DNA of 48,105 nucleotides, taken from NCBI GenBank assembly GCA_043813525.1, contig JBDRKY010000115.1:1-48105 (forward strand). The letters are read 5' to 3'. Source of the DNA: Candidatus Woesearchaeota archaeon. GTDB taxonomy: Archaea > Nanobdellota > Nanobdellia > Woesearchaeales > DSVV01. The notes under the pieces were generated by a model that saw only the letters and a program-made list of their open reading frames with translations, ran no database searches and was not told the DNA's origin. Positions 1-48,105 of this stretch are shown here, piece after piece. Numbering within the stretch: the first letter of the stretch is position 1; each line of letters opens with the position of its first letter. The position numbers were made by a program, and so were the translations under genes.

Positions 1-114
1 AGGTATAATCACATCAGGCCACACAGGAGTTTACACATGAAAACACCTGCAGAAGTGTATTTTTCATTACAGATAAGAATAAAAGGAGTGGGGTTTAATC
101 AATCAAAGTGGTAG
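1..114 (+). CDS. C-terminal end of an IS481/IS3-type DDE transposase (partial, truncated by the window edge)
   Basis: Frame 1 reads RYNHIRPHRSLHMKTPAEVYFSLQIRIKGVGFNQSKW*. YNxxRPHxSLxxxTPAE is the typical integrase-core C-terminal motif. Not in the ORF track. Confidence 0.85.
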   Translation, partial: RYNHIRPHRSLHMKTPAEVYFSLQIRIKGVGFNQSKW

Positions 115-141
115 GGGTGCAAAAACCATTGACCTTAGACA
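1..141 (+). mobile_element. Right end of an IS481-like insertion sequence
   Basis: The transposase stop is followed by GGGTGCAAAAACCATTGACCTTAGACA ending in ACA at 141; IS481 ends are TGT...ACA. The left end is outside the window, so the inverted repeat cannot be confirmed. Confidence 0.6.
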
Positions 142-265
142 AGACTTTTTACATACTTAAAAACAAAAACATTATAAATAAATAAACAAATAAGATATAA
201 TATTTATAGATAAATATAAGATTAATAAATAATGTGGGAAATATTTACAAAAAGGGTGTAAAGAG

Positions 266-3200
266 TTGATTAGTTTAGATAAGCAAATTAAATTTATTGC
301 TAGTTTTATGATACTTTTAGTTATCAGTTTCCCATTTTATATCAGCAGTGTATATGCGATAGATATTTCAAATGTAAAAGTATATGGAAATGATGGTGTT
401 GAAGGATATACTAAAACAGATGATGACACAGTCAATGTTGAGGTTACATTAAGCAAACCCATAGATACAACAGAGATATTTATCACAAGCAATGTTTTGG
501 GAATCTCTGAAAATATATTCAACAGCTGTGATGATAAAATATGTATATTTGATTACCCTATAAACAATAAAGACTCTAAAGAATATTCTCTTGAGATTAA
601 TGTAAACACTGCTGATGGAGAATCAGCCTCTAAGACACAGAAATTCTGCGCAGACGGCAGTGCGCCAACAGTTGTGATTAAAAGTGTGTCACAGATAGGT
701 AAAGAGCTGATTGTGAAATTCTCTGCATCTGATAAAGCACCTACAAACTGCGCACCAACAATGCTGAATGATGCTACACTATTCATCAATAACGAAATAG
801 TTGGAGATATAACATTTGACGGCGATAAATCAACAGAAGAAAAGTATTTTACAATTACACAAGACCAGCTTGGAAATGAAGCTGATGAAACCAGTGATAA
901 ACAGATATGTATAGAGACAACAGACAAACTTGGAAATGCAGGTAAAAGCTGTTGGGAAAATTCAGTTAAACTTGATTTTTCAGCGCCAGACATACTTGAA
1001 GATACCTTAGTTGTTACAGATATGGATGATAACCCCATAGGATATGTTGCTGGATTAAAAGAAGATGAAGATAAGGATATAACAACAAAGATAAAGATAA
1101 AAATCAATATCTCTGAAGACCAACTAATCCAAAGCAAGACAGCAGGAGATTTCAGCACATTGACAATCAAAGGAAGCCTGAAAAAGAAATATGAAAACAT
1201 GAAACCAGAATGCACAAAAGATAAAACACAAAATGTGTATGAATGTGTCTGGAGCGGTATAGAACTGGACAGCAAAGTAGCTGTTTTTAATGTCAAATTC
1301 ACTGCAGTAGACAATGCAAACAACAAAGACAGCTATGAAGCGACACTGCCAATCAAAAGAGTTACAGATAATCCTTTGCTCAATAATATCTGGATTGTCG
1401 GAAAAGAGGACGAAGTTCCTATTTATCTCAGTGGAGCCAGTGGAAAAAATAGTTATGATATAATTGTTCAAATAAGTGATTTAGTTGGCTTTAACAACAA
1501 CAAAAATCTAAGGTTAGAATTGTTTGGGCTGACAGGTCAGACAACACTTGAGAATAACTGCATAGAAACAACAAAAGGCGTATGGGAATGCCCATTTAAT
1601 AATACTAAACCAAATAGCGGAGCAGAAAAAGGAGGCATTTCTGTACAGAGTGATTCTGAAAATGATATTGGCAAATTTATTGATCTTGGTACTGACAAAG
1701 ATATATTAGTCAAGGAAGTTATCATAGACAGCACTCCTCCATCAATCGCAAAGGTATTTAATCCTGTACAAAGTGAAGTAGTTATTGATGGAAAAACAGT
1801 TGAAAAACCAGTAGAATATGGCGGTAGTATATTAATACCAGGTAAAGATGCTGTTGCAGAATCAACTGACTGCCCAACTTACGAAGATTCTTATGACTTG
1901 ACAATATTTGCTTCTGACAATAATCCATTATCAGTCATTGCTGACACATCACCTATATCAAACAATGACATAACAACTGGCCAGTGCACAGAAACAGATT
2001 TTCAAGATTATGATTTTTTAGAATGGGGCAGTGGAGGAAGTGGGAAAAAAGCATTTGAATGCACCTTGTCTGTGAGCAACATAATCCCTATAGATTTGGG
2101 AAAAACCAATAAACAGGAATTTACTATCAACATAACAGATGCTTCTGGAAATACAAAATCAATCAAGCATAGTGTTGGATTGTGTACAAGTGATTATAAC
2201 CAAAAGCCAGATGTGATTAAATCTATATATGTTGATGAAAGCCAAACACCAATACCATCCCTGCATAAGAAAACTTTGCAAAACACAGATATTCCCATCA
2301 TATTAAAACTAAATTATGAATTCAAAAATACTGATGTAACTGTACTTTCTCAGGACATAAGCTGCAATCGTGCAAGTGTGGAATTTCTTGACAGCGAAAA
2401 AGTAGTTAGCGGCTCAAAAAAAGAAATAAGCAAGACAATTGTCTTCACAATGACTAAACAGACTGCAACAACAGATGATCCAAATGTAGAATGGGATGAG
2501 TCAGGTGAGATAACAGACACATCCAATTTAATAAAATGCACAGCAACAATGAGTGTGATGCATAGGAACATGATATATTCGCAGGTAGAGCAGGAAGAGT
2601 TTGAATTAACAGTGCCTCTTGAAGGTGTTATTATGGGCGAAGCAACTGACACCATGAAAAACGCGATAAAGAGCTTGAATGATCAGATTGCAGATGAAAC
2701 ATCTATGTGGGATAATATAGAAAAAGTCATAACTGCTTTAGAGATATTGTGTAATATCGCAGAGTTTCTCGGTGAAATAAATACTATACTCCAGACAGCA
2801 AAAAGCGTGCTATATGGAATTTCATTGGTAATAGAATCAATATACACAGGCAGCGGCACTTCTTTATGGACAGCAGTCTGCTATCCAATGGATAAGATTC
2901 ATTATTACATATCAAAATATATCTGGCCGTCTGGTTCATTACCAATACCATGGAAACCAGGATTTATATTCAAATATATATGTATGTATCTAAACTGCAC
3001 ATTGTTCAGGCCAGAAACATGGGCAGCAGTTGCTGCTGAAGCAGGTGAGATTGGATTGAGAGCAGCAGCCATGGAAATGACAGATGGAATAGATAAGAAA
3101 GCGTATGAAAATGCACAAGCAGAAGCAAATGCAGCAAATAAAGCAGTTAATGATGCTAGAAACAAAAATAATAATCAAGTTCCACAAGAATTAGTCAATA

Positions 3201-4162
3201 AAGCAAACGCAGCTAATGAAAAGCTAGATAAAATGACTTATGGATCTAAAAATCCAAGAAATTACTTTGACCAGGAAGGGACAGTGCAGCCAGCTGATAG
3301 GCCTGTAAAAGATGATAAAGGCAATGTAGTTAAAAATCAAGATGGCACAACAAGGATGGAAACTCCTCATCCTTTGGCACTTTCAGACACTGGAGTAACT
3401 GGAAAAGAGACTTTGGATATGATAAGAGCGCCTTGGAGTGCATGGAATGTGAGAGATGATGAATCTGATAGCTTGCTGTCGATTGATTCAGATTCATTGC
3501 AGGAAGAGATGGAAGCGCAGAAACAAAGTGGATATAAAACCGAATGGCTAAATTTCAATATCAAAAAGATGGAAAAAGCTGTTAAAGATGATTGGGCAAG
3601 CGGTGAGATGATTGATCCTTTCAGAGTGGAATATTTCGCATGGTTCTGTCCAAGAGCTACATTATATAACACCCAGAAAAGAAAACAAATCATATGCGCG
3701 CAGAAGATGTGCCATCTCCAGTCTATAAAATATGGTATGAGCCCTGCAGCATGTGATAAAGCAAGAGATATACATTGGTGCCTTTATGTTGACAGTGCAT
3801 ATTATCATCTGCTTGGTGGTGGAGGTGGATTGTCAGCTGCATGGGGTGAAGTTTTCCTTGATACATTGTTATCACAGCTTGCAGAGATGGCAATAACTTA
3901 TCTTGCAATTGGTTTAGTCGGGTGCTGGCCTTATTTTTCACCATCTGGCTCTGCATCAACAACTTACTGCAGTAGTCTTCAGGGGCAAGGATGGAGAAGC
4001 TCATTATGCGGCCTTGGCATGGCTGCGCTTGGCATAGCTGAACTGCAGGAGTTAGTGTCTGGAATAGGTGATAAATTCAGTGGTATGTTTAGTGGTGGTG
4101 AAGATTTTGAAGCAGACTATTGCACTAAAGCATCTGAACTTGAGTCACAGGTGATTTTATGA
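266..4162 (+). CDS. Large exported protein (cassette gene A1): beta-rich Ig-like repeats plus Cys-rich helical C-terminal domain
   Basis: 1298-aa ORF with signal peptide ending SSVYA, repeated DxxGN and DxxxP motifs, and many paired Cys. Visibly paralogous to 28865-32821. Confidence 0.8.
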   Translation: MISLDKQIKFIASFMILLVISFPFYISSVYAIDISNVKVYGNDGVEGYTKTDDDTVNVEVTLSKPIDTTEIFITSNVLGISENIFNSCDDKICIFDYPINNKDSKEYSLEINVNTADGESASKTQKFCADGSAPTVVIKSVSQIGKELIVKFSASDKAPTNCAPTMLNDATLFINNEIVGDITFDGDKSTEEKYFTITQDQLGNEADETSDKQICIETTDKLGNAGKSCWENSVKLDFSAPDILEDTLVVTDMDDNPIGYVAGLKEDEDKDITTKIKIKINISEDQLIQSKTAGDFSTLTIKGSLKKKYENMKPECTKDKTQNVYECVWSGIELDSKVAVFNVKFTAVDNANNKDSYEATLPIKRVTDNPLLNNIWIVGKEDEVPIYLSGASGKNSYDIIVQISDLVGFNNNKNLRLELFGLTGQTTLENNCIETTKGVWECPFNNTKPNSGAEKGGISVQSDSENDIGKFIDLGTDKDILVKEVIIDSTPPSIAKVFNPVQSEVVIDGKTVEKPVEYGGSILIPGKDAVAESTDCPTYEDSYDLTIFASDNNPLSVIADTSPISNNDITTGQCTETDFQDYDFLEWGSGGSGKKAFECTLSVSNIIPIDLGKTNKQEFTINITDASGNTKSIKHSVGLCTSDYNQKPDVIKSIYVDESQTPIPSLHKKTLQNTDIPIILKLNYEFKNTDVTVLSQDISCNRASVEFLDSEKVVSGSKKEISKTIVFTMTKQTATTDDPNVEWDESGEITDTSNLIKCTATMSVMHRNMIYSQVEQEEFELTVPLEGVIMGEATDTMKNAIKSLNDQIADETSMWDNIEKVITALEILCNIAEFLGEINTILQTAKSVLYGISLVIESIYTGSGTSLWTAVCYPMDKIHYYISKYIWPSGSLPIPWKPGFIFKYICMYLNCTLFRPETWAAVAAEAGEIGLRAAAMEMTDGIDKKAYENAQAEANAANKAVNDARNKNNNQVPQELVNKANAANEKLDKMTYGSKNPRNYFDQEGTVQPADRPVKDDKGNVVKNQDGTTRMETPHPLALSDTGVTGKETLDMIRAPWSAWNVRDDESDSLLSIDSDSLQEEMEAQKQSGYKTEWLNFNIKKMEKAVKDDWASGEMIDPFRVEYFAWFCPRATLYNTQKRKQIICAQKMCHLQSIKYGMSPAACDKARDIHWCLYVDSAYYHLLGGGGGLSAAWGEVFLDTLLSQLAEMAITYLAIGLVGCWPYFSPSGSASTTYCSSLQGQGWRSSLCGLGMAALGIAELQELVSGIGDKFSGMFSGGEDFEADYCTKASELESQVIL

Positions 4163-4818
4163 TAGCAGAATATAAAAAAAGCAAGCTTACAAGAACTTTA
4201 AGAACAATTTGGTTTAATAAATTCATCAAAAAGATTACAATATTATGCTTATGCCTGCTCATATTTAATTTGTCTTTCATCAATACTAATTCACAATCTT
4301 TGGATTATGATGAGAATGGCATAGATGATCTAAGAGAGACAGGATGGTTTATTTATCCATTACTACCGCAGTTTTATGCAGTGGCAGATTGGGAAGTTGC
4401 TGCATGCCTGCATTATAGTGGAGGAGAACAGTTAGAGCCAAAGAATATTGCATCTGCCTTAGGAGCTTCAATGCAGAAAGCATATCCAGGACAGATAAAT
4501 TCAATAAGCGCTTCAATGACAAAAGATTATCCTGATCCTGATGACCCTTACAAACTTACAAATATGTATCAGGTCTGCTGGGCTGTTCTTCCTGTAGGTG
4601 AGACAAGCATGAAATTCAGTGTTTATCTTAATGATGGAAAGAACCTGAAATATGAAGTAGCAAAAGATAAAAGCGCTCAACCGTATGTAGGCAATGGTGG
4701 ATGCGAAATAATATATTCAAAAGATAAATACACTAAAGCATATATTATCATACCAGGCCCAATACTATTGCCGCCTGCGAATGTTATGGATATTGTTGAT
4801 AAGAAAGAAGTGACATGA
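4159..4818 (+). CDS. Exported/membrane-anchored hypothetical protein (cassette gene B1)
   Basis: ATGA overlap with the A1 stop; N-terminal hydrophobic segment; resembles the C-terminal ~200 aa of 22988-27682. Confidence 0.75.
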   Translation: MIAEYKKSKLTRTLRTIWFNKFIKKITILCLCLLIFNLSFINTNSQSLDYDENGIDDLRETGWFIYPLLPQFYAVADWEVAACLHYSGGEQLEPKNIASALGASMQKAYPGQINSISASMTKDYPDPDDPYKLTNMYQVCWAVLPVGETSMKFSVYLNDGKNLKYEVAKDKSAQPYVGNGGCEIIYSKDKYTKAYIIIPGPILLPPANVMDIVDKKEVT

Positions 4819-4829
4819 TTAAAGTTAAA

Positions 4830-5038
4830 AAATCCCAAATCCCAAACCCCAAATCCCAAATCCCAAATCCCAAATCCCAAATCCCAAATCCCAAATCCCA
4901 AATCCCAAATCCCAAACCCCAAATCCCAAATCCCAAACCCCAAATCCCAAAAAGGAGCTACGCCCTATATTATTTTTGTTTTTGGGATTTGTTTTTGTTG
5001 GGATTTGTTTTTGTTGGGATTTGTTTTTGTTGGGATTT
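4830..5038 (+). repeat. Inverted heptamer-array element, copy 1: 17 x AAA(T/C)CCC, a 29-nt core, then 4 x GGGATTT at 16-nt period
   Basis: Counted directly: heptamers 4830-4948, core AAAAAGGAGCTACGCCCTATATTATTTTT 4949-4977, GGGATTT at 4984, 5000, 5016 and 5032. Confidence 0.95.
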
Positions 5039-5070
5039 ACTGCTGTAGGCAGTTAAGATTAAATAATAAA

Positions 5071-5976
5071 ATGGAATCAAAAACATCAAATATGATTAAA
5101 AAAATCAAGAAAAACAATTTTGTACCTGATTATATCAGAAATTATGCTAAAGATTATGTTAAATCAATCAATGTGTTCAGGAGTTATAAATGGAAAATAT
5201 TATGGATACTTTTGATTGACATATCATACCTATTCTTGTTTTATCTGATTGCTGCATTAGTTGTCGGCAGTGTTATGAATACATATATTGATGATGTTCT
5301 TCCATTTGCAGAGAAAGTAGGCCAGTTAAAAAACATGGATATGAATAATAAATATTTAGATGAGATGAAAAAAGTTTCGCAAGAGCTGAAGGATATGTTT
5401 TCAAGTGATGATATGATATCAATAATATTCAAAGTTAGCAGTAGATTCATAGGCAAGATGCTGTTAGGTATATTTGTCCTTATATTGTTTGCATCAGCAG
5501 TAAAAGCACTTATCTGGAGCATCATAAGAAGCTCATTCAAAAGAGCTCATAGATTTGTGTTGTACAATGCTATTTGGATAGTTATGTGCCTATTATTTTT
5601 AGTGTTTGGAACAATCCTGATAAAACAAGATGTCATGATAAGATTATCATTGTTCTTATTCATCGCATACAGCTACTTATCAACAATATTAAAGATAAGA
5701 TACAATGATGAAAAGCCTTTGTTCAGGCAGATATGGACAAATATAACATTTGCAGTGAAATATTTTATACATTACCTTCCAATATATATTGCAGTGATTA
5801 CAACATCAACAATTATAATTATAATTATCTATACATTATTTCATATTTTATTACCTAATATCCTGCCAATGGCAGTAGGAAATCTGATATTAAGCCTGAT
5901 TATCTACATTGCCTTATTGATATTTATCAATTGGGGAAGGATATATATGTATGAAAAGACGAGGAAAACAGCTTGA
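5071..5976 (+). CDS. Multi-pass membrane protein (cassette gene C1); start uncertain
   Basis: About 6 hydrophobic segments; paralog of 21005-21832. The track start (TTG 5005) lies inside the repeat, so ATG 5071 or 5092 is more plausible. Confidence 0.75.
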   Translation: MESKTSNMIKKIKKNNFVPDYIRNYAKDYVKSINVFRSYKWKILWILLIDISYLFLFYLIAALVVGSVMNTYIDDVLPFAEKVGQLKNMDMNNKYLDEMKKVSQELKDMFSSDDMISIIFKVSSRFIGKMLLGIFVLILFASAVKALIWSIIRSSFKRAHRFVLYNAIWIVMCLLFLVFGTILIKQDVMIRLSLFLFIAYSYLSTILKIRYNDEKPLFRQIWTNITFAVKYFIHYLPIYIAVITTSTIIIIIIYTLFHILLPNILPMAVGNLILSLIIYIALLIFINWGRIYMYEKTRKTA

Positions 5977-8495
5977 AAAAAACAGATTCCATAAACAAAA
6001 GATTACAGAAAAAATCACAGGTCACAGTATTCATCATAATTGGTATAGTGATATTGCTCGCAGTAGGTGCTTTTATTTATATGAAATCCATCACCACAAA
6101 ATCAGGCAGCTCATTATCATTGATACAGGAAGAATCACCTAGAGAATTCAAGCCAATACAAAGCTTTATCACACAATGCCTTAAGGAAGTATCTGAAGAA
6201 GCAATAAGAAAGATAGGAATAGGAGGAGGACATATTGATTTAACTGACCCTTTGTACAGCACAGTAAGCTACAATCTTGATAAACAAAATCCTACTGAAA
6301 GCGATGGCATTATTGTCAGTGATGACCAAAAACTATTGTACTGGAATTATATGTCATCAGGAAATGGCTGTTCTTATAATGGATGTTATGTCAACTTTGA
6401 AGTGCCTGTATTTGATGAGATGAATGTTGAGATTGAGACTTATGTCAATAATAATGTTGAAGCATGCTTTAATAAGTTCACTGCATTTGAAAAAGATGGT
6501 ACAAAGATTACACCATTATCTGATTTTCCTGAAACTACAGTTGATATTGCTAAGAAAGATGTTGTTGTTCAGCTAAAATATCCGATTGATATAAAAAAAG
6601 GCTCATTAAACCACAGATTAGAGTATTATAACATTATACATCCAGTCAATCTAAGAGGGTTTTATGATACTGCTTTTACTATTGCGAATGCAGAGGCAAG
6701 AAACAGGTTCCTTGAGAAAGGAATTCTTTATGTGATGTCATTTTACCGAACAATGGACCCTGAAAAACTACCACCATTGATTGCCTCAAGCTATAAGCCG
6801 GAAAAGATTAAATGGTCAAAAACAGCTGTGAAAACAAAGATACAGGATCTGATAAAAGCTTATACGCCTTTGTTCAAGGTTGAGAACACAAAAAATGGAG
6901 ATAAGATAACATCAGATAAGATTATTGATGATAACATCTACAATTATCTATATCTCAAAAATAGTTATGAATTTCTTAAAGATTATGATATCAGATTCTA
7001 TTATCTTGACTGGCCTCTTTATGTTGATGTTACTCCAAGCAAAGGTGATGAGATATCTCCAGATATGGCAGACCATAATGTTGCAGACCAGATGACAGTA
7101 ACAACAAATAATTACAGATTCATGTATGATATTGCAGCACCTATATTGGTAGAGATCAAGAATAAAGATGATTATGACGGCAAAGGATACAGTTTCTTTT
7201 TTGCTTTAGAAGCTAATATAAAAAATAATTATGATATTTATACACATATGACATATGCAAGCCCAAAACTGCCAGATGATCTGTTTGAGGTTGAGCATCC
7301 TGAAGCTCTCAACAAAGAAAAAAAGATTATGACTGATAATGGAGATGAGATAACAATAGGTCCTGCAGAAAAACTTCCAAATGATCATATTTTCTGTGAA
7401 GATGAACAAAGAGAGGGGCCTAAGATTGATTTCATAATCCAGGAAGATAAGACAAACAAGCCCATAGAGACAGCAAATATATTTCTCATCTGCGGGCCTT
7501 TTTTCCAGTGCAGAATTGGACAGACAGACGCAGACGGCAAAGCAGCAGGTAAACTGCCATACTGCAATGGGGGCGCAATAAAAGTAGAACATAAAGATTA
7601 TCACACTGCATTAAGGCCTTTTGATGAATCAATACCTAACATGGCGCCAGACAAAATAGTTATGAAACTTTCAAAGCCAATCACTAAAAAATTTGTGATG
7701 AGAGTATTGAATTATGAAGACCTGATAAATGTTCCAGACACTATGCTGAAGAACAGCCAGTTCAAACAATTCAGAAAACAATTCAAAGATACATTTGCTT
7801 ATGAAGAATTTGGCAAAAATGTCACAATCACTGCAATGTTTACAAGAATATCTGAAAATGCATACACACCAGATTTTACCAGAGTAGCAAAGATAAACCT
7901 GCTGAGCTCAAAGATGGAAAGTGAGATTGAATTAGTTCCTGCAGATGTGCCATCAGGTTATAATGTAGAAATAATGTATATCAATCATTCAGTGCATATC
8001 ATGCCGTATGAAGATGATGATAATTATTATAATAAAAAAGATGAAGAAACAGGCAAAGAAGTCCATGTAACATCTGAAAAAGTGGATAATACAATGCCAG
8101 GCGCTGCAAGATTAAATGCAGATGATAATTATCCATGGAACATTAATTATAATGATCTTTTGGATCCAGATAAAGATGTAATCATATTTTATATCATAAA
8201 GATGAAGATGCCAGAATATGCTGAAGGAATCAAATATATAGCTGATGCGCCTAAACATTCAAAGAAATACAGATGGTTTATCCAACCAGAGCTGATATCA
8301 TCAAAAGACCTGAAGCCTGCGTTTAAAGGTGGAACAGGAGGTTTACCTTTGGAATCAGGAAATTCAGGCAGTTCTGGCGGAGCTACTGATAGTGATGGCA
8401 CAGAAGGAAATAGTGGAGAAAGCGAAGAAGCACAAAAACAAGAAAAAATTGAGAAATTAATGAAACAGGCATTAGAACAGGGGCAGGTAAAATAA
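5973..8495 (+). CDS. Class III (prepilin-type) signal peptide protein, long form (cassette gene D1)
   Basis: KKSQ-VTVFIIIGIVILL leader; family motif PIQSFITQCL...IGIGGGHI; full-length similarity to 32859-35123; start overlaps the C1 stop. Confidence 0.8.
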   Translation: MKKTDSINKRLQKKSQVTVFIIIGIVILLAVGAFIYMKSITTKSGSSLSLIQEESPREFKPIQSFITQCLKEVSEEAIRKIGIGGGHIDLTDPLYSTVSYNLDKQNPTESDGIIVSDDQKLLYWNYMSSGNGCSYNGCYVNFEVPVFDEMNVEIETYVNNNVEACFNKFTAFEKDGTKITPLSDFPETTVDIAKKDVVVQLKYPIDIKKGSLNHRLEYYNIIHPVNLRGFYDTAFTIANAEARNRFLEKGILYVMSFYRTMDPEKLPPLIASSYKPEKIKWSKTAVKTKIQDLIKAYTPLFKVENTKNGDKITSDKIIDDNIYNYLYLKNSYEFLKDYDIRFYYLDWPLYVDVTPSKGDEISPDMADHNVADQMTVTTNNYRFMYDIAAPILVEIKNKDDYDGKGYSFFFALEANIKNNYDIYTHMTYASPKLPDDLFEVEHPEALNKEKKIMTDNGDEITIGPAEKLPNDHIFCEDEQREGPKIDFIIQEDKTNKPIETANIFLICGPFFQCRIGQTDADGKAAGKLPYCNGGAIKVEHKDYHTALRPFDESIPNMAPDKIVMKLSKPITKKFVMRVLNYEDLINVPDTMLKNSQFKQFRKQFKDTFAYEEFGKNVTITAMFTRISENAYTPDFTRVAKINLLSSKMESEIELVPADVPSGYNVEIMYINHSVHIMPYEDDDNYYNKKDEETGKEVHVTSEKVDNTMPGAARLNADDNYPWNINYNDLLDPDKDVIIFYIIKMKMPEYAEGIKYIADAPKHSKKYRWFIQPELISSKDLKPAFKGGTGGLPLESGNSGSSGGATDSDGTEGNSGESEEAQKQEKIEKLMKQALEQGQVK

Positions 8496-8521
8496 TCTTT
8501 GAATAAATAATATGCAGCAAA

Positions 8522-10456
8522 ATGGTAAATGAAACATTAGTCAAATTCATCAATGAGCATGTTAGCCAAGGCTATACTATGCCTGAGATAAAGGAATATC
8601 TTATCAAGTATGGTTTCAAGGCAAAAGATATTGATGAATCTATTGATTATTTTTACCAAAAACAACAAAATGCACAAGGTTACCAGCAAAATGCACAAGG
8701 ATATCATCAGAAATCACAACCTAATCAGCAGCTTGTGAGATATGTCCATGATAATCTTGCAAAAGGATATACTATAGAACAGATCAGAAATTATCTTCTG
8801 CAATATGGATATGATCATGGATTGATTGAACAGGCAATACAGGCAGCAGAGCCGCAGCAAAAACATGTAAGGCATATTATTGAGATACATCCTAAAACAA
8901 TCGCACATATCTTTGTCATCCTTTTGCTTATTGGTGGGATTTTAGGTGGTGGATATTTTCTAATCGGATTATTTGGCGACAATGGTACACCAGAATTATT
9001 AGATTATGCAATCCAAATAGATAATACAGATATTAAACCAAGTGAAAAGCTTTATTTTGTAAATAAAATAACTAATATGGGTGACAAAAGAAGATATGAC
9101 ATATTCATAGAATTCAGGATAATCAACAAAGAGAGCCTGGAAGAACTGACATCATGGAGCAAAACTTTTGCAATAGATGTGGTTGTAGACAAACCAGAAT
9201 CAGTACTGATCCCTCCAAATGCAGCACCTGGGAAATACACATTACATGGTACTGTTTATTATGGAGATATAACAAACAAAGCTTCCAATACATTCAAAGT
9301 TCTTTCAACAGGTACAACAGAGAGCTGTTTTGATGGCATAATAAATCAGGATGAAGAAGGTAAAGACTGCGGCGGGAAATGCCAGCCATGTGAATCATGT
9401 TATGATGGAAAGCAGAACCAAAATGAAGAAGGTGTTGATTGCGGTGGAGTCTGCAAGAATTGTGAGACATGCTATGACAATAAGAAAAATCAGGATGAAG
9501 AGGAGATAGATTGTGGCGGCATCTGCAATATACCATGTAAAGAAGAGAAAAAAGAAGACGAACAGGAGGTAAAAGAACAGAATGTTATAGATGAGCAGGA
9601 TAAAGAATATGAAACTAATGCTGATGGTGAAAAACAAAGCACTGTTGAACAGCTTGTGTCTGCGAAAGAGATGGCTGGAGCAAACCCTGACAAAGCAGTG
9701 CAGTTATGCAAAGAAATTTCTATCTCTTCTTTAAAAGACAGCTGCATAACAGATGTCGCTAAAAAAAGCGAACAATCAAAATATTGCGCAGAGATTGAGA
9801 TTGACAAAAAAAGAGATCCTTGTTATATGTATTTTGTAACAAATAAAAAAGATTATTTATTATGTGGCAAGATCACAAATGACCTGTATAAAGACAGCTG
9901 TCTTAACCTTAAAAAACTGTCTGTATTACAGGATACTTATGGGGTTGGAGAAGAAAAAAGCAAGACAGCAGCATCTACGCAGATCTCACAATCCACACAG
10001 CAGCCAACAACACAGACAGGACAACAACAATTACAGTCTCCTGAATTGATTCAGCAACCACAGACACAGCCTGCCCAACAACCTGAACAACCAAATCAAC
10101 AGCAACCTAATGAACTAACTCAACAGCAACCTAATGAACCAAATCAACAGCCTTCACAGCTTATACAACAACAGCCACAGCAGGTAATATTCAGCAATAT
10201 CAATTCAATCAAATTAGGCTTTACTAAATTTAAGATAACATGGGTCACAAATATTCCAGTCAAAAGCATAATCAAATATGGAAATTATCAAAGTCTTTTA
10301 GGCAATACAGCATATGATGCAAAGGAAGTGACACAGCATGAGCTGATCCTTGATGAACTCAAGCCAAAAAGAACATATTATTATCAACCTGTCAGTATGG
10401 ATGCACAAGGTAATGTACAGGGTGGTGAAGTCATGAGTTTTGAGACAAAAATATGA
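8522..10456 (+). CDS. Modular single-pass membrane/surface protein (cassette gene E1)
   Basis: Two N-terminal GYTxxxIxxYLxxYG repeats, a TM helix, an Ig/CARDB-like block, 3 x CxDxxxNQxEExxDCGGxC, 3 x CxxIxxxxxxDxC, a Gln-rich linker and an FN3-like C-terminus (KITWVTN...LKPKRTYYY). Confidence 0.8.
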   Translation: MVNETLVKFINEHVSQGYTMPEIKEYLIKYGFKAKDIDESIDYFYQKQQNAQGYQQNAQGYHQKSQPNQQLVRYVHDNLAKGYTIEQIRNYLLQYGYDHGLIEQAIQAAEPQQKHVRHIIEIHPKTIAHIFVILLLIGGILGGGYFLIGLFGDNGTPELLDYAIQIDNTDIKPSEKLYFVNKITNMGDKRRYDIFIEFRIINKESLEELTSWSKTFAIDVVVDKPESVLIPPNAAPGKYTLHGTVYYGDITNKASNTFKVLSTGTTESCFDGIINQDEEGKDCGGKCQPCESCYDGKQNQNEEGVDCGGVCKNCETCYDNKKNQDEEEIDCGGICNIPCKEEKKEDEQEVKEQNVIDEQDKEYETNADGEKQSTVEQLVSAKEMAGANPDKAVQLCKEISISSLKDSCITDVAKKSEQSKYCAEIEIDKKRDPCYMYFVTNKKDYLLCGKITNDLYKDSCLNLKKLSVLQDTYGVGEEKSKTAASTQISQSTQQPTTQTGQQQLQSPELIQQPQTQPAQQPEQPNQQQPNELTQQQPNEPNQQPSQLIQQQPQQVIFSNINSIKLGFTKFKITWVTNIPVKSIIKYGNYQSLLGNTAYDAKEVTQHELILDELKPKRTYYYQPVSMDAQGNVQGGEVMSFETKI

Positions 10457-10555
10457 TGAATTTATACTGCATTAAAATCGAAAAGTATTTAAAGAAACAC
10501 GCATTCAGGAATGTAGAATAATGAGATTTTTCTCGTCGAGAAAAGTGATATATAA

Positions 10556-12619
<2,064 letters not shown>

Positions 12620-12627
12620 GTTTTATA

Positions 12628-12801
12628 ATGAAACACATACTTAAATGTAACAAATGCAGTAAATATACAATGAAAGAGAAATGTGAGTGCGGTGGTAAAG
12701 CTGTAGAAGCAAAACCTCCAAAATACTCTCCAGAAGATAAGTATGGGAAATACAGAAGAGAAGTAAAACAGGAAGAGAGAGAAAAGAAAGGAATAATATA
12801 A
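12628..12801 (+). CDS. nop10: H/ACA RNP / ribosome biogenesis protein Nop10
   Basis: Manual translation MKHILKCNKCSKYTMKEKCECGGKAVEAKPPKYSPEDKYGKYRREVKQEEREKKGII*: Zn ribbon plus PPKYSPEDKYGKYRR. Sits directly upstream of PAC2, as is usual in archaea. Absent from the ORF track. Confidence 0.95.
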   Translation: MKHILKCNKCSKYTMKEKCECGGKAVEAKPPKYSPEDKYGKYRREVKQEEREKKGII

Positions 12802-12802
12802 A

Positions 12803-13591
12803 ATGAAATGGGAATTTACTTTGAAAGGCAAGCTGCCAAAACTGAACAAACCAATCTTATTAGAAGGTCTGCCAGGCATGGGTAATGTAGGTAAGGTTGT
12901 TGTAGATTTCCTTATAGATGACCTAAAAGCAAAAAAAGTATATGATATATTTTCCTATCGGCTGCCGCATACTGTTTTTGTGAATGAAAAGAACCTTGTT
13001 GAGCTGCCTTCAATTGAATTATATTATAAGACATTCAATAATCCAAAGAAAAATGACCTTCTGCTGTTAGCTGGCGATGTTCAGCCGTCAGATGAAGAAA
13101 GCAGCTATATGTTCTGTGAACAATTGCTTGATATCATAAAAACATTAGATTGCAGAGAGATAATCACAATAGGAGGCATTGGTTTGCAGGATGTGCCTAA
13201 GAAGCCAAAAGTATATTGCACAGGCAATGCCAAGGATATTGTGCAGAAATATATAAAAGATACAAAAGCATCAGGAGAGATTTATGGTGTTGTAGGGCCT
13301 ATCATAGGTGTTTCTGGCCTGCTTGTCGGGCTTGCTAAGAAAAGAAAGATTGATGCTGTTGCAATGCTTGCTGAGACAATTGCGCATCCAATGTATTTAG
13401 GAGTCAAAGGAGCAAGAGAAGTGCTGAAGATAATCGAAAAAAAGTTAGAGCTTAAAATCAACATAAAAGAGCTTGACAAGGAGATAAAAAACCTTGAGAA
13501 AGAGATACTGAAAACAACACAGGAGCTGAGCCAGATAAGCAAGGAAACTGCAATCAGCAAGCTCAAGAGAGATGTTTCTTATATTGGATGA
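12803..13591 (+). CDS. PAC2 family proteasome assembly chaperone
   Basis: PILLEGLPGMGNVGK, LAGDVQP, ITIGG and GPIIGVSGLL motifs, C-terminal SYIG, adjacent to nop10. Confidence 0.9.
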   Translation: MKWEFTLKGKLPKLNKPILLEGLPGMGNVGKVVVDFLIDDLKAKKVYDIFSYRLPHTVFVNEKNLVELPSIELYYKTFNNPKKNDLLLLAGDVQPSDEESSYMFCEQLLDIIKTLDCREIITIGGIGLQDVPKKPKVYCTGNAKDIVQKYIKDTKASGEIYGVVGPIIGVSGLLVGLAKKRKIDAVAMLAETIAHPMYLGVKGAREVLKIIEKKLELKINIKELDKEIKNLEKEILKTTQELSQISKETAISKLKRDVSYIG

Positions 13592-14231
13592 TAATCACAT
13601 AATATTTTGATTTTATTCTTGATCTAAGATCATATATATTATATAAGATATCATTGTTTTCTTCCTCAATAACAACATCAATATCCTGATAAAGAGACTC
13701 GTATTTCATAATTGGAGTGCCTTTTAGATCATAAAGAGAGATAATATCCAAAGCAGTGGCATAGATCTCATTCATTCTCACAAAAAATTCTTTTTCTCCA
13801 AAATCACTAATTGAAGTCTGCTTATTATGCTCTTTTACAATAATAGGCCAGTTAAGCCTGAATTTAACCCTATCTCGAAGTATCTGGATATCAACCTTGA
13901 TATTATCAGGATTAAATGTTATTTGGCTAAGAATATTATCACTGATACAACTAATAATATTGCCTGAGATATAATCAATCATCTGTGTTTCCAGATCTTC
14001 TAAAGAATTTATATTACCATCAGATTTAATAATAGATACCTGCAGCAATGAGTTCTCTGATACAGACTCAAAACAAGACTGAATATTGGTCTTGACTTCT
14101 GTAGGACTGGAATATATATGAACATTAGAATTATTTGAATTATTTTGGGGATAATAAGCAAAAAATATAATTGAAAATAAGATAATCAGCCCAATGATGA
14201 TAAAAATAGTAATCTGACCTCTTTTATTCAT
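13563..14231 (-). CDS. Class III signal peptide protein, short form of the D family
   Basis: MNKRGQ-ITIFIIIGLIILF leader; VKTNIQSCF...YISGNIISC...LNWPI pattern shared with the D paralogs. Confidence 0.8.
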   Translation of the reverse strand: MNKRGQITIFIIIGLIILFSIIFFAYYPQNNSNNSNVHIYSSPTEVKTNIQSCFESVSENSLLQVSIIKSDGNINSLEDLETQMIDYISGNIISCISDNILSQITFNPDNIKVDIQILRDRVKFRLNWPIIVKEHNKQTSISDFGEKEFFVRMNEIYATALDIISLYDLKGTPIMKYESLYQDIDVVIEEENNDILYNIYDLRSRIKSKYYVIIIQYKKHLS

Positions 14232-14286
14232 TGTTATTTATGATTGATTGAAAAATAATAAAAGAATAGAAAAAGCATAAATAAAT

Positions 14287-14436
14287 TTATGCCCTGCCTA
14301 AGATTCTCCAAGCCTTGATTCCTGAAGGAGCATCAGCAACTGCAAATCTTCTTCCTTTCTTTACCTTTATTTCATATTTGTCAGAATTGAACTTTTTCTT
14401 CCCTTTCACGTCATAGAAACTTAGTTTTTCAGCCAT
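14287..14436 (-). CDS. Small basic protein resembling crenarchaeal chromatin protein Cc1
   Basis: Manual translation MAEKLSFYDVKGKKKFNSDKYEIKVKKGRRFAVADAPSGIKAWRILGRA* (49 aa) with a strong GAGGAGGT ribosome-binding site. The KLxFYDxKxK-F-xDKYE...FAVA...GIKxxRxLG pattern matches Cc1 as I recall it. Confidence 0.75.
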   Translation of the reverse strand: MAEKLSFYDVKGKKKFNSDKYEIKVKKGRRFAVADAPSGIKAWRILGRA

Positions 14437-14653
14437 TTTGGTTCTACCTCCTCTTTTAGTTAATGTTTAATATTCCTGTGTAATACAGTAATAGATAATC
14501 TTACTATATGCTAATATATAAAGCTTTGCATAAAGTGGAGTAATTTGGTTAGTTTATTTATATATTGTATTTACTTGAGGGGGGTTAAATAAGTGAATAT
14601 AAAAGTAAAAAGTAAGAAAAAAACATATAAACAAGTAGTTATATTAAATAGGC

Positions 14654-14977
14654 ATGATAATCAAGCTAATCTATCTGATCATAACTTTTGCAGTCTCTGC
14701 AATCCCTCTAAATATCGCTGTGAAAATGCTTGGCGGAAAATCATCATGGCTAAAAGCAATCATAGCAAATATAGCTGTTGCGATATTAAGCTATATGATT
14801 AGCCTGAGGATTACTAAATTCAGTGGACTATTGTCTTTTATTATTCTTCTGCTTATCTATAAATTCATGTTCAGGATTGGATGGTTTAGAGCGTTTATTG
14901 CATGGCTCTTGCAGTTAGGCATAATCGCATTATTCTGGGTAGCTGTGTATTGGTTAATTGGGATAATGCTGTTTTAG
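14654..14977 (+). CDS. Small 4-TM membrane protein
   Basis: 107 aa, almost entirely hydrophobic, with WLKA and WFRA half-repeats. Confidence 0.75.
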   Translation: MIIKLIYLIITFAVSAIPLNIAVKMLGGKSSWLKAIIANIAVAILSYMISLRITKFSGLLSFIILLLIYKFMFRIGWFRAFIAWLLQLGIIALFWVAVYWLIGIMLF

Positions 14978-15034
14978 GTGATTTCCAGATTTTCACCACT
15001 ACTACTATATAACAAATTATATATATTAAGCAAT

Positions 15035-15047
15035 AAAACTTTTAAAA
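15035..15047 (+). promoter_or_regulatory. Putative archaeal BRE/TATA box
   Basis: AAAACTTTTAAAA about 26 nt before ATG 15073. Confidence 0.45.
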
Positions 15048-15072
15048 GCAGATTGATTTCTTTATATTTAAT

Positions 15073-16224
15073 ATGAGATATAGGTTTCTTAACAACATCA
15101 TTGGCGATTTTGCCATTTTAACTACAGGCTTTTGTGCATCGATAGGGGTTATAAGTGATAATGGAATAGATAAAGATGAATGGCTTACCATTAGAGAGCC
15201 AATAGCTATTAATGACGAAGATATTATAAGAACAGATGAAAATACAGATAATCATGCATTAAGTGATCATACATTAAGTGATCATACATTAAGTAGTCAT
15301 GTAATTGAAGCTGTTATAACTAATCAAAATGAGGGATTAGAAGACAAAATAGGAGGCAACATGCTTGATTCATTGCTTTTCTCACAACTTATAGCAAAAT
15401 TATCTGAAAAACCAAACGCAGTAACTTATCAAAGCATAAAATTTCTTGAAACATTATTCCCAGAACAATTCCCCATTGATGATAGATTATATGAAACTCT
15501 TCTTGAAGCCCATATCAGAAATATGATTGCTTCAATACCTGATAAATATGTACCAAAAGGATTTACTGACAGATATTTTGATGATTTCTTTGAAAACTAC
15601 ATAAAAGTATATGGTCACAATAGAATATTTCCTGAAGCGATTATTGTAACAAACAAATCAGTAAAAAGAGGGACAGATCATGTTCATCAAAAATATAGAG
15701 ATAGAAGAAAAAGAAGAGATGGAACATACACAAATAGTGTTTACAATTATTATGGAAGAACACGTGTGTTTATTCCCTCACATTACTTTGCATTTTCTTC
15801 TGAAGAAGTAAAACCATTAAAAACATATAGGACAACATCAGGGAAACATCAGGGTGAAAGGTCTGTAATAGCGACACTTGAGGAAATTAAGGCATTTGAA
15901 AAGCTAAAACCAAAAGAAAGAAGAGAGAAATATGGAATAACAGAGGCAAGAATAACCCCAGAAGGCCTGTTTTGGATAGACCAAATTAATGAAAATCCTA
16001 AATCACAATATGGACCTGCAACCATCTCAATAATGCCCCCTGAATCGAGAAAACTAGAAGAAGATAATACCGCTTATCACGGAAGTAAAGAAAGCAAAAG
16101 CAGAGGCGGGTTCCCAACATTTGGATGCATCAGAATGCCTAATAAAGATGTTGCTGAACTATATACTACATTAACCAGCCTTGAAAATAAAGGGATTGGA
16201 ACATTAGTTATAATAACACCTTAA
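15073..16224 (+). CDS. L,D-transpeptidase-like (YkuD family) protein
   Basis: KTYRTTSG...ITPEGLFWI...AYHG...PTFGCIRMPNKDVAELY...GTLVIITP: His-Gly and Gly-Cys-Ile-Arg catalytic motifs at YkuD-like spacing. Weakly hydrophobic N-terminus. Confidence 0.85.
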   Translation: MRYRFLNNIIGDFAILTTGFCASIGVISDNGIDKDEWLTIREPIAINDEDIIRTDENTDNHALSDHTLSDHTLSSHVIEAVITNQNEGLEDKIGGNMLDSLLFSQLIAKLSEKPNAVTYQSIKFLETLFPEQFPIDDRLYETLLEAHIRNMIASIPDKYVPKGFTDRYFDDFFENYIKVYGHNRIFPEAIIVTNKSVKRGTDHVHQKYRDRRKRRDGTYTNSVYNYYGRTRVFIPSHYFAFSSEEVKPLKTYRTTSGKHQGERSVIATLEEIKAFEKLKPKERREKYGITEARITPEGLFWIDQINENPKSQYGPATISIMPPESRKLEEDNTAYHGSKESKSRGGFPTFGCIRMPNKDVAELYTTLTSLENKGIGTLVIITP

Positions 16225-16233
16225 TATAAATTA

Positions 16234-19200
16234 TTAAGAACCTTTTATAACGACATAAGATGCTGCTTTTTCTTCTGCATTTGCAATTCTTGCAATATCT
16301 TGTTTAGATTGACCTGTTAAAATACCAGCTAAAACAGTTGATGTTGCATCTTTTCCAACTCTAGTTTGAGTTAATAAAAAATCAGTTTGAGGACCCAATG
16401 CACTTTTTAATTTAGGATAAATTCTTCCTTTGCTAAGGCATGCACTAGTTGATACTAAAGATAAAGTAGGGTTTGAATCAACATAATTAGAAAAAACATT
16501 AGGATTAATACCACCTCTAGTCCTATGATATAAACTAAATTGGCCATAAGAAGTACTATGTGAACTAATTGTAAACACATCAACACCACCTTTTGCTAAT
16601 TCCTGTTCTGCTTGCGCTTGAGAATATGCAACAACAACTTCTACATCTAATTGTTTTCCATCACTTCCTTTTATAGGATATTGTTTAGTGAATCTCTTAG
16701 TAGATGGAGAAGATAATTCTTCTGGACCTTCTGGAATAAGAATATTAGCATCATGATAGATAGTAGCACTTGCTTCATCTCTTTTTCCTGCAACATAAAG
16801 AACCCTTAATTTACCATCTTGTATCATATCCATATATTCTTGCCTGATTTCTACACCTTCTGCAACAAGTTCAGGATTAACTAATGAATCTATAAAATTT
16901 CCACTTTGCTCATAAGCAGTCTGCCTATTAAAACGATAATATGGCATAAATCTTGGATTTGTTCTGTCAATAATCGCCTGAAAATGCTTTTGAGGAAGAA
17001 GCACATTGCCTGCTTCAAACTCAAGCGGAACAGTAACATCTTTTGCTGCCTGAGATGGATTTAATCCAGGGACTTTATACAACCCAAACCCAGCAAATTC
17101 TGCTTTTGTTACTGTTGGCTCGTCTTCATCGCCTTCATCTAATTTATCATTATCTAAAGATTCAGACAACTTTTCAGCTCCTTCTTCTTCATCAAGTTCT
17201 GTTTCACTCTTAAACGCATACACTTTTCTGCCAGCAGTAACATCTACATTACCAAAACCTGTAATTTGTATTTTTCCGTCTTTTGCTTTAACTGAACTAT
17301 GATAAAATGTTTTCTGTGTCTTTAAATCAATAGTGCCTTGTGTGTTCTGCAAATAGGCTAATAAAGACTGCCTGCCAAACCTACCGTCTACTTTTATTTT
17401 TCTGCCGTCTAAAATAGTTTTGGATTGCCATTCTTTGACTTTAGCTATTGTCTGCTTATCATAAACACCTGTTTCATCTGCACCTACAGCTCTTTGAACT
17501 CTTATAAGGCTATCATAAGCACCTGTGCCTTGTTTAGGATAATCACCATCTGTAAAATAACCTCTTGAAGGAAGAATCATCATCTCTGTGCCCCATTTGC
17601 CATTTGCAATTTCATTTTTAACCAAAGCAGCTGGATTTATTTTTACCCTTACTTCCTGACCAGCAGACATAATCCCATCCTTTGTAAATTTAACAAAAAG
17701 ATTGCTCTGCTCATCATACCCTACTTTTTGTTCAGGGAAAAATATTTTTGTTCCAGATTTATCATGAGGTAAAACAGTCACATCATTTATTGTTAAAGCA
17801 TTATCCATAGGATCATCTTTAGAGCGAGGAACAACTAATTTAACCTTAGTATCAGCCTGTGAATATTTGTTTAGATTAAATGCTCCTTTAACCTCAAGCA
17901 CACCTTTATCTATTTTTTCACTAACATAATCAACTTCACTTCCATCTGAGTCAATATAAGTATAATCTCCATAAGGCTCATATTTAATTCTTTTAACTGT
18001 TGCAGGTGTGCCATCTTCACTTTGCAGAATTCTAATCTCTGGTCTGGCTCTTGAGTTGGTTTTTCTTCCATTCACTATTTTTTCTTCGCTGCCAACCTTA
18101 TAATAATCATCAACTGTTACATGAGTTGGACTAGCAAACTCTATACCTTGAACTTCTTCAAACTTGCCTGTAAATGCTTTCGAGCCAAAAGTAATATCAC
18201 TGCCGCCTTTAACTTTTACTGCTCTTAATGTACCTTTGCTCATCTTAAACTTGCCAGTTTCTTGATCTAACTTAAGATCACCTGTGAAATCAAGACCAAC
18301 ACTACGCACTGTTTCTGTTTCAGTTTCTTTTATAACAGGCACAATTTTAAGTGCTATTTTTCCTTCCATCTCTCCAATATATTCATAATCAGATGGATTC
18401 ATACCTAAATATTTCATCATAAATTTATAACCTTCAACTCTTTTTGAGATTTCACCTGCTTCTTTTAATTGCTGTGCTGATGCTACTGCATCATAAACAG
18501 GAATAGTTTTAGTTTGTTTTTGTTTTGAAACTACCCTAATTGAACCATCCTCAACAACCTTGATTGCATAATATTCTCTATTTTTTCCAATATAATCATT
18601 GATGTTAATTGCTCCATTTTTACCATTTAACACACCATCGTTTGAAAAAGATTTGACTGGACCTAAAATTCCATATGAATCTACTCCTTCTGATTTCAAA
18701 TATTTGCTGAACAGTTTTCTTGTCTCAGCATTTTCATTGATTAATTTTCCATTTGATTTAGTAAAATATCTTTTAGCTATGCTTCTGTCTGTTGCAGACA
18801 ATGATTTAAGTTTAGTTAAATATGTCTGAAATATCTTTTTATCAGCAGATGTATCAAATTTAGATAATTTTAAATATCTTCTTGCAATATTAAAATCATT
18901 ATTATCTATATAAACACCTTGCTGAAGATAAATCTGCATTAATTTACTGTCAATCTTGCCTTTTCTTAACAAATATTTTTGTGCCTGAGAACGATATACC
19001 ATCATCTGTCCTGGATTTTTCCTAAAAAAATCCTTTGCCAGCGCAGGGTCATCCAATACTGTTCCACCTGTGTATATAACTGTCTGGAACTGATCTACAT
19101 TATAGGCTGCTTTGGGATCTGTCTGCACAAGCTGGATAAGTTCAGCTTGACTGCATTTTGGCGGGCAAACAGCTGAGGCAGACAGAGATACAATTAGAAA

Positions 19201-19248
19201 AACTAAGATTATAATTATAATAAATGAAAGTTTATTAAAGCATTTCAT
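16234..19248 (-). CDS. Secreted multidomain protein with a peptidoglycan-binding-like domain and a possible C-terminal clan CD protease-like domain (cassette gene E2)
   Basis: Signal peptide ending SASA; VQRAVGADETGVYDKQTIAKVKEWQ...VDGRFGRQS (PGBD pattern); C-terminal VFTISSHS...LVSTSACLS. Confidence 0.7.
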   Translation of the reverse strand: MKCFNKLSFIIIIILVFLIVSLSASAVCPPKCSQAELIQLVQTDPKAAYNVDQFQTVIYTGGTVLDDPALAKDFFRKNPGQMMVYRSQAQKYLLRKGKIDSKLMQIYLQQGVYIDNNDFNIARRYLKLSKFDTSADKKIFQTYLTKLKSLSATDRSIAKRYFTKSNGKLINENAETRKLFSKYLKSEGVDSYGILGPVKSFSNDGVLNGKNGAININDYIGKNREYYAIKVVEDGSIRVVSKQKQTKTIPVYDAVASAQQLKEAGEISKRVEGYKFMMKYLGMNPSDYEYIGEMEGKIALKIVPVIKETETETVRSVGLDFTGDLKLDQETGKFKMSKGTLRAVKVKGGSDITFGSKAFTGKFEEVQGIEFASPTHVTVDDYYKVGSEEKIVNGRKTNSRARPEIRILQSEDGTPATVKRIKYEPYGDYTYIDSDGSEVDYVSEKIDKGVLEVKGAFNLNKYSQADTKVKLVVPRSKDDPMDNALTINDVTVLPHDKSGTKIFFPEQKVGYDEQSNLFVKFTKDGIMSAGQEVRVKINPAALVKNEIANGKWGTEMMILPSRGYFTDGDYPKQGTGAYDSLIRVQRAVGADETGVYDKQTIAKVKEWQSKTILDGRKIKVDGRFGRQSLLAYLQNTQGTIDLKTQKTFYHSSVKAKDGKIQITGFGNVDVTAGRKVYAFKSETELDEEEGAEKLSESLDNDKLDEGDEDEPTVTKAEFAGFGLYKVPGLNPSQAAKDVTVPLEFEAGNVLLPQKHFQAIIDRTNPRFMPYYRFNRQTAYEQSGNFIDSLVNPELVAEGVEIRQEYMDMIQDGKLRVLYVAGKRDEASATIYHDANILIPEGPEELSSPSTKRFTKQYPIKGSDGKQLDVEVVVAYSQAQAEQELAKGGVDVFTISSHSTSYGQFSLYHRTRGGINPNVFSNYVDSNPTLSLVSTSACLSKGRIYPKLKSALGPQTDFLLTQTRVGKDATSTVLAGILTGQSKQDIARIANAEEKAASYVVIKGS

Positions 19249-19261
19249 ATTTATTCCTCAA

Positions 19262-20926
19262 TCATTCCTCAATCTCATACTTATCATCAATAATAAATAT
19301 CATATTTTCTGAAGCAAGATAACCATCTTCATCAATAACACCTATTTTTATAGTGTGTTCACCAATATCTTCTTCTTTTGGAGTAAACTCTATCAATCCT
19401 GTATCTTTATTTATTTCAAACAATTCTGTGTCTGCAAAATAAGTTAATTTTGTATCTTTTAATTTATCTGATTCATTATCAATATTTAAAGACTCAAAAC
19501 CAGGAGTTGCTTTTACTTGATATGTAAACAGCTCACCAACAACTGCTTCCTGATAATCAATTGGCTCAATTATAGGGTTAAATAATGGTTTAGTAATTTT
19601 AAGTATGAATTTTGTTGACTTTATATTACCATCATTATCTATTACTGCAATTGTAATCATATTGTCACCAACATCTCTATCTTCGGGAGTAAAATTAATC
19701 AGACCAGTATTTTTATCAATATCAAACATTTCTGAATTATCATAAAACTCTAATCCTAATTTCAATGATTCTTCAATTGCTGAATCTGTAACTATTTCAA
19801 TGTTATTCCCAATATTATTTAACTGATTCATATTTTGTTCAAGACCAATTACTGTTTCAACAGCATAATTAAAATCATAGCCAGATTGTGCATACTGCAC
19901 AGGGATTTGCTTTATTGAGAAGGTGTTTTTAGATTGATATTTTGATTTATTTAAACTCATATCCTCAATTCCTTTACTATATTCATCCTTAATATCAAAG
20001 AAATGGACAAACATAAATGTAACATTTCTTCCGTCAGTATCTTCTTTTGTCAAATAATAAATATCCTGAACAGTATGATTAGGATATAATTTAGTACCAG
20101 GAATTAAAGAAGCTGGAGATGTAGAAGAGACAGAAGATGTAGAAGAGACAGAATCCAATAAAGCAAAATCAATATTTTCAGGCAAAACAACAGTGCCATA
20201 ATCCTCTGATTCTAAATTATTAAAAAATAAGTCATATTTGTCAGCAATTTTCTGCATGCAGGTTAAACATATAGCATTTCCACTGTCTAACTGTTTAAGT
20301 GAATATTCTTCTGCTGCTGCAAATAAAACAGGATAAACACTTTTTATTTCATTTTCAAAAAAACTAATACTATGAACTGTATTGCCAATTGTAATTTTCA
20401 AAGGATAAATCATCTTTACTAAAATAGTATCATCTAATATATTAATATTAATACTAAAATCAGGTAATTTTGATTCTTTTTCAATATTGTATTTTACAAT
20501 GGAAAGATCAATGCAGTCTTTAGCAATTGTTCTCATTCTTTTTGATAACTGCTGTTCTAATACTTCTTTTACAGGGATTAAATCTCTGCCAGAATAAACA
20601 TAAAAAGGAACATAAAACATAATTTCATCAATTAAATAAGGAACAGATAATAAATCTCCACTAGTTTCATCATATTGTATATCATAAAATCCACCTTGGA
20701 GAGAGTTCATTGCTGTAGCTTCTCTTAATGAAATGTCCATACAATTAGTAACAGATTTGTAAAAAGGCATTAATTCTGATGGAACATTTCTTAGATTTTT
20801 ATTAGTTTTTTTCAATATATTGCTATTATGCAAAAAAACAGTCATAGAAATCAAAATTAATACAATTAATGCAAATATGATAAATAATGTCATTGCACCT
20901 TTCTTGTTTAAATTAATACTTACCAT
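19262..20926 (-). CDS. Class III signal peptide protein with two C-terminal Ig/cadherin-like repeats (cassette gene D2)
   Basis: KKGA-MTLFIIFALIVLIL leader; VTNCM...SLQGGFY; 2 x FxIxKxTGLIxFTPxxxDxGxxxIxIxVIDxDG. Confidence 0.8.
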   Translation of the reverse strand: MVSINLNKKGAMTLFIIFALIVLILISMTVFLHNSNILKKTNKNLRNVPSELMPFYKSVTNCMDISLREATAMNSLQGGFYDIQYDETSGDLLSVPYLIDEIMFYVPFYVYSGRDLIPVKEVLEQQLSKRMRTIAKDCIDLSIVKYNIEKESKLPDFSININILDDTILVKMIYPLKITIGNTVHSISFFENEIKSVYPVLFAAAEEYSLKQLDSGNAICLTCMQKIADKYDLFFNNLESEDYGTVVLPENIDFALLDSVSSTSSVSSTSPASLIPGTKLYPNHTVQDIYYLTKEDTDGRNVTFMFVHFFDIKDEYSKGIEDMSLNKSKYQSKNTFSIKQIPVQYAQSGYDFNYAVETVIGLEQNMNQLNNIGNNIEIVTDSAIEESLKLGLEFYDNSEMFDIDKNTGLINFTPEDRDVGDNMITIAVIDNDGNIKSTKFILKITKPLFNPIIEPIDYQEAVVGELFTYQVKATPGFESLNIDNESDKLKDTKLTYFADTELFEINKDTGLIEFTPKEEDIGEHTIKIGVIDEDGYLASENMIFIIDDKYEIEE

Positions 20927-21004
20927 CTTTTGTATAATTGTATATATAGACCTTTATATAATTTACTATTTAATTATTTAAGAATAGACTTATTACATAC
21001 TTTA

Positions 21005-21832
21005 TTACATACTTTTTTTCACAACTAATCCCAGATAATGCTTTCCCCAGTTAGCATAACACACAAACACAAGAAGATAGATAAAATAATAAACTTTAGG
21101 CGGAAGGAACTTAATCAATATTACCAAATTGATAATTATAAACAGAATGAATAACAGAATTATGTAAGGTATGATGAATAGGTATATCTTTGCGAATGCA
21201 ACCCTTAAAAATCTGCTGAATGAACTCCCTAAATTATATGATGATTTTAATTTATCTTTACCCATCAATACAAAGACTGCATTGCCTGTATGAGATAGAT
21301 GTACTGTTAAAGGAAGCATAAACAATAATGCGAAGATTGTCTGGTTCTCATCCTTTACATAGATCGCTGTGAAAAAAAACATGATAACAAAAAATAATGC
21401 AATTGCAAAATTTACCAATAAAAGCTTAAGGAAAGTCTTATAATCATATCCTTTACCAAATATCTTTGCCCAGATAAGGCCTTTGAAAAGACTGAAGTTT
21501 GCCAAAAGCAAAAGTAGCACGACAAAAGCAAAGAAACAAAAGACATAGATTGAAGATTTGATCTCCTGCGCCATAACACCGACAGTTTCAAAAGGAAGAT
21601 GCTGCATGCCTTCAACAAAATTTTTTGCCTTGAACAGAAACGCTGCCTTTGGAAGCACAAACCTGACAAAACTGATAAGTATGATGCCAAAGACAAGATA
21701 GTAGATAAGATCATACATCACTGTGAACAGATATGATTTAAACTTCTCAGTATCGCAATCAAAGCTCTGCACAAATGATGTGTTTTTTATGAAATTTAAT
21801 GGTTTCATCTTATATCCCATAATAAACTTCAA
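21005..21832 (-). CDS. Multi-pass membrane protein (cassette gene C2); start uncertain
   Basis: About 6 TM segments; YDLIYY, FKGLIW and NWGKHY align with IDISY, VKALIW and NWGRIY of C1. ATG starts lie at 21820 and 21808. Confidence 0.78.
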   Translation of the reverse strand: MKFIMGYKMKPLNFIKNTSFVQSFDCDTEKFKSYLFTVMYDLIYYLVFGIILISFVRFVLPKAAFLFKAKNFVEGMQHLPFETVGVMAQEIKSSIYVFCFFAFVVLLLLLANFSLFKGLIWAKIFGKGYDYKTFLKLLLVNFAIALFFVIMFFFTAIYVKDENQTIFALLFMLPLTVHLSHTGNAVFVLMGKDKLKSSYNLGSSFSRFLRVAFAKIYLFIIPYIILLFILFIIINLVILIKFLPPKVYYFIYLLVFVCYANWGKHYLGLVVKKSM

Positions 21833-21986
21833 TAAATATGTATATTTAAATATTTAACTAATTATAGAGCAAGTACAGGCAATGTAATTAAATTAGTACT
21901 ACATAAAAACAATAGATTTAAATATATGTAGTACTAATTATATAATTATAATAAATTATTTGTAATGCAATGTTGATGGTGGTGTT

Positions 21987-22973
21987 ATGATGATAAAATT
22001 AACAATTAAAACAATCAAAGGGAAAAAATATAATTACCTGGAAAAAACAATCAGAATAGGAAAGAAAGTAAGAAAAGTCTCTAAATATATAGGAACAGAT
22101 GAGAATATCAAAAAAAAGAAGATTGAAAAACTTAAGGAAATCTTCAGAAAAGAGCTTTTTGAAAGAACAATGAAAATCAGGGTTAATATAATAACAGAGA
22201 ATATAGATAGATTTGAATACCCTTTATCCAGTGAAGATATTAAAAAAATTGAAGAGATGAATTTCAAACATAAAGAGATCATGAGTAATCTGCATCCAAA
22301 AGATATTGAAGACCTAAATAAGAGATTTATCGCAAATTATGTCTTTGAAAGCAATGCATTAGAAGGAAACTCACTTACATTGAAAAATATAAACGAGATA
22401 ATATTTGAAAACAGAATAAGCAAAGGCAAAGATCTCAGAGAAATATATGATGCGCAAAACTCATATAACTTATTTTTATACTTACAAAAGATCAGAGAGG
22501 AAATCAGTGATAAGCTGATTATAAAAATACATAAATTACTGATGGACAAGATAGATGACAGATTAGGATATAGAAAAATACCAATATTCTTAATAGGCAA
22601 ACCTAACACAAAACTCTCAAAAGCTGATAATGTACAAAAAGATATGGATAATCTCCTCAAATGGTACAAAGATAATGAAAATAAGCTTTATACTTTAGAA
22701 CTAGCATTCAAGTTTCATGCAAAATTTGAAAAGATCCATCCTTTCTGTGACGGCAATGGAAGAGTAGGAAGATTTTTATTGAATTATATATTAATAAGAA
22801 AAGGCTATTTCCCAATAATAATCAGAAAAACAACAAGAAATAGTTATCTTAAAGCACTTGAAGCAGCTGATAGAGATAAATGGATTGTGTTGATGAGATT
22901 TGCCTTAAAACATTATAAAGATACATTCAGAAAATTTTTTGAAGTGTATTATAAGTATGGCAAGAAAGATTAA
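21987..22973 (+). CDS. Fic family protein
   Basis: Canonical HPFCDGNGRVGR motif plus ESNALEGNSLT. Confidence 0.93.
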   Translation: MMIKLTIKTIKGKKYNYLEKTIRIGKKVRKVSKYIGTDENIKKKKIEKLKEIFRKELFERTMKIRVNIITENIDRFEYPLSSEDIKKIEEMNFKHKEIMSNLHPKDIEDLNKRFIANYVFESNALEGNSLTLKNINEIIFENRISKGKDLREIYDAQNSYNLFLYLQKIREEISDKLIIKIHKLLMDKIDDRLGYRKIPIFLIGKPNTKLSKADNVQKDMDNLLKWYKDNENKLYTLELAFKFHAKFEKIHPFCDGNGRVGRFLLNYILIRKGYFPIIIRKTTRNSYLKALEAADRDKWIVLMRFALKHYKDTFRKFFEVYYKYGKKD

Positions 22974-22987
22974 TATATAATGAAGAA

Positions 22988-25900
22988 TCATTTCTTTGTA
23001 AATCCAGTATAACTCAAAGTTCCGCAGTCAATATCACCTTTTTCATTCAATCCAAACGTAGCTCCTGTTAGATGATTGCATATAGGCTCCTTATAATGCT
23101 CATTATCCATAATCTTAAGGCAGACATAATCAAACCTGCACTCTGGTGAATTTTCACAATCAAAAGAAGTATCATCCCCTGCATAATGCATCTGATGAAC
23201 ACCTAAAGGATTATTGACTGCAAACTCATCTTTCCATCCTTTTCCGTCTGCTGATGAAAATGATTTTTTACTAGTGCATTTATTGTATAGATAAACAATA
23301 CCATGCACAGGACCTATTGTTTTCATAGTAAAAGCATAACGATAATACTGATCTGTAATCTTCTCTCTTTCACCGCCAAGCATCACAATAATCTCATTCT
23401 TGTCAAGATAACTCATGTTATGTGCGAAATTATGCTCCTGTGTTATAGATGTTCCCATCAACAAATCAACTTCCTGAGGGCCTGTATTATAATAATCAAC
23501 CTTGCACATAGCACTATATATGCTATTTTCTAATTTTGAGAAAGCATTTCCTGTCCAGTCATCAAGAAGATTGCCAAAAACAGTCTCAACCTGCGACCTA
23601 AACTCAAAATCAAGATTATCATAAAGATTATCCATCCTCTTCTGCGCACCTGAACAATCAGTTCCTGCTTCTTTATTGCTATATTTCGCTGCATCGCATT
23701 TCTTAATCATATTCTCAACAACATCAACAGGATCATCAACACAAGATGTTTTTCCACCAAAAGTTGTGCAATGCTTGTCACCTGTGCTTTTTTGTGTACA
23801 TTCACCCTCTAACTTATCACATCTAACTTTTGTACAGCCCTCTTTGTTTGGTTTGGTACATAACTTATGCTTGCCTTGATTCTCAGAATCATCCTCAACA
23901 TAAACACTTCCCTCAACACCATCTATAATACTTGCATGAGCAAAAGTAAATGATGCCTCTCCTGGATTACATGACGTTGCAGTATCATCACAAGCAGAAA
24001 CATCACCATCCTTATCTAAACCTGCAACATTCGTAGGTGGTTTGTATTCCAATGCTTTTTGTTTGTCTGTTTTTGCTGGTTCTGCTGCTGGTTTTGATGC
24101 TGGTTTTGATGCTGGTTGTTCTGTTGGATTAGTACTATCATTACTATTTTCAATATTTTTATTCACCTCATCTAAAAATTGATTAATTTTTGTTATTAAT
24201 TCATCAGTTAGTGAGCCTTTTTTCAATATTTTTAAGAAATAATCTTTAGCTATAACATTATCACCATTCATCTTCCGTGCAATAGCTGCTTGATATAATA
24301 TACCTAATCTTCCAGTTTCTTTAAATAACTTTTCAAATTCTTTGGCAGCTTCATTATAATTTCCAGAATCAGTATAAAGAGATCTAGCATTAAGGAGACG
24401 TCTGTTTTGTTCTGGGGTAAGATTTGATCGTTGTACTGCTTGAGGCTGCTGTTCTGCATCTGTTGGTGATTCTGTCTGAGCTGTAGCTGTTGTTTTTTCT
24501 GAAGTCTGACTTGGTTTTGAAGCAGATGTATCAACAGTACTAACAGCATTCATACTTTCAAACCCGTCTTTATCATCACTTGGCTTTGCTTTTGCTTTGT
24601 TTTCATTAGTCTTAGGTACATAATTCCCCCCACCAGAATAATATTTAGTCCCAGTCTTATCTACTAAAAGACCATCTGAATCAACATAATATTCATCACT
24701 ACTTCCAGGATTTACAATATATACCCCTTCAACATCTGATGCAAAATAATCAGTACCACCTAAATTAACAACTTTATCTTTATCCCATGATGTCTGATGT
24801 TGGGCTGGTGGTGATTCTGTTAGTGGTTCTGCAGTTGATGCTGATTCTTTACTTACAGGAGGTTGTGGAGCTGTTTGAACAAGAGATGAAGGTTGACCAT
24901 CAGGTGGACTATTAGTTGATGTTGCTAAAAATGAATTACGTGGTTGTTTCAAAACAATACCATTAGATAATTTAACATAAACATAGTCAACATCATTCTC
25001 TTTTGCATTAAAAATAGTTGTACCTGTTTCATGATCAACAGAAATTTTAGTTGCTCCTTTAGGAACAGCATTTACTTTAACAGGAAGCACAACTTGTGTT
25101 TGTGTTACTCCTTGTGTTTGTGCTGGTTTTACTTCTGTTGGTGCTCCTGCTTCTGCTGGTGCTCCTGCTTTTGCTGGTGTTCCTGCTTGTACTGAATCAG
25201 GTCTATTCTTAATTAAAATATCATTAAATTGTTTCAACTGATTGCTTTTAACTTGAGATAATTGCTGAATCTGTTCAGATGTCAAAGGAGTATCATCATT
25301 AAACCAACCACCATCAATGACTGGTTTTCCATCTACAAACTTCACATCTTTATCAAAACCAGTTACCTGAACTTTAATATTGCCATTATCATCAACATAA
25401 AACTTAGTGCCACCAACATCTTTTGGATTTTCTTCTGTTGGTGGTGGAGATATAGGTTGTTGTTGTGCTGATTGTGCTTGTTGTTGTACTGGATTTGCCA
25501 ATTTTGATGGTGGACCCATTTCTAATCCTGCAATTTCCTCTACAATTATAGTTGTACCTTTCGTAGGATCTCCACCTTTGCCAACTGCTACAGTATATTC
25601 AGCATCACCTACAGCATAAGTAACATGTGTTCCTTTTGCTAAAGGCTTGCCATCTGCACCTAAGAAAGCACCTGATGTTCTATCATAAACAGCAATATCA
25701 CCATTTGAAAGTTTGCCTGTTGAAGTATGAGTCTTAACGTTACCATTAGAATCTATGCTTTGATAAGTATTGCCAACCTTAACAACAGCATCTTTCACAG
25801 GAGAACTATATTGATCAAGATAAAGTGTCTCATCACCAACCTTTGTCATGACAACTTTTTTACCATCTAATGTAATATGTGAATCAGCAGAATATGACTG

Positions 25901-27682
25901 ACCATTAAAAATAAACTTTTTCTCACCATTATCTAAAGTAACAACACCAATAAACATCTCTACTGGCTTGCCACTATCTGTTATGTAATACTTGCCTTCA
26001 CCAGGAACAAAGATAACCCCTGCAGGACCAGAATTACTTGGAGTTGTTCCATAAAAAGAAACTGGAACAGTTGGAGCAGATTGACCTGCGTTACCTAATT
26101 GTGATTCCTGCACCATGACATAATGACCTGTTTTATCTGCAATAAGAGTGCCTGGAGCCAACTGCATTAAAGACATACCTTGATTATCTGTTGCAATCTC
26201 AAATAATTGACCGTCTTTTTGAACAACTGGCTTACCATCATGAAGACCATAATCAGCTACATGCTCTTTTCCATATTGATCAACATAATATGTTACCTCA
26301 CCAGATGGAGTTGATTTTGTGACAAAATTTTCAGTGACTACATTTCCACTTGAATCATATAATCCAACCTGAGACTGAGCAGTACCATCAGCATTTACTG
26401 ATTTCGCCTTGTATACAGGACCGCCATTTGCATTCACTCCTTCCTGCTCTAGAATCATCAGCACTTTACCCTCATCCCCTACATATGATTTAGAATTATC
26501 ATCTCCCTGCACCCAGCCAGTAAAACTCGTTATTGGCTCTGAACCTTGTTGATAAACCATATAACTATTTGTTTTTTCATCTAATACAACTGTCTGTCCG
26601 TCTTGTGTTGTCTGTTTAAAATATGTTCTTGGATAACCATTGTTTTCAACCACAACAAGAGTAGAACTATCTTCAAAAACATCACCTTGTTCTAACTGAA
26701 CAATCACACCAGATGGATTACGTTTTGCATAAGTTGTTTTGCCGTTACTATCAACCTTAATAACCAAATTTGGTTTTCCATGCTGATAACCAACATCAAC
26801 AACAGATTGAAAGCCAGTTGAGGTAAATTCCAGCCCATTATTACCGCTATCTCCTAATCCTTGAACATCAACCCCACTAACATAAGCAAGACCAAAATCA
26901 TTAGCTGCTGCTTGTGCCTGACCACTTCCTTCTTTAAGAGTACCATCTTCTATATATCCAAATGTCCCAGAATTTCCACTTCCAGAACTTACAGGTATCT
27001 TAACACCTTTAGGAACTAATTGATATGTTGAATCAGTCTTGATACAAGGTTTGCCACTACATAAATAAACTGATTTTCCAGTAGGTGTTTTAAACATTGT
27101 GGGTTGAACATCAGATGATGTTTTATATTCTTCAACTTTCGGCATACTTTGCTTTGCAGTAGCAACTACTGAAGAATCTTCAATCGTACCAAGTGAATAT
27201 GTCTGTAAATTTTTTGCATTATTTTGAGTCAATATTGTTGACAGATCATTGTCATTGAAATCAGTTGTCAATTGTTCATTATATTCTAAATGAGAAGAAT
27301 ATGAACCATAACCATAATACACTTTGGGCTTATCATCATTAGTTGGCATAACAGTTACAACAAGATTTTGTGAATTATCTAATTTAACATCTAATAATTT
27401 AGCATTAGCATCACCTGTTTTTATGTCATCTGTCCTGAATATATGTCCATTATAAGAATACCATTTTCCTGCTTTTAGGTTATCACCAACATTTACAGGA
27501 ATTGCATTCCCTGATGAACTTCCAGCAATTAATTGAGTTTGTGCTGATTGTGCTAATCCAACAAGATTAGAATCAAATTTAGAATTCTGCTTATATTCTG
27601 GGCTGGTAAAGATAGTCAGGCCTACTATAATCATAGCTAATGTGATAAATATCAATGCTTTTCTGAACTTTTTTTTAGGCAT
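22988..27682 (-). CDS. Very large exported protein (cassette gene B2) with beta-rich repeats, low-complexity linkers, a TPR-like block and a Cys-rich C-terminus
   Basis: 1564-aa ORF with an N-terminal TM/signal; TPR-like YTDSGNYNEAAKEFEKLF...LYQAAIARKMNGD; C-terminal domain resembles 4159-4818. Confidence 0.8.
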   Translation of the reverse strand: MPKKKFRKALIFITLAMIIVGLTIFTSPEYKQNSKFDSNLVGLAQSAQTQLIAGSSSGNAIPVNVGDNLKAGKWYSYNGHIFRTDDIKTGDANAKLLDVKLDNSQNLVVTVMPTNDDKPKVYYGYGSYSSHLEYNEQLTTDFNDNDLSTILTQNNAKNLQTYSLGTIEDSSVVATAKQSMPKVEEYKTSSDVQPTMFKTPTGKSVYLCSGKPCIKTDSTYQLVPKGVKIPVSSGSGNSGTFGYIEDGTLKEGSGQAQAAANDFGLAYVSGVDVQGLGDSGNNGLEFTSTGFQSVVDVGYQHGKPNLVIKVDSNGKTTYAKRNPSGVIVQLEQGDVFEDSSTLVVVENNGYPRTYFKQTTQDGQTVVLDEKTNSYMVYQQGSEPITSFTGWVQGDDNSKSYVGDEGKVLMILEQEGVNANGGPVYKAKSVNADGTAQSQVGLYDSSGNVVTENFVTKSTPSGEVTYYVDQYGKEHVADYGLHDGKPVVQKDGQLFEIATDNQGMSLMQLAPGTLIADKTGHYVMVQESQLGNAGQSAPTVPVSFYGTTPSNSGPAGVIFVPGEGKYYITDSGKPVEMFIGVVTLDNGEKKFIFNGQSYSADSHITLDGKKVVMTKVGDETLYLDQYSSPVKDAVVKVGNTYQSIDSNGNVKTHTSTGKLSNGDIAVYDRTSGAFLGADGKPLAKGTHVTYAVGDAEYTVAVGKGGDPTKGTTIIVEEIAGLEMGPPSKLANPVQQQAQSAQQQPISPPPTEENPKDVGGTKFYVDDNGNIKVQVTGFDKDVKFVDGKPVIDGGWFNDDTPLTSEQIQQLSQVKSNQLKQFNDILIKNRPDSVQAGTPAKAGAPAEAGAPTEVKPAQTQGVTQTQVVLPVKVNAVPKGATKISVDHETGTTIFNAKENDVDYVYVKLSNGIVLKQPRNSFLATSTNSPPDGQPSSLVQTAPQPPVSKESASTAEPLTESPPAQHQTSWDKDKVVNLGGTDYFASDVEGVYIVNPGSSDEYYVDSDGLLVDKTGTKYYSGGGNYVPKTNENKAKAKPSDDKDGFESMNAVSTVDTSASKPSQTSEKTTATAQTESPTDAEQQPQAVQRSNLTPEQNRRLLNARSLYTDSGNYNEAAKEFEKLFKETGRLGILYQAAIARKMNGDNVIAKDYFLKILKKGSLTDELITKINQFLDEVNKNIENSNDSTNPTEQPASKPASKPAAEPAKTDKQKALEYKPPTNVAGLDKDGDVSACDDTATSCNPGEASFTFAHASIIDGVEGSVYVEDDSENQGKHKLCTKPNKEGCTKVRCDKLEGECTQKSTGDKHCTTFGGKTSCVDDPVDVVENMIKKCDAAKYSNKEAGTDCSGAQKRMDNLYDNLDFEFRSQVETVFGNLLDDWTGNAFSKLENSIYSAMCKVDYYNTGPQEVDLLMGTSITQEHNFAHNMSYLDKNEIIVMLGGEREKITDQYYRYAFTMKTIGPVHGIVYLYNKCTSKKSFSSADGKGWKDEFAVNNPLGVHQMHYAGDDTSFDCENSPECRFDYVCLKIMDNEHYKEPICNHLTGATFGLNEKGDIDCGTLSYTGFTKK

Positions 27683-28136
27683 CTTTCATACAATCCCTTA
27701 TTGTCACCCTTAATCGCTCAATCTTATCTTTGTTAAAATCATTTAATATAAGCTTACATTTGATTACAAAAGACTTCACATTATCTTCACTTTTTAATTC
27801 CACGTCTTTTATATAATATTGCGCATCAATTCTATCTTTTTTTAATTTTTTCAGGAATATATATTCTTCATCATTAAATTCTTCAAATAATTTCATCAAT
27901 TCAATTGTACAATCATGAATTTCAGATTTTACTCCTGCTTTCATCAAAATAGAATATAATGCATGATAACAAGCATAATAACCTGTGATTACTTTCCATT
28001 TTTTATTTGCAACAATCATCATTTCAATTGTTTCATCTGCTTCTTTCAGATATGATTCAGAGAGATGATACTTAAAATCTATCAGGGTAATACCTCTTTT
28101 TTGCTTACAACACCATATTAGTTTTTGATCAGTCAA
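27675..28136 (-). CDS. HEPN domain protein (MNT-HEPN pair)
   Basis: GYYACYHALYSIL...SEIHDC...RIDAQY. The in-frame TTG at 28136 follows GGAGG and overlaps the MNT stop (track start 28160). Confidence 0.85.
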   Translation of the reverse strand: MTDQKLIWCCKQKRGITLIDFKYHLSESYLKEADETIEMMIVANKKWKVITGYYACYHALYSILMKAGVKSEIHDCTIELMKLFEEFNDEEYIFLKKLKKDRIDAQYYIKDVELKSEDNVKSFVIKCKLILNDFNKDKIERLRVTIRDCMKDA

Positions 28137-28797
28137 AGTTCTGCCTCCATAACACATCAATCAAACTATTGATATTGCCAAAAAATTTATGATTTAACAA
28201 TACTTCTTTTGCTAATGGATTTTTTTTCTTAAATGAATTTTCTAACTCTTTTAAAGTAACATATTGAATATTAATTGTCCTAACATATTTTTTCAGAATT
28301 TTATCAACTTCATTTTTTTTGCATTTACCTACTGAAATAATGTCAATATCTGATTTTAGATCATAAGTATTTGATGAAAAAGAACCAAATAAGATTATAT
28401 TATCCATCACCTCTAACAATTCAGGGATAAGTATAGAGAGTTCTTTATTCCCACCTAGAATAATCAATGAACTGGCTGTCTCTGCCATCTGGATATACAT
28501 TTTTGTTTTCAAAGTTGAAGCTAGGAAATATAATTTATGATTCCCTTTTCTATGATAATCTAATATGTTCAATTTAACTAAATCATTAATCTTATCCAAA
28601 GCTGTTTGATGATTTATTGAGAGAAGCCTAGCAATTTCCCTACCATTATATTGAAGATTATACCCTTTAAGAAATATTGATAGTATGTCTAAATTTTTAG
28701 ACAATTGTCTATTTTTAGCAGACATTAATGAATTATGGCTAACATTAGCCATATTTGGCTTAACTATATTTTTTACACTCCTTTTGTTTACAATCAT
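28129..28797 (-). CDS. HTH-fused minimal nucleotidyltransferase (MNT)
   Basis: N-terminal HTH (GREIARLLSINHQT); LFGSF...SDIDI nucleotidyltransferase motif. Confidence 0.88.
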   Translation of the reverse strand: MIVNKRSVKNIVKPNMANVSHNSLMSAKNRQLSKNLDILSIFLKGYNLQYNGREIARLLSINHQTALDKINDLVKLNILDYHRKGNHKLYFLASTLKTKMYIQMAETASSLIILGGNKELSILIPELLEVMDNIILFGSFSSNTYDLKSDIDIISVGKCKKNEVDKILKKYVRTINIQYVTLKELENSFKKKNPLAKEVLLNHKFFGNINSLIDVLWRQNFD

Positions 28798-28864
28798 AAC
28801 CCCACCTAATTAAATATATATTATAATCTGTGAATGAACCAAATTAAAAAAAAGGATATCTTAA

Positions 28865-31800
28865 CTAATACTCTGGCGTTGTGCCAAACTCTTTTCTCTG
28901 GCTTTCAAAATCATCCTCTACCTTGTCATCATCATCACTGTCATCGCCCCAGTCAAACATATCCTTAAGCTCATCTGCAAGCTGCTGGATGTTGGTTATC
29001 AGGCTGGCAAAGGCAAGAGCTCCAACAATGCCATTCTTTATCCTTACTCCTGCACAGCTCAATCTCTCAGCTTTTGTAACACCTGTACATCCAACTTCAA
29101 ATAATCTTGATGCCAATGACGAGACAAGCTTGACACTGAACTGCCTCAAAAGATCAGGAAGTATATGAGCAAACTGGCCAAATGTGAGCATACAGACTAT
29201 TCTCCACGTCAAATCAGGACAGTCTTCTATGTCTTCACCTAAAAGATAAGCCTTGTTCATGCAGGTATTCTGCGCAACCAATGCTCTTTTGACAAGCTCT
29301 AAAGTATTTTTGATAGTAGGAATGCAAGGAGGCCAACAAATCAATGCCACCCAAAAATTTTTATGAGGATCAAATGGGAACCTTATAGTAGAGGAACCAG
29401 CCCAATAATCTTTTGGATCAATTGGCTTGCCAGGATTTGCCTTGTTTAATTTTTCCAGCTCTGTCTCTGACAATGGACCTGCACCAAGGCCTGCATCTGC
29501 CCATAACTGATCAGGCGACCAACTATCTATGTTCCACTTTCCGCCTGTTATCTTTGTGTTCCATGCCTGTGAACATGATGAGCATAAAGTAAGGTCGCAA
29601 AAGAATCCTAAGCTTAAGATTTCTTTGCTGTTCCATGGAGGATCATCTGAATTTGCATTTGAATCCTTGCTTCCTGTCCACAATGTATTAAGCATGTCTG
29701 CACCTAATTTACATTCTTTTGCTGCTGCTTCTGCAGGTGCATAAGCTGCTCCAACACCCTCAAATATCATACATATATCATTCCATATCTGCATCACAAG
29801 ATTGATGACTTTACAGAATGGAGCTATCTTCATTATGAAATCAAGGACATCTATTATCTTATCAAGAACATCAATCGCATCTTTATATTCCAAAATCTTA
29901 TCAAGTGTGCTGTCAGCAGGATTTGTGAATGGGGTTGCACTCAAAGGAATAACAGCTGAAAAGTAAAATGCTTCATTTGGTGTGTAAATCTTCTTGCCGG
30001 ATTTTGATGTTTGAACAATATCACCTTTACAAGCTATGACTAATGGTTCAGGAGCCACATTAGATGCAGTAGAAGCTACTGTTTCAGTCTTAGCTTCTTC
30101 TTTATCATCAAATTGTGCTATGCCAAACAATATCTCCTTCACTTCTCTGCTCTGTGTTGGTCCTAACAAAGGATATGTCTGTGATACAATAGCAACAGGT
30201 TTCATGCTGCCTTCAGCAAATGCTTCACCAATGCTTGCTGTGCATTCCCTTATATTAAAATCATGGACAAATGATGAATCTGATTTTCTATATTTATTAA
30301 GATCTAATTCCATTCTGAACAAGGTCTGGGTGCTCATCTTCAGGAAATTCCTGTTAAGCATATAATCACTGCCAAACGCAGGAAGTTTAGTAACATCAAT
30401 CTTAAACTCATCTTCAAAAAAGTCAACCTCACCTTCTTTTGCCTGGTAAACAGTGAAAGTATCTGAGCTTGCAGTTGCAGTATTCTCTGCTAAATCTGTT
30501 GCACTCAAAGTAAACTTATAATTGCCTGATTTTGAAATAGTAGGCAATTCCCAAATACAATCATAGACAAACTGCTGCGCTAATTCTTCATTAATCTCAC
30601 AGCCTGTCACTGGCAATGGATCAGACCAAATAGTCTTATCACTTAATTGCGCAGTGATTTTCGCAAGATTAAGAGGACTATTAGCTTCTTGGAGCTGTGC
30701 TTTGATAATGATGACATCACTCTCTGCTGTTGTGATTGGATAAGATACTTCTGTCTCTTCTGTTTCTCCTGTTGCTTGTCCTGCTATTGCTTGACCTGCT
30801 GTTGCTTGTCCTGCTATTGCTTGTCCTGCTATTGCTTGTCCTGCTATTGCTTGTCCTGCTATTGCTTGTCCTGCTATTGCTTGTCCTGCTGTTGCTTGAC
30901 CTGCTGTTGCTTGTCCTGCTGTTGCTTCATCTGCACCAGATACATCTCCACTAGATGAAGCTACTGATGTTTCTCCACTTTCTCCAATAGATGCTGATGA
31001 ACCTCCACCAGAACTCCCACTTATAGCACTAGAACCACCATCAACACTCAATCCATAAGATGCAGCTGACATCACTTTTATTGAATCCTTGACAAAGACA
31101 GGAGCTGTTCCGTCATAATAAAGTTCCTGTGATAATTCTCCAAATTCTGAACTTACTGCATTTCCTGCTATATCATGAGTATCAGAATGAACTACAATCT
31201 TACCTTTATACAGCATCAGATAATTGTTCTCATCAAAATAAGGTTTAGCATTCTTAATATTTTTAGGAGCCACATTATCCCATTTACATTGATAACCACC
31301 ATCTAGCTGAATACATTCACTTGGAGAAACCTTTGAATTGCCATTTATCTCTGTCATGTCAATCCATACCATATCCTTAGTAAGACCAGACTGCTGTTCA
31401 ATAATTTCTACATATATAGTATTCTTTGTCGTGCCATTAAGATATGGACCAAGATCAGTGTATATGCCTGCCAGCATTGGTGGAGTCTCATCTTCTTTTA
31501 AATCAAGACTATAAGATGATTCAGCTGAATTGCCATCATTATCAGTAATTACAATCTTAAGGCTAAGTTCTGCTGTACCTCCTTGATTATCCAGTTCAAT
31601 ACCTTTCCACCTGAACTGATATGTGGTAACTTTATCCTCTCCTGTACCTTCTGTTATTGCCTCAACATCTGAAGCTGTTTTTTTCTTGTAATTTGATTTA
31701 CTTGGATTCAAACCTGAAAAATCACCTATTGCATTTGCTGTGCCTAATGCATTGTCATCTGTAACATTAAGATAGATATCAACAGATGGTTTCTCATCTT

Positions 31801-32821
31801 TCTTGATATAACCTAATATATTGCCATCTTTTTTTACAACCAATGAGCCATCATTAATCTCAGGAGCAGTAAGATCCAAATTTTCTTTATCGCATTTTTC
31901 AATCTTATTGTCAACATTATCAACTGCCTTTATGCAAAACTCAACCTCTCCGCCTGCAATACCAAGCTCTTGATATGTTTTTGAGACTGTCTTTTCATAA
32001 TCACATCCTTCAAGATCAGCAGCAGCGACTGTATAAAAAGAATCACCTGCAATTGAATCGTCTTCTCCATCTGCACTGCTTTCTCCATCTGCACTGCTTC
32101 CTCCATCTGCGCTACTTTCCCCATCTGCACTGCTTTCTCCGTCTGAAGCACCTGCTGATGCAGATAAACCTGTGCCTTCTTTCATATATAATGATATCTC
32201 TTTAAGACCACTGCATTTACCAGAGCATTCAGAAGAAATGCAAGCTATCTCCTCAACATCAATGCCAAATTTGACTTTCTGGTCTGATGCTTTTTTGCTT
32301 GTTGTGAATTTGACAATCTTTGGCTTTTCAGAATCAACAATAATCTTACCTGTTTTCTTGCTCAATGATACAAGATAAGTATCTGTGAGCTCAACATTGA
32401 AATCCACAACACCACCTTTATTATTATATTGTGATGTCTTAAAAGTGCAGTCATACATACCAGCCTCACTGCCTGATACACAATCTTCAGGATAATGTAT
32501 AAAATTGTCTGCAAAAGTTATCCTTACCTGTTTAGTATCATCAAAACTTTCACCAGTATACAACAGACTTACCTTAATAAATATGTAATCATCATCAGCG
32601 CTTGATGTATAGCCCTCAATATTATCTTTTCCCATCGCTGATATATTGCTAATCTTACCCTGCAGTCCAGGATCTTCCAATGGATCCACAGCATAGACAG
32701 AGCTTACATACACAGGTAACATTATAACAAGACATATCATAAAAGAGGCAATGAGCTTCAATGTAGCTGTAGCTAATTTCTTATTCCCTTTATAATTATC
32801 ATTTGTTTTTTCTATTACCAT
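28865..32821 (-). CDS. Large exported Cys-rich protein (cassette gene A2), paralog of 266-4162
   Basis: Signal peptide also ending SSVYA; GKDNIEGYT matches GNDGVEGYT of A1; shared C-terminal Cys pattern. ATG 32821 avoids overlap with the upstream gene (track start 32890). Confidence 0.8.
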   Translation of the reverse strand: MVIEKTNDNYKGNKKLATATLKLIASFMICLVIMLPVYVSSVYAVDPLEDPGLQGKISNISAMGKDNIEGYTSSADDDYIFIKVSLLYTGESFDDTKQVRITFADNFIHYPEDCVSGSEAGMYDCTFKTSQYNNKGGVVDFNVELTDTYLVSLSKKTGKIIVDSEKPKIVKFTTSKKASDQKVKFGIDVEEIACISSECSGKCSGLKEISLYMKEGTGLSASAGASDGESSADGESSADGGSSADGESSADGEDDSIAGDSFYTVAAADLEGCDYEKTVSKTYQELGIAGGEVEFCIKAVDNVDNKIEKCDKENLDLTAPEINDGSLVVKKDGNILGYIKKDEKPSVDIYLNVTDDNALGTANAIGDFSGLNPSKSNYKKKTASDVEAITEGTGEDKVTTYQFRWKGIELDNQGGTAELSLKIVITDNDGNSAESSYSLDLKEDETPPMLAGIYTDLGPYLNGTTKNTIYVEIIEQQSGLTKDMVWIDMTEINGNSKVSPSECIQLDGGYQCKWDNVAPKNIKNAKPYFDENNYLMLYKGKIVVHSDTHDIAGNAVSSEFGELSQELYYDGTAPVFVKDSIKVMSAASYGLSVDGGSSAISGSSGGGSSASIGESGETSVASSSGDVSGADEATAGQATAGQATAGQAIAGQAIAGQAIAGQAIAGQAIAGQATAGQAIAGQATGETEETEVSYPITTAESDVIIIKAQLQEANSPLNLAKITAQLSDKTIWSDPLPVTGCEINEELAQQFVYDCIWELPTISKSGNYKFTLSATDLAENTATASSDTFTVYQAKEGEVDFFEDEFKIDVTKLPAFGSDYMLNRNFLKMSTQTLFRMELDLNKYRKSDSSFVHDFNIRECTASIGEAFAEGSMKPVAIVSQTYPLLGPTQSREVKEILFGIAQFDDKEEAKTETVASTASNVAPEPLVIACKGDIVQTSKSGKKIYTPNEAFYFSAVIPLSATPFTNPADSTLDKILEYKDAIDVLDKIIDVLDFIMKIAPFCKVINLVMQIWNDICMIFEGVGAAYAPAEAAAKECKLGADMLNTLWTGSKDSNANSDDPPWNSKEILSLGFFCDLTLCSSCSQAWNTKITGGKWNIDSWSPDQLWADAGLGAGPLSETELEKLNKANPGKPIDPKDYWAGSSTIRFPFDPHKNFWVALICWPPCIPTIKNTLELVKRALVAQNTCMNKAYLLGEDIEDCPDLTWRIVCMLTFGQFAHILPDLLRQFSVKLVSSLASRLFEVGCTGVTKAERLSCAGVRIKNGIVGALAFASLITNIQQLADELKDMFDWGDDSDDDDKVEDDFESQRKEFGTTPEY
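30771..30926 (-). repeat. In-frame 15-nt tandem repeat, 10 x A(T/I)AGQ
   Basis: GCTATTGCTTGTCCT-type units on +; the protein reads ATAGQ/AIAGQ ten times. Confidence 0.95.
32063..32144 (-). repeat. In-frame 18-nt tandem repeat (ADGESS, about 4.5 copies)
   Basis: TTCTCCATCTGCACTGCT-type units; protein SDGESSADGESSADGGSSADGESSADGE. Confidence 0.9.
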
Positions 32822-32858
32822 TTTAATCACAATTATTTTAGCTTGAAACTTCAAGCCT

Positions 32859-35123
32859 TTATTTACTAAATATAGGTTGTATCTTATCATAATTTATGCT
32901 TGAACATGCATCTCTATGGCTAAGAGCAATGAAATAATTCTCTATCTTCTGTGGTTTTCCTTCATCAAATACATATAATGTCATCTCCTTCTTGCCATCA
33001 ATATCATCTGGTTCAATTGTCATGATATAATTTGCTCCGCCAGAGATTATTGAATCTACTTGCTGATCATCATCTGGATAATACACATCCTTGTCTTTTT
33101 CGAATAAAGCCCCATCAATATGATATGATTCGCTGTTCTTCTTGATATCAAGCTCACCTTTCCACTTCTCTCCTCTAATCAGCATGATATCAACCTGATA
33201 CACACCAGGAGCAAGCTCTATCTCTGGCTTATTTTCTTCTGTGTAAAATGCAAAAGTATAAGGGTTTGTTGAAGCGATAGTAGGATCAATCCTTTTCAGA
33301 TTTATAATCGCCTGCTCATTCTTGTCAAGCACAGAAGCTGATGTATAAAGATTGCAACCAACAACTTGGCCATCTTTCAGTATGACGCCCTGTTTAGGTT
33401 TCAGTCCAGCTTTCTGCGCTGCCTCTAAGTCTTCTTTTGGTATAGGAGCAATTGTAAAATATTTCTGTATGTTCATACTGAGCTTTGTCAGTTTTGCCAG
33501 CTCAATCATTGTAGTAAATTCCTTATTAGGCTGCACATCACCAATGATAACTGCATCTTCACCATAACCTTTCTTTTCTACAACAACTGTTGCTCCGCCA
33601 AGGCAAGGAGGAAACTTAGATACCATTGCGCCTGATTGATCTGTCTTGCCTATAAAACATCTGTCGCTGAAAGGTGTTGAATTAACTAGTGTACCATTCT
33701 CATCATACTCATCTACAACAGAAGGGCCGCACTGATAATAAACCATAGCATCTGACAAAGGAGCTGAAGTCTGCTTGTCTATAACATTAACAACGCTCTC
33801 CTTACTTGTCTTCTGATCTTCACCGCATAGATATGTCTCCCTTGGCATTGTCTCAAGGCCAAGAACATCCTTGATGTCAGCTCTTGGGAAATTTGCTTTT
33901 GTTACAACCAACAGCGGAAACTGGAATATAAAAGGCTGCTGATTTATCCTGGAATCCTTGTCAACAAGAGTCACAAGCACAGGATATTTGAATGAATAAG
34001 GAAATTTATAGATGAACACACATTTCCTGCCAAATAAATAATTAAAATCCATCTGTGTAGGAGGTTTTATCATGCCTTTCTGACCCAGGTCAAGCTCAAG
34101 AGGAAAATTAGGGCGGTATTCAAACATAGTAAGAAAATCAGGATAACTGCTTTTGCTGACCTCTTTTGTCATCATGTCAAATATTCCCTGCATTGTAGAC
34201 CTCTTCTCTTCATCTTTCTGCTCACCCTGAGAAACTATAATCCTCTCAAAATCACTATTTCGTATTTTCAAGTATGGAAGGTTCATCGCAAGCACATTCT
34301 TAAAGCTGGAATGCACCTTATCTTCCATCCAATAAGTCATATCATTGCAGTCCACAACCTGCAAACCTCCAAACAAAGGCGGCAGATAATCAGGATTGAC
34401 ACGGCCATACATTGTGATAAGGTTCATTGTATTCTGCTCAAGAAAAGTTGTAGTCTCTTCGTAAGAAGCGATTTCCCTTGCAAATGTATAAGCTTTCTTC
34501 ACCCTTGCATTAACTTTTGTGCTGAAATGCTCAAGCTTGACTAAATTCTGATCCTTAATCAGATTCAAAGGATAATTCAATGTGACAACAACATCCTCTT
34601 CTGTGAATATTACTGATACAGACATCTCACCTAATGCTTCAACTACAGTACCCTGCTGCTTAAATATATCAAAATCATTGATGCATGTCGGCATATTCTC
34701 TGTGATATATCTTTCTAATTGATCCTGTACAGAGCCATCATTTGCGCTTGTCTTCTCAAGTTTTGGCATCTCACTCCTGTCAGCGCCGCCAACCCTCTGA
34801 TAATACCAATATGGAATAGCCTGATATTCTGAAACCTTAAGAACTGGAGATTCTAATGGCGCAAATTCATTCATATCTAATGGATATTGGTCTAAATATA
34901 TATGACCGCCCTGCTGACCAAGAACAACTATGCCCTGTTCAGTGATCTTCTGAAGACATTCCTGTGTATATGCAGTGACTGGGTCAGCTTGTTTCTCACC
35001 GATAATATCTTCTTTAGTAACAATACCTGTAAAATAAACAACACCAAAAACTAGAATCAATGCGACTAAACCTATGATAATAAAAATAGTAGCCTGAGCT
35101 GATTTATTCCTCTTTTTATACAT
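32859..35123 (-). CDS. Class III signal peptide protein, long form (paralog of 5973-8495)
   Basis: KSAQ-ATIFIIIGLVALIL leader; PVTAYTQECL...LGQQGGHI; FLEQ..P.YLPPL; YQCGP...CFIGKTD...PPCLGG. ATG 35123 follows GAAGGTG (track start 35153). Confidence 0.82.
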   Translation of the reverse strand: MYKKRNKSAQATIFIIIGLVALILVFGVVYFTGIVTKEDIIGEKQADPVTAYTQECLQKITEQGIVVLGQQGGHIYLDQYPLDMNEFAPLESPVLKVSEYQAIPYWYYQRVGGADRSEMPKLEKTSANDGSVQDQLERYITENMPTCINDFDIFKQQGTVVEALGEMSVSVIFTEEDVVVTLNYPLNLIKDQNLVKLEHFSTKVNARVKKAYTFAREIASYEETTTFLEQNTMNLITMYGRVNPDYLPPLFGGLQVVDCNDMTYWMEDKVHSSFKNVLAMNLPYLKIRNSDFERIIVSQGEQKDEEKRSTMQGIFDMMTKEVSKSSYPDFLTMFEYRPNFPLELDLGQKGMIKPPTQMDFNYLFGRKCVFIYKFPYSFKYPVLVTLVDKDSRINQQPFIFQFPLLVVTKANFPRADIKDVLGLETMPRETYLCGEDQKTSKESVVNVIDKQTSAPLSDAMVYYQCGPSVVDEYDENGTLVNSTPFSDRCFIGKTDQSGAMVSKFPPCLGGATVVVEKKGYGEDAVIIGDVQPNKEFTTMIELAKLTKLSMNIQKYFTIAPIPKEDLEAAQKAGLKPKQGVILKDGQVVGCNLYTSASVLDKNEQAIINLKRIDPTIASTNPYTFAFYTEENKPEIELAPGVYQVDIMLIRGEKWKGELDIKKNSESYHIDGALFEKDKDVYYPDDDQQVDSIISGGANYIMTIEPDDIDGKKEMTLYVFDEGKPQKIENYFIALSHRDACSSINYDKIQPIFSK

Positions 35124-35227
35124 TATATTAACACCTTCGATTATATAAACCATTTGCAGTATACTATATAAATGTTTTGGAATTTTGAGGCTGGGTCCAA
35201 GTTCGGGCTTTTAGATATTAATATTAT

Positions 35228-35393
35228 AAATCCCAACAAAAATAAATCCCAAATCCCAAAAAAACTAAATCCCAAAAAGAATATAGAGCGTAGCTCCTTT
35301 TTGGAGTTTGGGATTTGGAGTTTGGGATTTGGAGTTTGGGATTTGGAGTTTGGGATTTGGAGTTTGGGATTTGGAGTTTGGGATTTGGGATTT
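35228..35393 (-). repeat. Inverted heptamer-array element, copy 2: 13 x AAATCCC/AAACTCC, the 29-nt core, then 4 x GGGATTT (read on -)
   Basis: Heptamers 35303-35393; core on - is AAAAAGGAGCTACGCTCTATATTCTTTTT (27/29 identical to copy 1); AAATCCC on + at 35228, 35244, 35251 and 35267. Confidence 0.95.
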
Positions 35394-35532
35394 AAATTAA
35401 TATCCCCCACAGCCCGAACTTATACCCAGATTGGGAATTTTAGTTCCACAAAAATTATTGTTTTAATTATTGAAAATTAAAATATAATTCTAAAATAAGA
35501 TATTTTATAAACAAAATTAATATACTTTATCT

Positions 35533-36351
35533 ATGGATTGTTTAGACGCAATTATTGAAGGAATCAGAAATGCAGAATCTATTACTGATAATAAAAAAAG
35601 CATTCTGATAAATTTTGCAGAAGAAGTTAATTGCAGTAAAATTAGGTTTGACCTTGAATTCATACTTAAAAACTATAGGTATATTTCCAACAACAGCGCA
35701 GAGAGGCTTGCATTATTAGATTCAAGGCATCAACAGGAAAAGGCCAGCAGAATTGTAGAAACATTGCCAACTGTATTAAATTATTCATTAAAAAGAACTG
35801 AAAGCATCTATGCATTATTAGATTCAAGGCATCAGCAGGAAGAAACAAACAGAATTGTAGAAAAATTGCCAGCTGTATTAGGTTGTTCATTAGCAAGAAC
35901 TGAAAGCATCTATGCATTATTAGATTCAAGGCATCAGCAGGAAGAAGCAAGCAGAATTGTAGAAAAATTGCCAACTGTATTAAGTTGTTCATTAAAAAGA
36001 ACTAAAAGCATCTATGCATTATTAGATTCAAGGCATCAGCAGGAAAAAGCAAGCAGAATTGTAGAAACATTGCCAGCTGTATTAAGTTATTCATTAAAAA
36101 GAACTAAATTAAATTATCAGTATTTAGAAGAAAAAGACATTGATGCAAACGGATATGTAGAAATGTCACCTTATCTGCTTTATTTTTCACCTGATTTTAT
36201 AAAAAATAATCAACTAGGTGAATTGTTGGAAATAACAAGAAAATTTGAAGAAAAAAGAGATCATAAAGAATTACCATCTGAAATAAGATTTGATGATGGG
36301 AGTGTTTCAAGGTTTGACAGGTATTCCTTTAATAATCATTGCTTTGATTAA
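35533..36351 (+). CDS. 34-aa helical repeat protein, mTERF-like
   Basis: Four near-identical units ALLDSRHQQExxxRIVExLPxVLxxSLxRTxSIY plus degenerate flanks (VEMSPYLLYFS). TTTTATAAA lies about 22 nt upstream. Confidence 0.7.
   Translation: MDCLDAIIEGIRNAESITDNKKSILINFAEEVNCSKIRFDLEFILKNYRYISNNSAERLALLDSRHQQEKASRIVETLPTVLNYSLKRTESIYALLDSRHQQEETNRIVEKLPAVLGCSLARTESIYALLDSRHQQEEASRIVEKLPTVLSCSLKRTKSIYALLDSRHQQEKASRIVETLPAVLSYSLKRTKLNYQYLEEKDIDANGYVEMSPYLLYFSPDFIKNNQLGELLEITRKFEEKRDHKELPSEIRFDDGSVSRFDRYSFNNHCFD
35709..36108 (+). repeat. 102-bp tandem repeat, about 4 copies
   Basis: TGCATTATTAGATTCAAGGCATCA recurs at 35709, 35811, 35913 and 36015. Confidence 0.95.
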
Positions 36352-36449
36352 TCATTGCTTTAATTGATTTATCTGCTTTTAATTCTCATCAGAATATTTC
36401 TTGCAAGAACATATTAAAACAGCCAAGATTTTTTGAATTAAGTTAGATT

Positions 36450-39400
36450 ATGGAAAGTACAAATAATATTATAAATAATATTGTAAGGACATCAACAAAA
36501 AATAATATCCTTGATGAGCTTAAGGAAAATATACTTGTGTTAGACGGAGCTATGGGAACTTTGGTACAGGAAAAGTACAGGAGCTCTGTTGATATCAACT
36601 ATCTGAATGTTATAGATCATAATTTTATCAAATCTATCCATAAACAATATTGGAAAGCTGGCTCTGATATAGTGCTGACAGGAACATTTGGCGCAAACAG
36701 GCTGAAACTTAAGGATTATGGATTGCAGGATAAAACAGCACTGATTAACCAAAAAGCAGTTGAGAATGCGAGACAGGCAGCATGCTGTTATGTCGCTGGC
36801 GATATAGGGCCATTAGGACAATATATAAAACCTTTAGGCGAGCTTGATTTTGATGAAGCTGTAAGCATATTTAGGGAACAGGCTGATAATCTGAAAGAAG
36901 CAGACCTTATCCTTGTTGAGACAATCGCTGACATAAAAGTCCTGAAAGCAGCAATCATCGGTGTGAAGGAATCAAAAGCAACAACAGAGAAAAACCTGCC
37001 TTTGTTCGTAAGCATGACATTTGAAGGAAAAACAACACCGACAGGAACAAGGATAAGGGGATTTGTTGATGTTGCAGAAAGCCTTGGTGTTGATATAATA
37101 GGAGTTAACTGCAGTGGAGGGCCTGTTGAATTATTCAGTGTTGGCAAAAAGATGAGAGAACTTACAGACTTGCCTATCGCATTACAGCCAAACGCAGGAC
37201 TGCCTAAACTTGTGAACGGAAAGACTGTATTCAATTTTCCTCCAGAAGATTTCAGATTGTTTGCAGAGAAATGTGCAAAAATTGGAATAAATCTTATAGG
37301 AGGATGCTGTGGTACAACTCCTGAGCATATAAGAGCGATTGCTGAAGCTGTGAAAGAAGTTGGAAATGAAATAGGCTCGAAGCTTGAATCCACGAGCCAC
37401 GAGCCACAAGCTACAAGCCACGAGCCACAAGCCACAAACCACAAGCCTTTATTAAATAATCAAAGATACAGATTCTCTTCAAGAACAAAGACAATTGAAT
37501 ACGGCAGATTAGGGAATAAGACAATAATAGTTGGAGAAAGGATAAATCCAACAGGTAAAAAAGATTTCAAAGAAGAACTAAAACAAGGCAGAACAAATTA
37601 TGCTGTGAATGAAGCATTGGCACAAGTTAGTGAAGGTGCGCAATTATTAGACATAAATGTTGGTATTGCAGGGCTTGATGAAGAGACAAATATGGCTAAT
37701 GTCATCAGAGCAGTGCAGGATGTTGTTGATGCGCCTATTATCATCGATACTTCAGATGTGAATGTTCTGGAAAAAAGCTTGAAAGAAATTGCCGGAAAGC
37801 CATTGATCAATTCTGTTAACGGTAGCGAGAAAAGTTTAAAAGGAGTTTTACCATTGGCAAAAAAATATGGTGCTGCAATTATTGTGCTGTGTCTTGACGA
37901 AAATGGAATCCCTGAAACAACAGAAGGAAGAGTGAAGATTGCAAAAAGAATAATCAACAGAGCTGAAAGCATAGGCATCAGAAAGAATAATATAATCATT
38001 GATCCACTAACAATGACAATCGCGACAGATCCTGGCAACGAAAAAATCACATTAGAAACCATGAAAAAAATTAATGATATGGGATATTTAACAATACTTG
38101 GCATCAGCAATATCAGCCATGGACTGCCAGAAAGAGATCTGATTAATTCAAAATTCCTGAGGAAAGCTTCTGAACAAGGCTTAGGAATGGCAATAATCAA
38201 TCCAAAGACCTATAAAACTGCTTTTGGAAAAGAGTCAAATAAATTCGACCACTACCAGTCAAAGACTGGTGGCATGCTCGCTTCGCTCGGGTCGAATTTA
38301 CGACCCTTTTTTTCCACCAAAGATTATTGTTGTAAACCACCAATGAGATACATTGGTGGAAAAAAAGATTTTAATGATGCAGATGAGATTAATATTGCAG
38401 AGATAGTAAGACCAAAGATTATGAAAAGGGATTATTCTAAGATGGATATTAAGGATAAATTGTATCATGCAATCCTTTACGGCGACAGCAGCAACATTAC
38501 TATGTTTGTTGAGGAAGCTTTATGTTCAGGTAATTTTAAGCCTTTAGAAATTAATGATATACTTTCAAAAGCAATGAATAAAGTTGGTGAGCTTTTTGAA
38601 CTGAAAAACTATTATCTGCCGCAAGTTATTGCAAGTGCAAAAGCGATGAAAACTGCTTTTTGCATGATCAAAGAAGACATCAAGAAAAGAGCAGCAGAAG
38701 ACAACATAAATGGAAATATAAGCAGAAAAGACAAGAGAATAATGTTTGCGACAGTACAGGAGGATGTGCATGACATTGGAAAAAATCTGAACATTGCACT
38801 GCTTGAAGCAAATGGTTATGATGTAATAGATTTGGGGAAATCTGTGCCATCAAATATAATCCTGCAAAAAGTGATTGAAGACAGGCCAGATGTATTATGC
38901 CTGTCTGCACTGATGACAACAACAGCTCCATATATTAAAGATGTTATAGACATGCTAAGGGATAACAGCATAAACATACCAGTCATGGCTGGCGGTGCTG
39001 TTGTAACTGAAGAATATGCAGTAAAAATAGATGCTGAATATGCTAAGAACGCTGTTGAAACAGTAGATGTGATAAGAGAAATCCTTGGATATCAGAATGA
39101 GAGCATTGCTGATATTATTTATTGCGGAAAAAATGCCAGTTCAACAGATGAGAAAAAGAACAGGCTTATAATAGGTGTTGAGGTTGTTCCATTTCCTGAT
39201 GGAGAGCCATTCAGGAAGATGGTATATTATCTCAAGCAGCTCAAAGAATTGGATATAGATTTCATCAGCGTCACAAAAAGCGCAGGGGGAAGCATGAGAG
39301 CAGGCACACTGCCTATCGCATATTATGCGCAGGAGATACTGAAAAAACCAATACTTGCGCATTTTACGTGCAGAGAATTCTTTCCAGAAGAAGTTGAAAC

Positions 39401-40139
39401 TTCTTTGCTTGATCTATGGTATATGGGAATCAGAAATATTCTTGCATTAAGAGGGGATCCGCCTGGAGGGGTTGAGGATAACAAAAGCAAAGGCATCTAT
39501 AAATATGCTTATCAGCTTGTCGAACATATTAAGCTGTTGAATGACGGCAAATACCTGCCAAAGAAGTTTAACTCAAACAGAATTATTGAAGATATTAAAA
39601 AAAATCCTGAAAACATATTCAGTGTTAAAAAAGATGAGATTAATTTCAGCGATGGTGTAAAAACTAATTTTTCTGCCTGTGTTGCTGCGCATCCTGAGTG
39701 CTCTGATTGGGATGAGGAGATGAGATTCCTGAAAAAAAAACAGGATGCAGGTGCAGAATGGGCAATAACACAGATGATGTTTGATGCTGACGAATATGAA
39801 AGATATGTGAAAAAAGCAAGAGAATATGGGATAATAATGCCAATAGTTGTTGGAGTTAGGCCAATAACAAGTTCTAAACAAATTGCTTTTACAGAGAAAG
39901 TGTTTAAAGTGAAAGTTCCTGATGAGCTTAAGAAAATACTTGGTGCTGTGGAAGCTTCTGATAAAATAAATGAAAAAATTAAATTCAATGAGAAAGAATC
40001 ATATAACGCTGGTGTGGATTATATAATTAAATTCATCAATAAATTAAAAGAAAAAAACTGCCATGGTGTGCAGTTGTTTGTCCTTAATGATATTAAGATG
40101 CTAAGTGATGTAATGGCTGGCCTAAAAATAGATTGTTAA
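36450..40139 (+). CDS. metH: Cobalamin-dependent methionine synthase fused to a C-terminal methylenetetrahydrofolate reductase (MetF-like) domain
   Basis: LDGAMGT, GVNC and GGCCGTTPEH (Hcy/Zn); VGERINPTGKK (pterin); YLPQV and DVHDIGKN (B12); then DFISVT, AHFTCR, LALRGDPP, AAHPE and KKKQDAGA..AITQMMFD (MTHFR). Confidence 0.92.
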   Translation: MESTNNIINNIVRTSTKNNILDELKENILVLDGAMGTLVQEKYRSSVDINYLNVIDHNFIKSIHKQYWKAGSDIVLTGTFGANRLKLKDYGLQDKTALINQKAVENARQAACCYVAGDIGPLGQYIKPLGELDFDEAVSIFREQADNLKEADLILVETIADIKVLKAAIIGVKESKATTEKNLPLFVSMTFEGKTTPTGTRIRGFVDVAESLGVDIIGVNCSGGPVELFSVGKKMRELTDLPIALQPNAGLPKLVNGKTVFNFPPEDFRLFAEKCAKIGINLIGGCCGTTPEHIRAIAEAVKEVGNEIGSKLESTSHEPQATSHEPQATNHKPLLNNQRYRFSSRTKTIEYGRLGNKTIIVGERINPTGKKDFKEELKQGRTNYAVNEALAQVSEGAQLLDINVGIAGLDEETNMANVIRAVQDVVDAPIIIDTSDVNVLEKSLKEIAGKPLINSVNGSEKSLKGVLPLAKKYGAAIIVLCLDENGIPETTEGRVKIAKRIINRAESIGIRKNNIIIDPLTMTIATDPGNEKITLETMKKINDMGYLTILGISNISHGLPERDLINSKFLRKASEQGLGMAIINPKTYKTAFGKESNKFDHYQSKTGGMLASLGSNLRPFFSTKDYCCKPPMRYIGGKKDFNDADEINIAEIVRPKIMKRDYSKMDIKDKLYHAILYGDSSNITMFVEEALCSGNFKPLEINDILSKAMNKVGELFELKNYYLPQVIASAKAMKTAFCMIKEDIKKRAAEDNINGNISRKDKRIMFATVQEDVHDIGKNLNIALLEANGYDVIDLGKSVPSNIILQKVIEDRPDVLCLSALMTTTAPYIKDVIDMLRDNSINIPVMAGGAVVTEEYAVKIDAEYAKNAVETVDVIREILGYQNESIADIIYCGKNASSTDEKKNRLIIGVEVVPFPDGEPFRKMVYYLKQLKELDIDFISVTKSAGGSMRAGTLPIAYYAQEILKKPILAHFTCREFFPEEVETSLLDLWYMGIRNILALRGDPPGGVEDNKSKGIYKYAYQLVEHIKLLNDGKYLPKKFNSNRIIEDIKKNPENIFSVKKDEINFSDGVKTNFSACVAAHPECSDWDEEMRFLKKKQDAGAEWAITQMMFDADEYERYVKKAREYGIIMPIVVGVRPITSSKQIAFTEKVFKVKVPDELKKILGAVEASDKINEKIKFNEKESYNAGVDYIIKFINKLKEKNCHGVQLFVLNDIKMLSDVMAGLKIDC
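37390..37445 (+). repeat. 8 x heptamer CCAC(G/A)AG in the metH interdomain linker
   Basis: ccacgag ccacgag ccacaag ctacaag ccacgag ccacaag ccacaaa ccacaag. Confidence 0.9.
38240..38367. repeat. Palindromic REP/MITE-like insert within metH
   Basis: IR TAAATTCGACC/GGTCGAATTTA (38240-38250/38290-38300); inner hairpin ACCAGTC-AAA-GACTGGT; 15-bp IR CTTTTTTTCCACCAA/TTGGTGGAAAAAAAG (38306-38320/38353-38367). Confidence 0.8.
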
Positions 40140-40186
40140 TGTTAATTCAGATAATTTTATAAACACAAACATCAATAACTTACTAA

Positions 40187-41482
40187 ATGCATAAAAGCCA
40201 TATCATTAAAAAAAATAAGACAGAAAAAGGCATTACAAGACTAAAAAGAAGCATCACTTTGCCTTTGCTCACATTCTATGGATTAGGTACAATAATAGGA
40301 GCTGGAATTTATGTTCTTGTTGGGGAGGTTGGTGGAAAAGCAGGTATGTTTGCGCCTATCGCATTCCTGATTGCAGCGATAATTGCAGGACTGACTGCAA
40401 TATCTTATGCTGAGTTAAGTGCAAGGTTTCCAAAGAGTGCAGCAGAAGCTGTTTTTGTATTCAAAGCCTTCAGGAAAAAACATTTTTCTTTGATTATCGG
40501 GCTGATGGTTGCATTGACTGCGCTGATTAGTTCTGCAACACTACTTAATGGATTCAATGGATATTACCAGCTGTTTTTTCAGCCGCCTGGATGGGCTGTA
40601 ATTTTAGTGGCGCTGTTAATATTAGGATTCATAGCAATATGGGGGATAAAAGAATCAGCAGCAGCAGCGGCAATAATCACTTTCATTGAAGTAGGCGGCC
40701 TGATATTTATAACATGGGCTGCAAGAGATTTTATTGCAACATTGCCGTCAAGAATTCCTGAGATGATTCCCAGCCTTAATTTTACTGTACATGGAACATT
40801 AGGGATATGGATAGGGATTTTAATGGGATCATTCATCGCTTTCTTTGCCTACATTGGAGTGGAAGACATGATCAATGTTGCTGAAGAGGTAAAGAATCCA
40901 AAAAAAAATATGCCGTTGGGTGTATTTTTTGCTGTCGGAGCTTCGACAATATTATATATATTGGTCGCAGTTGTTGTTGTGCTTGCATTACCACCCTCAC
41001 AATTAGCAGGAAATGAATCCCCGCTTGCATCTGTGTACACAGCAAGCACAGGCAAAGCACCAATCATAATAGGACTGATCAGCCTGATTGCTATAGTGAA
41101 CGGAATATTGATACAGATAATCCTTGCATCCAGAATAATCTATGGCTTGGCATCAAACAGATGGCTGCCACAAATATTTGACAGATTAAATTTAAGTTAC
41201 GTGAACAAGACAACAAGAACACCATTGGTTGCAACATTGATAGTCATAGCAATCACATTAATATTCGCACTATGGCTGCCTCTGATCACACTTGCAAAGC
41301 TTACTAGCTTCATTGTGCTGATTGTATATTCTTTAGTAAACCTCTCTTTGATCATAATCAAAAAAAGAACTCCCTATGTCAAAGATGTAAAAAGCTATCC
41401 TGCCTTTATTCCTTATCTTGGATTTATTTTTTCTTTAGCACTGGTGCTGTTTCAGATGCTGGGTATGTTAGGAATTGTTTGA
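40187..41482 (+). CDS. APC superfamily amino acid permease
   Basis: GLGTIIGAGIY, SYAELSARFP, FFAYIGVE..NVAEEVKNP and SRIIYG motifs; about 12 TM. Confidence 0.93.
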   Translation: MHKSHIIKKNKTEKGITRLKRSITLPLLTFYGLGTIIGAGIYVLVGEVGGKAGMFAPIAFLIAAIIAGLTAISYAELSARFPKSAAEAVFVFKAFRKKHFSLIIGLMVALTALISSATLLNGFNGYYQLFFQPPGWAVILVALLILGFIAIWGIKESAAAAAIITFIEVGGLIFITWAARDFIATLPSRIPEMIPSLNFTVHGTLGIWIGILMGSFIAFFAYIGVEDMINVAEEVKNPKKNMPLGVFFAVGASTILYILVAVVVVLALPPSQLAGNESPLASVYTASTGKAPIIIGLISLIAIVNGILIQIILASRIIYGLASNRWLPQIFDRLNLSYVNKTTRTPLVATLIVIAITLIFALWLPLITLAKLTSFIVLIVYSLVNLSLIIIKKRTPYVKDVKSYPAFIPYLGFIFSLALVLFQMLGMLGIV

Positions 41483-41591
41483 TTATCACTATATATAATT
41501 TAATATACACCAAAATATAAGGATATGATAACATAATAATTTTAAATGCAGATATATTTCTATATTATTTAGGGATAAATAGGAGGATAAT

Positions 41592-43430
41592 ATGGGAATA
41601 GAAACAATCTGTGAAGGCGGAAGAGGGAGTGTTGCAACTGTATTTGTACAGTTAAGAAGGCATTTCCCTGGATTTGGCGGTTTAGTGAAGACAGAACAGG
41701 ATTTTGTTACAGCATGCAGAATGCCAAATGATAGTGAGCTTGATGAGACAGAGAATGAAGATGCTTTTAGTTATGAAGGAATAAGAGCAAGAGAAGCATT
41801 TAATGTATTTCTCAGGCATGCAGTAGTCAAAAAATTTGATGATTACTTTTTCAGAAAACAATTTTACAGATATGCGCATATCCCAAGACCATTAGGCTCT
41901 GACAGCAAAGGCGCATATTTTTATGAATGGGTATATGGAACAGAAGGGTTTCATGATGAATATCGCGACATGGAAACAGGCAGGATGATGGGAGTAGAGG
42001 TGGATGAATGGAATGCTGCAGGCAAATATTTTGGCAGCGCAGGCATAATGATATTTGATGACATAGCTGATCCTGATGATGGGCATTCAATAAAAAACAT
42101 CATAATCCAAGAGCCAAGCATATCATCATTTCCAATCCATATAACAAAACTGTGGAAAAGGATTGATTTTGGCTCTGAAAGCATGAAGATCTATTGGGAT
42201 AAAGTAGCAGATTTCATCAGAACTAATGAAGAGGACATGAACATATTTTTAAGACCAAAAAGAGTCAATATGATGAGATTGATTACAGAATATTTCATGT
42301 TAACAGAAACAAGTAAAAAATTTAGAAGATATGATGAGCTTGCCAATGAAATTTATTCATTCAGAAAAATAACAGCAGAGCATATGGGTGTCCAAGATAC
42401 AAGTCCATTGCCAGTACTTGTTGAAAACAGTAGAATAGCAGAGATATTATCTGATGAAGCAGTAAAAAGAGACAATAAAAGCTTTACTAAAAGAATGAAG
42501 GCAGGAAAAGGATTTATAGAGGACATGGAGATAAGGGACGGACACAGATGTATTGATGGAACAATATTTACACTGCAGGAAGTGCCTGTTGCAAGGCACA
42601 CTTTATTGATACAACCAGATGATAGATCAACAACTGCAGATGCTTTAGATCATAAAACTACTGCAGATGCTAATTATAGCTCTTTTCATGACGAGGAGAT
42701 TATCCCTCATTTTGGGAAAGATGATACAGGATTTATATTATTCCTCCGACATTTTCTGGCAAAAAAATTAGAAAATGCATTTATCAAAAGTAAAAAATAT
42801 CGTTTTGCACATATTGCAAGACCACTTGGCTCTGATGGAAGCAGCTGTTTCAGCCAATGGATATATGGAAGTGCAAGATGCCCAAAAGGTTTAACAGACA
42901 AAGAAGAACCCAGCAGCAAAACAGAAGGATTAAATGATTGGCCAGAATTTATATCATATTTTAAGGATGCAGGCATTGATTTTAAAAGTGGATTAAAATA
43001 TGCTAAAAAAAAAGGAGACAGAACAGGTACTGAATATGCTGAACAGATAATAGTAAGACAGCCATATACCGATAGAGAAGAGATTTATATTTCAAGGATG
43101 TGGACGAGAATCTATTTTGATGAGGATAATACACCATTTGATTTGGACAGGTTAAAGAATTATCTGACTGATAATGAAACTATCCTAAGGAAAAATCTAA
43201 CACAAAACAGATATGAAACAATGGTATTGGCTGTGAAATATCTAAAACAAACAAAAACAGATAAAGAGACAAGAAAACAGATAGAAATAGATAATATGAC
43301 TGAGGAAGAATTAGATAATCTTAAAGAAGGTATTCACTCTTACCGTGTTTCAGCTCTAAGGCATCTCAATCATATTGGCTTTGAGCCTCCACCAAAAGGA
43401 CTTATGGATCTGGTTGTTAAAAATAAATGA
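41592..43430 (+). CDS. Hypothetical protein with an internal duplication; possible atypical kinase-like fold
   Basis: FLRH...YRYAHIPRPLGSD...EWVYG repeats as FLRH...YRFAHIARPLGSD...QWIYG. The first half has D...KNII...WKRIDFG. AGGAGG ribosome-binding site. Confidence 0.7.
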   Translation: MGIETICEGGRGSVATVFVQLRRHFPGFGGLVKTEQDFVTACRMPNDSELDETENEDAFSYEGIRAREAFNVFLRHAVVKKFDDYFFRKQFYRYAHIPRPLGSDSKGAYFYEWVYGTEGFHDEYRDMETGRMMGVEVDEWNAAGKYFGSAGIMIFDDIADPDDGHSIKNIIIQEPSISSFPIHITKLWKRIDFGSESMKIYWDKVADFIRTNEEDMNIFLRPKRVNMMRLITEYFMLTETSKKFRRYDELANEIYSFRKITAEHMGVQDTSPLPVLVENSRIAEILSDEAVKRDNKSFTKRMKAGKGFIEDMEIRDGHRCIDGTIFTLQEVPVARHTLLIQPDDRSTTADALDHKTTADANYSSFHDEEIIPHFGKDDTGFILFLRHFLAKKLENAFIKSKKYRFAHIARPLGSDGSSCFSQWIYGSARCPKGLTDKEEPSSKTEGLNDWPEFISYFKDAGIDFKSGLKYAKKKGDRTGTEYAEQIIVRQPYTDREEIYISRMWTRIYFDEDNTPFDLDRLKNYLTDNETILRKNLTQNRYETMVLAVKYLKQTKTDKETRKQIEIDNMTEEELDNLKEGIHSYRVSALRHLNHIGFEPPPKGLMDLVVKNK

Positions 43431-43622
43431 ATAATAAATAAGATAATTATTCTTATTAGAATAAAAACATCAAGAACATTTAAATAAATATTATGATTAT
43501 TTGTTGAATATGAATAACAATAAGATTGCATATAAAATAAGCAAGTTTAAAAAATTCAATATACAGCTTCAGGCAGTTCTTAATAGATTTAATAATTTGT
43601 TCATGATTAGTATGTAAAAAGC

Positions 43623-43636
43623 AAACTATTTAAATA
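43623..43636 (+). promoter_or_regulatory. Putative BRE/TATA box for metG
   Basis: AAACTATTTAAATA about 24 nt before ATG 43660. Similar boxes precede 35533, 40187 and 46168. Confidence 0.45.
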
Positions 43637-43659
43637 ATACATATACTCTATACTATAGC

Positions 43660-46092
43660 ATGACAAAAAGTAAAGTTAAAGCCAGCAATAATAAGATTAA
43701 CAACAATAAAATCAATAATTCATATAATCAGCACAAGATCTTAGTAACAAGTGCACTTCCTTATGCAAATGGAAGTATTCATCTTGGGCATCTGGTTGAA
43801 TATATACAGACAGATATATTTGTGAGATTCTTAAAATTGATTGGGAAAGATGCTATATATTGCTGTGCAGATGATACACATGGCACTCCAATAGAGATAA
43901 AAGCAAAACAATTAGGCATAAGACCAGAAGAGCTAATCGCAAAATACTGGAAAGAGCATACAAAAGATTTTGCTGATTTCCATATTAAGTTTGACAGTTA
44001 TTATTCAACAAATTCTGTTGAGAACAAAGAATATTCTGTTTACATCTATGAACAGCTGAAGAAGAAAGGATTGATATACAGAAAAAAGATGCAGCTGATC
44101 TATTGCAATCATTGTAAAAGATTCCTGCCTGACAGATTTGTGAAAGGCACTTGTCCTGTACCAGAATGCAACGCAGAAGACCAATATGGAGATATCTGTG
44201 AAAAATGCGGAAACACGCATAACACAACTGATCTTATCAATCCAAAATGTACAATCTGCGGGAACAAACCAGTTGAAAAAGAAAGCGAGCATTATTTTTT
44301 CAGGCTTAGCAGATGCAAAGACCAGTTAATACATTTCCTGCAGTCAGCTCTTCAGAAAAAGAAACTTCAGAAAGAGGTTGTTAATTTTTGCATGAACTGG
44401 ATTGAAAAGCTTGAAGATTGGTGTATTTCAAGAGACGGTCCGTATTTTGGTTTTGAAATACCAGATTCAAAAAAAGAGACAGGTGATGTCAAATATTTCT
44501 ATGTATGGTTAGATGCCCCTGTGGGTTATATTGCAAGCACTGCGAATTATTGTAAAAATGCTGCAAATGCAGTTAGTTGTAAAGATGATGCTGATGTAAA
44601 TGATAAAGAGATTAAAAAAAAAGATAAAAAAAGTGAACCAGTCACTGAAAAAGATTATTGGACCCCTAAAAAACCTGAAGACAGCGAAATAATCCATATA
44701 ATAGGTAAAGATATAGTCTATTTCCATTACCTGTTCTGGCCTGCGATGTTGGAGAATGCAGGAATCAAAGTTCCTGATCAGATTATGACACATGGCTTTT
44801 TAACAGTTAACAAGGAAAAGATGAGCAAATCCAGAGGAACTTTTATCACTGCAAGACATTATCTAAAATATCTTGATCCGCAGTATCTCAGATTTTATTA
44901 TGCAGCAAATCTTACTGCAAAGATGGAAGACATTGATCTGGATATCAAAGATTTCAAAGAAAGAATCAACAGTGAACTTATTGGGAATCTTGGAAATTTT
45001 GGGTACAGGACTGTCAGCTTCATCAACAAGAATTTTGATTCAAAAATTGGAGAATTTGATGTTGAAGATAAAAATGTGCAGAAGATAATAAATGAGTTCA
45101 AGAAAAGCTCAGTTGAGATAAGAAAAAATTATCATGATTTTGAGTTCAGAGAAGTTGTAAAGCAGATCCTCCACTTAAGCAGCCTTGGCAATAAATATTT
45201 TCAGGATAATGAGCCATGGAAATTAGTCAAAAGCATTTGTGTAGTTAAAGGCAGTTGTGACAAGAAAAACAATAATGATTGTGATAAGGATAAAGAGAAA
45301 GCGCACAAAGTTTTGAGCTTCTGTTTTCACATACTTAAAAATTTAGGGATAATGATATATCCTATCATGCCTATGTTTGCTGAAAGACTATATAAGCAGC
45401 TTAATATATATTCAGGAGATTCAGGAAACTGTACAAAAAGACTGGCGTGGGATGATATACACTTTGATATGAAGAATCATAAGATCAACAATGGAGAAAT
45501 ATTAGTCAAAAAGATTGAGGATGAAATTGAAGATATGATTAAAAATAATACAGATGAATTTAATCTAAACTTAAAGGTTTGTAAAGTTTTAGAAGTGAAA
45601 GATCATCCGAATGCAGACAGGTTATATTTGCTGAATATTGATTTAGGTAAAAACAAAGAAGGGAAAGAGGATAGAAGACAGTTAGTTGCTGGATTAAAAC
45701 AACACCTTAGTAAAGAGGATTTACTTGGAAAACATTTAATAGTTGCTGCTAATCTTGAGCCTGCAAAATTAAAAGGTGAAACCAGTGAAGGCATGCTGTT
45801 AGCTGCTGAGATTGTAAAAAAAGCTGAAGATAAAGACAGCAAGAAGAAAAAAGAAGAGAAAGTTGTAGTATTAGAGGCAGCAAATTCTAAGGTAGGCAGT
45901 AATGTTTATCCAGAAGGAAATAAGCCTGACAAAAATAAAGAATGGAAAACAATCACATTCAAAGAATTCTTAGAAAATAAGTTTGTTGTAAAAAATAAAC
46001 AAGTATTTGACATGAAGAGAGGAGTTAAAGCATTAACAACAGACAAAGAAAAAGTAAAAGCAGATATCGAAGATGGCGCTAAGGTTTGTTAA
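43660..46092 (+). CDS. metG: Methionyl-tRNA synthetase with C-terminal tRNA-binding (EMAP/Trbp111-like) domain
   Basis: TSALPYANGSIHLGH, Zn knuckles, DWCISRD, YVWLDAP, IGKDI, KMSKS; C-terminal HPNADRL...SEGMLLA. Confidence 0.97.
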   Translation: MTKSKVKASNNKINNNKINNSYNQHKILVTSALPYANGSIHLGHLVEYIQTDIFVRFLKLIGKDAIYCCADDTHGTPIEIKAKQLGIRPEELIAKYWKEHTKDFADFHIKFDSYYSTNSVENKEYSVYIYEQLKKKGLIYRKKMQLIYCNHCKRFLPDRFVKGTCPVPECNAEDQYGDICEKCGNTHNTTDLINPKCTICGNKPVEKESEHYFFRLSRCKDQLIHFLQSALQKKKLQKEVVNFCMNWIEKLEDWCISRDGPYFGFEIPDSKKETGDVKYFYVWLDAPVGYIASTANYCKNAANAVSCKDDADVNDKEIKKKDKKSEPVTEKDYWTPKKPEDSEIIHIIGKDIVYFHYLFWPAMLENAGIKVPDQIMTHGFLTVNKEKMSKSRGTFITARHYLKYLDPQYLRFYYAANLTAKMEDIDLDIKDFKERINSELIGNLGNFGYRTVSFINKNFDSKIGEFDVEDKNVQKIINEFKKSSVEIRKNYHDFEFREVVKQILHLSSLGNKYFQDNEPWKLVKSICVVKGSCDKKNNNDCDKDKEKAHKVLSFCFHILKNLGIMIYPIMPMFAERLYKQLNIYSGDSGNCTKRLAWDDIHFDMKNHKINNGEILVKKIEDEIEDMIKNNTDEFNLNLKVCKVLEVKDHPNADRLYLLNIDLGKNKEGKEDRRQLVAGLKQHLSKEDLLGKHLIVAANLEPAKLKGETSEGMLLAAEIVKKAEDKDSKKKKEEKVVVLEAANSKVGSNVYPEGNKPDKNKEWKTITFKEFLENKFVVKNKQVFDMKRGVKALTTDKEKVKADIEDGAKVC

Positions 46093-46167
46093 GTCTGTTA
46101 TGTATTATATTAAACAAATATATTAAATAGATATATTTAAAATATACAATGTATTTCTTAGTATAAA

Positions 46168-47943
46168 GTGACAGAATATATAGCAAAGACAGATGATGCA
46201 AAACAAACAAATGGGATAATCCAAGATATTGATATTATTGATATAAGCAATTCACTGCAGTATTTGGAAGGGACACAATTAGAAGGGCTCACATTAGAAG
46301 AATTATTGCAGAATATTGAAGATAATAATATATGGAATGAAGATAGGGATGAAGTTAAGGATATAATAGATTATACATCAAGATTATATTATGCAGTTGT
46401 TGAATTAAGAAAAAATCTGGCTAATGGAAAAGTACCTAATCTTGCAGAACTTGATAGAAAGTATGGTATCACCAAAAAAATAACAGGAAAATACAAACAA
46501 AGCAGCAGTTATATATCGCGTTATCTCAAACATTATCTTAGATCATTTTTTCCTAAAACAGAAGAAGAAAGAAAAGATTTTGCATATCTGCTTGGTGTCT
46601 TATCAAGAAATAGAAAAGGAAGGAAAAAAACTGATGTCAAGAGTGAACAAAACAAGAAAGTTGAGAAAACAATAGAAGATCCTGAAGTAATGAACAGAGT
46701 TATAGGCATATTAGAAAACATCACTGAAAGTGGGATAAAATCTTCAGATAGAATAAGGATACATAATGAACACCTGTCAAGAACTTTGATGTATATACTT
46801 AATCAGGAAAGCTGTGAGCTTTTCAATGAATATGTATGCACAGATGATGAGCATGCTGAATATATAAGAGGGCTTTTTGATGTTGAAAAACTAACTCTGA
46901 ATAAGCGTGATAATGGATGGCATTATTATATAATGCAGATCCCTAACACAATTGTTGCCAGAAAAGTATTAATGTCATTTATTGAGTTAGATATGTATCC
47001 ACATTATTACAGAGAAAAAGACCGTATCACAATAGAAGGCGCAGCTAATTTCAGAGTATTATATGAAAAAGGGTTTGTTAAAGATGCAAAGCAAAAAAGA
47101 GAATTAAAAAAAATTGTTGATGATATAAAATATTCTGAGATGGAAATATTCTATAGAGTAAGGCATGAAGTAAAAAGATTAATTGAAATTAAAACACGAA
47201 AGATGTTTGGAAGGAATGATTGGAAAGAGATGGCAAAAAGATATCCAGTCACTGCTACAACCCTTAGAAGCTGGAGTGAAGATCTTTTTGATAATGATGA
47301 TGAAAAGCCTGAAAAAGACACACAAAAACCACATGTTATAAAGAATTACAGAAAGAATTTAGCATTCATAAATGAAGCAGATGGTATTGATATACCTGAT
47401 GTATATGAAAGTGATGTTCCATTGATGAGAAGAAGAAAATTATTTGTTCCTGTCTTTGATGCTGATGGTATGAAAAGAGCCTATTGTTTCACTCATCAGG
47501 CTGTACAAAAATATTTGAGAAGTTATTTTGGAAAAAGAGATGGATTATCAGCTGAAGATATGGCTTTTCTCCAGAAAGAATTAGTCTATAATCTATCATT
47601 AGCTGATGAAAGAACACTTGATATGAAGATTGACGGCAATAAGGTAACAGGCATAAGATCAATACACTTGTTAGATGTGTTTTATGGAAGACAAAAATGG
47701 TACCAGATGACATTATGGCAGGCAAAAGAATTAAAAATATTTGGCAATGAAGAATGGATAAAGCTTACAACAAAGAATTTGTTGGTTGTTGCAGCAGCAT
47801 TTGGAAGAACTGTATCTGTGTTTTATATTGCTGAATCTGCCTACAAAAAACATATCAATCAGAAAGGTGTCAATAGAAAATATTCAGATGTAAGTTTTAA
47901 ATATACAGTCAGACCAGTAATTAAAAATAGGCTAAATAGATAA
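46168..47943 (+). CDS. Hypothetical protein with degenerate LAGLIDADG-like helices and possible HTH motifs
   Basis: 591-aa ORF; FAYLLGVLS and AEYIRGLFDVE about 95 aa apart; WKEMAKRYPVTATTLRSW looks HTH-like. Confidence 0.6.
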   Translation: MTEYIAKTDDAKQTNGIIQDIDIIDISNSLQYLEGTQLEGLTLEELLQNIEDNNIWNEDRDEVKDIIDYTSRLYYAVVELRKNLANGKVPNLAELDRKYGITKKITGKYKQSSSYISRYLKHYLRSFFPKTEEERKDFAYLLGVLSRNRKGRKKTDVKSEQNKKVEKTIEDPEVMNRVIGILENITESGIKSSDRIRIHNEHLSRTLMYILNQESCELFNEYVCTDDEHAEYIRGLFDVEKLTLNKRDNGWHYYIMQIPNTIVARKVLMSFIELDMYPHYYREKDRITIEGAANFRVLYEKGFVKDAKQKRELKKIVDDIKYSEMEIFYRVRHEVKRLIEIKTRKMFGRNDWKEMAKRYPVTATTLRSWSEDLFDNDDEKPEKDTQKPHVIKNYRKNLAFINEADGIDIPDVYESDVPLMRRRKLFVPVFDADGMKRAYCFTHQAVQKYLRSYFGKRDGLSAEDMAFLQKELVYNLSLADERTLDMKIDGNKVTGIRSIHLLDVFYGRQKWYQMTLWQAKELKIFGNEEWIKLTTKNLLVVAAAFGRTVSVFYIAESAYKKHINQKGVNRKYSDVSFKYTVRPVIKNRLNR

Positions 47944-47977
47944 ACGTTTCTTCTCCCATTTTAAGATAAAATATAAA

Positions 47978-48011
47978 GGTTGAAACCCTCTGTTTCCAGA
48001 GGATGACAACC
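47978..48011. other. Isolated two-stem hairpin
   Basis: GGTTG-AAAC-CCTCTG-TTTC-CAGAGG-ATGA-CAACC; the loop is GAAA when read on -. Confidence 0.6.
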
Positions 48012-48105
48012 CTAAACCGTTTCCTAAGAAATCTGTTTCCTTTCAAAAGTTATAAAGTTTTTCTTTTAGAGAACGGAAATGAGATAAAAATAGGGCTAAA
48101 AAACC

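Follow-up and report, generated by a model that had tools for sequence, protein, structure and literature searches.

The window, a stretch of 48,105 nt from the assembly of a Candidatus Woesearchaeota archaeon, carries two sets of genes, named A to E (Table 1). An earlier note on this DNA had described them as two inverted, syntenic copies of a surface or secretion cassette. All the ORFs named there exist, with D0 reaching 35153 here and 35123 in the note, and the 4-nt overlaps reported between neighbouring genes were confirmed in the sequence: A1 and B1 share ATGA, while C1 and D1 share TTGA, with TTG as start codon. The B1-C1 spacer is unusually long, the median B-to-C gap of the relatives being -4 nt, and it contains an AAATCCC repeat (17.4 units, 4830-4951) and a 16-nt repeat (3.6 units, 4982-5038). 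Copy 2 is broken up by a nucleotidyltransferase/HEPN pair between A2 and B2 and by an opposite-strand Fic gene between B2 and C2. The neighbours in the window include the housekeeping genes gyrB, metRS, and metH. In the profile search of the source genome (completeness 89.7%), A and C were each represented by exactly two genes, and all four lie inside the window.

Table 1. Positions of the cassette genes and associated features in the window
Feature	Position	Strand	Description
A1	266-4162	+	1298 aa; ORF present; type-1 A
B1	4159-4818	+	219 aa; small predicted-secreted B-domain protein
Microsatellites, B1-C1 spacer	4830-5038		two repeat arrays
C1	5071-5976	+	C-family membrane protein; start uncertain (TTG 5005 or ATG 5071)
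D1	5973-8495	+	840 aa; prepilin-like N-terminus KKSQVTVFIIIG; type-1 "after C" D clade
E1	8522-10456	+	member of conserved neighbour family E
D3	13563-14231	-	small D-like protein, 222 aa; N-terminal D module only
E2	16234-19248	-	1004 aa; signal-peptide protein, after D2
D2	19262-20926	-	N-terminal ~200 aa are the D module; remainder Ig/CshA-like repeats
C2	21005-21832	-	C-family membrane protein
Fic gene	21987-22973	opposite to copy 2	between B2 and C2
B2	22988-27682	-	1564 aa; occupies the "long B" slot of type-2 cassettes
HEPN gene	27675-28160	-	between A2 and B2
Nucleotidyltransferase gene	28129-28797	-	between A2 and B2
A2	28865-32890	-	type-2 A; probable start is the later ATG at 32821
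D0	32859-35153	-	full-length D directly upstream of A2 (type-2 arrangement)

As the earlier note had proposed, A1 and A2 are related: BLASTP aligned them with an E value of 1.7e-24 and 25% identity across 582 aa, by which they appear as clear paralogs. The N-terminus of A1 is conserved and signal-peptide-like. The protein has about five putative Ig-like modules with paired conserved cysteines, an acidic pI of 4.5, and a C-terminal domain (residues ~780-1298) that is rich in cysteine and partly hydrophobic. In the family alignment, cysteine is conserved at 90% or more in 11 columns of this domain, which also contains conserved segments of moderate hydrophobicity near residues 850, 1210, and 1255. 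No C-terminal membrane anchor was found, the family-mean hydropathy peaking at only 1.0-1.4. N-glycosylation sequons are sparse (0.2-0.3 per 100 aa vs. a genome median of 0.47). The PDB profile matches of A were weak and Rib/Ig-like (6v3p_C, 8e-4; 8cxj_D, 3e-3), and a long region of the protein resembled helical bundles only, at non-significant scores. With the A profile, 13,917 cluster representatives matched at E ≤ 1e-3, and 1,531 still did so at E ≤ 1e-30; among the best 150 representatives, nearly all matches were full-length, in proteins of ~1000-1570 aa. The family diverges fast, with 22-29% identity between genera.

The B proteins are linked more loosely. B1 carries the invariant residues W63, E79, and C83 and scored 4e-16 against the B profile, which missed B2 (E 82); BLASTP gave no match between the two. 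The claim that B1 resembles the C-terminus of B2 stands on a weak profile-profile match and on gene position: hhalign aligned 86 colinear columns of the B2 C-terminus (10-sequence profile) with the 72-member B profile (probability 64%, P 6.4e-5). The C-terminal ~300 aa of B2 form a small subfamily whose relationship to the B domain is weak. Three genomes encode a whole A naturally fused to a B domain. The complex modelling suggested in the note was run for A and B, and gave an ipSAE of 0.59 vs. 0.38 for the best control, with a partner pLDDT of at least 53 and runs agreeing in at least 54% of contacts. This mark is reached by 58/80 solved pairs and 2/110 mismatched pairs, and scores of 0.60 or less while passing were seen for only 7/80 solved pairs plus both passing mismatches. 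The prediction was rated as weak support for A-B binding.

The kinship of C1 and C2, not significant pairwise (BLASTP 0.24), was instead recovered by a profile built from 19 relatives with the window proteins left out, which matched C2 at 4.7e-27 and C1 at 1.2e-22, the next-best ORF of the genome being at 0.059. C1 is basic (pI 9.8), with six to seven predicted membrane helices, and the family alignment showed neither an invariant residue nor conserved catalytic residues. The C profile matched 61/101 genomes of the window's order. Among the genomes listed in both the A and the C profile searches, the best C match often lay on the contig of A and a few kb away (e.g., G098, G076, G119, G007, and G025). 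Many A-bearing genomes were missed by the C profile, which may reflect low sensitivity of the profile or a dispensable C.

The D proteins are 550-900 aa long. D0 and D1 appear as clear paralogs (BLASTP 1.7e-39), while D2 shares with them only the N-terminal ~200 residues (1.7e-5 with D1, 0.005 with D0; profile positions 4-220 of 705). Their N-terminus is prepilin-like (K-(G/S/A)-Q-x-T-x-F-I-I-I-G, with the hydrophobic stretch following K-(G/S/A)-Q) and nearly invariant across 50 D proteins at Q16, T18, F20, I21, I22, and G24. At the +5 position, D proteins have F vs. E in the ordinary pilins of this genome. The Pfam class III signal profile (PF04021) matched none of four D-like proteins at E ≤ 1 (D0, D2, D3, and a D-like protein on contig C62), nor D1 at E ≤ 0.1; five of the six small pilins of contig C54 gave sub-threshold scores of 13.7-16.9 bits (cut-off 23.7). 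D3 (222 aa) and the C62 protein (226 aa) are pilin-sized. A further D-like gene, on contig C68, lies beside four small pilin-like genes, and elsewhere in the genome D-like genes are neighbours of giant surface proteins (2132, 2405, and 9871 aa).

The E genes do not behave as the exchangeable cargo that the earlier note had seen in them. E1 and E2 are indeed unrelated (BLASTP). E1, which combines a pair of small helical repeats at its N-terminus with a single membrane helix and an outer part rich in cysteine, belongs to a conserved neighbour family that is convergent to D in 13/14 type-1 cassettes and co-directional here. E2 had no relatives among 100 fetched loci and therefore probably lies outside the conserved core. 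Within copy 2, the nucleotidyltransferase matched NTP_transf_2 above cut-off (2e-6, 28.6 bits) and the HEPN gene fell just under it (9.2e-4, 19.8 bits; cut-off 22). The two genes are adjacent and overlapping, as expected of an MNT/HEPN toxin-antitoxin pair, and a like pair lies between A and long B in three other loci (L086, L113, and L135).

Then, we looked at the distribution of the cassettes. They are confined to one DPANN order (Candidatus Woesearchaeota/Nanoarchaeota), in which most Woesearchaeota-type archaea carry them. In the phylum sample, the A profile matched 256/401 genomes: all the strong matches fell in the window's order, and the only 10 matches in other orders were weak. A is near-universal in many families (f1, 7/7; f44, 28/29; f94, 41/42; f81, 11/11), and the profile found none in some families of the order (f54, 0/5; f114, 0/2). 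The conserved A-B-C-D core proposed in the note was borne out in many genomes: of the 33 non-redundant A genes for which the downstream flank measured at least 7 kb, 22 have B, C, and D after them on the same strand, and two more have C-D, with B hidden by ORF overlap. The spacing is tight, the other median gaps being -4 (A to B), 3.5 (C to D), and -4 nt (D to A). The context is housekeeping: in 8 of the first 20 loci, a methionyl-tRNA synthetase gene lies next to the cassette. The impression that the cassette is undescribed also held, no explanatory relative of A, B, C, or D being found in Pfam, NCBIfam, PHROGs, PADLOC, or PDB profiles.

Two arrangements recur, often in tandem: in type 1, A-B-C-D is accompanied by a convergent E, whereas type 2 reads D-A-(long B)-C-D. 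In the A tree, A1 falls among the type-1 A proteins (SH-like support 94) and A2 groups with locus L133 (99). In the D tree, positional classes cluster, requiring 28 changes vs. a mean of 56.8 after shuffling, a value matched in 0/200 shuffles. The two copies are old types and not products of a local or recent duplication. Both cassettes of the earlier description are present; as judged from sequence comparison, they are the two members of an ancient paralogous pair of operon-like cassettes.

Our preferred reading, held tentatively and with somewhat less than even confidence, is that the cassettes encode a constitutive, lineage-specific complex of the cell envelope, S-layer-like or spike-like. 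We infer secretion and topology, A-B binding, anchoring roles for C and D, and a structural function in the envelope. C would be a non-catalytic membrane platform of six to seven helices, and D a large extracellular protein that is anchored through its prepilin-like N-terminal helix, possibly once prepilin peptidase has cleaved it. A would be exported via its signal peptide and form an outward stalk or canopy of disulfide-paired Ig-like modules, its C-terminal domain docking on the small B domain, likewise secreted, and contacting C and D either via B or directly. Once assembled, the complex, in a type-1 and a type-2 isoform, could form an S-layer-like coat or evenly spaced surface spikes. We counted in favour of this proposal the order-wide distribution, the synteny, the old duplication, the A-B link, and the protein features, namely the acidity, paired conserved cysteines, and weak Rib/Ig-like matches of A and the lack of an invariant residue in C. 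Also in its favour, known S-layer profiles (PF05123, S_layer_N; PF07752, S-layer; PF18204, PGF-CTERM) matched nothing in the 89.7% complete genome, which leaves the coat protein of this archaeon unassigned. Conversely, the families without an A match count against it, as a universal coat protein is unlikely to be absent. The A proteins also have few sequons and lack a C-terminal membrane anchor, two traits that are unusual in the S-layer glycoproteins of archaea. The A-bearing genomes missed by the C profile and the weak pass of the A-B prediction were also counted against the proposal.

The earlier note had read the core as a pilus-associated adhesin/tip or contact-delivery complex whose motor is encoded elsewhere. 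In such a complex, D proteins would be minor or tip pilins of the filament, with A and B carried as a tip adhesin. The machinery does exist outside the window, as the note had anticipated: a pilus-type ATPase and two TadC-like genes lie on C54 and a prepilin peptidase of the PibD/FlaK/EppA type on C47 (PF01478, 46.4 bits, G000:C47:3807-4247). The invariant N-terminal motif of D, the pilin-sized D-like proteins, and the pilin-like neighbours on C68 agree with this idea, and so does F at +5, given that bacterial tip pseudopilins also lack the glutamate. However, co-occurrence in the genome does not extend to linkage: motor genes lie within ~10 kb of the cassette in 1/100 fetched loci (L079) and a peptidase fragment in one more. 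Moreover, PF04021 gives sub-threshold matches to five of the six small pilins and none to the four D-like proteins at E ≤ 1, and the class III signal may simply be an anchor, as in other archaea it also holds non-filament surface proteins, e.g., the Sulfolobus sugar-binding proteins. Taken together, we consider a pilus-associated complex improbable, and a membrane-active or transport machine a little more so. In such a machine, the cysteine-rich, helix-rich C-terminal domain of A would insert into another membrane or fuse with it, or C and D would form an export channel, serving cytoplasmic bridges or protein delivery. The hydrophobic segments, the conserved cysteines, and the helical-bundle resemblance of A would suit it, as would the multi-pass C; but the reading is based on composition alone, no ATPase or other energy source was found in or near the cassette, and secretion, fusion, and pore families went unmatched in Pfam, PDB, and PHROGs.

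An adhesin complex for contact with a host or partner, in which A and D on a C/B base bind another cell and the two types give two specificities, is rather unlikely in our view, and yet has more to recommend it. DPANN archaea are described as mostly episymbionts (PMC11291902), the Ig-like modules of A are weakly Rib-like, as in bacterial adhesins, and D2 has CshA/Big_9-like repeats. The rapid divergence of A and the giant surface proteins beside D-like genes point the same way. Against it, specificity determinants usually have a patchy distribution, several copies, or a link to mobile elements, and the cassette shows none of these, keeping a fixed order, one or two copies, and a housekeeping neighbourhood across the order. 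Also, a study of co-sorted cells, as cited in PMC11606122, reported no symbiotic cell-cell associations for subsurface Woesearchaeota. The toxin-antitoxin-like genes of copy 2 (nucleotidyltransferase/HEPN and Fic) and the numerous unknown proteins could also suggest an integrated virus or mobile element with structural genes. This origin is disfavoured, and we give it a negligible probability: PHROGs and PADLOC matched 0/10 cassette proteins, the gyrB, metRS, and metH neighbourhood came with no integrase or replication gene, the distribution is order-wide and position-conserved, and the two to three clades track gene position with no patchy spread.

If the cassettes do encode an envelope complex, the closest parallels are the two-component archaeal S-layers, such as SlaA/SlaB of Sulfolobales, and the Ig-domain S-layer glycoprotein of Haloferax. 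The cassette likewise pairs a large, acidic, putatively Ig-like protein bearing a predicted signal peptide with a predicted membrane-anchored partner, and is low-copy and widely conserved within its lineage. Unlike those S-layers, it has no sequence relation to S-layer families, A1, A2, and all D proteins giving no Pfam or NCBIfam match; its A protein lacks a C-terminal anchor or PGF-CTERM and has few sequons; and it comprises four to five genes, with a multi-pass membrane protein and a prepilin-like one among their products. Archaeal type IV pilins and other class III signal-peptide proteins share with D the start (basic residue, G/S/A, Q, and hydrophobic helix), and the genome has their peptidase and a pilus locus; D differs in size, in the +5 residue, in escaping PF04021, and in not being linked to a motor.

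Among uncharacterised systems, the neighbourhoods predicted by Makarova et al. to be secretory or S-layer-like (arCOG01314/arCOG02487/arCOG02884; PMC5898192) and the DPANN-wide secreted protein cls.004306/NEQ255, found next to S-layer-like genes (PMC6393860), resemble the cassette in combining secreted Ig-like proteins with small membrane proteins, cls.004306 being compared by its description. The same reports place MNT-HEPN genes of DPANN in housekeeping context (PMC5898192, PMC6393860), and such a pair sits here between A2 and B2. The arCOG01314 system, as outlined in PMC5898192, is defined by arCOG01314 (DUF4350), a MoxR-type AAA+ ATPase, and a vWA protein; the cassette proteins of the window have none of the corresponding Pfam domains, and the ORF maps drawn for the first 20 loci revealed none of these genes to inspection. 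The Pam pili of CPR bacteria, again compared by description (PMC13278184), differ from the cassette in being a bacterial donor-strand-exchange filament with chaperone/usher-like partners. Like the cassette, they form a surface system that is restricted to one lineage of ultra-small organisms and consists of Ig-like proteins of no earlier known family.

All the genes named in the earlier note were recovered in a six-frame ORF list, and the 4-nt overlaps it had read between A1 and B1 (ATGA) and between C1 and D1 (TTGA) are present in the sequence. The two gene sets, copy 1 (A1 to E1) and copy 2 (D0 and A2 to E2), converge on a housekeeping stretch with gyrB and a PAC2-family gene, and metH and methionyl-tRNA synthetase genes lie beyond D0. 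Copy 2 is not contiguous: a nucleotidyltransferase/HEPN pair separates A2 from B2, and a Fic gene on the opposite strand separates B2 from C2.

Positions of cassette genes, repeats and neighbouring features in the window, on other contigs of the same genome (C-numbers) and in loci of other genomes (L-numbers, with genome and contig where given)
Feature	Sequence	Position	Strand	Remark
A1	window	266-4162	+	1298 aa; six-frame ORF list
B1	window	4159-4818	+	six-frame ORF list
C1	window	start 5005 or 5071, end 5976	+	six-frame ORF list
D1	window	5973-8495	+	six-frame ORF list
E1	window	8522-10456	+	six-frame ORF list
E2	window	16234-19248	-	six-frame ORF list
D2	window	19262-20926	-	six-frame ORF list
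C2	window	21005-21832	-	six-frame ORF list
B2	window	22988-27682	-	six-frame ORF list
A2	window	28865-32890	-	probable start ATG at 32821
D0	window	32859-35153	-	six-frame ORF list
(AAATCCC)x17.4 array	window	4830-4951		B1-C1 spacer
16-nt repeat	window	4982-5038		after the array in the B1-C1 spacer
Two copies of the E module	window	8522-8860		in E1
YkuD-domain gene	window	15073-16224	+	convergent to E2
Nucleotidyltransferase/HEPN pair	window	27675-28797
15-nt repeat x10.4	window	30772-30927		in A2; encodes (A/T)GQA(I/T) run
18-nt repeat	window	32063-32145		in A2; encodes (SADGE)n
102-aa ORF	window	35172-35480		spans the second array; probably spurious
AAATCCC array	window	35228-35393	-	TTTGGGA x12.4 on plus strand
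272-aa protein gene	window	35533-36351	+	3.9 copies of a 102-nt repeat
Partial cassette-like locus	C35	12154-23758
D-like gene and 9871-aa ORF	C81	7643-38929
D-like gene and surface proteins	C68	31358-48025
Giant E-module protein	C34	386-10291
Giant E-module protein	C108	255-7598
A~B fusion locus	L158 (G175:C4)	8036-12871
A~B fusion locus	L159 (G080:C25)	1531-6114
A~B fusion locus	L043	15550-19230

The earlier note had read the two copies as paralogous in A, B, C and D. This was borne out by BLASTP for A1/A2 (E 1.7e-24) and D0/D1 (1.7e-39). C1 and C2 gave an E of only 0.24, but a C profile built from 19 relatives in other genomes, window proteins excluded, scored both (C2 4.7e-27, C1 1.2e-22) far above the next ORF of the genome (0.059), and the two are thus one family. 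The kinship of D2 (1.7e-5 with D1, 0.005 with D0) held for its N-terminal module, which covers positions 4-220 of the 705 of the D profile, but the remainder consists of CshA/Big_9-like repeats. E1 and E2, described as unrelated, indeed gave no BLASTP match.

The case of B is less direct. B1 and B2 gave no BLASTP match either, and the B profile, which scored B1 at 4e-16 when built from 16 relatives, did not reach B2 even with 72 members (E 82). Nevertheless, the B2 C-terminus represents a small subfamily (10 sequences, 8 of 301 genomes) whose profile matches that of B in the C-terminal half (hhalign 64%, P 6.4e-5, 86 colinear columns). Moreover, the 72 B-domain proteins include 40 long ones (359-1784 aa), which stand between A and C, the same place as B2, and have the domain close to their C-terminus; the exception is an 831-aa protein with an N-terminal B domain (L053). 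One B2-type protein, in locus L133, is likewise found between A and C. The alignment and the shared position make the proposed B1/B2 relationship plausible, if weakly shown.

The A1 query matched 112 of 301 genomes of the same order (including five flagged as unpublished: G112, G121, G206, G208, and G210). Neighbourhoods were compared for 20 A genes and for 80 loci picked by the D N-terminal motif, a search in which 402 of 595 pattern stretches encoded D relatives. The motif loci are titled Candidatus Woesearchaeota, Nanoarchaeota, or Nanoarchaeia, plus third-party MAGs labelled 'uncultured Methanosarcinales'. Since some loci duplicate the same contig (L071 is L039, L077 is L052), non-redundant proteins were counted. 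Among 89 non-redundant A genes, 33 had at least 7 kb downstream, and in 22 of these B, C, and D followed on the same strand and in order, so that the A-B-C-D core is syntenic in other genomes, as the earlier note had proposed. In two further cases (L050, L109) C and D followed and the B ORF overlapped A beyond the limit of our rule; nine remained outside both patterns. D lay directly upstream of A in 60 of the 79 A genes with enough upstream sequence, a fraction biased by the choice of 80 loci through D. Genes are closely spaced, with a median gap of −4 nt from A to B, from B to C, and from D to A, and of 3.5 nt from C to D; overlaps are possibly overstated because starts were taken from the longest ORF.

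Two arrangements recur: A, small B, C, D, and a convergent E (type 1), and D, A, long B, C, D (type 2). Tandems of the two are frequent, for example 'A B C D E< D A ...' (L090, L097, L099, L102, L142, and L128), and the window can thus be described as one cassette of each type. Type-1 B proteins measure 154-204 aa, with a single exception of 831 aa. E had been taken for exchangeable cargo; this was rejected, since it is a conserved convergent neighbour in 13 of 14 type-1 cassettes. Two features are peculiar to the window: E1 is co-directional with D1, whereas E is convergent in most relatives, and the B1-C1 spacer measures 252 nt and is occupied by an (AAATCCC)n array. In 8 of the first 20 loci, the cassette has a methionyl-tRNA synthetase gene as its neighbour.

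As regards the age of the two copies, a FastTree phylogeny of 82 A proteins aligned to the profile placed A1 in a clade of 24 (SH-like support 94, under the 95 'starred' level), which includes all 13 proteins from loci with a small B and no upstream D. Conversely, A2 paired with proteins of L133 (99) and L057 (96), among those with an upstream D. In the tree of 128 D proteins, D1 fell in a set of 31 (support 99) that includes all 24 D genes located after C and followed by E, D0 paired with the D that precedes A in L133 (99), and the full-length D of contig C35, from the window's own genome, paired with the terminal D of that locus (99). Positional labels need 28 changes on the D tree, a count matched in 0 of 200 shuffles (shuffled mean 56.8). 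Both trees have long branches and were obtained with a quick method, and their deep order is unsure; A1 and A2, however, are clearly not each other's closest relatives. A recent local duplication of the cassette was rejected: the nearer relatives of A1 and A2 are in other genomes, as are those of D0 and D1, and neither pair groups together.

An A profile of 21 sequences, searched among 1.84 billion, retrieved 13,917 representatives at E<=1e-3, 5,036 at 1e-10, and 1,531 at 1e-30; the best 150 matches nearly all spanned the full length, the proteins measuring about 1000-1570 aa. Sampling of the phylum gave A matches at 1e-5 in 256 of 401 genomes (G112, G206, G210, G422, and G525 being flagged as unpublished). 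All strong matches came from the same order, and the only ten in other orders of the class were weak (1e-6 to 1e-14) and are probably hits to Ig modules. A is near-universal in many families of the order; in this sample, a few had no match (f54 0/5, f114 0/2). The C profile matched 61 of 101 genomes of the order (including the unpublished G112), and misses are expected, C being poorly conserved; in genomes listed for both profiles, the best C match was commonly a few kb from the A match on the same contig (for example G098, G076, G119, G007, G010, and G025). Words of the window sequence occurred in three DNA runs (two with about 0.4 of the words, one with 0.06), all labelled groundwater metagenomes, and no RNA run was among the runs listed.

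The genome carrying the window (1.65 Mb, 89.7% complete) has no A, B-profile, or C genes outside the window; full-length D occurs three times and N-terminal-only D-like genes five times, several of the latter adjoining giant surface proteins (2132, 2405, and 9871 aa). A third, partial cassette-like locus on C35 contains a B2-type protein (647 aa, 39% identity to the C-terminal part of B2) along with the 2132-aa surface protein and the D of full length (704 aa). On C81 the 9871-aa ORF beside the D-like gene reaches the contig end, and on C68 the D-like gene stands beside genes for proteins of 1394 and 2405 aa, after which come four small pilin-like genes.

Other observations concern repeats and neighbours. 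The AAATCCC unit of the B1-C1 spacer also occurs just upstream of D0, and the genome holds 11 such arrays with at least three perfect units, spread over 10 contigs, for which reason they were rejected as cassette-specific signals; the array might affect expression via slippage or pairing with the G-rich repeat. Both A2 repeats form in-frame variable linkers separating Ig-like modules. The E N-terminal module, of about 45 residues with a weak RecX_HTH1-like match, is present in several small proteins and, in as many as eight copies, at the C-terminal ends of two giant proteins (3301 and 2447 aa); it might serve them all for docking at the cytoplasmic face. The YkuD (L,D-transpeptidase) catalytic-domain protein (match 5.3e-9) faces E2, where a peptidoglycan-binding domain is faintly matched (0.072). 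It is unusual for an archaeon to have domains directed at murein, and these could act on bacterial walls. The 272-aa protein matches mTERF (7.6e-11), a mostly organellar/eukaryotic family. A nucleotidyltransferase/HEPN pair between A and long B also occurs in at least three other type-2 cassettes (L086, L113, and L135). This recurring position fits the housekeeping context of MNT-HEPN genes in DPANN, as part of Makarova et al. 2019 (PMC6393860) describes it.

Folds of the cassette proteins can be proposed from sequence. A begins with a conserved signal-peptide-like segment (A.F.I.LI..LP.Y...V.A), followed by about five modules that are bordered by D...P and each contain a conserved pair of cysteines; its sole matches to PDB profiles were weak and Rib/Ig-like (6v3p_C 8e-4, 8cxj_D 3e-3). 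The last ~520 residues form a conserved domain in which a long stretch resembles only designed helical bundles (PDB, non-significant), three segments are moderately hydrophobic (family-mean hydropathy 1.0-1.4, under that of typical membrane helices), and 11 cysteine columns are conserved in at least 90%, plus two partly conserved. A is acidic (pI 4.5), with few N-glycosylation sequons. B has a signal peptide and a domain of ~140 residues with invariant W63 and E79 and a single invariant cysteine, C83. C is basic, with 6-7 membrane helices; since no residue is invariant, it is probably not an enzyme. D starts with K-(K/R)-(G/S/A)-Q-(V/I)-T-x-F-I-I-I-G, nearly invariant in 50 sequences, and has two conserved cysteine pairs; one of the 50 matches CarboxypepD_reg. 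Beyond the Rib/Ig-like, helical-bundle, and CarboxypepD_reg resemblances, A, B, C, and D had no match in Pfam, NCBIfam, PHROGs, PADLOC, or PDB profiles, coherently with the earlier view that they map to no characterised system. Close homologs of A and D, where named, are 'hypothetical protein'. In the ESM Atlas, D1 found only unnamed Woesearchaeota/Nanobdellota archaeal clusters, plus a shared CarboxypepD_reg-like domain, and the A1 C-terminal part had no usable match; a word-index search with A1 residues 740-1298 returned only the query itself, which reflects a limit of the index and is no sign of rarity.

Three genomes carry A~B fusions, a whole A followed by a B domain in one polypeptide: 1611 aa in G175 (A profile 16-1053, then B profile 4-173), 1527 aa in G080, and 1226 aa in G281. 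A further D-A-B-C-D cassette lies downstream of each. By the classical reasoning from gene fusions, this speaks for A and B being linked in function, and probably also in physical contact. The earlier note had pictured A, B, C, and D in one complex; for its A+B part, prediction with A1 500-1298 and B1 45-219 gave ipSAE 0.59, 0.59, and 0.55 versus 0.38 for the best control, with a partner pLDDT of at least 53 and runs agreeing in at least 54% of contacts. For comparison, 58 of 80 solved complexes attain the mark for support, as do 2 of 110 mismatched pairs; those that attain it at ipSAE <=0.60 are only seven of the solved pairs and both of the mismatches. The prediction lends weak support to the complex. 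The odd count of highly conserved cysteines in the A C-terminal domain and the single invariant one of B hint at an intermolecular disulfide, a parity argument weakened by the two partly conserved cysteines of A.

What could such a complex be? The earlier note placed it at a pilus, with the motor encoded outside the window. The genome indeed has a prepilin peptidase on contig C47 and, on C54, a pilus ATPase, two TadC-like genes, and about nine small pilins with the usual K-(S/G)-Q-x-S-x-E-Y pattern. The D N-terminus is shaped like that of pilins, but F replaces E at +5, and Pfam Class_IIIsignal matched 0 of 4 D-like proteins at E<=1, versus sub-threshold matches in 5 of 6 small pilins on C54. 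It is quite possible that the peptidase processes D and that the N-terminal helix holds D in place; membership of D in a filament is not supported. Motor genes were near the cassette in 1 of 100 loci, which speaks against pilus association, and we regard a pilus-tip complex as improbable.

The reading we prefer, tentatively and at somewhat under an even chance, is a constitutive, lineage-specific envelope complex. Its distribution is order-wide, position-conserved, and low-copy, in a housekeeping context, and no recognised S-layer family was found in the genome (89.7% complete). C would be a membrane platform, D an N-terminally anchored stalk, and A an outward Ig-rich protein whose C-terminal domain docks on B and on C/D; together they would make up a spike array or an S-layer-like coat, of which there would be two isoforms. 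Three points speak against this reading: A has no anchor, it has few sequons, and some families gave no A match. A more specific version, quite unlikely in our judgement, would make A-D a cell-coat system of Woesearchaeota and a new kind of archaeal S-layer or spike: an Ig-rich canopy protein A without its own anchor would be tethered via B, a disulfide-linked adaptor, C, a dedicated multi-pass platform, and D, a prepilin-processed stalk, with two ancient isoform cassettes building two different surfaces. In a bolder variant of this version, the cysteine-rich hydrophobic C-terminal domain of A would be membrane-active and would itself contact partner cells or form a bridge to them. Among the rival readings, an adhesin complex for contact with partner cells is on the unlikely side, and a membrane-active or transport device seems very unlikely. 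A mobile element or virus deserves hardly any credence and was rejected, PHROGs and PADLOC giving no match.

Few uncultured archaea are as widespread as Woesearchaeota, and we know of no experimental work on their envelope and cell-cell encounters. The cassette is one of few large gene sets that are lineage-specific, nearly universal there, and entirely unannotated, with more than 1,500 protein-A sequence clusters labelled 'hypothetical' in public data. A, B, C, and D are defined targets for proteomics, cryo-tomography, and antibody/label design in enrichments, and the cassette can serve as a marker for the order. If it proves to be a coat or contact apparatus, a new architecture would join the short list of archaeal surface assemblies.

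Literature searches retrieved no description of the cassette in the texts covered; the supplements of PMC6393860, PMC5898192, PMC8204110, and PMC9258230 might list the families. In part of their report, Makarova and colleagues (PMC6393860) describe cls.004306 (NEQ255), a secreted protein that occurs across DPANN and is 'often encoded next to' proteins predicted to be S-layer-like. The predicted secretion system centred on arCOG01314, as outlined in part of PMC5898192, differs from the cassette: its defining ATPase, vWA, and DUF4350 genes are absent from the cassette genes of the window and from the ORF maps of the first 20 loci. As for the Pam pili of CPR bacteria (2026 preprint, PMC13278184, in part), they indicate that lineage-restricted Ig-like surface systems can prove to be new assemblies.

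Follow-up and report, generated by a model that had tools for sequence, protein, structure and literature searches.

Two copies of a heptamer-array element upstream of paralogous surface-protein genes in a DPANN archaeon: a possible boundary or regulatory module

Background

In a contig from a Candidatus Woesearchaeota archaeon, two gene clusters for surface proteins, ancient duplicates in this DPANN archaeon, each carry a copy of the same repeat-rich element. What is this element, and what might it do in front of these genes? An earlier note on this DNA had described the two copies as a heptamer array followed by a 29-nt core and four GGGATTT units, had called the element recently copied or under selection, and had offered a dispersed element, a regulatory RNA or a recombination site as explanations. 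Here we examine the element across the window, that is, the whole 48,105-bp contig (66% A+T).

Results

Layout of the element

The two copies and their neighbours are laid out as follows.

4159-4818, + strand: 219-aa protein, secreted or anchored in the membrane, which closes the 1298-aa/219-aa unit
4830-5038, + strand: copy 1, whole (sequence read directly)
4830-4948, + strand: copy 1, 5' arm of 17 tandem heptamers (direct reading)
4949-4977, + strand: copy 1, core AAAAAGGAGCTACGCCCTATATTATTTTT (direct reading)
4978-5038, + strand: copy 1, 3' arm with four GGGATTT, at 4984, 5000, 5016 and 5032 (direct reading, TRF)
5071-8495, + strand: 301-aa multi-pass membrane protein (ATG 5071 or 5092) and 840-aa pilin-signal-like surface protein
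32859-35178, - strand: 764-aa ORF, the first gene after copy 2 and paralogous to the 840-aa protein
35393-35228, - strand: copy 2, whole (sequence read directly)
35303-35393, - strand: copy 2, 5' arm of 13 heptamers (direct reading, TRF)
35274-35302, - strand: copy 2, core AAAAAGGAGCTACGCTCTATATTCTTTTT (direct reading)
35228-35273, - strand: copy 2, 3' arm with four GGGATTT (+ strand AAATCCC at 35228, 35244, 35251 and 35267)
35191-35209 and 35411-35429, no strand: outer 19-nt inverted repeat around copy 2, 89% complementary

Heptamer array, 29-nt core and a T-rich arm with four GGGATTT units follow in the same order in both copies; T-rich spacers set the units apart, which refines the earlier description. 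The array of copy 1 comprises 14 AAATCCC and three AAACCCC units (TRF: 17.4 copies, 94% matches, score 223), and that of copy 2 alternates seven AAATCCC with six AACTCC-type units (AAACTCC; TRF: period 14, 6.4 copies, 100% matches), copy numbers that may be imprecise, the contig having been assembled from a short-read metagenome. The core of copy 1 holds a small GGAGC-TAC-GCC hairpin inside an A5...T5 frame and, on the opposite strand, an A-run with the TATA-like box AAATAATATA at 4975-4966; the opposite strand of the copy 2 core reads AAAGAATATA at 35276-35285. The GGGATTT units of copy 1 follow a perfect 16-nt period (TRF: 3.6 copies, 100% matches), and their spacing in copy 2 is the same minus one 9-nt spacer. 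Copy 1 lacks the outer inverted repeat, and an inner GATATTAAT pairing likewise encloses copy 2 only; together with the outer repeat, the fold-back there reaches about 239 nt (35191-35429). The word AAAATTCC, found 4 nt outside each arm of this outer repeat, represents a degenerate heptamer unit or else a repeat resembling a target duplication.

An island of similarity between diverged cassettes

The two cores are identical at 27 of 29 positions. A degenerate form of the 29-mer matches exactly two sites in the window, where 100 shuffles give an expectation of 0.00, and no further site appears at up to three mismatches. A DNA alignment of the copies spans 182 nt at 82% identity (E=1.6e-48), and nothing else between the cassettes rises above noise. 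The flanking proteins are as highly diverged as the earlier note had stated, with 25% identity both between the 1298-aa and 1341-aa proteins (E=1.7e-24) and between the 840-aa and 764-aa proteins (E=2e-39). Neutral DNA would be lost at a divergence of about 25% protein identity; the island thus upholds the earlier claim of recent copying or selection. The copies share no exact match longer than 18 nt, and their higher-order periods differ (a perfect 14-nt period in the array of copy 2, a perfect 16-nt period in the G-units of copy 1), which points to recent independent slippage in each.

Both copies lie directly 5' of the 840/764-aa paralogue units and in the sense of those genes. We therefore agree with the earlier note that there is one element in two copies, with 17 and 13 heptamers, the shared core and four GGGATTT each, in the same sense relative to the paralogous genes. 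The paralogues are part of a large DPANN (Woesearchaeota/Nanobdellota) family that carries no annotation and has a pilin-like N-terminus; the window encodes two more proteins of this N-terminal family, of 222 aa and 554 aa, and neither has the element. Copy 1 starts 11 nt past the TGA stop of the 219-aa gene, TGA being a real stop that ends 11 of the 25 ORFs. Copy 2 sits in a divergent intergenic region with an mTERF-like gene on its far side. The 764-aa ORF likely starts at its second ATG, at 35123, which has GGTG 8 nt upstream: homologue alignments start at residues 11-17, and the Atlas record at residue 11.

Folding, termination and promoter signals

The earlier note had suggested that the arms fold back in several registers, and folding shows many pairing registers indeed. 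As RNA, copy 1 reaches -63.8 kcal/mol (z=-5.05) and copy 2 -84.4 kcal/mol (z=-7.3), and as DNA the z-scores are -5.0 and -7.6; in every case none of 200 shuffles was as stable. The share of the minimum free energy structure in the ensemble is only about 0.002. A G-quadruplex, suspected earlier on the opposite strand of copy 1, is predicted there with a small gain (-39.8 vs -37.3 kcal/mol), and no gain is predicted for copy 2. No Rfam family matches at threshold, the best scores being 29 bits against 98 and 23 bits against 100; all the sub-threshold matches are to hairpin precursors or small RNAs.

Oligo-T is an archaeal intrinsic termination signal. Within the genes of this contig, the coding sense strand has 1.43 runs of five or more T per kb and the antisense strand 5.75. 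The 3' arms are dense in them, with five runs in 82 nt for copy 1 (4973-4977, 4979-4983, 4992-4996, 5008-5012 and 5024-5028) and three in 68 nt for copy 2 (T5 at 35278-35274, T7 at 35264-35258, T5 at 35242-35238). A scan by bacterial rules finds no terminator site in copy 1 and one in copy 2, against a shuffle expectation of 0.4-0.5; the GGAGC-TAC-GCTCT hairpin of the copy 2 core with its T tail is flagged as terminator-like. TATA-like boxes at 35178-35165, between copy 2 and the 764-aa gene and 50-63 nt beyond the element, exceed the 99.5th percentile of the motif score, and a weak one follows copy 1 at 5061-5070 (score 4.9, 99.4th percentile), by a motif that is itself noisy, with sites spread from -7 to -54 relative to start codons.

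Heptamer arrays elsewhere

We found no source of the core outside the window in 122 bacterial loci, plasmids, phages or protein-collection ORF calls, the scan of the genome collection having used one loose pattern rather than the core sequence. Arrays of the AAAYYCC type are dispersed across many bacterial genomes of distant phyla, several of which have two to four loci each. Among 69 bacterial loci (at least 3 kb), at least two partner G-units lie 3' of the C-array in nine and 5' of it in one, and partner units in total number 40 on the 3' side vs 7 on the 5' side; this A-rich-5'/T-rich-3' polarity is as expected for hairpin-plus-U signals. Unrelated bacteria show the fold-back arrangement of heptamers as well. 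In 64 loci assigned through a crude ORF call, the arrays do not favour gene ends (29 tandem, 8 divergent, 7 convergent, 19 within ORFs and 1 unassigned).

Discussion

From these observations, we tentatively propose, at somewhat less than even confidence, that the element acts in cis as a non-coding boundary or regulatory module, combining a terminator or insulator with a slippage-prone array. It would mark the 5' edge of the transcription units for the 840-aa and 764-aa surface proteins and would have three parts: a long, pure C-strand heptamer microsatellite prone to slippage; a 29-nt conserved centre in which A5 and T5 frame a small hairpin; and an arm with four GGGATTT amid three to five oligo-T runs. 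RNA polymerase arriving from upstream would meet the hairpin and stacked oligo-T and stop, so that copy 1 would terminate the 1298-aa/219-aa unit, and the downstream genes would be driven by their own TATA boxes 20-60 bp further on. We stress that several findings stand against parts of this proposal. No gene runs into copy 2 in the sense direction, the bacterial-rule scan yields sites at about the chance level, the TATA-like box at copy 1 is weak and the motif noisy, and the bacterial arrays lack a gene-end preference.

A selfish or neutral fold-back repeat without host function, resembling a MITE-like non-autonomous element, or else a palindrome built by slippage and template switching and recently copied by transposition or gene conversion, is taken together an unlikely explanation. 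It would fit the sharp boundaries (an AAATCCC start and a GGGATTT end in both copies), the long MITE-like hairpin, the island within unalignable flanks, the inverted repeat around copy 2 with AAAATTCC outside each arm, the dispersal of AAAYYCC-type arrays among bacteria, and seven bacterial fold-back loci that have unrelated centres (L010, L037, L039, L074, L021, L052 and L013). However, there are just two copies in 48 kb, both 5' of paralogues and in the same sense, the shared element lacks a target-site duplication, and copy 1 lacks the outer repeat. A Pfam scan of 25 ORFs, ten of which have no Pfam match, reveals no transposase or recombinase domain; flanking homology for gene conversion is missing, and neutral slippage would not keep the arm asymmetry and exactly four G-units in both copies. 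Less likely again is a small structured RNA gene of about 150-200 nt, running from an AT-rich box abutting the array to the oligo-T ends and acting through its long hairpin or through a G-free C/A-rich tail that binds protein or G-rich RNA. The strong fold, the T runs that would define 3' ends in both copies, the nature of the sub-threshold Rfam matches and the TATA-like TATTAATTTA abutting the copy 2 array (35402-35393, 99.4th percentile) are consistent with it. The counterpart of this box at copy 1 scores low (96.9th percentile) and falls within the 3' end of the 219-aa gene, no Rfam family reaches threshold, and the small ensemble share of the best structure implies that no single structure is defined; furthermore, the first T5 run precedes the G-units, so that many transcripts would end without the 3' arm, and the change in the tip hairpin is one-sided and so gives no covariation.

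We consider improbable a promoter in the core that fires away from the cassette gene into the array, with the four phased AAATCCC and A-tracts as upstream activator sites. The resulting (GGGAUUU)n RNA would be a discrete, G-rich repeat RNA running antisense across the end of the 219-aa gene at copy 1 and a long 5' leader of the diverging mTERF-like gene at copy 2. The only top-0.1% motif hits within the elements do fall on the opposite strand of both cores, each an A-run with a TATA-like box (AAATAATATA, score 10.0; AAAGAATATA, score 8.2), the predicted start lies on the first array units, a T6 run directly follows the copy 1 array on that strand, and the next gene at copy 2 encodes a nucleic-acid-binding mTERF-fold protein; but the motif is noisy in a contig of this A+T content, with a chance of a hit at that level in a 29-mer that we estimate at roughly 4%, the mTERF-like gene has better-placed boxes of its own (35493-35524), and the targets of the two copies are unrelated. 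Recombination between the copies, which are inverted, 30.2 kb apart and each 5' of its own cassette whichever way the segment lies, would invert the DNA between them and swap the cassette behind the 1298-aa/219-aa unit as an expression-site switch. A 2025 review (PMC11868660) recognises inversion systems as one class of phase variation, and the 82% identity would favour exchange; against this, an 18-nt exact match offers homologous recombination little to act on, the 25 ORFs show no recombinase domain, the segment holds housekeeping genes, including gyrB and a PAC2-family gene, and stacked T runs should block read-through, so that a swapped upstream unit would change little. The inversion is allowed by geometry, yet of the three explanations offered earlier it appears the least likely, and we rate it very improbable. 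We give hardly any credence to a coding frame switch, in which the array is translated as (KSQIPNP)n and its length sets the downstream frame, seven being 1 modulo 3, for example from an ATG at 4815 fused to a 323-aa membrane-protein ORF. In copy 1 no stop interrupts any of the three sense frames, one of which (4819-5976) continues into the downstream ORF, and the TGA stop before the array shares bases with the ATG at 4815. In copy 2, however, all sense frames close ahead of the 764-aa gene and have no ATG, which already disfavours the idea, and the two copies would be translated in different frames. Moreover, open frames arise from low-complexity composition, the set of called proteins lacks the 77-aa ORF, for which the protein-collection search gave no self match, and the T runs would end transcription.

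Several known systems come close to the proposed boundary or regulatory module. The element resembles archaeal oligo-T terminators in its three to five non-template-strand runs of five T or more, in the position of copy 1 just past a stop codon and in the avoidance of sense T runs by the contig's genes. Ordinary archaeal terminators are short T tracts, without a 120-nt microsatellite, conserved centre or long fold-back, and copy 2 differs further in having no upstream gene to terminate. With MITEs the element shares a size of 170-240 bp, inverted ends, a strong single-strand hairpin and an intergenic island of similarity; it differs in lacking a target-site duplication of the shared element and a cognate transposase among the 25 ORFs, in being known from two copies only, at homologous positions, and in its strongly asymmetric arms of tandem heptamers. 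In Haemophilus influenzae, 7-bp repeats lie upstream of hmw1A and hmw2A, and each of these duplicated loci has its own array, as here. A promoter-region TAAA tract likewise underlies phase variation of the surface-protein gene nadA of Neisseria meningitidis, in the part of the study that we drew on (PMC2791445). The likeness to such phase-variable repeats lies in a long, pure array, of a unit that is not a multiple of three, upstream of large surface-protein genes; the differences are an archaeal host with TATA/BRE promoters and a promoter-distal array with an inverted arm and conserved centre.

The same heptamer is known from bacteria. In the sections consulted of a Xanthomonas euvesicatoria study, Xe_09 is an intergenic (GGGATTT)n locus with seven alleles of 6-18 copies (HGDI 0.803; PMC8002079), similar in site and length to the arrays of 13 and 17 here. 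The Xanthomonas arrays are simple direct repeats that serve as typing markers, for which these sections report no inverted partners, conserved centre or paralogue link, and their copy-number hypervariability is documented, whereas the archaeal arrays are known from one contig sequence. Direct repeats of another heptamer, TAACTGA, are described in the portion of the report at hand as abundant and intergenic in Beggiatoaceae, Cyanobacteria and Bacteroidetes, mostly with 2-6 copies a few nucleotides from start codons, only one inverted set being mentioned (PMC4679880). Like AAAYYCC arrays, they are scattered across distant phyla; a post-transcriptional role was proposed for them, a regulatory one being suspected and unproven (PMC4679880).

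Conclusions

We hypothesize that the conserved centre and phased GGGATTT units are the likely protein-recognition part of the module in both cassettes, which would place the two under co-regulation. Since the array is distal to the promoter and not between promoter elements, the classic spacing mechanism does not directly apply; slippage would alter array length and thereby shift distance, pairing register and fold-back stability. In the part seen of the 2025 review, archaea are named only as a future direction for surveys of such systems (PMC11868660). If the module works as proposed, changes in array length may give this archaeon a heritable, reversible tuning of expression, akin to phase variation.

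Anatomy and folding of the two copies

Direct reading of both sites bears out the layout claimed in the earlier note, namely an array of AAATCCC-type heptamers (17 units in copy 1 and 13 in copy 2), a core identical at 27 of 29 positions and four GGGATTT units. A degenerate core pattern allowing up to three mismatches occurs at exactly two sites in the window (shuffle expectation 0.00), and on these two grounds we regard that description as correct.

Parts of the two copies and features adjoining copy 2
4830-4948, + strand: copy 1 array, 17 tandem heptamers (14 AAATCCC, 3 AAACCCC)
4949-4977, + strand: copy 1 core, 29 nt
4984, 5000, 5016 and 5032, + strand: copy 1 GGGATTT units, perfect 16-nt period (TRF 3.6 copies, 100% matches)
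35393-35303, - strand: copy 2 array, 13 heptamers, AAATCCC and AAACTCC alternating with a perfect 14-nt period (TRF 6.4 copies)
35302-35274, - strand: copy 2 core
35191-35209 and 35411-35429: outer 19-nt inverted repeat, copy 2 only, stretching the fold-back to about 239 nt
35178-35165: TATA-like boxes between copy 2 and the 764-aa gene

In both copies the GGGATTT units are embedded in T-rich spacers, and the spacing in copy 2 is that of copy 1 minus one 9-nt spacer. TRF scores the copy 1 array as 17.4 copies with 94% matches (score 223). A AAAATTCC word lies 4 nt away on either side of the outer repeat of copy 2, and could equally be explained as a degenerate heptamer unit. We found no third copy at the start of the contig.

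The folding check proposed in the earlier note gave folds well beyond those of shuffled sequence: the predicted RNA folds reach -63.8 kcal/mol for copy 1 (z=-5.05) and -84.4 kcal/mol for copy 2 (z=-7.3), the DNA folds give z=-5.0 and z=-7.6, respectively, and in each case none of 200 shuffles is as good. Its statement that the arms fold back in several registers is also right, since many registers pair and the minimum free energy structure makes up only about 0.002 of the ensemble. The tip of the core forms a small GGAGC-TAC-GCYC hairpin, in which the sole difference between the copies puts an A-U pair in place of an A·C mismatch, a one-sided change. The G-quadruplex potential that had been proposed is predicted for the opposite strand of copy 1 alone, which contains the motif (at least four G3 tracts, loops of up to 7 nt), with a weak predicted gain of 2.5 kcal/mol in a G4-aware fold. 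On the opposite strand of copy 2, however, the G3 tracts recur every 14 nt and no quadruplex is predicted, nor is one predicted in the sense 3' arms with their 13-nt loops; we therefore rejected the G-quadruplex as a feature common to both copies.

Conservation amid diverged genes

The window is one entire contig of 48,105 bp and is of archaeal origin, on the evidence that it encodes GyrB, MetRS, a PAC2-family protein and a HEPN/nucleotidyltransferase pair, that A+T-rich TATA-like boxes lie upstream of its start codons and that its genes strongly avoid T5 runs on their sense strand. The 1298-aa and 1341-aa proteins share 25% identity (E=1.7e-24), as do the 840-aa and 764-aa proteins (E=2e-39), and judged by these alignments the two cassettes are true paralogues.

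Gene order in the two cassettes
Cassette 1: 1298 aa, 219 aa, element, 323 aa, 840 aa, 644 aa
Cassette 2 (- strand): element, 764 aa, 1341 aa, nucleotidyltransferase, HEPN, 1564 aa

The order of the genes is unlike between the cassettes; what they have in common is the element directly 5' of the 840/764 unit and in its sense, so that the same-sense placement reported in the earlier note holds. Sensitive blastn of one cassette region against the other yields the element as the sole alignment (4858-5039 with 35393-35227; 82% over 182 nt, E=1.6e-48), all other matches being noise (E of at least 0.27). Because neutral DNA is no longer alignable when the encoded proteins are at 25% identity, the claim that the element is either selected or recently copied is upheld. 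A gene-conversion gradient between the copies was ruled out, as the flanks are without similarity.

The arrays themselves diverge, with AAACCCC variants in copy 1, a perfect AAATCCC/AAACTCC alternation in copy 2 and a perfect 16-mer in the 3' arm of copy 1; read from the repeat patterns, these differences point to slippage that was recent and independent in each copy, while the core stayed stable. With 17 and 13 units, both copies carry the long, pure, slippage-prone short-unit tract expected of a contingency locus, and the TATA-like boxes follow about 120-230 nt downstream of the array, which falls outside the interval between promoter elements.

No Pfam or NCBIfam family matched the 840/764 protein, which nevertheless belongs to a large family, with 3052 representative clusters when E<=1e-3 is allowed and 394 when the limit is E<=1e-30. 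Even the best match to the 764-aa protein reaches an identity of only 50-59%, and the Atlas neighbours are 'hypothetical proteins' of Woesearchaeota/Nanobdellota. By these matches the host is a DPANN archaeon, and the collections searched contain no close relative. Homologue alignments start at residues 11-17 and an Atlas record at residue 11, so the start of the 764-aa gene is most likely the second ATG, at 35123. From the end of the element to the candidate start codons the distance is 32-53 nt for copy 1 and 74-104 nt for copy 2. The 840-, 764-, 222- and 554-aa proteins share an N-terminus in which a basic stretch is followed by Q/A-x-T-x-F-I-I-I-G and a hydrophobic helix, which we take to resemble an archaeal pilin-type signal and for which Pfam gave no confirmation; no copy of the element precedes the genes for the 222-aa and 554-aa proteins.

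Several further features of the neighbourhood deserve record. The giant cassette proteins, encoded on the - strand, contain in-frame tandem repeats (30772-30927, 15 nt x 10.4; 32063-32145, 18 nt x 4.6; 25132-25188, 18 nt x 3.2), which are further slippage-prone tracts in surface-protein genes. The toxin-antitoxin-like nucleotidyltransferase and HEPN pair (27675-28797, - strand) separates the 1341-aa gene from the 1564-aa gene in cassette 2, a Fic-domain gene occupies 21987-22973, and a YkuD (L,D-transpeptidase) domain protein is encoded in this archaeal contig at 15073-16224 (+). Divergent from copy 2 is a gene for a 272-aa mTERF-fold protein (35533-36351, +; Pfam score 41.9 bits, cut-off 23.1; TM 0.62 to eukaryotic mTERF in an Atlas structural match) that consists of four 34-aa repeats differing little from one another (102-bp period, 3.9 copies, 91% matches). 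This modular nucleic-acid-binding fold is unusual for an archaeon; the protein could bind the heptamer repeat, the sole link being adjacency. Beyond it, a 1229-aa MetH-like fusion (36450-40139, +) carries S-methyl_trans, Pterin_bind and B12-binding domains and a C-terminal MTHFR domain, and such a cobalamin-dependent methionine synthase-MTHFR fusion is an unexpected metabolic capacity for a DPANN genome. Within this ORF, where a linker joins the homocysteine-methyltransferase domain to the pterin-binding domain, lies a second heptamer array (CCACRAG, 8.3 copies, 37390-37447, +), translated as the 7-residue repeat SHEPQAT; adding or removing a number of units not divisible by three would break the gene.

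Coding potential

The heptamer is open in all frames and gives the same heptapeptide from each. One frame of copy 1 stays open all the way from the TGA that ends the 219-aa gene to the 323-aa ORF, and there is an ATG overlapping that stop. TGA terminates 11 of the 25 ORFs in the window and is thus a genuine stop, every sense frame of copy 2 is closed ahead of the 764-aa gene, which excludes a coding position there, and the reading frame would differ between the copies; for these three reasons the element is treated as non-coding. On the same evidence we rejected a coding frame switch and a stop-codon reassignment, and consider a coding switch extremely improbable. A 77-aa ORF across copy 1 had 31 protein-collection matches and a 102-aa ORF across copy 2 had 17 including itself, with the core-encoded peptide present in none of the 31 and none of the 16 others, respectively; the matches are heptamer arrays of other organisms, two of which (P0185 and P0203) have a C-array followed by G-type units. 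From the analyses of both sites we conclude that the element is real, non-coding and near-constant at its centre, and that its position and orientation link it to a single paralogous gene unit.

Transcription signals and alternative explanations

Archaeal RNA polymerase terminates intrinsically at oligo-T tracts. In the window, runs of five or more T are strongly avoided on the sense strand of coding regions (1.43 per kb, vs 5.75 per kb antisense), and the 3' arms hold five such runs in 82 nt (copy 1) and three in 68 nt (copy 2), so that tracts of at least five T stand on the non-template strand in both copies. Given these tracts and this mode of termination, sense transcription is expected to end within the element; it fits this expectation that copy 1 begins 11 nt past the TGA of the 219-aa gene and that TATA-like boxes lie beyond copy 2. 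The TATA-like box downstream of copy 1 is weak. A scan under bacterial promoter and terminator rules came out at, or close to, what shuffles predict: it flagged one hairpin with a T tail, in the core of copy 2, and no such site in copy 1. We tentatively hold, as the likeliest of the readings considered and with confidence somewhat short of even, that the element is a cis-acting boundary or regulatory module, combining an oligo-T/hairpin terminator-insulator, a slippage-tunable array and a shared recognition centre. The main weakness of reading it as a boundary is copy 2, which lies in a divergent intergenic region rather than at the 3' end of a unit and has no gene to terminate.

The alternatives differ in what they make of the same structure. 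If the element were a functionless fold-back repeat or a MITE-like copy, terminal inverted repeats would fit, as AAATCCC/GGGATTT ends are present in both copies, but no direct repeat abuts the common element in either copy as a target-site duplication would, in a comparison comprising two copies within a 48-kb contig; Pfam found no transposase domain among the 25 ORFs, and we judge this origin fairly unlikely. An inversion site, as suggested by the inverted arrangement of the copies, is very unlikely, since the longest exact identity between them is 18 nt and the 25 ORFs scanned, 10 of which are without any Pfam match, yielded no recombinase or integrase domain. Comparison of the core by eye with the NANTATTAC loop motif led us to drop the idea of a rolling-circle origin (two mismatches in copy 1, more in copy 2).

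Two further readings place a transcript or its start within the element itself. That the element is a small RNA gene, for which the stable predicted folds speak, we regard as decidedly unlikely: Rfam at gathering thresholds gave no match across the whole window, the best permissive matches were to hairpin-precursor families far below threshold (29 bits against 98, and 23.3 against 100), and there are no tRNA or tmRNA genes in the window. An antisense promoter in the core draws on a promoter motif learned de novo from 17 leader regions, which is noisy and was used as a weak indicator only; within the elements its top-0.1% matches are confined to the core, in each copy on the opposite strand, and we give this explanation a low probability, lower than that of a small RNA. 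What probability remains falls to an artefact or to a reading outside those considered here.

Related arrays in bacteria

A scan of the genome collection with a loose, degenerate three-unit heptamer pattern returned at least 122 bacterial stretches, 80 of them with full flanks; among the matches listed, none of the 122 contains the core. Among these matches AAAYYCC-type arrays are scattered over many bacterial phyla, and several genomes have two to four loci each. At least two inverted partner units lie within 300 nt in 11 of the 73 listed loci of at least 2.5 kb. Setting orientation by the C-strand of the longest array, we observed among the 69 listed loci of at least 3 kb that 40 partner units lie 3' of the array and 7 lie 5', and that nine loci have two or more units on the 3' side vs one on the 5' side; the distant flanks of the listed loci hold 26 partner-type units in 80.8 kb. 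A layout like that in the window, with a C-strand array, an unrelated centre and G-units frequently spaced by another heptamer, is found in seven loci (L010, L037, L039, L074, L021, L052 and L013). Loci L019 and L069, from unrelated bacterial phyla, are also fold-back heptamer elements, with (AAAYYCC)n, an unrelated centre and GGRRTTT units. The recurrence of the layout in unrelated phyla suggests a general structural signal, or else that palindromic microsatellites arise by a mutational route of equally general reach.

When ORFs were called crudely in 64 loci among the matches listed, 29 arrays lie between tandem, 8 between divergent and 7 between convergent genes, 19 lie in an ORF and one is unassigned, so they are mostly intergenic with no preferred gene arrangement. 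In the plasmid collection the array part alone matched, in four records, none with the core, and no record of the phage collection matched. Two of the loci retrieved are of other kinds. The start (positions 1-700) of L033/L034, a Spirochaetota MAG contig, consists of (CCCCAAA)n, about 640 nt of very A+T-rich sequence and (GGGGTTT)n before turning G+C-rich, and resembles either foreign DNA flanked by telomere-like repeats or an assembly chimera. In L106, a Flavobacteriaceae chromosome, positions 290-1283 are made up of higher-order tandem units of about 100-115 nt, in each of which a (TTTGGGATTTGGAA)n block precedes a conserved spacer.

Possible implications for surface-protein control

A (GGGATTT)n array is known to change length rapidly: in the excerpted text of a typing study of Xanthomonas euvesicatoria, locus Xe_09 is such an array with 7 alleles of 6-18 copies (PMC8002079). 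Intergenic TAACTGA heptamer repeats, for which a regulatory role is suspected, are described in the excerpt of another study from Beggiatoaceae, Cyanobacteria and Bacteroidetes (PMC4679880). Those repeats lie a few nucleotides upstream of a start codon, whereas the present element has another unit and ends 32-104 nt before the candidate starts. The excerpt of a 2025 review of phase variation names archaea solely as a future target (PMC11868660). Literature searches by sequence string returned typing-marker and primer papers only, none of them describing a fold-back (AAATCCC)n/(GGGATTT)n element; the bacterial fold-back heptamer elements likewise went undescribed in the literature searched.

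In the most far-reaching reading, slippage of the array would re-register the fold-back terminator or operator, and this re-registering would cause a stochastic, reversible change in the expression of alternative surface-protein cassettes used in host contact. The two elements would then be both the first repeat-driven contingency switches seen in a DPANN archaeon and archaeal members of an undescribed cross-domain class of fold-back heptamer elements with a fixed polarity (C-strand array, variable centre, spaced G-units). Taken as one joint claim, this reading is quite unlikely. Fold-back elements of that kind are scattered also over Chloroflexota, Planctomycetota, Verrucomicrobiota, Bacteroidota and further bacterial groups.

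DPANN archaea spend their life attached to host cells, relying on large, fast-evolving surface proteins. To our knowledge, almost nothing has been established about how these proteins are regulated or varied, and we are aware of hardly any search for phase variation in archaea. Because it is conserved, slippage-prone and placed at the head of two anciently duplicated surface-protein cassettes, the element is a concrete, testable candidate for surface-protein control in DPANN.

Follow-up and report, generated by a model that had tools for sequence, protein, structure and literature searches.

Why does an archaeal genome carry, side by side, two genes whose products both hold peptidoglycan-type domains? 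The question is raised by a 48,105-nt stretch of DNA from a Candidatus Woesearchaeota archaeon (GCA_043813525.1), hereafter the window, in which a YkuD-family gene and the gene of a large, putatively secreted protein are convergently encoded with their stop codons facing each other across a 9-nt spacer, just as a preliminary description of the DNA had reported (Table 1). The same description had named the 1004-aa gene as the last of its cassette 2, and this gene is indeed the most downstream of the minus-strand run 35153–16234; the pilin-like gene lies 13 nt upstream of it on the same strand. The source organism is a small groundwater archaeon.

Table 1. Features of the convergent gene pair and its surroundings, in window positions
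Feature	Position	Strand	Remark
PAC2 gene	12803-13591		Pfam
Membrane protein gene	14654..14977	+	107 aa; upstream of YkuD gene
YkuD-family gene	15073..16224	+	383 aa
YkuD catalytic domain	15808..16215	+	residues 246-381 by Pfam; structural match from about residues 150-188
His336-Gly337, catalytic motif (YHGS)	16078..16083	+	aligned to HG of B. subtilis YkuD
Gly351-Cys352-Ile-Arg354-Met, catalytic cysteine motif (FGCIRM)	16123..16137	+	aligned to GCIRM of B. subtilis YkuD
Spacer between converging stop codons	16225..16233	.	9 nt
Large, putatively secreted multidomain protein gene	16234..19248	-	1004 aa
Alpha/beta domain	16237..16842	-	residues 803-1004; tentative caspase/CHAT-like (clan CD) fold
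Cys937	16438-16440	-	invariant in six orthologues
His897	16558-16560	-	invariant in six orthologues
Predicted PG_binding_1-like three-helix domain	17344..17556	-	residues 565-635; hhalign, fold, relatives
Module A	18490..18822	-	residues 143-253; conserved, fold unassigned; phmmer stretches, alignment columns
Predicted Sec-type signal peptide	19171..19248	-	about residues 1-26; hydrophobicity 3.04
Pilin-like (class III-type) N-terminus plus Ig/cadherin-like repeats	19262..20926	-	554 aa; kept in both related loci
Polytopic membrane protein gene	21005..21832	-	275 aa; clear homologue in the G009 locus

The contig is of archaeal origin and is no chimera, in agreement with the earlier assignment to an archaeon. 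The bin carries archaeal SSU and LSU rRNA on contig C3, the tetranucleotide profile of the contig (C115) correlated with that of the genome at 0.988 (rank 24 among the 64 contigs of ≥10 kb), a PAC2 gene is present, and the same gene order is found in Woesearchaeal loci. An artefact of assembly or binning, in which bacterial DNA was joined to the archaeal genome or placed in its bin, might be suspected from a bin of 119 contigs with 2.65% estimated contamination, and from the contigs of public runs on this region, which were short (222–631 nt) and of which none bridged the 16224/16234 junction. However, the bacterial chimera that the preliminary description had itself considered is not what we found: the pair recurs with gyrB, PAC2, membrane and pilin-like neighbours in two other assemblies from related genera, the composition of the 12–24 kb stretch correlated at 0.98 with the genome, and neighbouring ORFs show archaeal pilin-type N-termini. 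We regard such an artefact as extremely improbable.

The plus-strand gene encodes a YkuD-fold enzyme with a complete His/Cys/Arg site. Its product matched Pfam PF03734 over residues 246–381 at 37.2 bits (E 5.3e-9), well above the curated cut-off of 23.4 bits, and at 38.5 bits in the genome-wide search, while other Woesearchaeal YkuD ORFs scored 50–90 bits against its 37 by Pfam. The HG and GCIRM motifs, earlier described as intact, are so, and T295, P296, H336, G337, G351, C352 and R354 were invariant in an 18-sequence alignment. The chain is built of a weakly hydrophobic segment (residues 9–27, value 1.86), a low-confidence stretch to about residue 76, a helical region to about residue 185 and then the catalytic domain, whose model displayed a pLDDT of mostly 80–95; the G009 orthologue has a clear Sec-like N-terminus. 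Structure comparison recovered the YkuD fold: the best Foldseek match was B. subtilis YkuD (1y7m, E 1.1e-5, TM 0.52 on the target), and the best 20 VIA rows were all YkuD-fold (Z 12.0–6.7, with the following row at 4.0), headed by Csd6 (Z 12.0), Pgp2 (11.9) and Bd1075 (11.8).

Compared with the bacterial L,D-transpeptidases, namely B. subtilis YkuD, E. faecium Ldtfm and M. tuberculosis LdtMt1/2, the protein shares the Pfam family, the fold and the TP-G ... HG ... GC-x-R motif, but it carries neither LysM nor PGBD, has an N-terminal helical region found in three Woesearchaeal orthologues only, and comes from an archaeon whose genome yielded no murein synthesis genes. With Csd6 of H. pylori, Pgp2 of C. 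jejuni and Bd1075 of Bdellovibrio the alignment reaches the helix before the catalytic domain, although their NTF2-like C-terminal domain is absent here. These three are carboxypeptidases, and because they tied with true transpeptidases within 1 Z, the fold cannot separate the two activities. Tlde1a, a Salmonella T6SS effector with an antibacterial role (PDB 7uma, Z 7.0), turns the YkuD fold against another cell's wall; it is delivered by the T6SS whereas a Sec-type signal is predicted here, and its match ranked below those to housekeeping enzymes.

The minus-strand gene encodes a member of a rare family, with 20 matches at E≤0.001 (query included) among 1.84 billion representatives. Its N-terminus, MKCFNKLSFIIIIILVFLIVSLSASA, is strongly hydrophobic at its core and Sec-like in appearance, consistent with the secretion proposed earlier; a CPPxC motif follows the predicted signal peptide in four of five aligned orthologues, and module A is common to other large PG_binding_1 proteins. 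The PGBD-like segment that had been placed at 17352–17545 falls inside residues 565–635, which are predicted to form a PG_binding_1-like domain on the support of hhalign, fold and relatives, while the Pfam support within this protein is sub-threshold to borderline. The protein alone scored 13.7 bits (E 0.072) against PF01471, short of the curated cut-off of 23 bits; a second search gave 16.3 bits, reaching 23.1 only with neighbouring in-frame stretches summed, and at E≤0.001 PG_binding_1 had no match in it. Its 21 phmmer relatives include nine with PG_binding_1 at E≤0.01, five of them above the cut-off. By hhalign, the segment matched the certified PG_binding_1 segments of P0017, P0015, P0014, P0006 and P0019, all above the Pfam cut-off, with a probability of 98.8% (E 7.2e-17, 54 columns), a test that is not independent because these proteins had already been found as relatives by phmmer. 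In the predicted model (pLDDT 79–89 over the segment), VIA matched eight solved PG_binding_1 domains at Z 6.0–7.3, moderate for so small a domain, with rmsd 1.9–3.4 Å over 59–67 residues; the best were 1lbu (Z 7.3), 5nm7 (7.2) and 6tci (7.1, rmsd 1.9 Å over 61 residues), and the other five were 4xxt, 9h68, 4c2c, 4lpq and 5tv7, for which 6.5, 6.4, 6.3 and twice 6.0 remain as Z values.

The same protein ends in a conserved His897/Cys937 domain of tentatively caspase/CHAT-like fold, which would probably act as a cysteine peptidase or transpeptidase of clan-CD type. As in clan CD (CHAT, caspases, metacaspases, separase, legumain, GPI transamidase), the His comes before the Cys and each follows a hydrophobic strand: His897 ends DVFTISSH and Cys937 ends LVSTSAC, and strands 337–340 and 377–380 of the model precede them at low pLDDT. 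The domain had no sequence-level match in Pfam, NCBIfam or PDB, and its model is of low confidence (below 50 around both residues). The best VIA match, the SAVED-CHAT protein 8tl0, aligned over 157 residues at Z 7.9, a value within the range that VIA calls common and obtained on a model with a mean pLDDT of 53.7; 19 of the 42 VIA rows were clan CD and 23 other Rossmann-like proteins, with a legumain-type ligase and GPI transamidase among the matches. Foldseek returned small GTPases only (rmsd about 12 Å), and Atlas pointed to CHAT (0.89–0.90) and Peptidase_C25 (0.87) as leads only. To our knowledge, fusion to a PGBD is not an established clan CD architecture.

Do the two genes belong together? 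Of 24 same-family genomes searched, two (G009 and G019) yielded full-length orthologues of both, adjacent and convergent each time, and the others yielded neither. A related Candidatus Woesearchaeota locus holds the same convergent pair beside gyrB and PAC2, and a second Woesearchaeal genome has kept it with membrane and pilin-like neighbours. A close homologue of the 107-aa membrane protein adjoins the YkuD gene in G009, and at the L043 locus a 255-aa ORF without a family assignment sits where the 275-aa membrane protein would be, a match by position alone. Adjacency in three genera suggests that the two genes have been inherited together, and their joint presence or absence across 25 family genomes is suggestive only, because kin are not independent. 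They might instead be unrelated neighbours, each derived from bacteria and serving separate purposes or none, with their adjacency of no functional meaning. Being convergent, the genes are not co-transcribed; their spacing varies, being 9 nt here, while in G009 they lie 293 nt apart and in L043 they overlap by 4 nt; and across the order YkuD and PG_binding_1 were not found together above background (3/14 versus 25/186 by Pfam hits), with no enrichment at genome level. Yet in every one of the 25 family genomes both were present or both were not found, they stay adjacent in three genera, and the distant relative P0015 has two PG_binding_1 repeats fused to a YkuD domain, so mere neighbourhood seems to us a rather improbable account.

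A further question is whether the cell possesses a murein of its own. In the genome (89.7% complete), no PBP transpeptidase, FtsW/RodA or Mur ligase was found, the sole Mur-ligase-like ORF being FolC (337 bits), and searches for S66 LD-carboxypeptidase and Amidase_2 returned none. SLT-domain ORFs are present on contigs C99 and C35, and a GT51 glycosyltransferase-like gene was identified (127.6 bits) on contig C51, which matches the bin in composition; this gene in the same bin leaves room for a glycan polymer of the cell's own. The archaeon might build a murein-like polymer with GT51 and YkuD, and the pair would then be housekeeping wall machinery. Against the GT51 gene stand the missing ligases, transpeptidase and FtsW/RodA, and the occurrence of the pair in only two of the 24 other family genomes, a patchiness unlike that of essential wall machinery; this account is very unlikely. 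YkuD domains recur in the lineage at large: 29 of the 201 genomes from the order had one and, at phylum level, 52 in a sample of 301, and two of ten ORFs scanned had YkuD fused to a CE4 deacetylase domain.

We slightly favour the reading that the pair is an accessory surface module of this DPANN woesearchaeote, directed against a murein not of the cell's own making; a bacterial partner or victim most likely supplies this wall. The preliminary description had proposed that the organism binds to, anchors on or remodels bacterial walls; peptidoglycan-type domains in both genes, the intact YkuD site, the archaeal contig, the failure of the searches above to find wall-synthesis genes (with FolC as the one Mur-ligase-like ORF), the linkage of the genes and the P0015 fusion speak for it, and the GT51 gene, the want of genome-level co-occurrence and the sub-threshold PG_binding_1 score speak against. 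Action of the pair on bacterial walls is plausible, and the bacterial host or prey is what we infer.

Alternatively, the pair could serve an archaeal envelope instead of bacterial murein. It might cross-link or process surface proteins or pilus-like fibres of the cell itself, with the YkuD and clan-CD-like domains as protein transpeptidases, or it might work on the wall of a host archaeon, for instance a methanogen with pseudomurein. Known DPANN hosts are archaea, according to PMC8204110 and PMC11537232. The 1004-aa gene lies directly downstream of the pilin-like Ig-repeat and membrane protein genes in a conserved order, the PGBD is divergent, and clan CD includes transamidases, with a ligase and a transamidase among the structural matches. 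However, every solved YkuD-fold match by Foldseek or VIA was a murein enzyme, the relatives of the PGBD in the protein network exceed the PG_binding_1 cut-off, and a Pfam scan at E≤0.1 returned no pseudomurein-binding family; as far as we know, the L,D bond on which YkuD enzymes act is also missing from pseudomurein peptides. An envelope role of this kind is unlikely, though it retains appreciable weight.

If the pair does act on a foreign murein wall, the 1004-aa protein would be exported and dock on exposed peptidoglycan via its PGBD, whereupon the C-terminal Cys/His domain may cut wall-associated peptides or proteins. Cys352 of the YkuD protein would act on tetrapeptide stems, at the L,D bond that joins residue 3 to D-Ala4, and the acyl-enzyme would most likely be resolved by water or a free amine, since the cell itself would lack a wall in need of cross-links, yielding L,D-carboxypeptidase or exchange activity as with Csd6, Pgp2, Bd1075 and Tlde1. 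The foreign wall would be trimmed or remodelled in this way for attachment, access or amino-acid scavenging.

The general idea of wall targeting is not new and has already been published for Woese- and Pacearchaeota, whose murein-directed proteins are read in the same way in PMC8204110, PMC9723730 and PMC12352652, with further context in PMC11537232. The giant murein lytic-transglycosylase proteins of these lineages, as presented by Castelle et al. 2021 (PMC8204110) and Vigneron et al. 2022 (PMC9723730), are likewise large, extracellular and interpreted as binders or degraders of bacterial walls; in contrast, neither protein of the pair had an SLT/GH23 match by Pfam, and the predicted chemistry of the pair would target peptide, not glycan. 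Secreted, murein-directed and patchily distributed archaeal proteins, prominent in Nanoarchaeota, are also described by Strock et al. 2025 (PMC12352652) as modular peptidoglycan hydrolases. The screen set out there required one protein to combine two Pfam domains, one catalytic and one for wall binding, a definition under which neither protein of the pair falls, as a binding domain is missing from the YkuD chain and the PGBD chain combines a sub-threshold PGBD with a catalytic candidate in no Pfam family. New here are the conserved His897/Cys937 domain at the end of the 1004-aa protein, the PG_binding_1–YkuD fusion of the distant relative and the count of YkuD domains in the phylum sample, and the pair fits the published idea of such archaea living on bacteria.

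The YkuD gene and the gene of the large secreted protein converge, with facing stop codons separated by 9 nt, and the preliminary description was right in both the coordinates and the arrangement of the two ORFs (see the table of coordinates). The window spans the whole of contig C115 (48,105 bases). Its genome bin (1.65 Mb in 119 contigs, 89.7% complete, 2.65% contamination) contains archaeal SSU and LSU rRNA, the composition of the contig correlates with that of the bin at 0.988 (0.98 for 12-24 kb), PAC2 and gyrB lie just upstream of the pair, and several neighbouring ORFs carry archaeal pilin-type signals at their N-termini. The rRNA, composition and neighbours, together with the same arrangement in related loci, establish that the contig is archaeal and rule against a chimera. 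Among public runs, no RNA run was listed as containing the window, and two groundwater DNA runs from a single study contained 0.46 and 0.23 of the sampled window words; their contigs of 222-631 nt matched the window identically or nearly, none of them spanning the gene junction. No paralogue of either gene was found elsewhere in the bin by tblastn (E<=1e-5), and neither protein had an NCBIfam match.

Coordinates of the convergent pair and of other features mentioned in the text
Feature	Sequence	Position	Strand	Description
YkuD gene	window	15073-16224	+	383 aa
Large secreted protein gene	window	16234-19248	-	1004 aa
Giant secreted proteins, one set	window	266-10456	+	
Giant secreted proteins, paralogous set	window	22988-35153	-	
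Fic/DOC family gene	window	21987-22973	+	76 bits
Nucleotidyltransferase and HEPN pair	window	27675-28797	-	within the minus-strand cassette
Methionine-synthase fusion	window	36450-40139	+	1229 aa; S-methyl_trans, Pterin_bind, B12-binding, C-terminal MTHFR domain
Nucleotidyltransferase and HEPN pair of similar kind	G009 (L041)	1209-2306		membrane protein on one side, pilin-like protein on the other
GT51 peptidoglycan-glycosyltransferase-like ORF	C51 of the bin (L044)	1-1467		at least 489 aa, cut by contig end

Apart from the pair, the window carries giant secreted proteins that form two paralogous sets (1298 aa versus 1341 aa, 25% identity, E 1e-24; 840 aa versus 764 aa, 25% identity, E 1e-39); several of the proteins have a pilin-type start (KRGQITIF, KKSQVTVF, KSAQATIF) and most lack any Pfam family match. 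The Fic/DOC gene, on the opposite strand, breaks the minus-strand run between a 275-aa membrane protein and a 1564-aa protein.

In the YkuD protein, PF03734 covers residues 246-381 (37.2 bits, E 5.3e-9; Pfam cut-off 23.4 bits), and T295, P296, H336, G337, G351, C352 and R354 were invariant when the sequence was aligned with 17 further YkuD proteins. By phmmer, TPEG...YHGS...FGCIRMPNKDV aligned to the corresponding stretch of Bacillus subtilis YkuD, which was also the best Foldseek match (E 1.1e-5) of an AlphaFold model whose pLDDT averages 67.7 and lies mostly at 80-95 within the catalytic domain. In a structure search independent of Foldseek, the best 20 rows were all YkuD-fold enzymes, with the next row at Z 4.0. 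The top three, Csd6 (Z 12.0), Pgp2 (11.9) and Bd1075 (11.8), which we take to be L,D-carboxypeptidases, are followed at Z 11.5-6.7 by many L,D-transpeptidases, DpaA and Tlde1a; as the leading rows tie with transpeptidase rows within 1 Z, the fold leaves the type of activity unsettled. Residues 1-76 were modelled at low confidence and residues 130-185 as confident helices without a clear match. The protein has a weak hydrophobic segment at its N-terminus, and the orthologue in the same-family genome G009 begins with a clear Sec-like signal. A PDB sequence search gave weak YkuD matches only (E 0.028-0.061), a word-index homologue search recovered only the protein itself, and the genome contigs yielded no relative when scanned with the single YkuD sequence and two loci when scanned with a three-sequence alignment.

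The 1004-aa protein has a strong predicted signal peptide and belongs to a very rare family, with 20 matches including itself among 1.84 billion representatives (HMMER, E<=0.001). Three of these are full-length relatives at 35-38% identity, and the remaining matches align over two modules only, at residues ~143-253 and ~505-640; a word-index search gave one relative, and the profile of the large protein found no match among PDB sequences. PG_binding_1 scored below threshold on the window protein (13.7 bits, Pfam), and among 21 family members nine matched at E<=0.01 and five exceeded the Pfam cut-off. A profile of six orthologous segments matched a profile of cut-off-passing PG_binding_1 segments at a probability of 98.8%, a value not independent of the search that yielded those proteins. 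Modelled as part of residues 555-1004, the segment reaches a pLDDT of 79-89 and resembles eight solved PG_binding_1 domains (Z 6.0-7.3). Taking sequence and model together, we accept the segment as a divergent peptidoglycan-binding domain (PGBD). With the YkuD match and the archaeal contig, this confirms the earlier observation of a YkuD/PGBD pair in an archaeon.

The preliminary description had missed a C-terminal domain of the large protein (residues 803-1004), in which His897 and Cys937, each preceded by a hydrophobic strand, are invariant in all six orthologues. Its best structural row was a SAVED-CHAT protease (Z 7.9 over 157 residues), and 19 of 42 rows were caspases, metacaspases, separases, legumain-type enzymes, MALT1, c-FLIP or GPI transamidase, all at Z under 8 and from a poor model with pLDDT under 50 near both residues. 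A protein-language-model search offered CHAT and Peptidase_C25 as leads only. Nothing usable was found in Pfam at E<=10, no sequence profile matched, and against PDB sequences the domain's profile gave chance-level matches only. Foldseek on the low-confidence model returned small GTPases at an rmsd of about 12 Å, which were set aside as uninformative. We give a clan-CD-like (i.e. caspase/CHAT-type) cysteine peptidase or transpeptidase a slightly better than even chance. Among the relatives found by phmmer, P0016 and P0017 carry DUF1615 at the position of the His/Cys domain, and the distant relative P0015 has two PG_binding_1 repeats and a YkuD domain on a single chain. Since P0015 ends in YkuD and other relatives in DUF1615, the sequences suggest a family with a constant scaffold and PGBD and an exchangeable C-terminal domain.

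The convergent arrangement recurs in two related loci. In G009 the order is a membrane protein, nucleotidyltransferase, HEPN, a pilin-like Ig-repeat protein, a 1033-aa orthologue, the convergent 345-aa YkuD orthologue and a 107-aa membrane protein. In L043, PAC2 and gyrB are followed by a YkuD protein of 517 aa (32.8 bits, Pfam) and the convergent orthologue of the large protein, 1043 aa long and 31% identical (E 7e-139); next come an Ig-domain protein of 487 aa and, in the membrane-protein position, an ORF of 255 aa that matches no known family. When the family's 24 other genomes were searched, only G009 and G019 gave a full-length orthologue of the large protein, and the same two have a YkuD orthologue covering the catalytic domain; G017 (76% complete) gave only a partial YkuD match (residues 92-196). 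The three carriers of the pair represent three genera, which are kin and hence not independent. Of 200 further genomes in the order, YkuD occurred in 3 of 14 with a PG_binding_1 match versus 25 of 186 without, i.e. no enrichment, in a count that rests on a Pfam model missing divergent PGBDs such as that of the window; these counts speak against a general YkuD-PG_binding_1 link.

As to whose wall is addressed, the bin had no match for a PBP transpeptidase, FtsW/RodA, S66 or Amidase_2, and its only Mur-ligase-like ORF is FolC. YkuD domains recur in the lineage, being present in 29 of the order's 201 genomes and in 52 of the 301 sampled from the phylum, several of them in few-contig assemblies. 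Of ten YkuD ORFs scanned, two also contain a CE4 deacetylase domain as a fusion, and a wall-binding domain was seen in none. The preliminary description proposed that the organism acts on bacterial walls; that proposal is supported in part, in that the peptidoglycan-type domains and the archaeal setting stand and a bacterial target is plausible. The most economical reading is that the YkuD proteins of this lineage would be secreted enzymes directed at foreign murein.

Several further wall-related ORFs were observed. Unexpectedly, the bin holds a GT51-like ORF (Pfam Transgly 127.6 bits; NCBIfam PBP_1a_fam 149 bits, below the NCBIfam cut-off) on a contig whose composition fits the bin (r 0.974). 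Two ORFs with SLT (lytic transglycosylase) domains lie on C99 and C35 (L039, L040), that on C99 being at least 708 aa long with an additional GDSL lipase/acylhydrolase domain. The single-chain fusions of YkuD and Polysacc_deac_1 (CE4) at L010 and L011, from two congeneric genomes of the order, are a second wall-modifying combination in Woesearchaeales.

We also considered, as a long shot, that the conserved block is a covalent grappling device between the archaeon and a bacterial host wall. Its parts would be the membrane protein, the pilin-like Ig-repeat adhesin, a PGBD-tethered caspase-like transpeptidase or protease and the secreted YkuD enzyme. An archaeal surface protein would become stapled to stem peptides of the bacterial wall through the action of the YkuD enzyme, the clan-CD-like domain or both. 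The model is Braun's lipoprotein, which bacterial L,D-transpeptidases staple. If this were true, a covalent junction would join cells of two domains of life.

In published work, the large proteins with SLT domains in Woese- and Pacearchaeota were interpreted as binding or degrading bacterial walls (PMC8204110, PMC9723730), and a muramoyltetrapeptide carboxypeptidase was reported from Pacearchaeota (PMC11537232). About 5% of archaeal genomes encode modular peptidoglycan hydrolases, which are prominent in Nanoarchaeota, and two of these hydrolases kill a bacterium (PMC12352652). The proposal of wall-directed activity is thus an instance of a published idea and unsurprising in kind. New are the peptide-directed YkuD arm, as no description of archaeal YkuD enzymes was found in the literature searched (supplementary tables may list them), the architecture of PGBD plus His/Cys domain, and the conserved block including the pilin-like adhesin. 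Both window proteins would fail the filter of the 2025 screen (PMC12352652), two Pfam domains, catalytic and wall-binding, on one chain, and such a screen would overlook them.

These findings touch the question of the hosts of DPANN archaea, for which the bacterial-host case of Woese- and Pacearchaeota has so far consisted mainly of glycan-cutting SLT domains. To this the locus contributes a peptide-directed arm, i.e. a YkuD enzyme of a kind that about one in six sampled phylum genomes carry, and a rare PGBD protein whose C-terminal domain is a new cysteine-peptidase candidate. A conserved pair with small, expressible domains makes the bacterial-wall hypothesis directly testable, and if active on murein, both proteins would be candidate new antibacterial enzymes.
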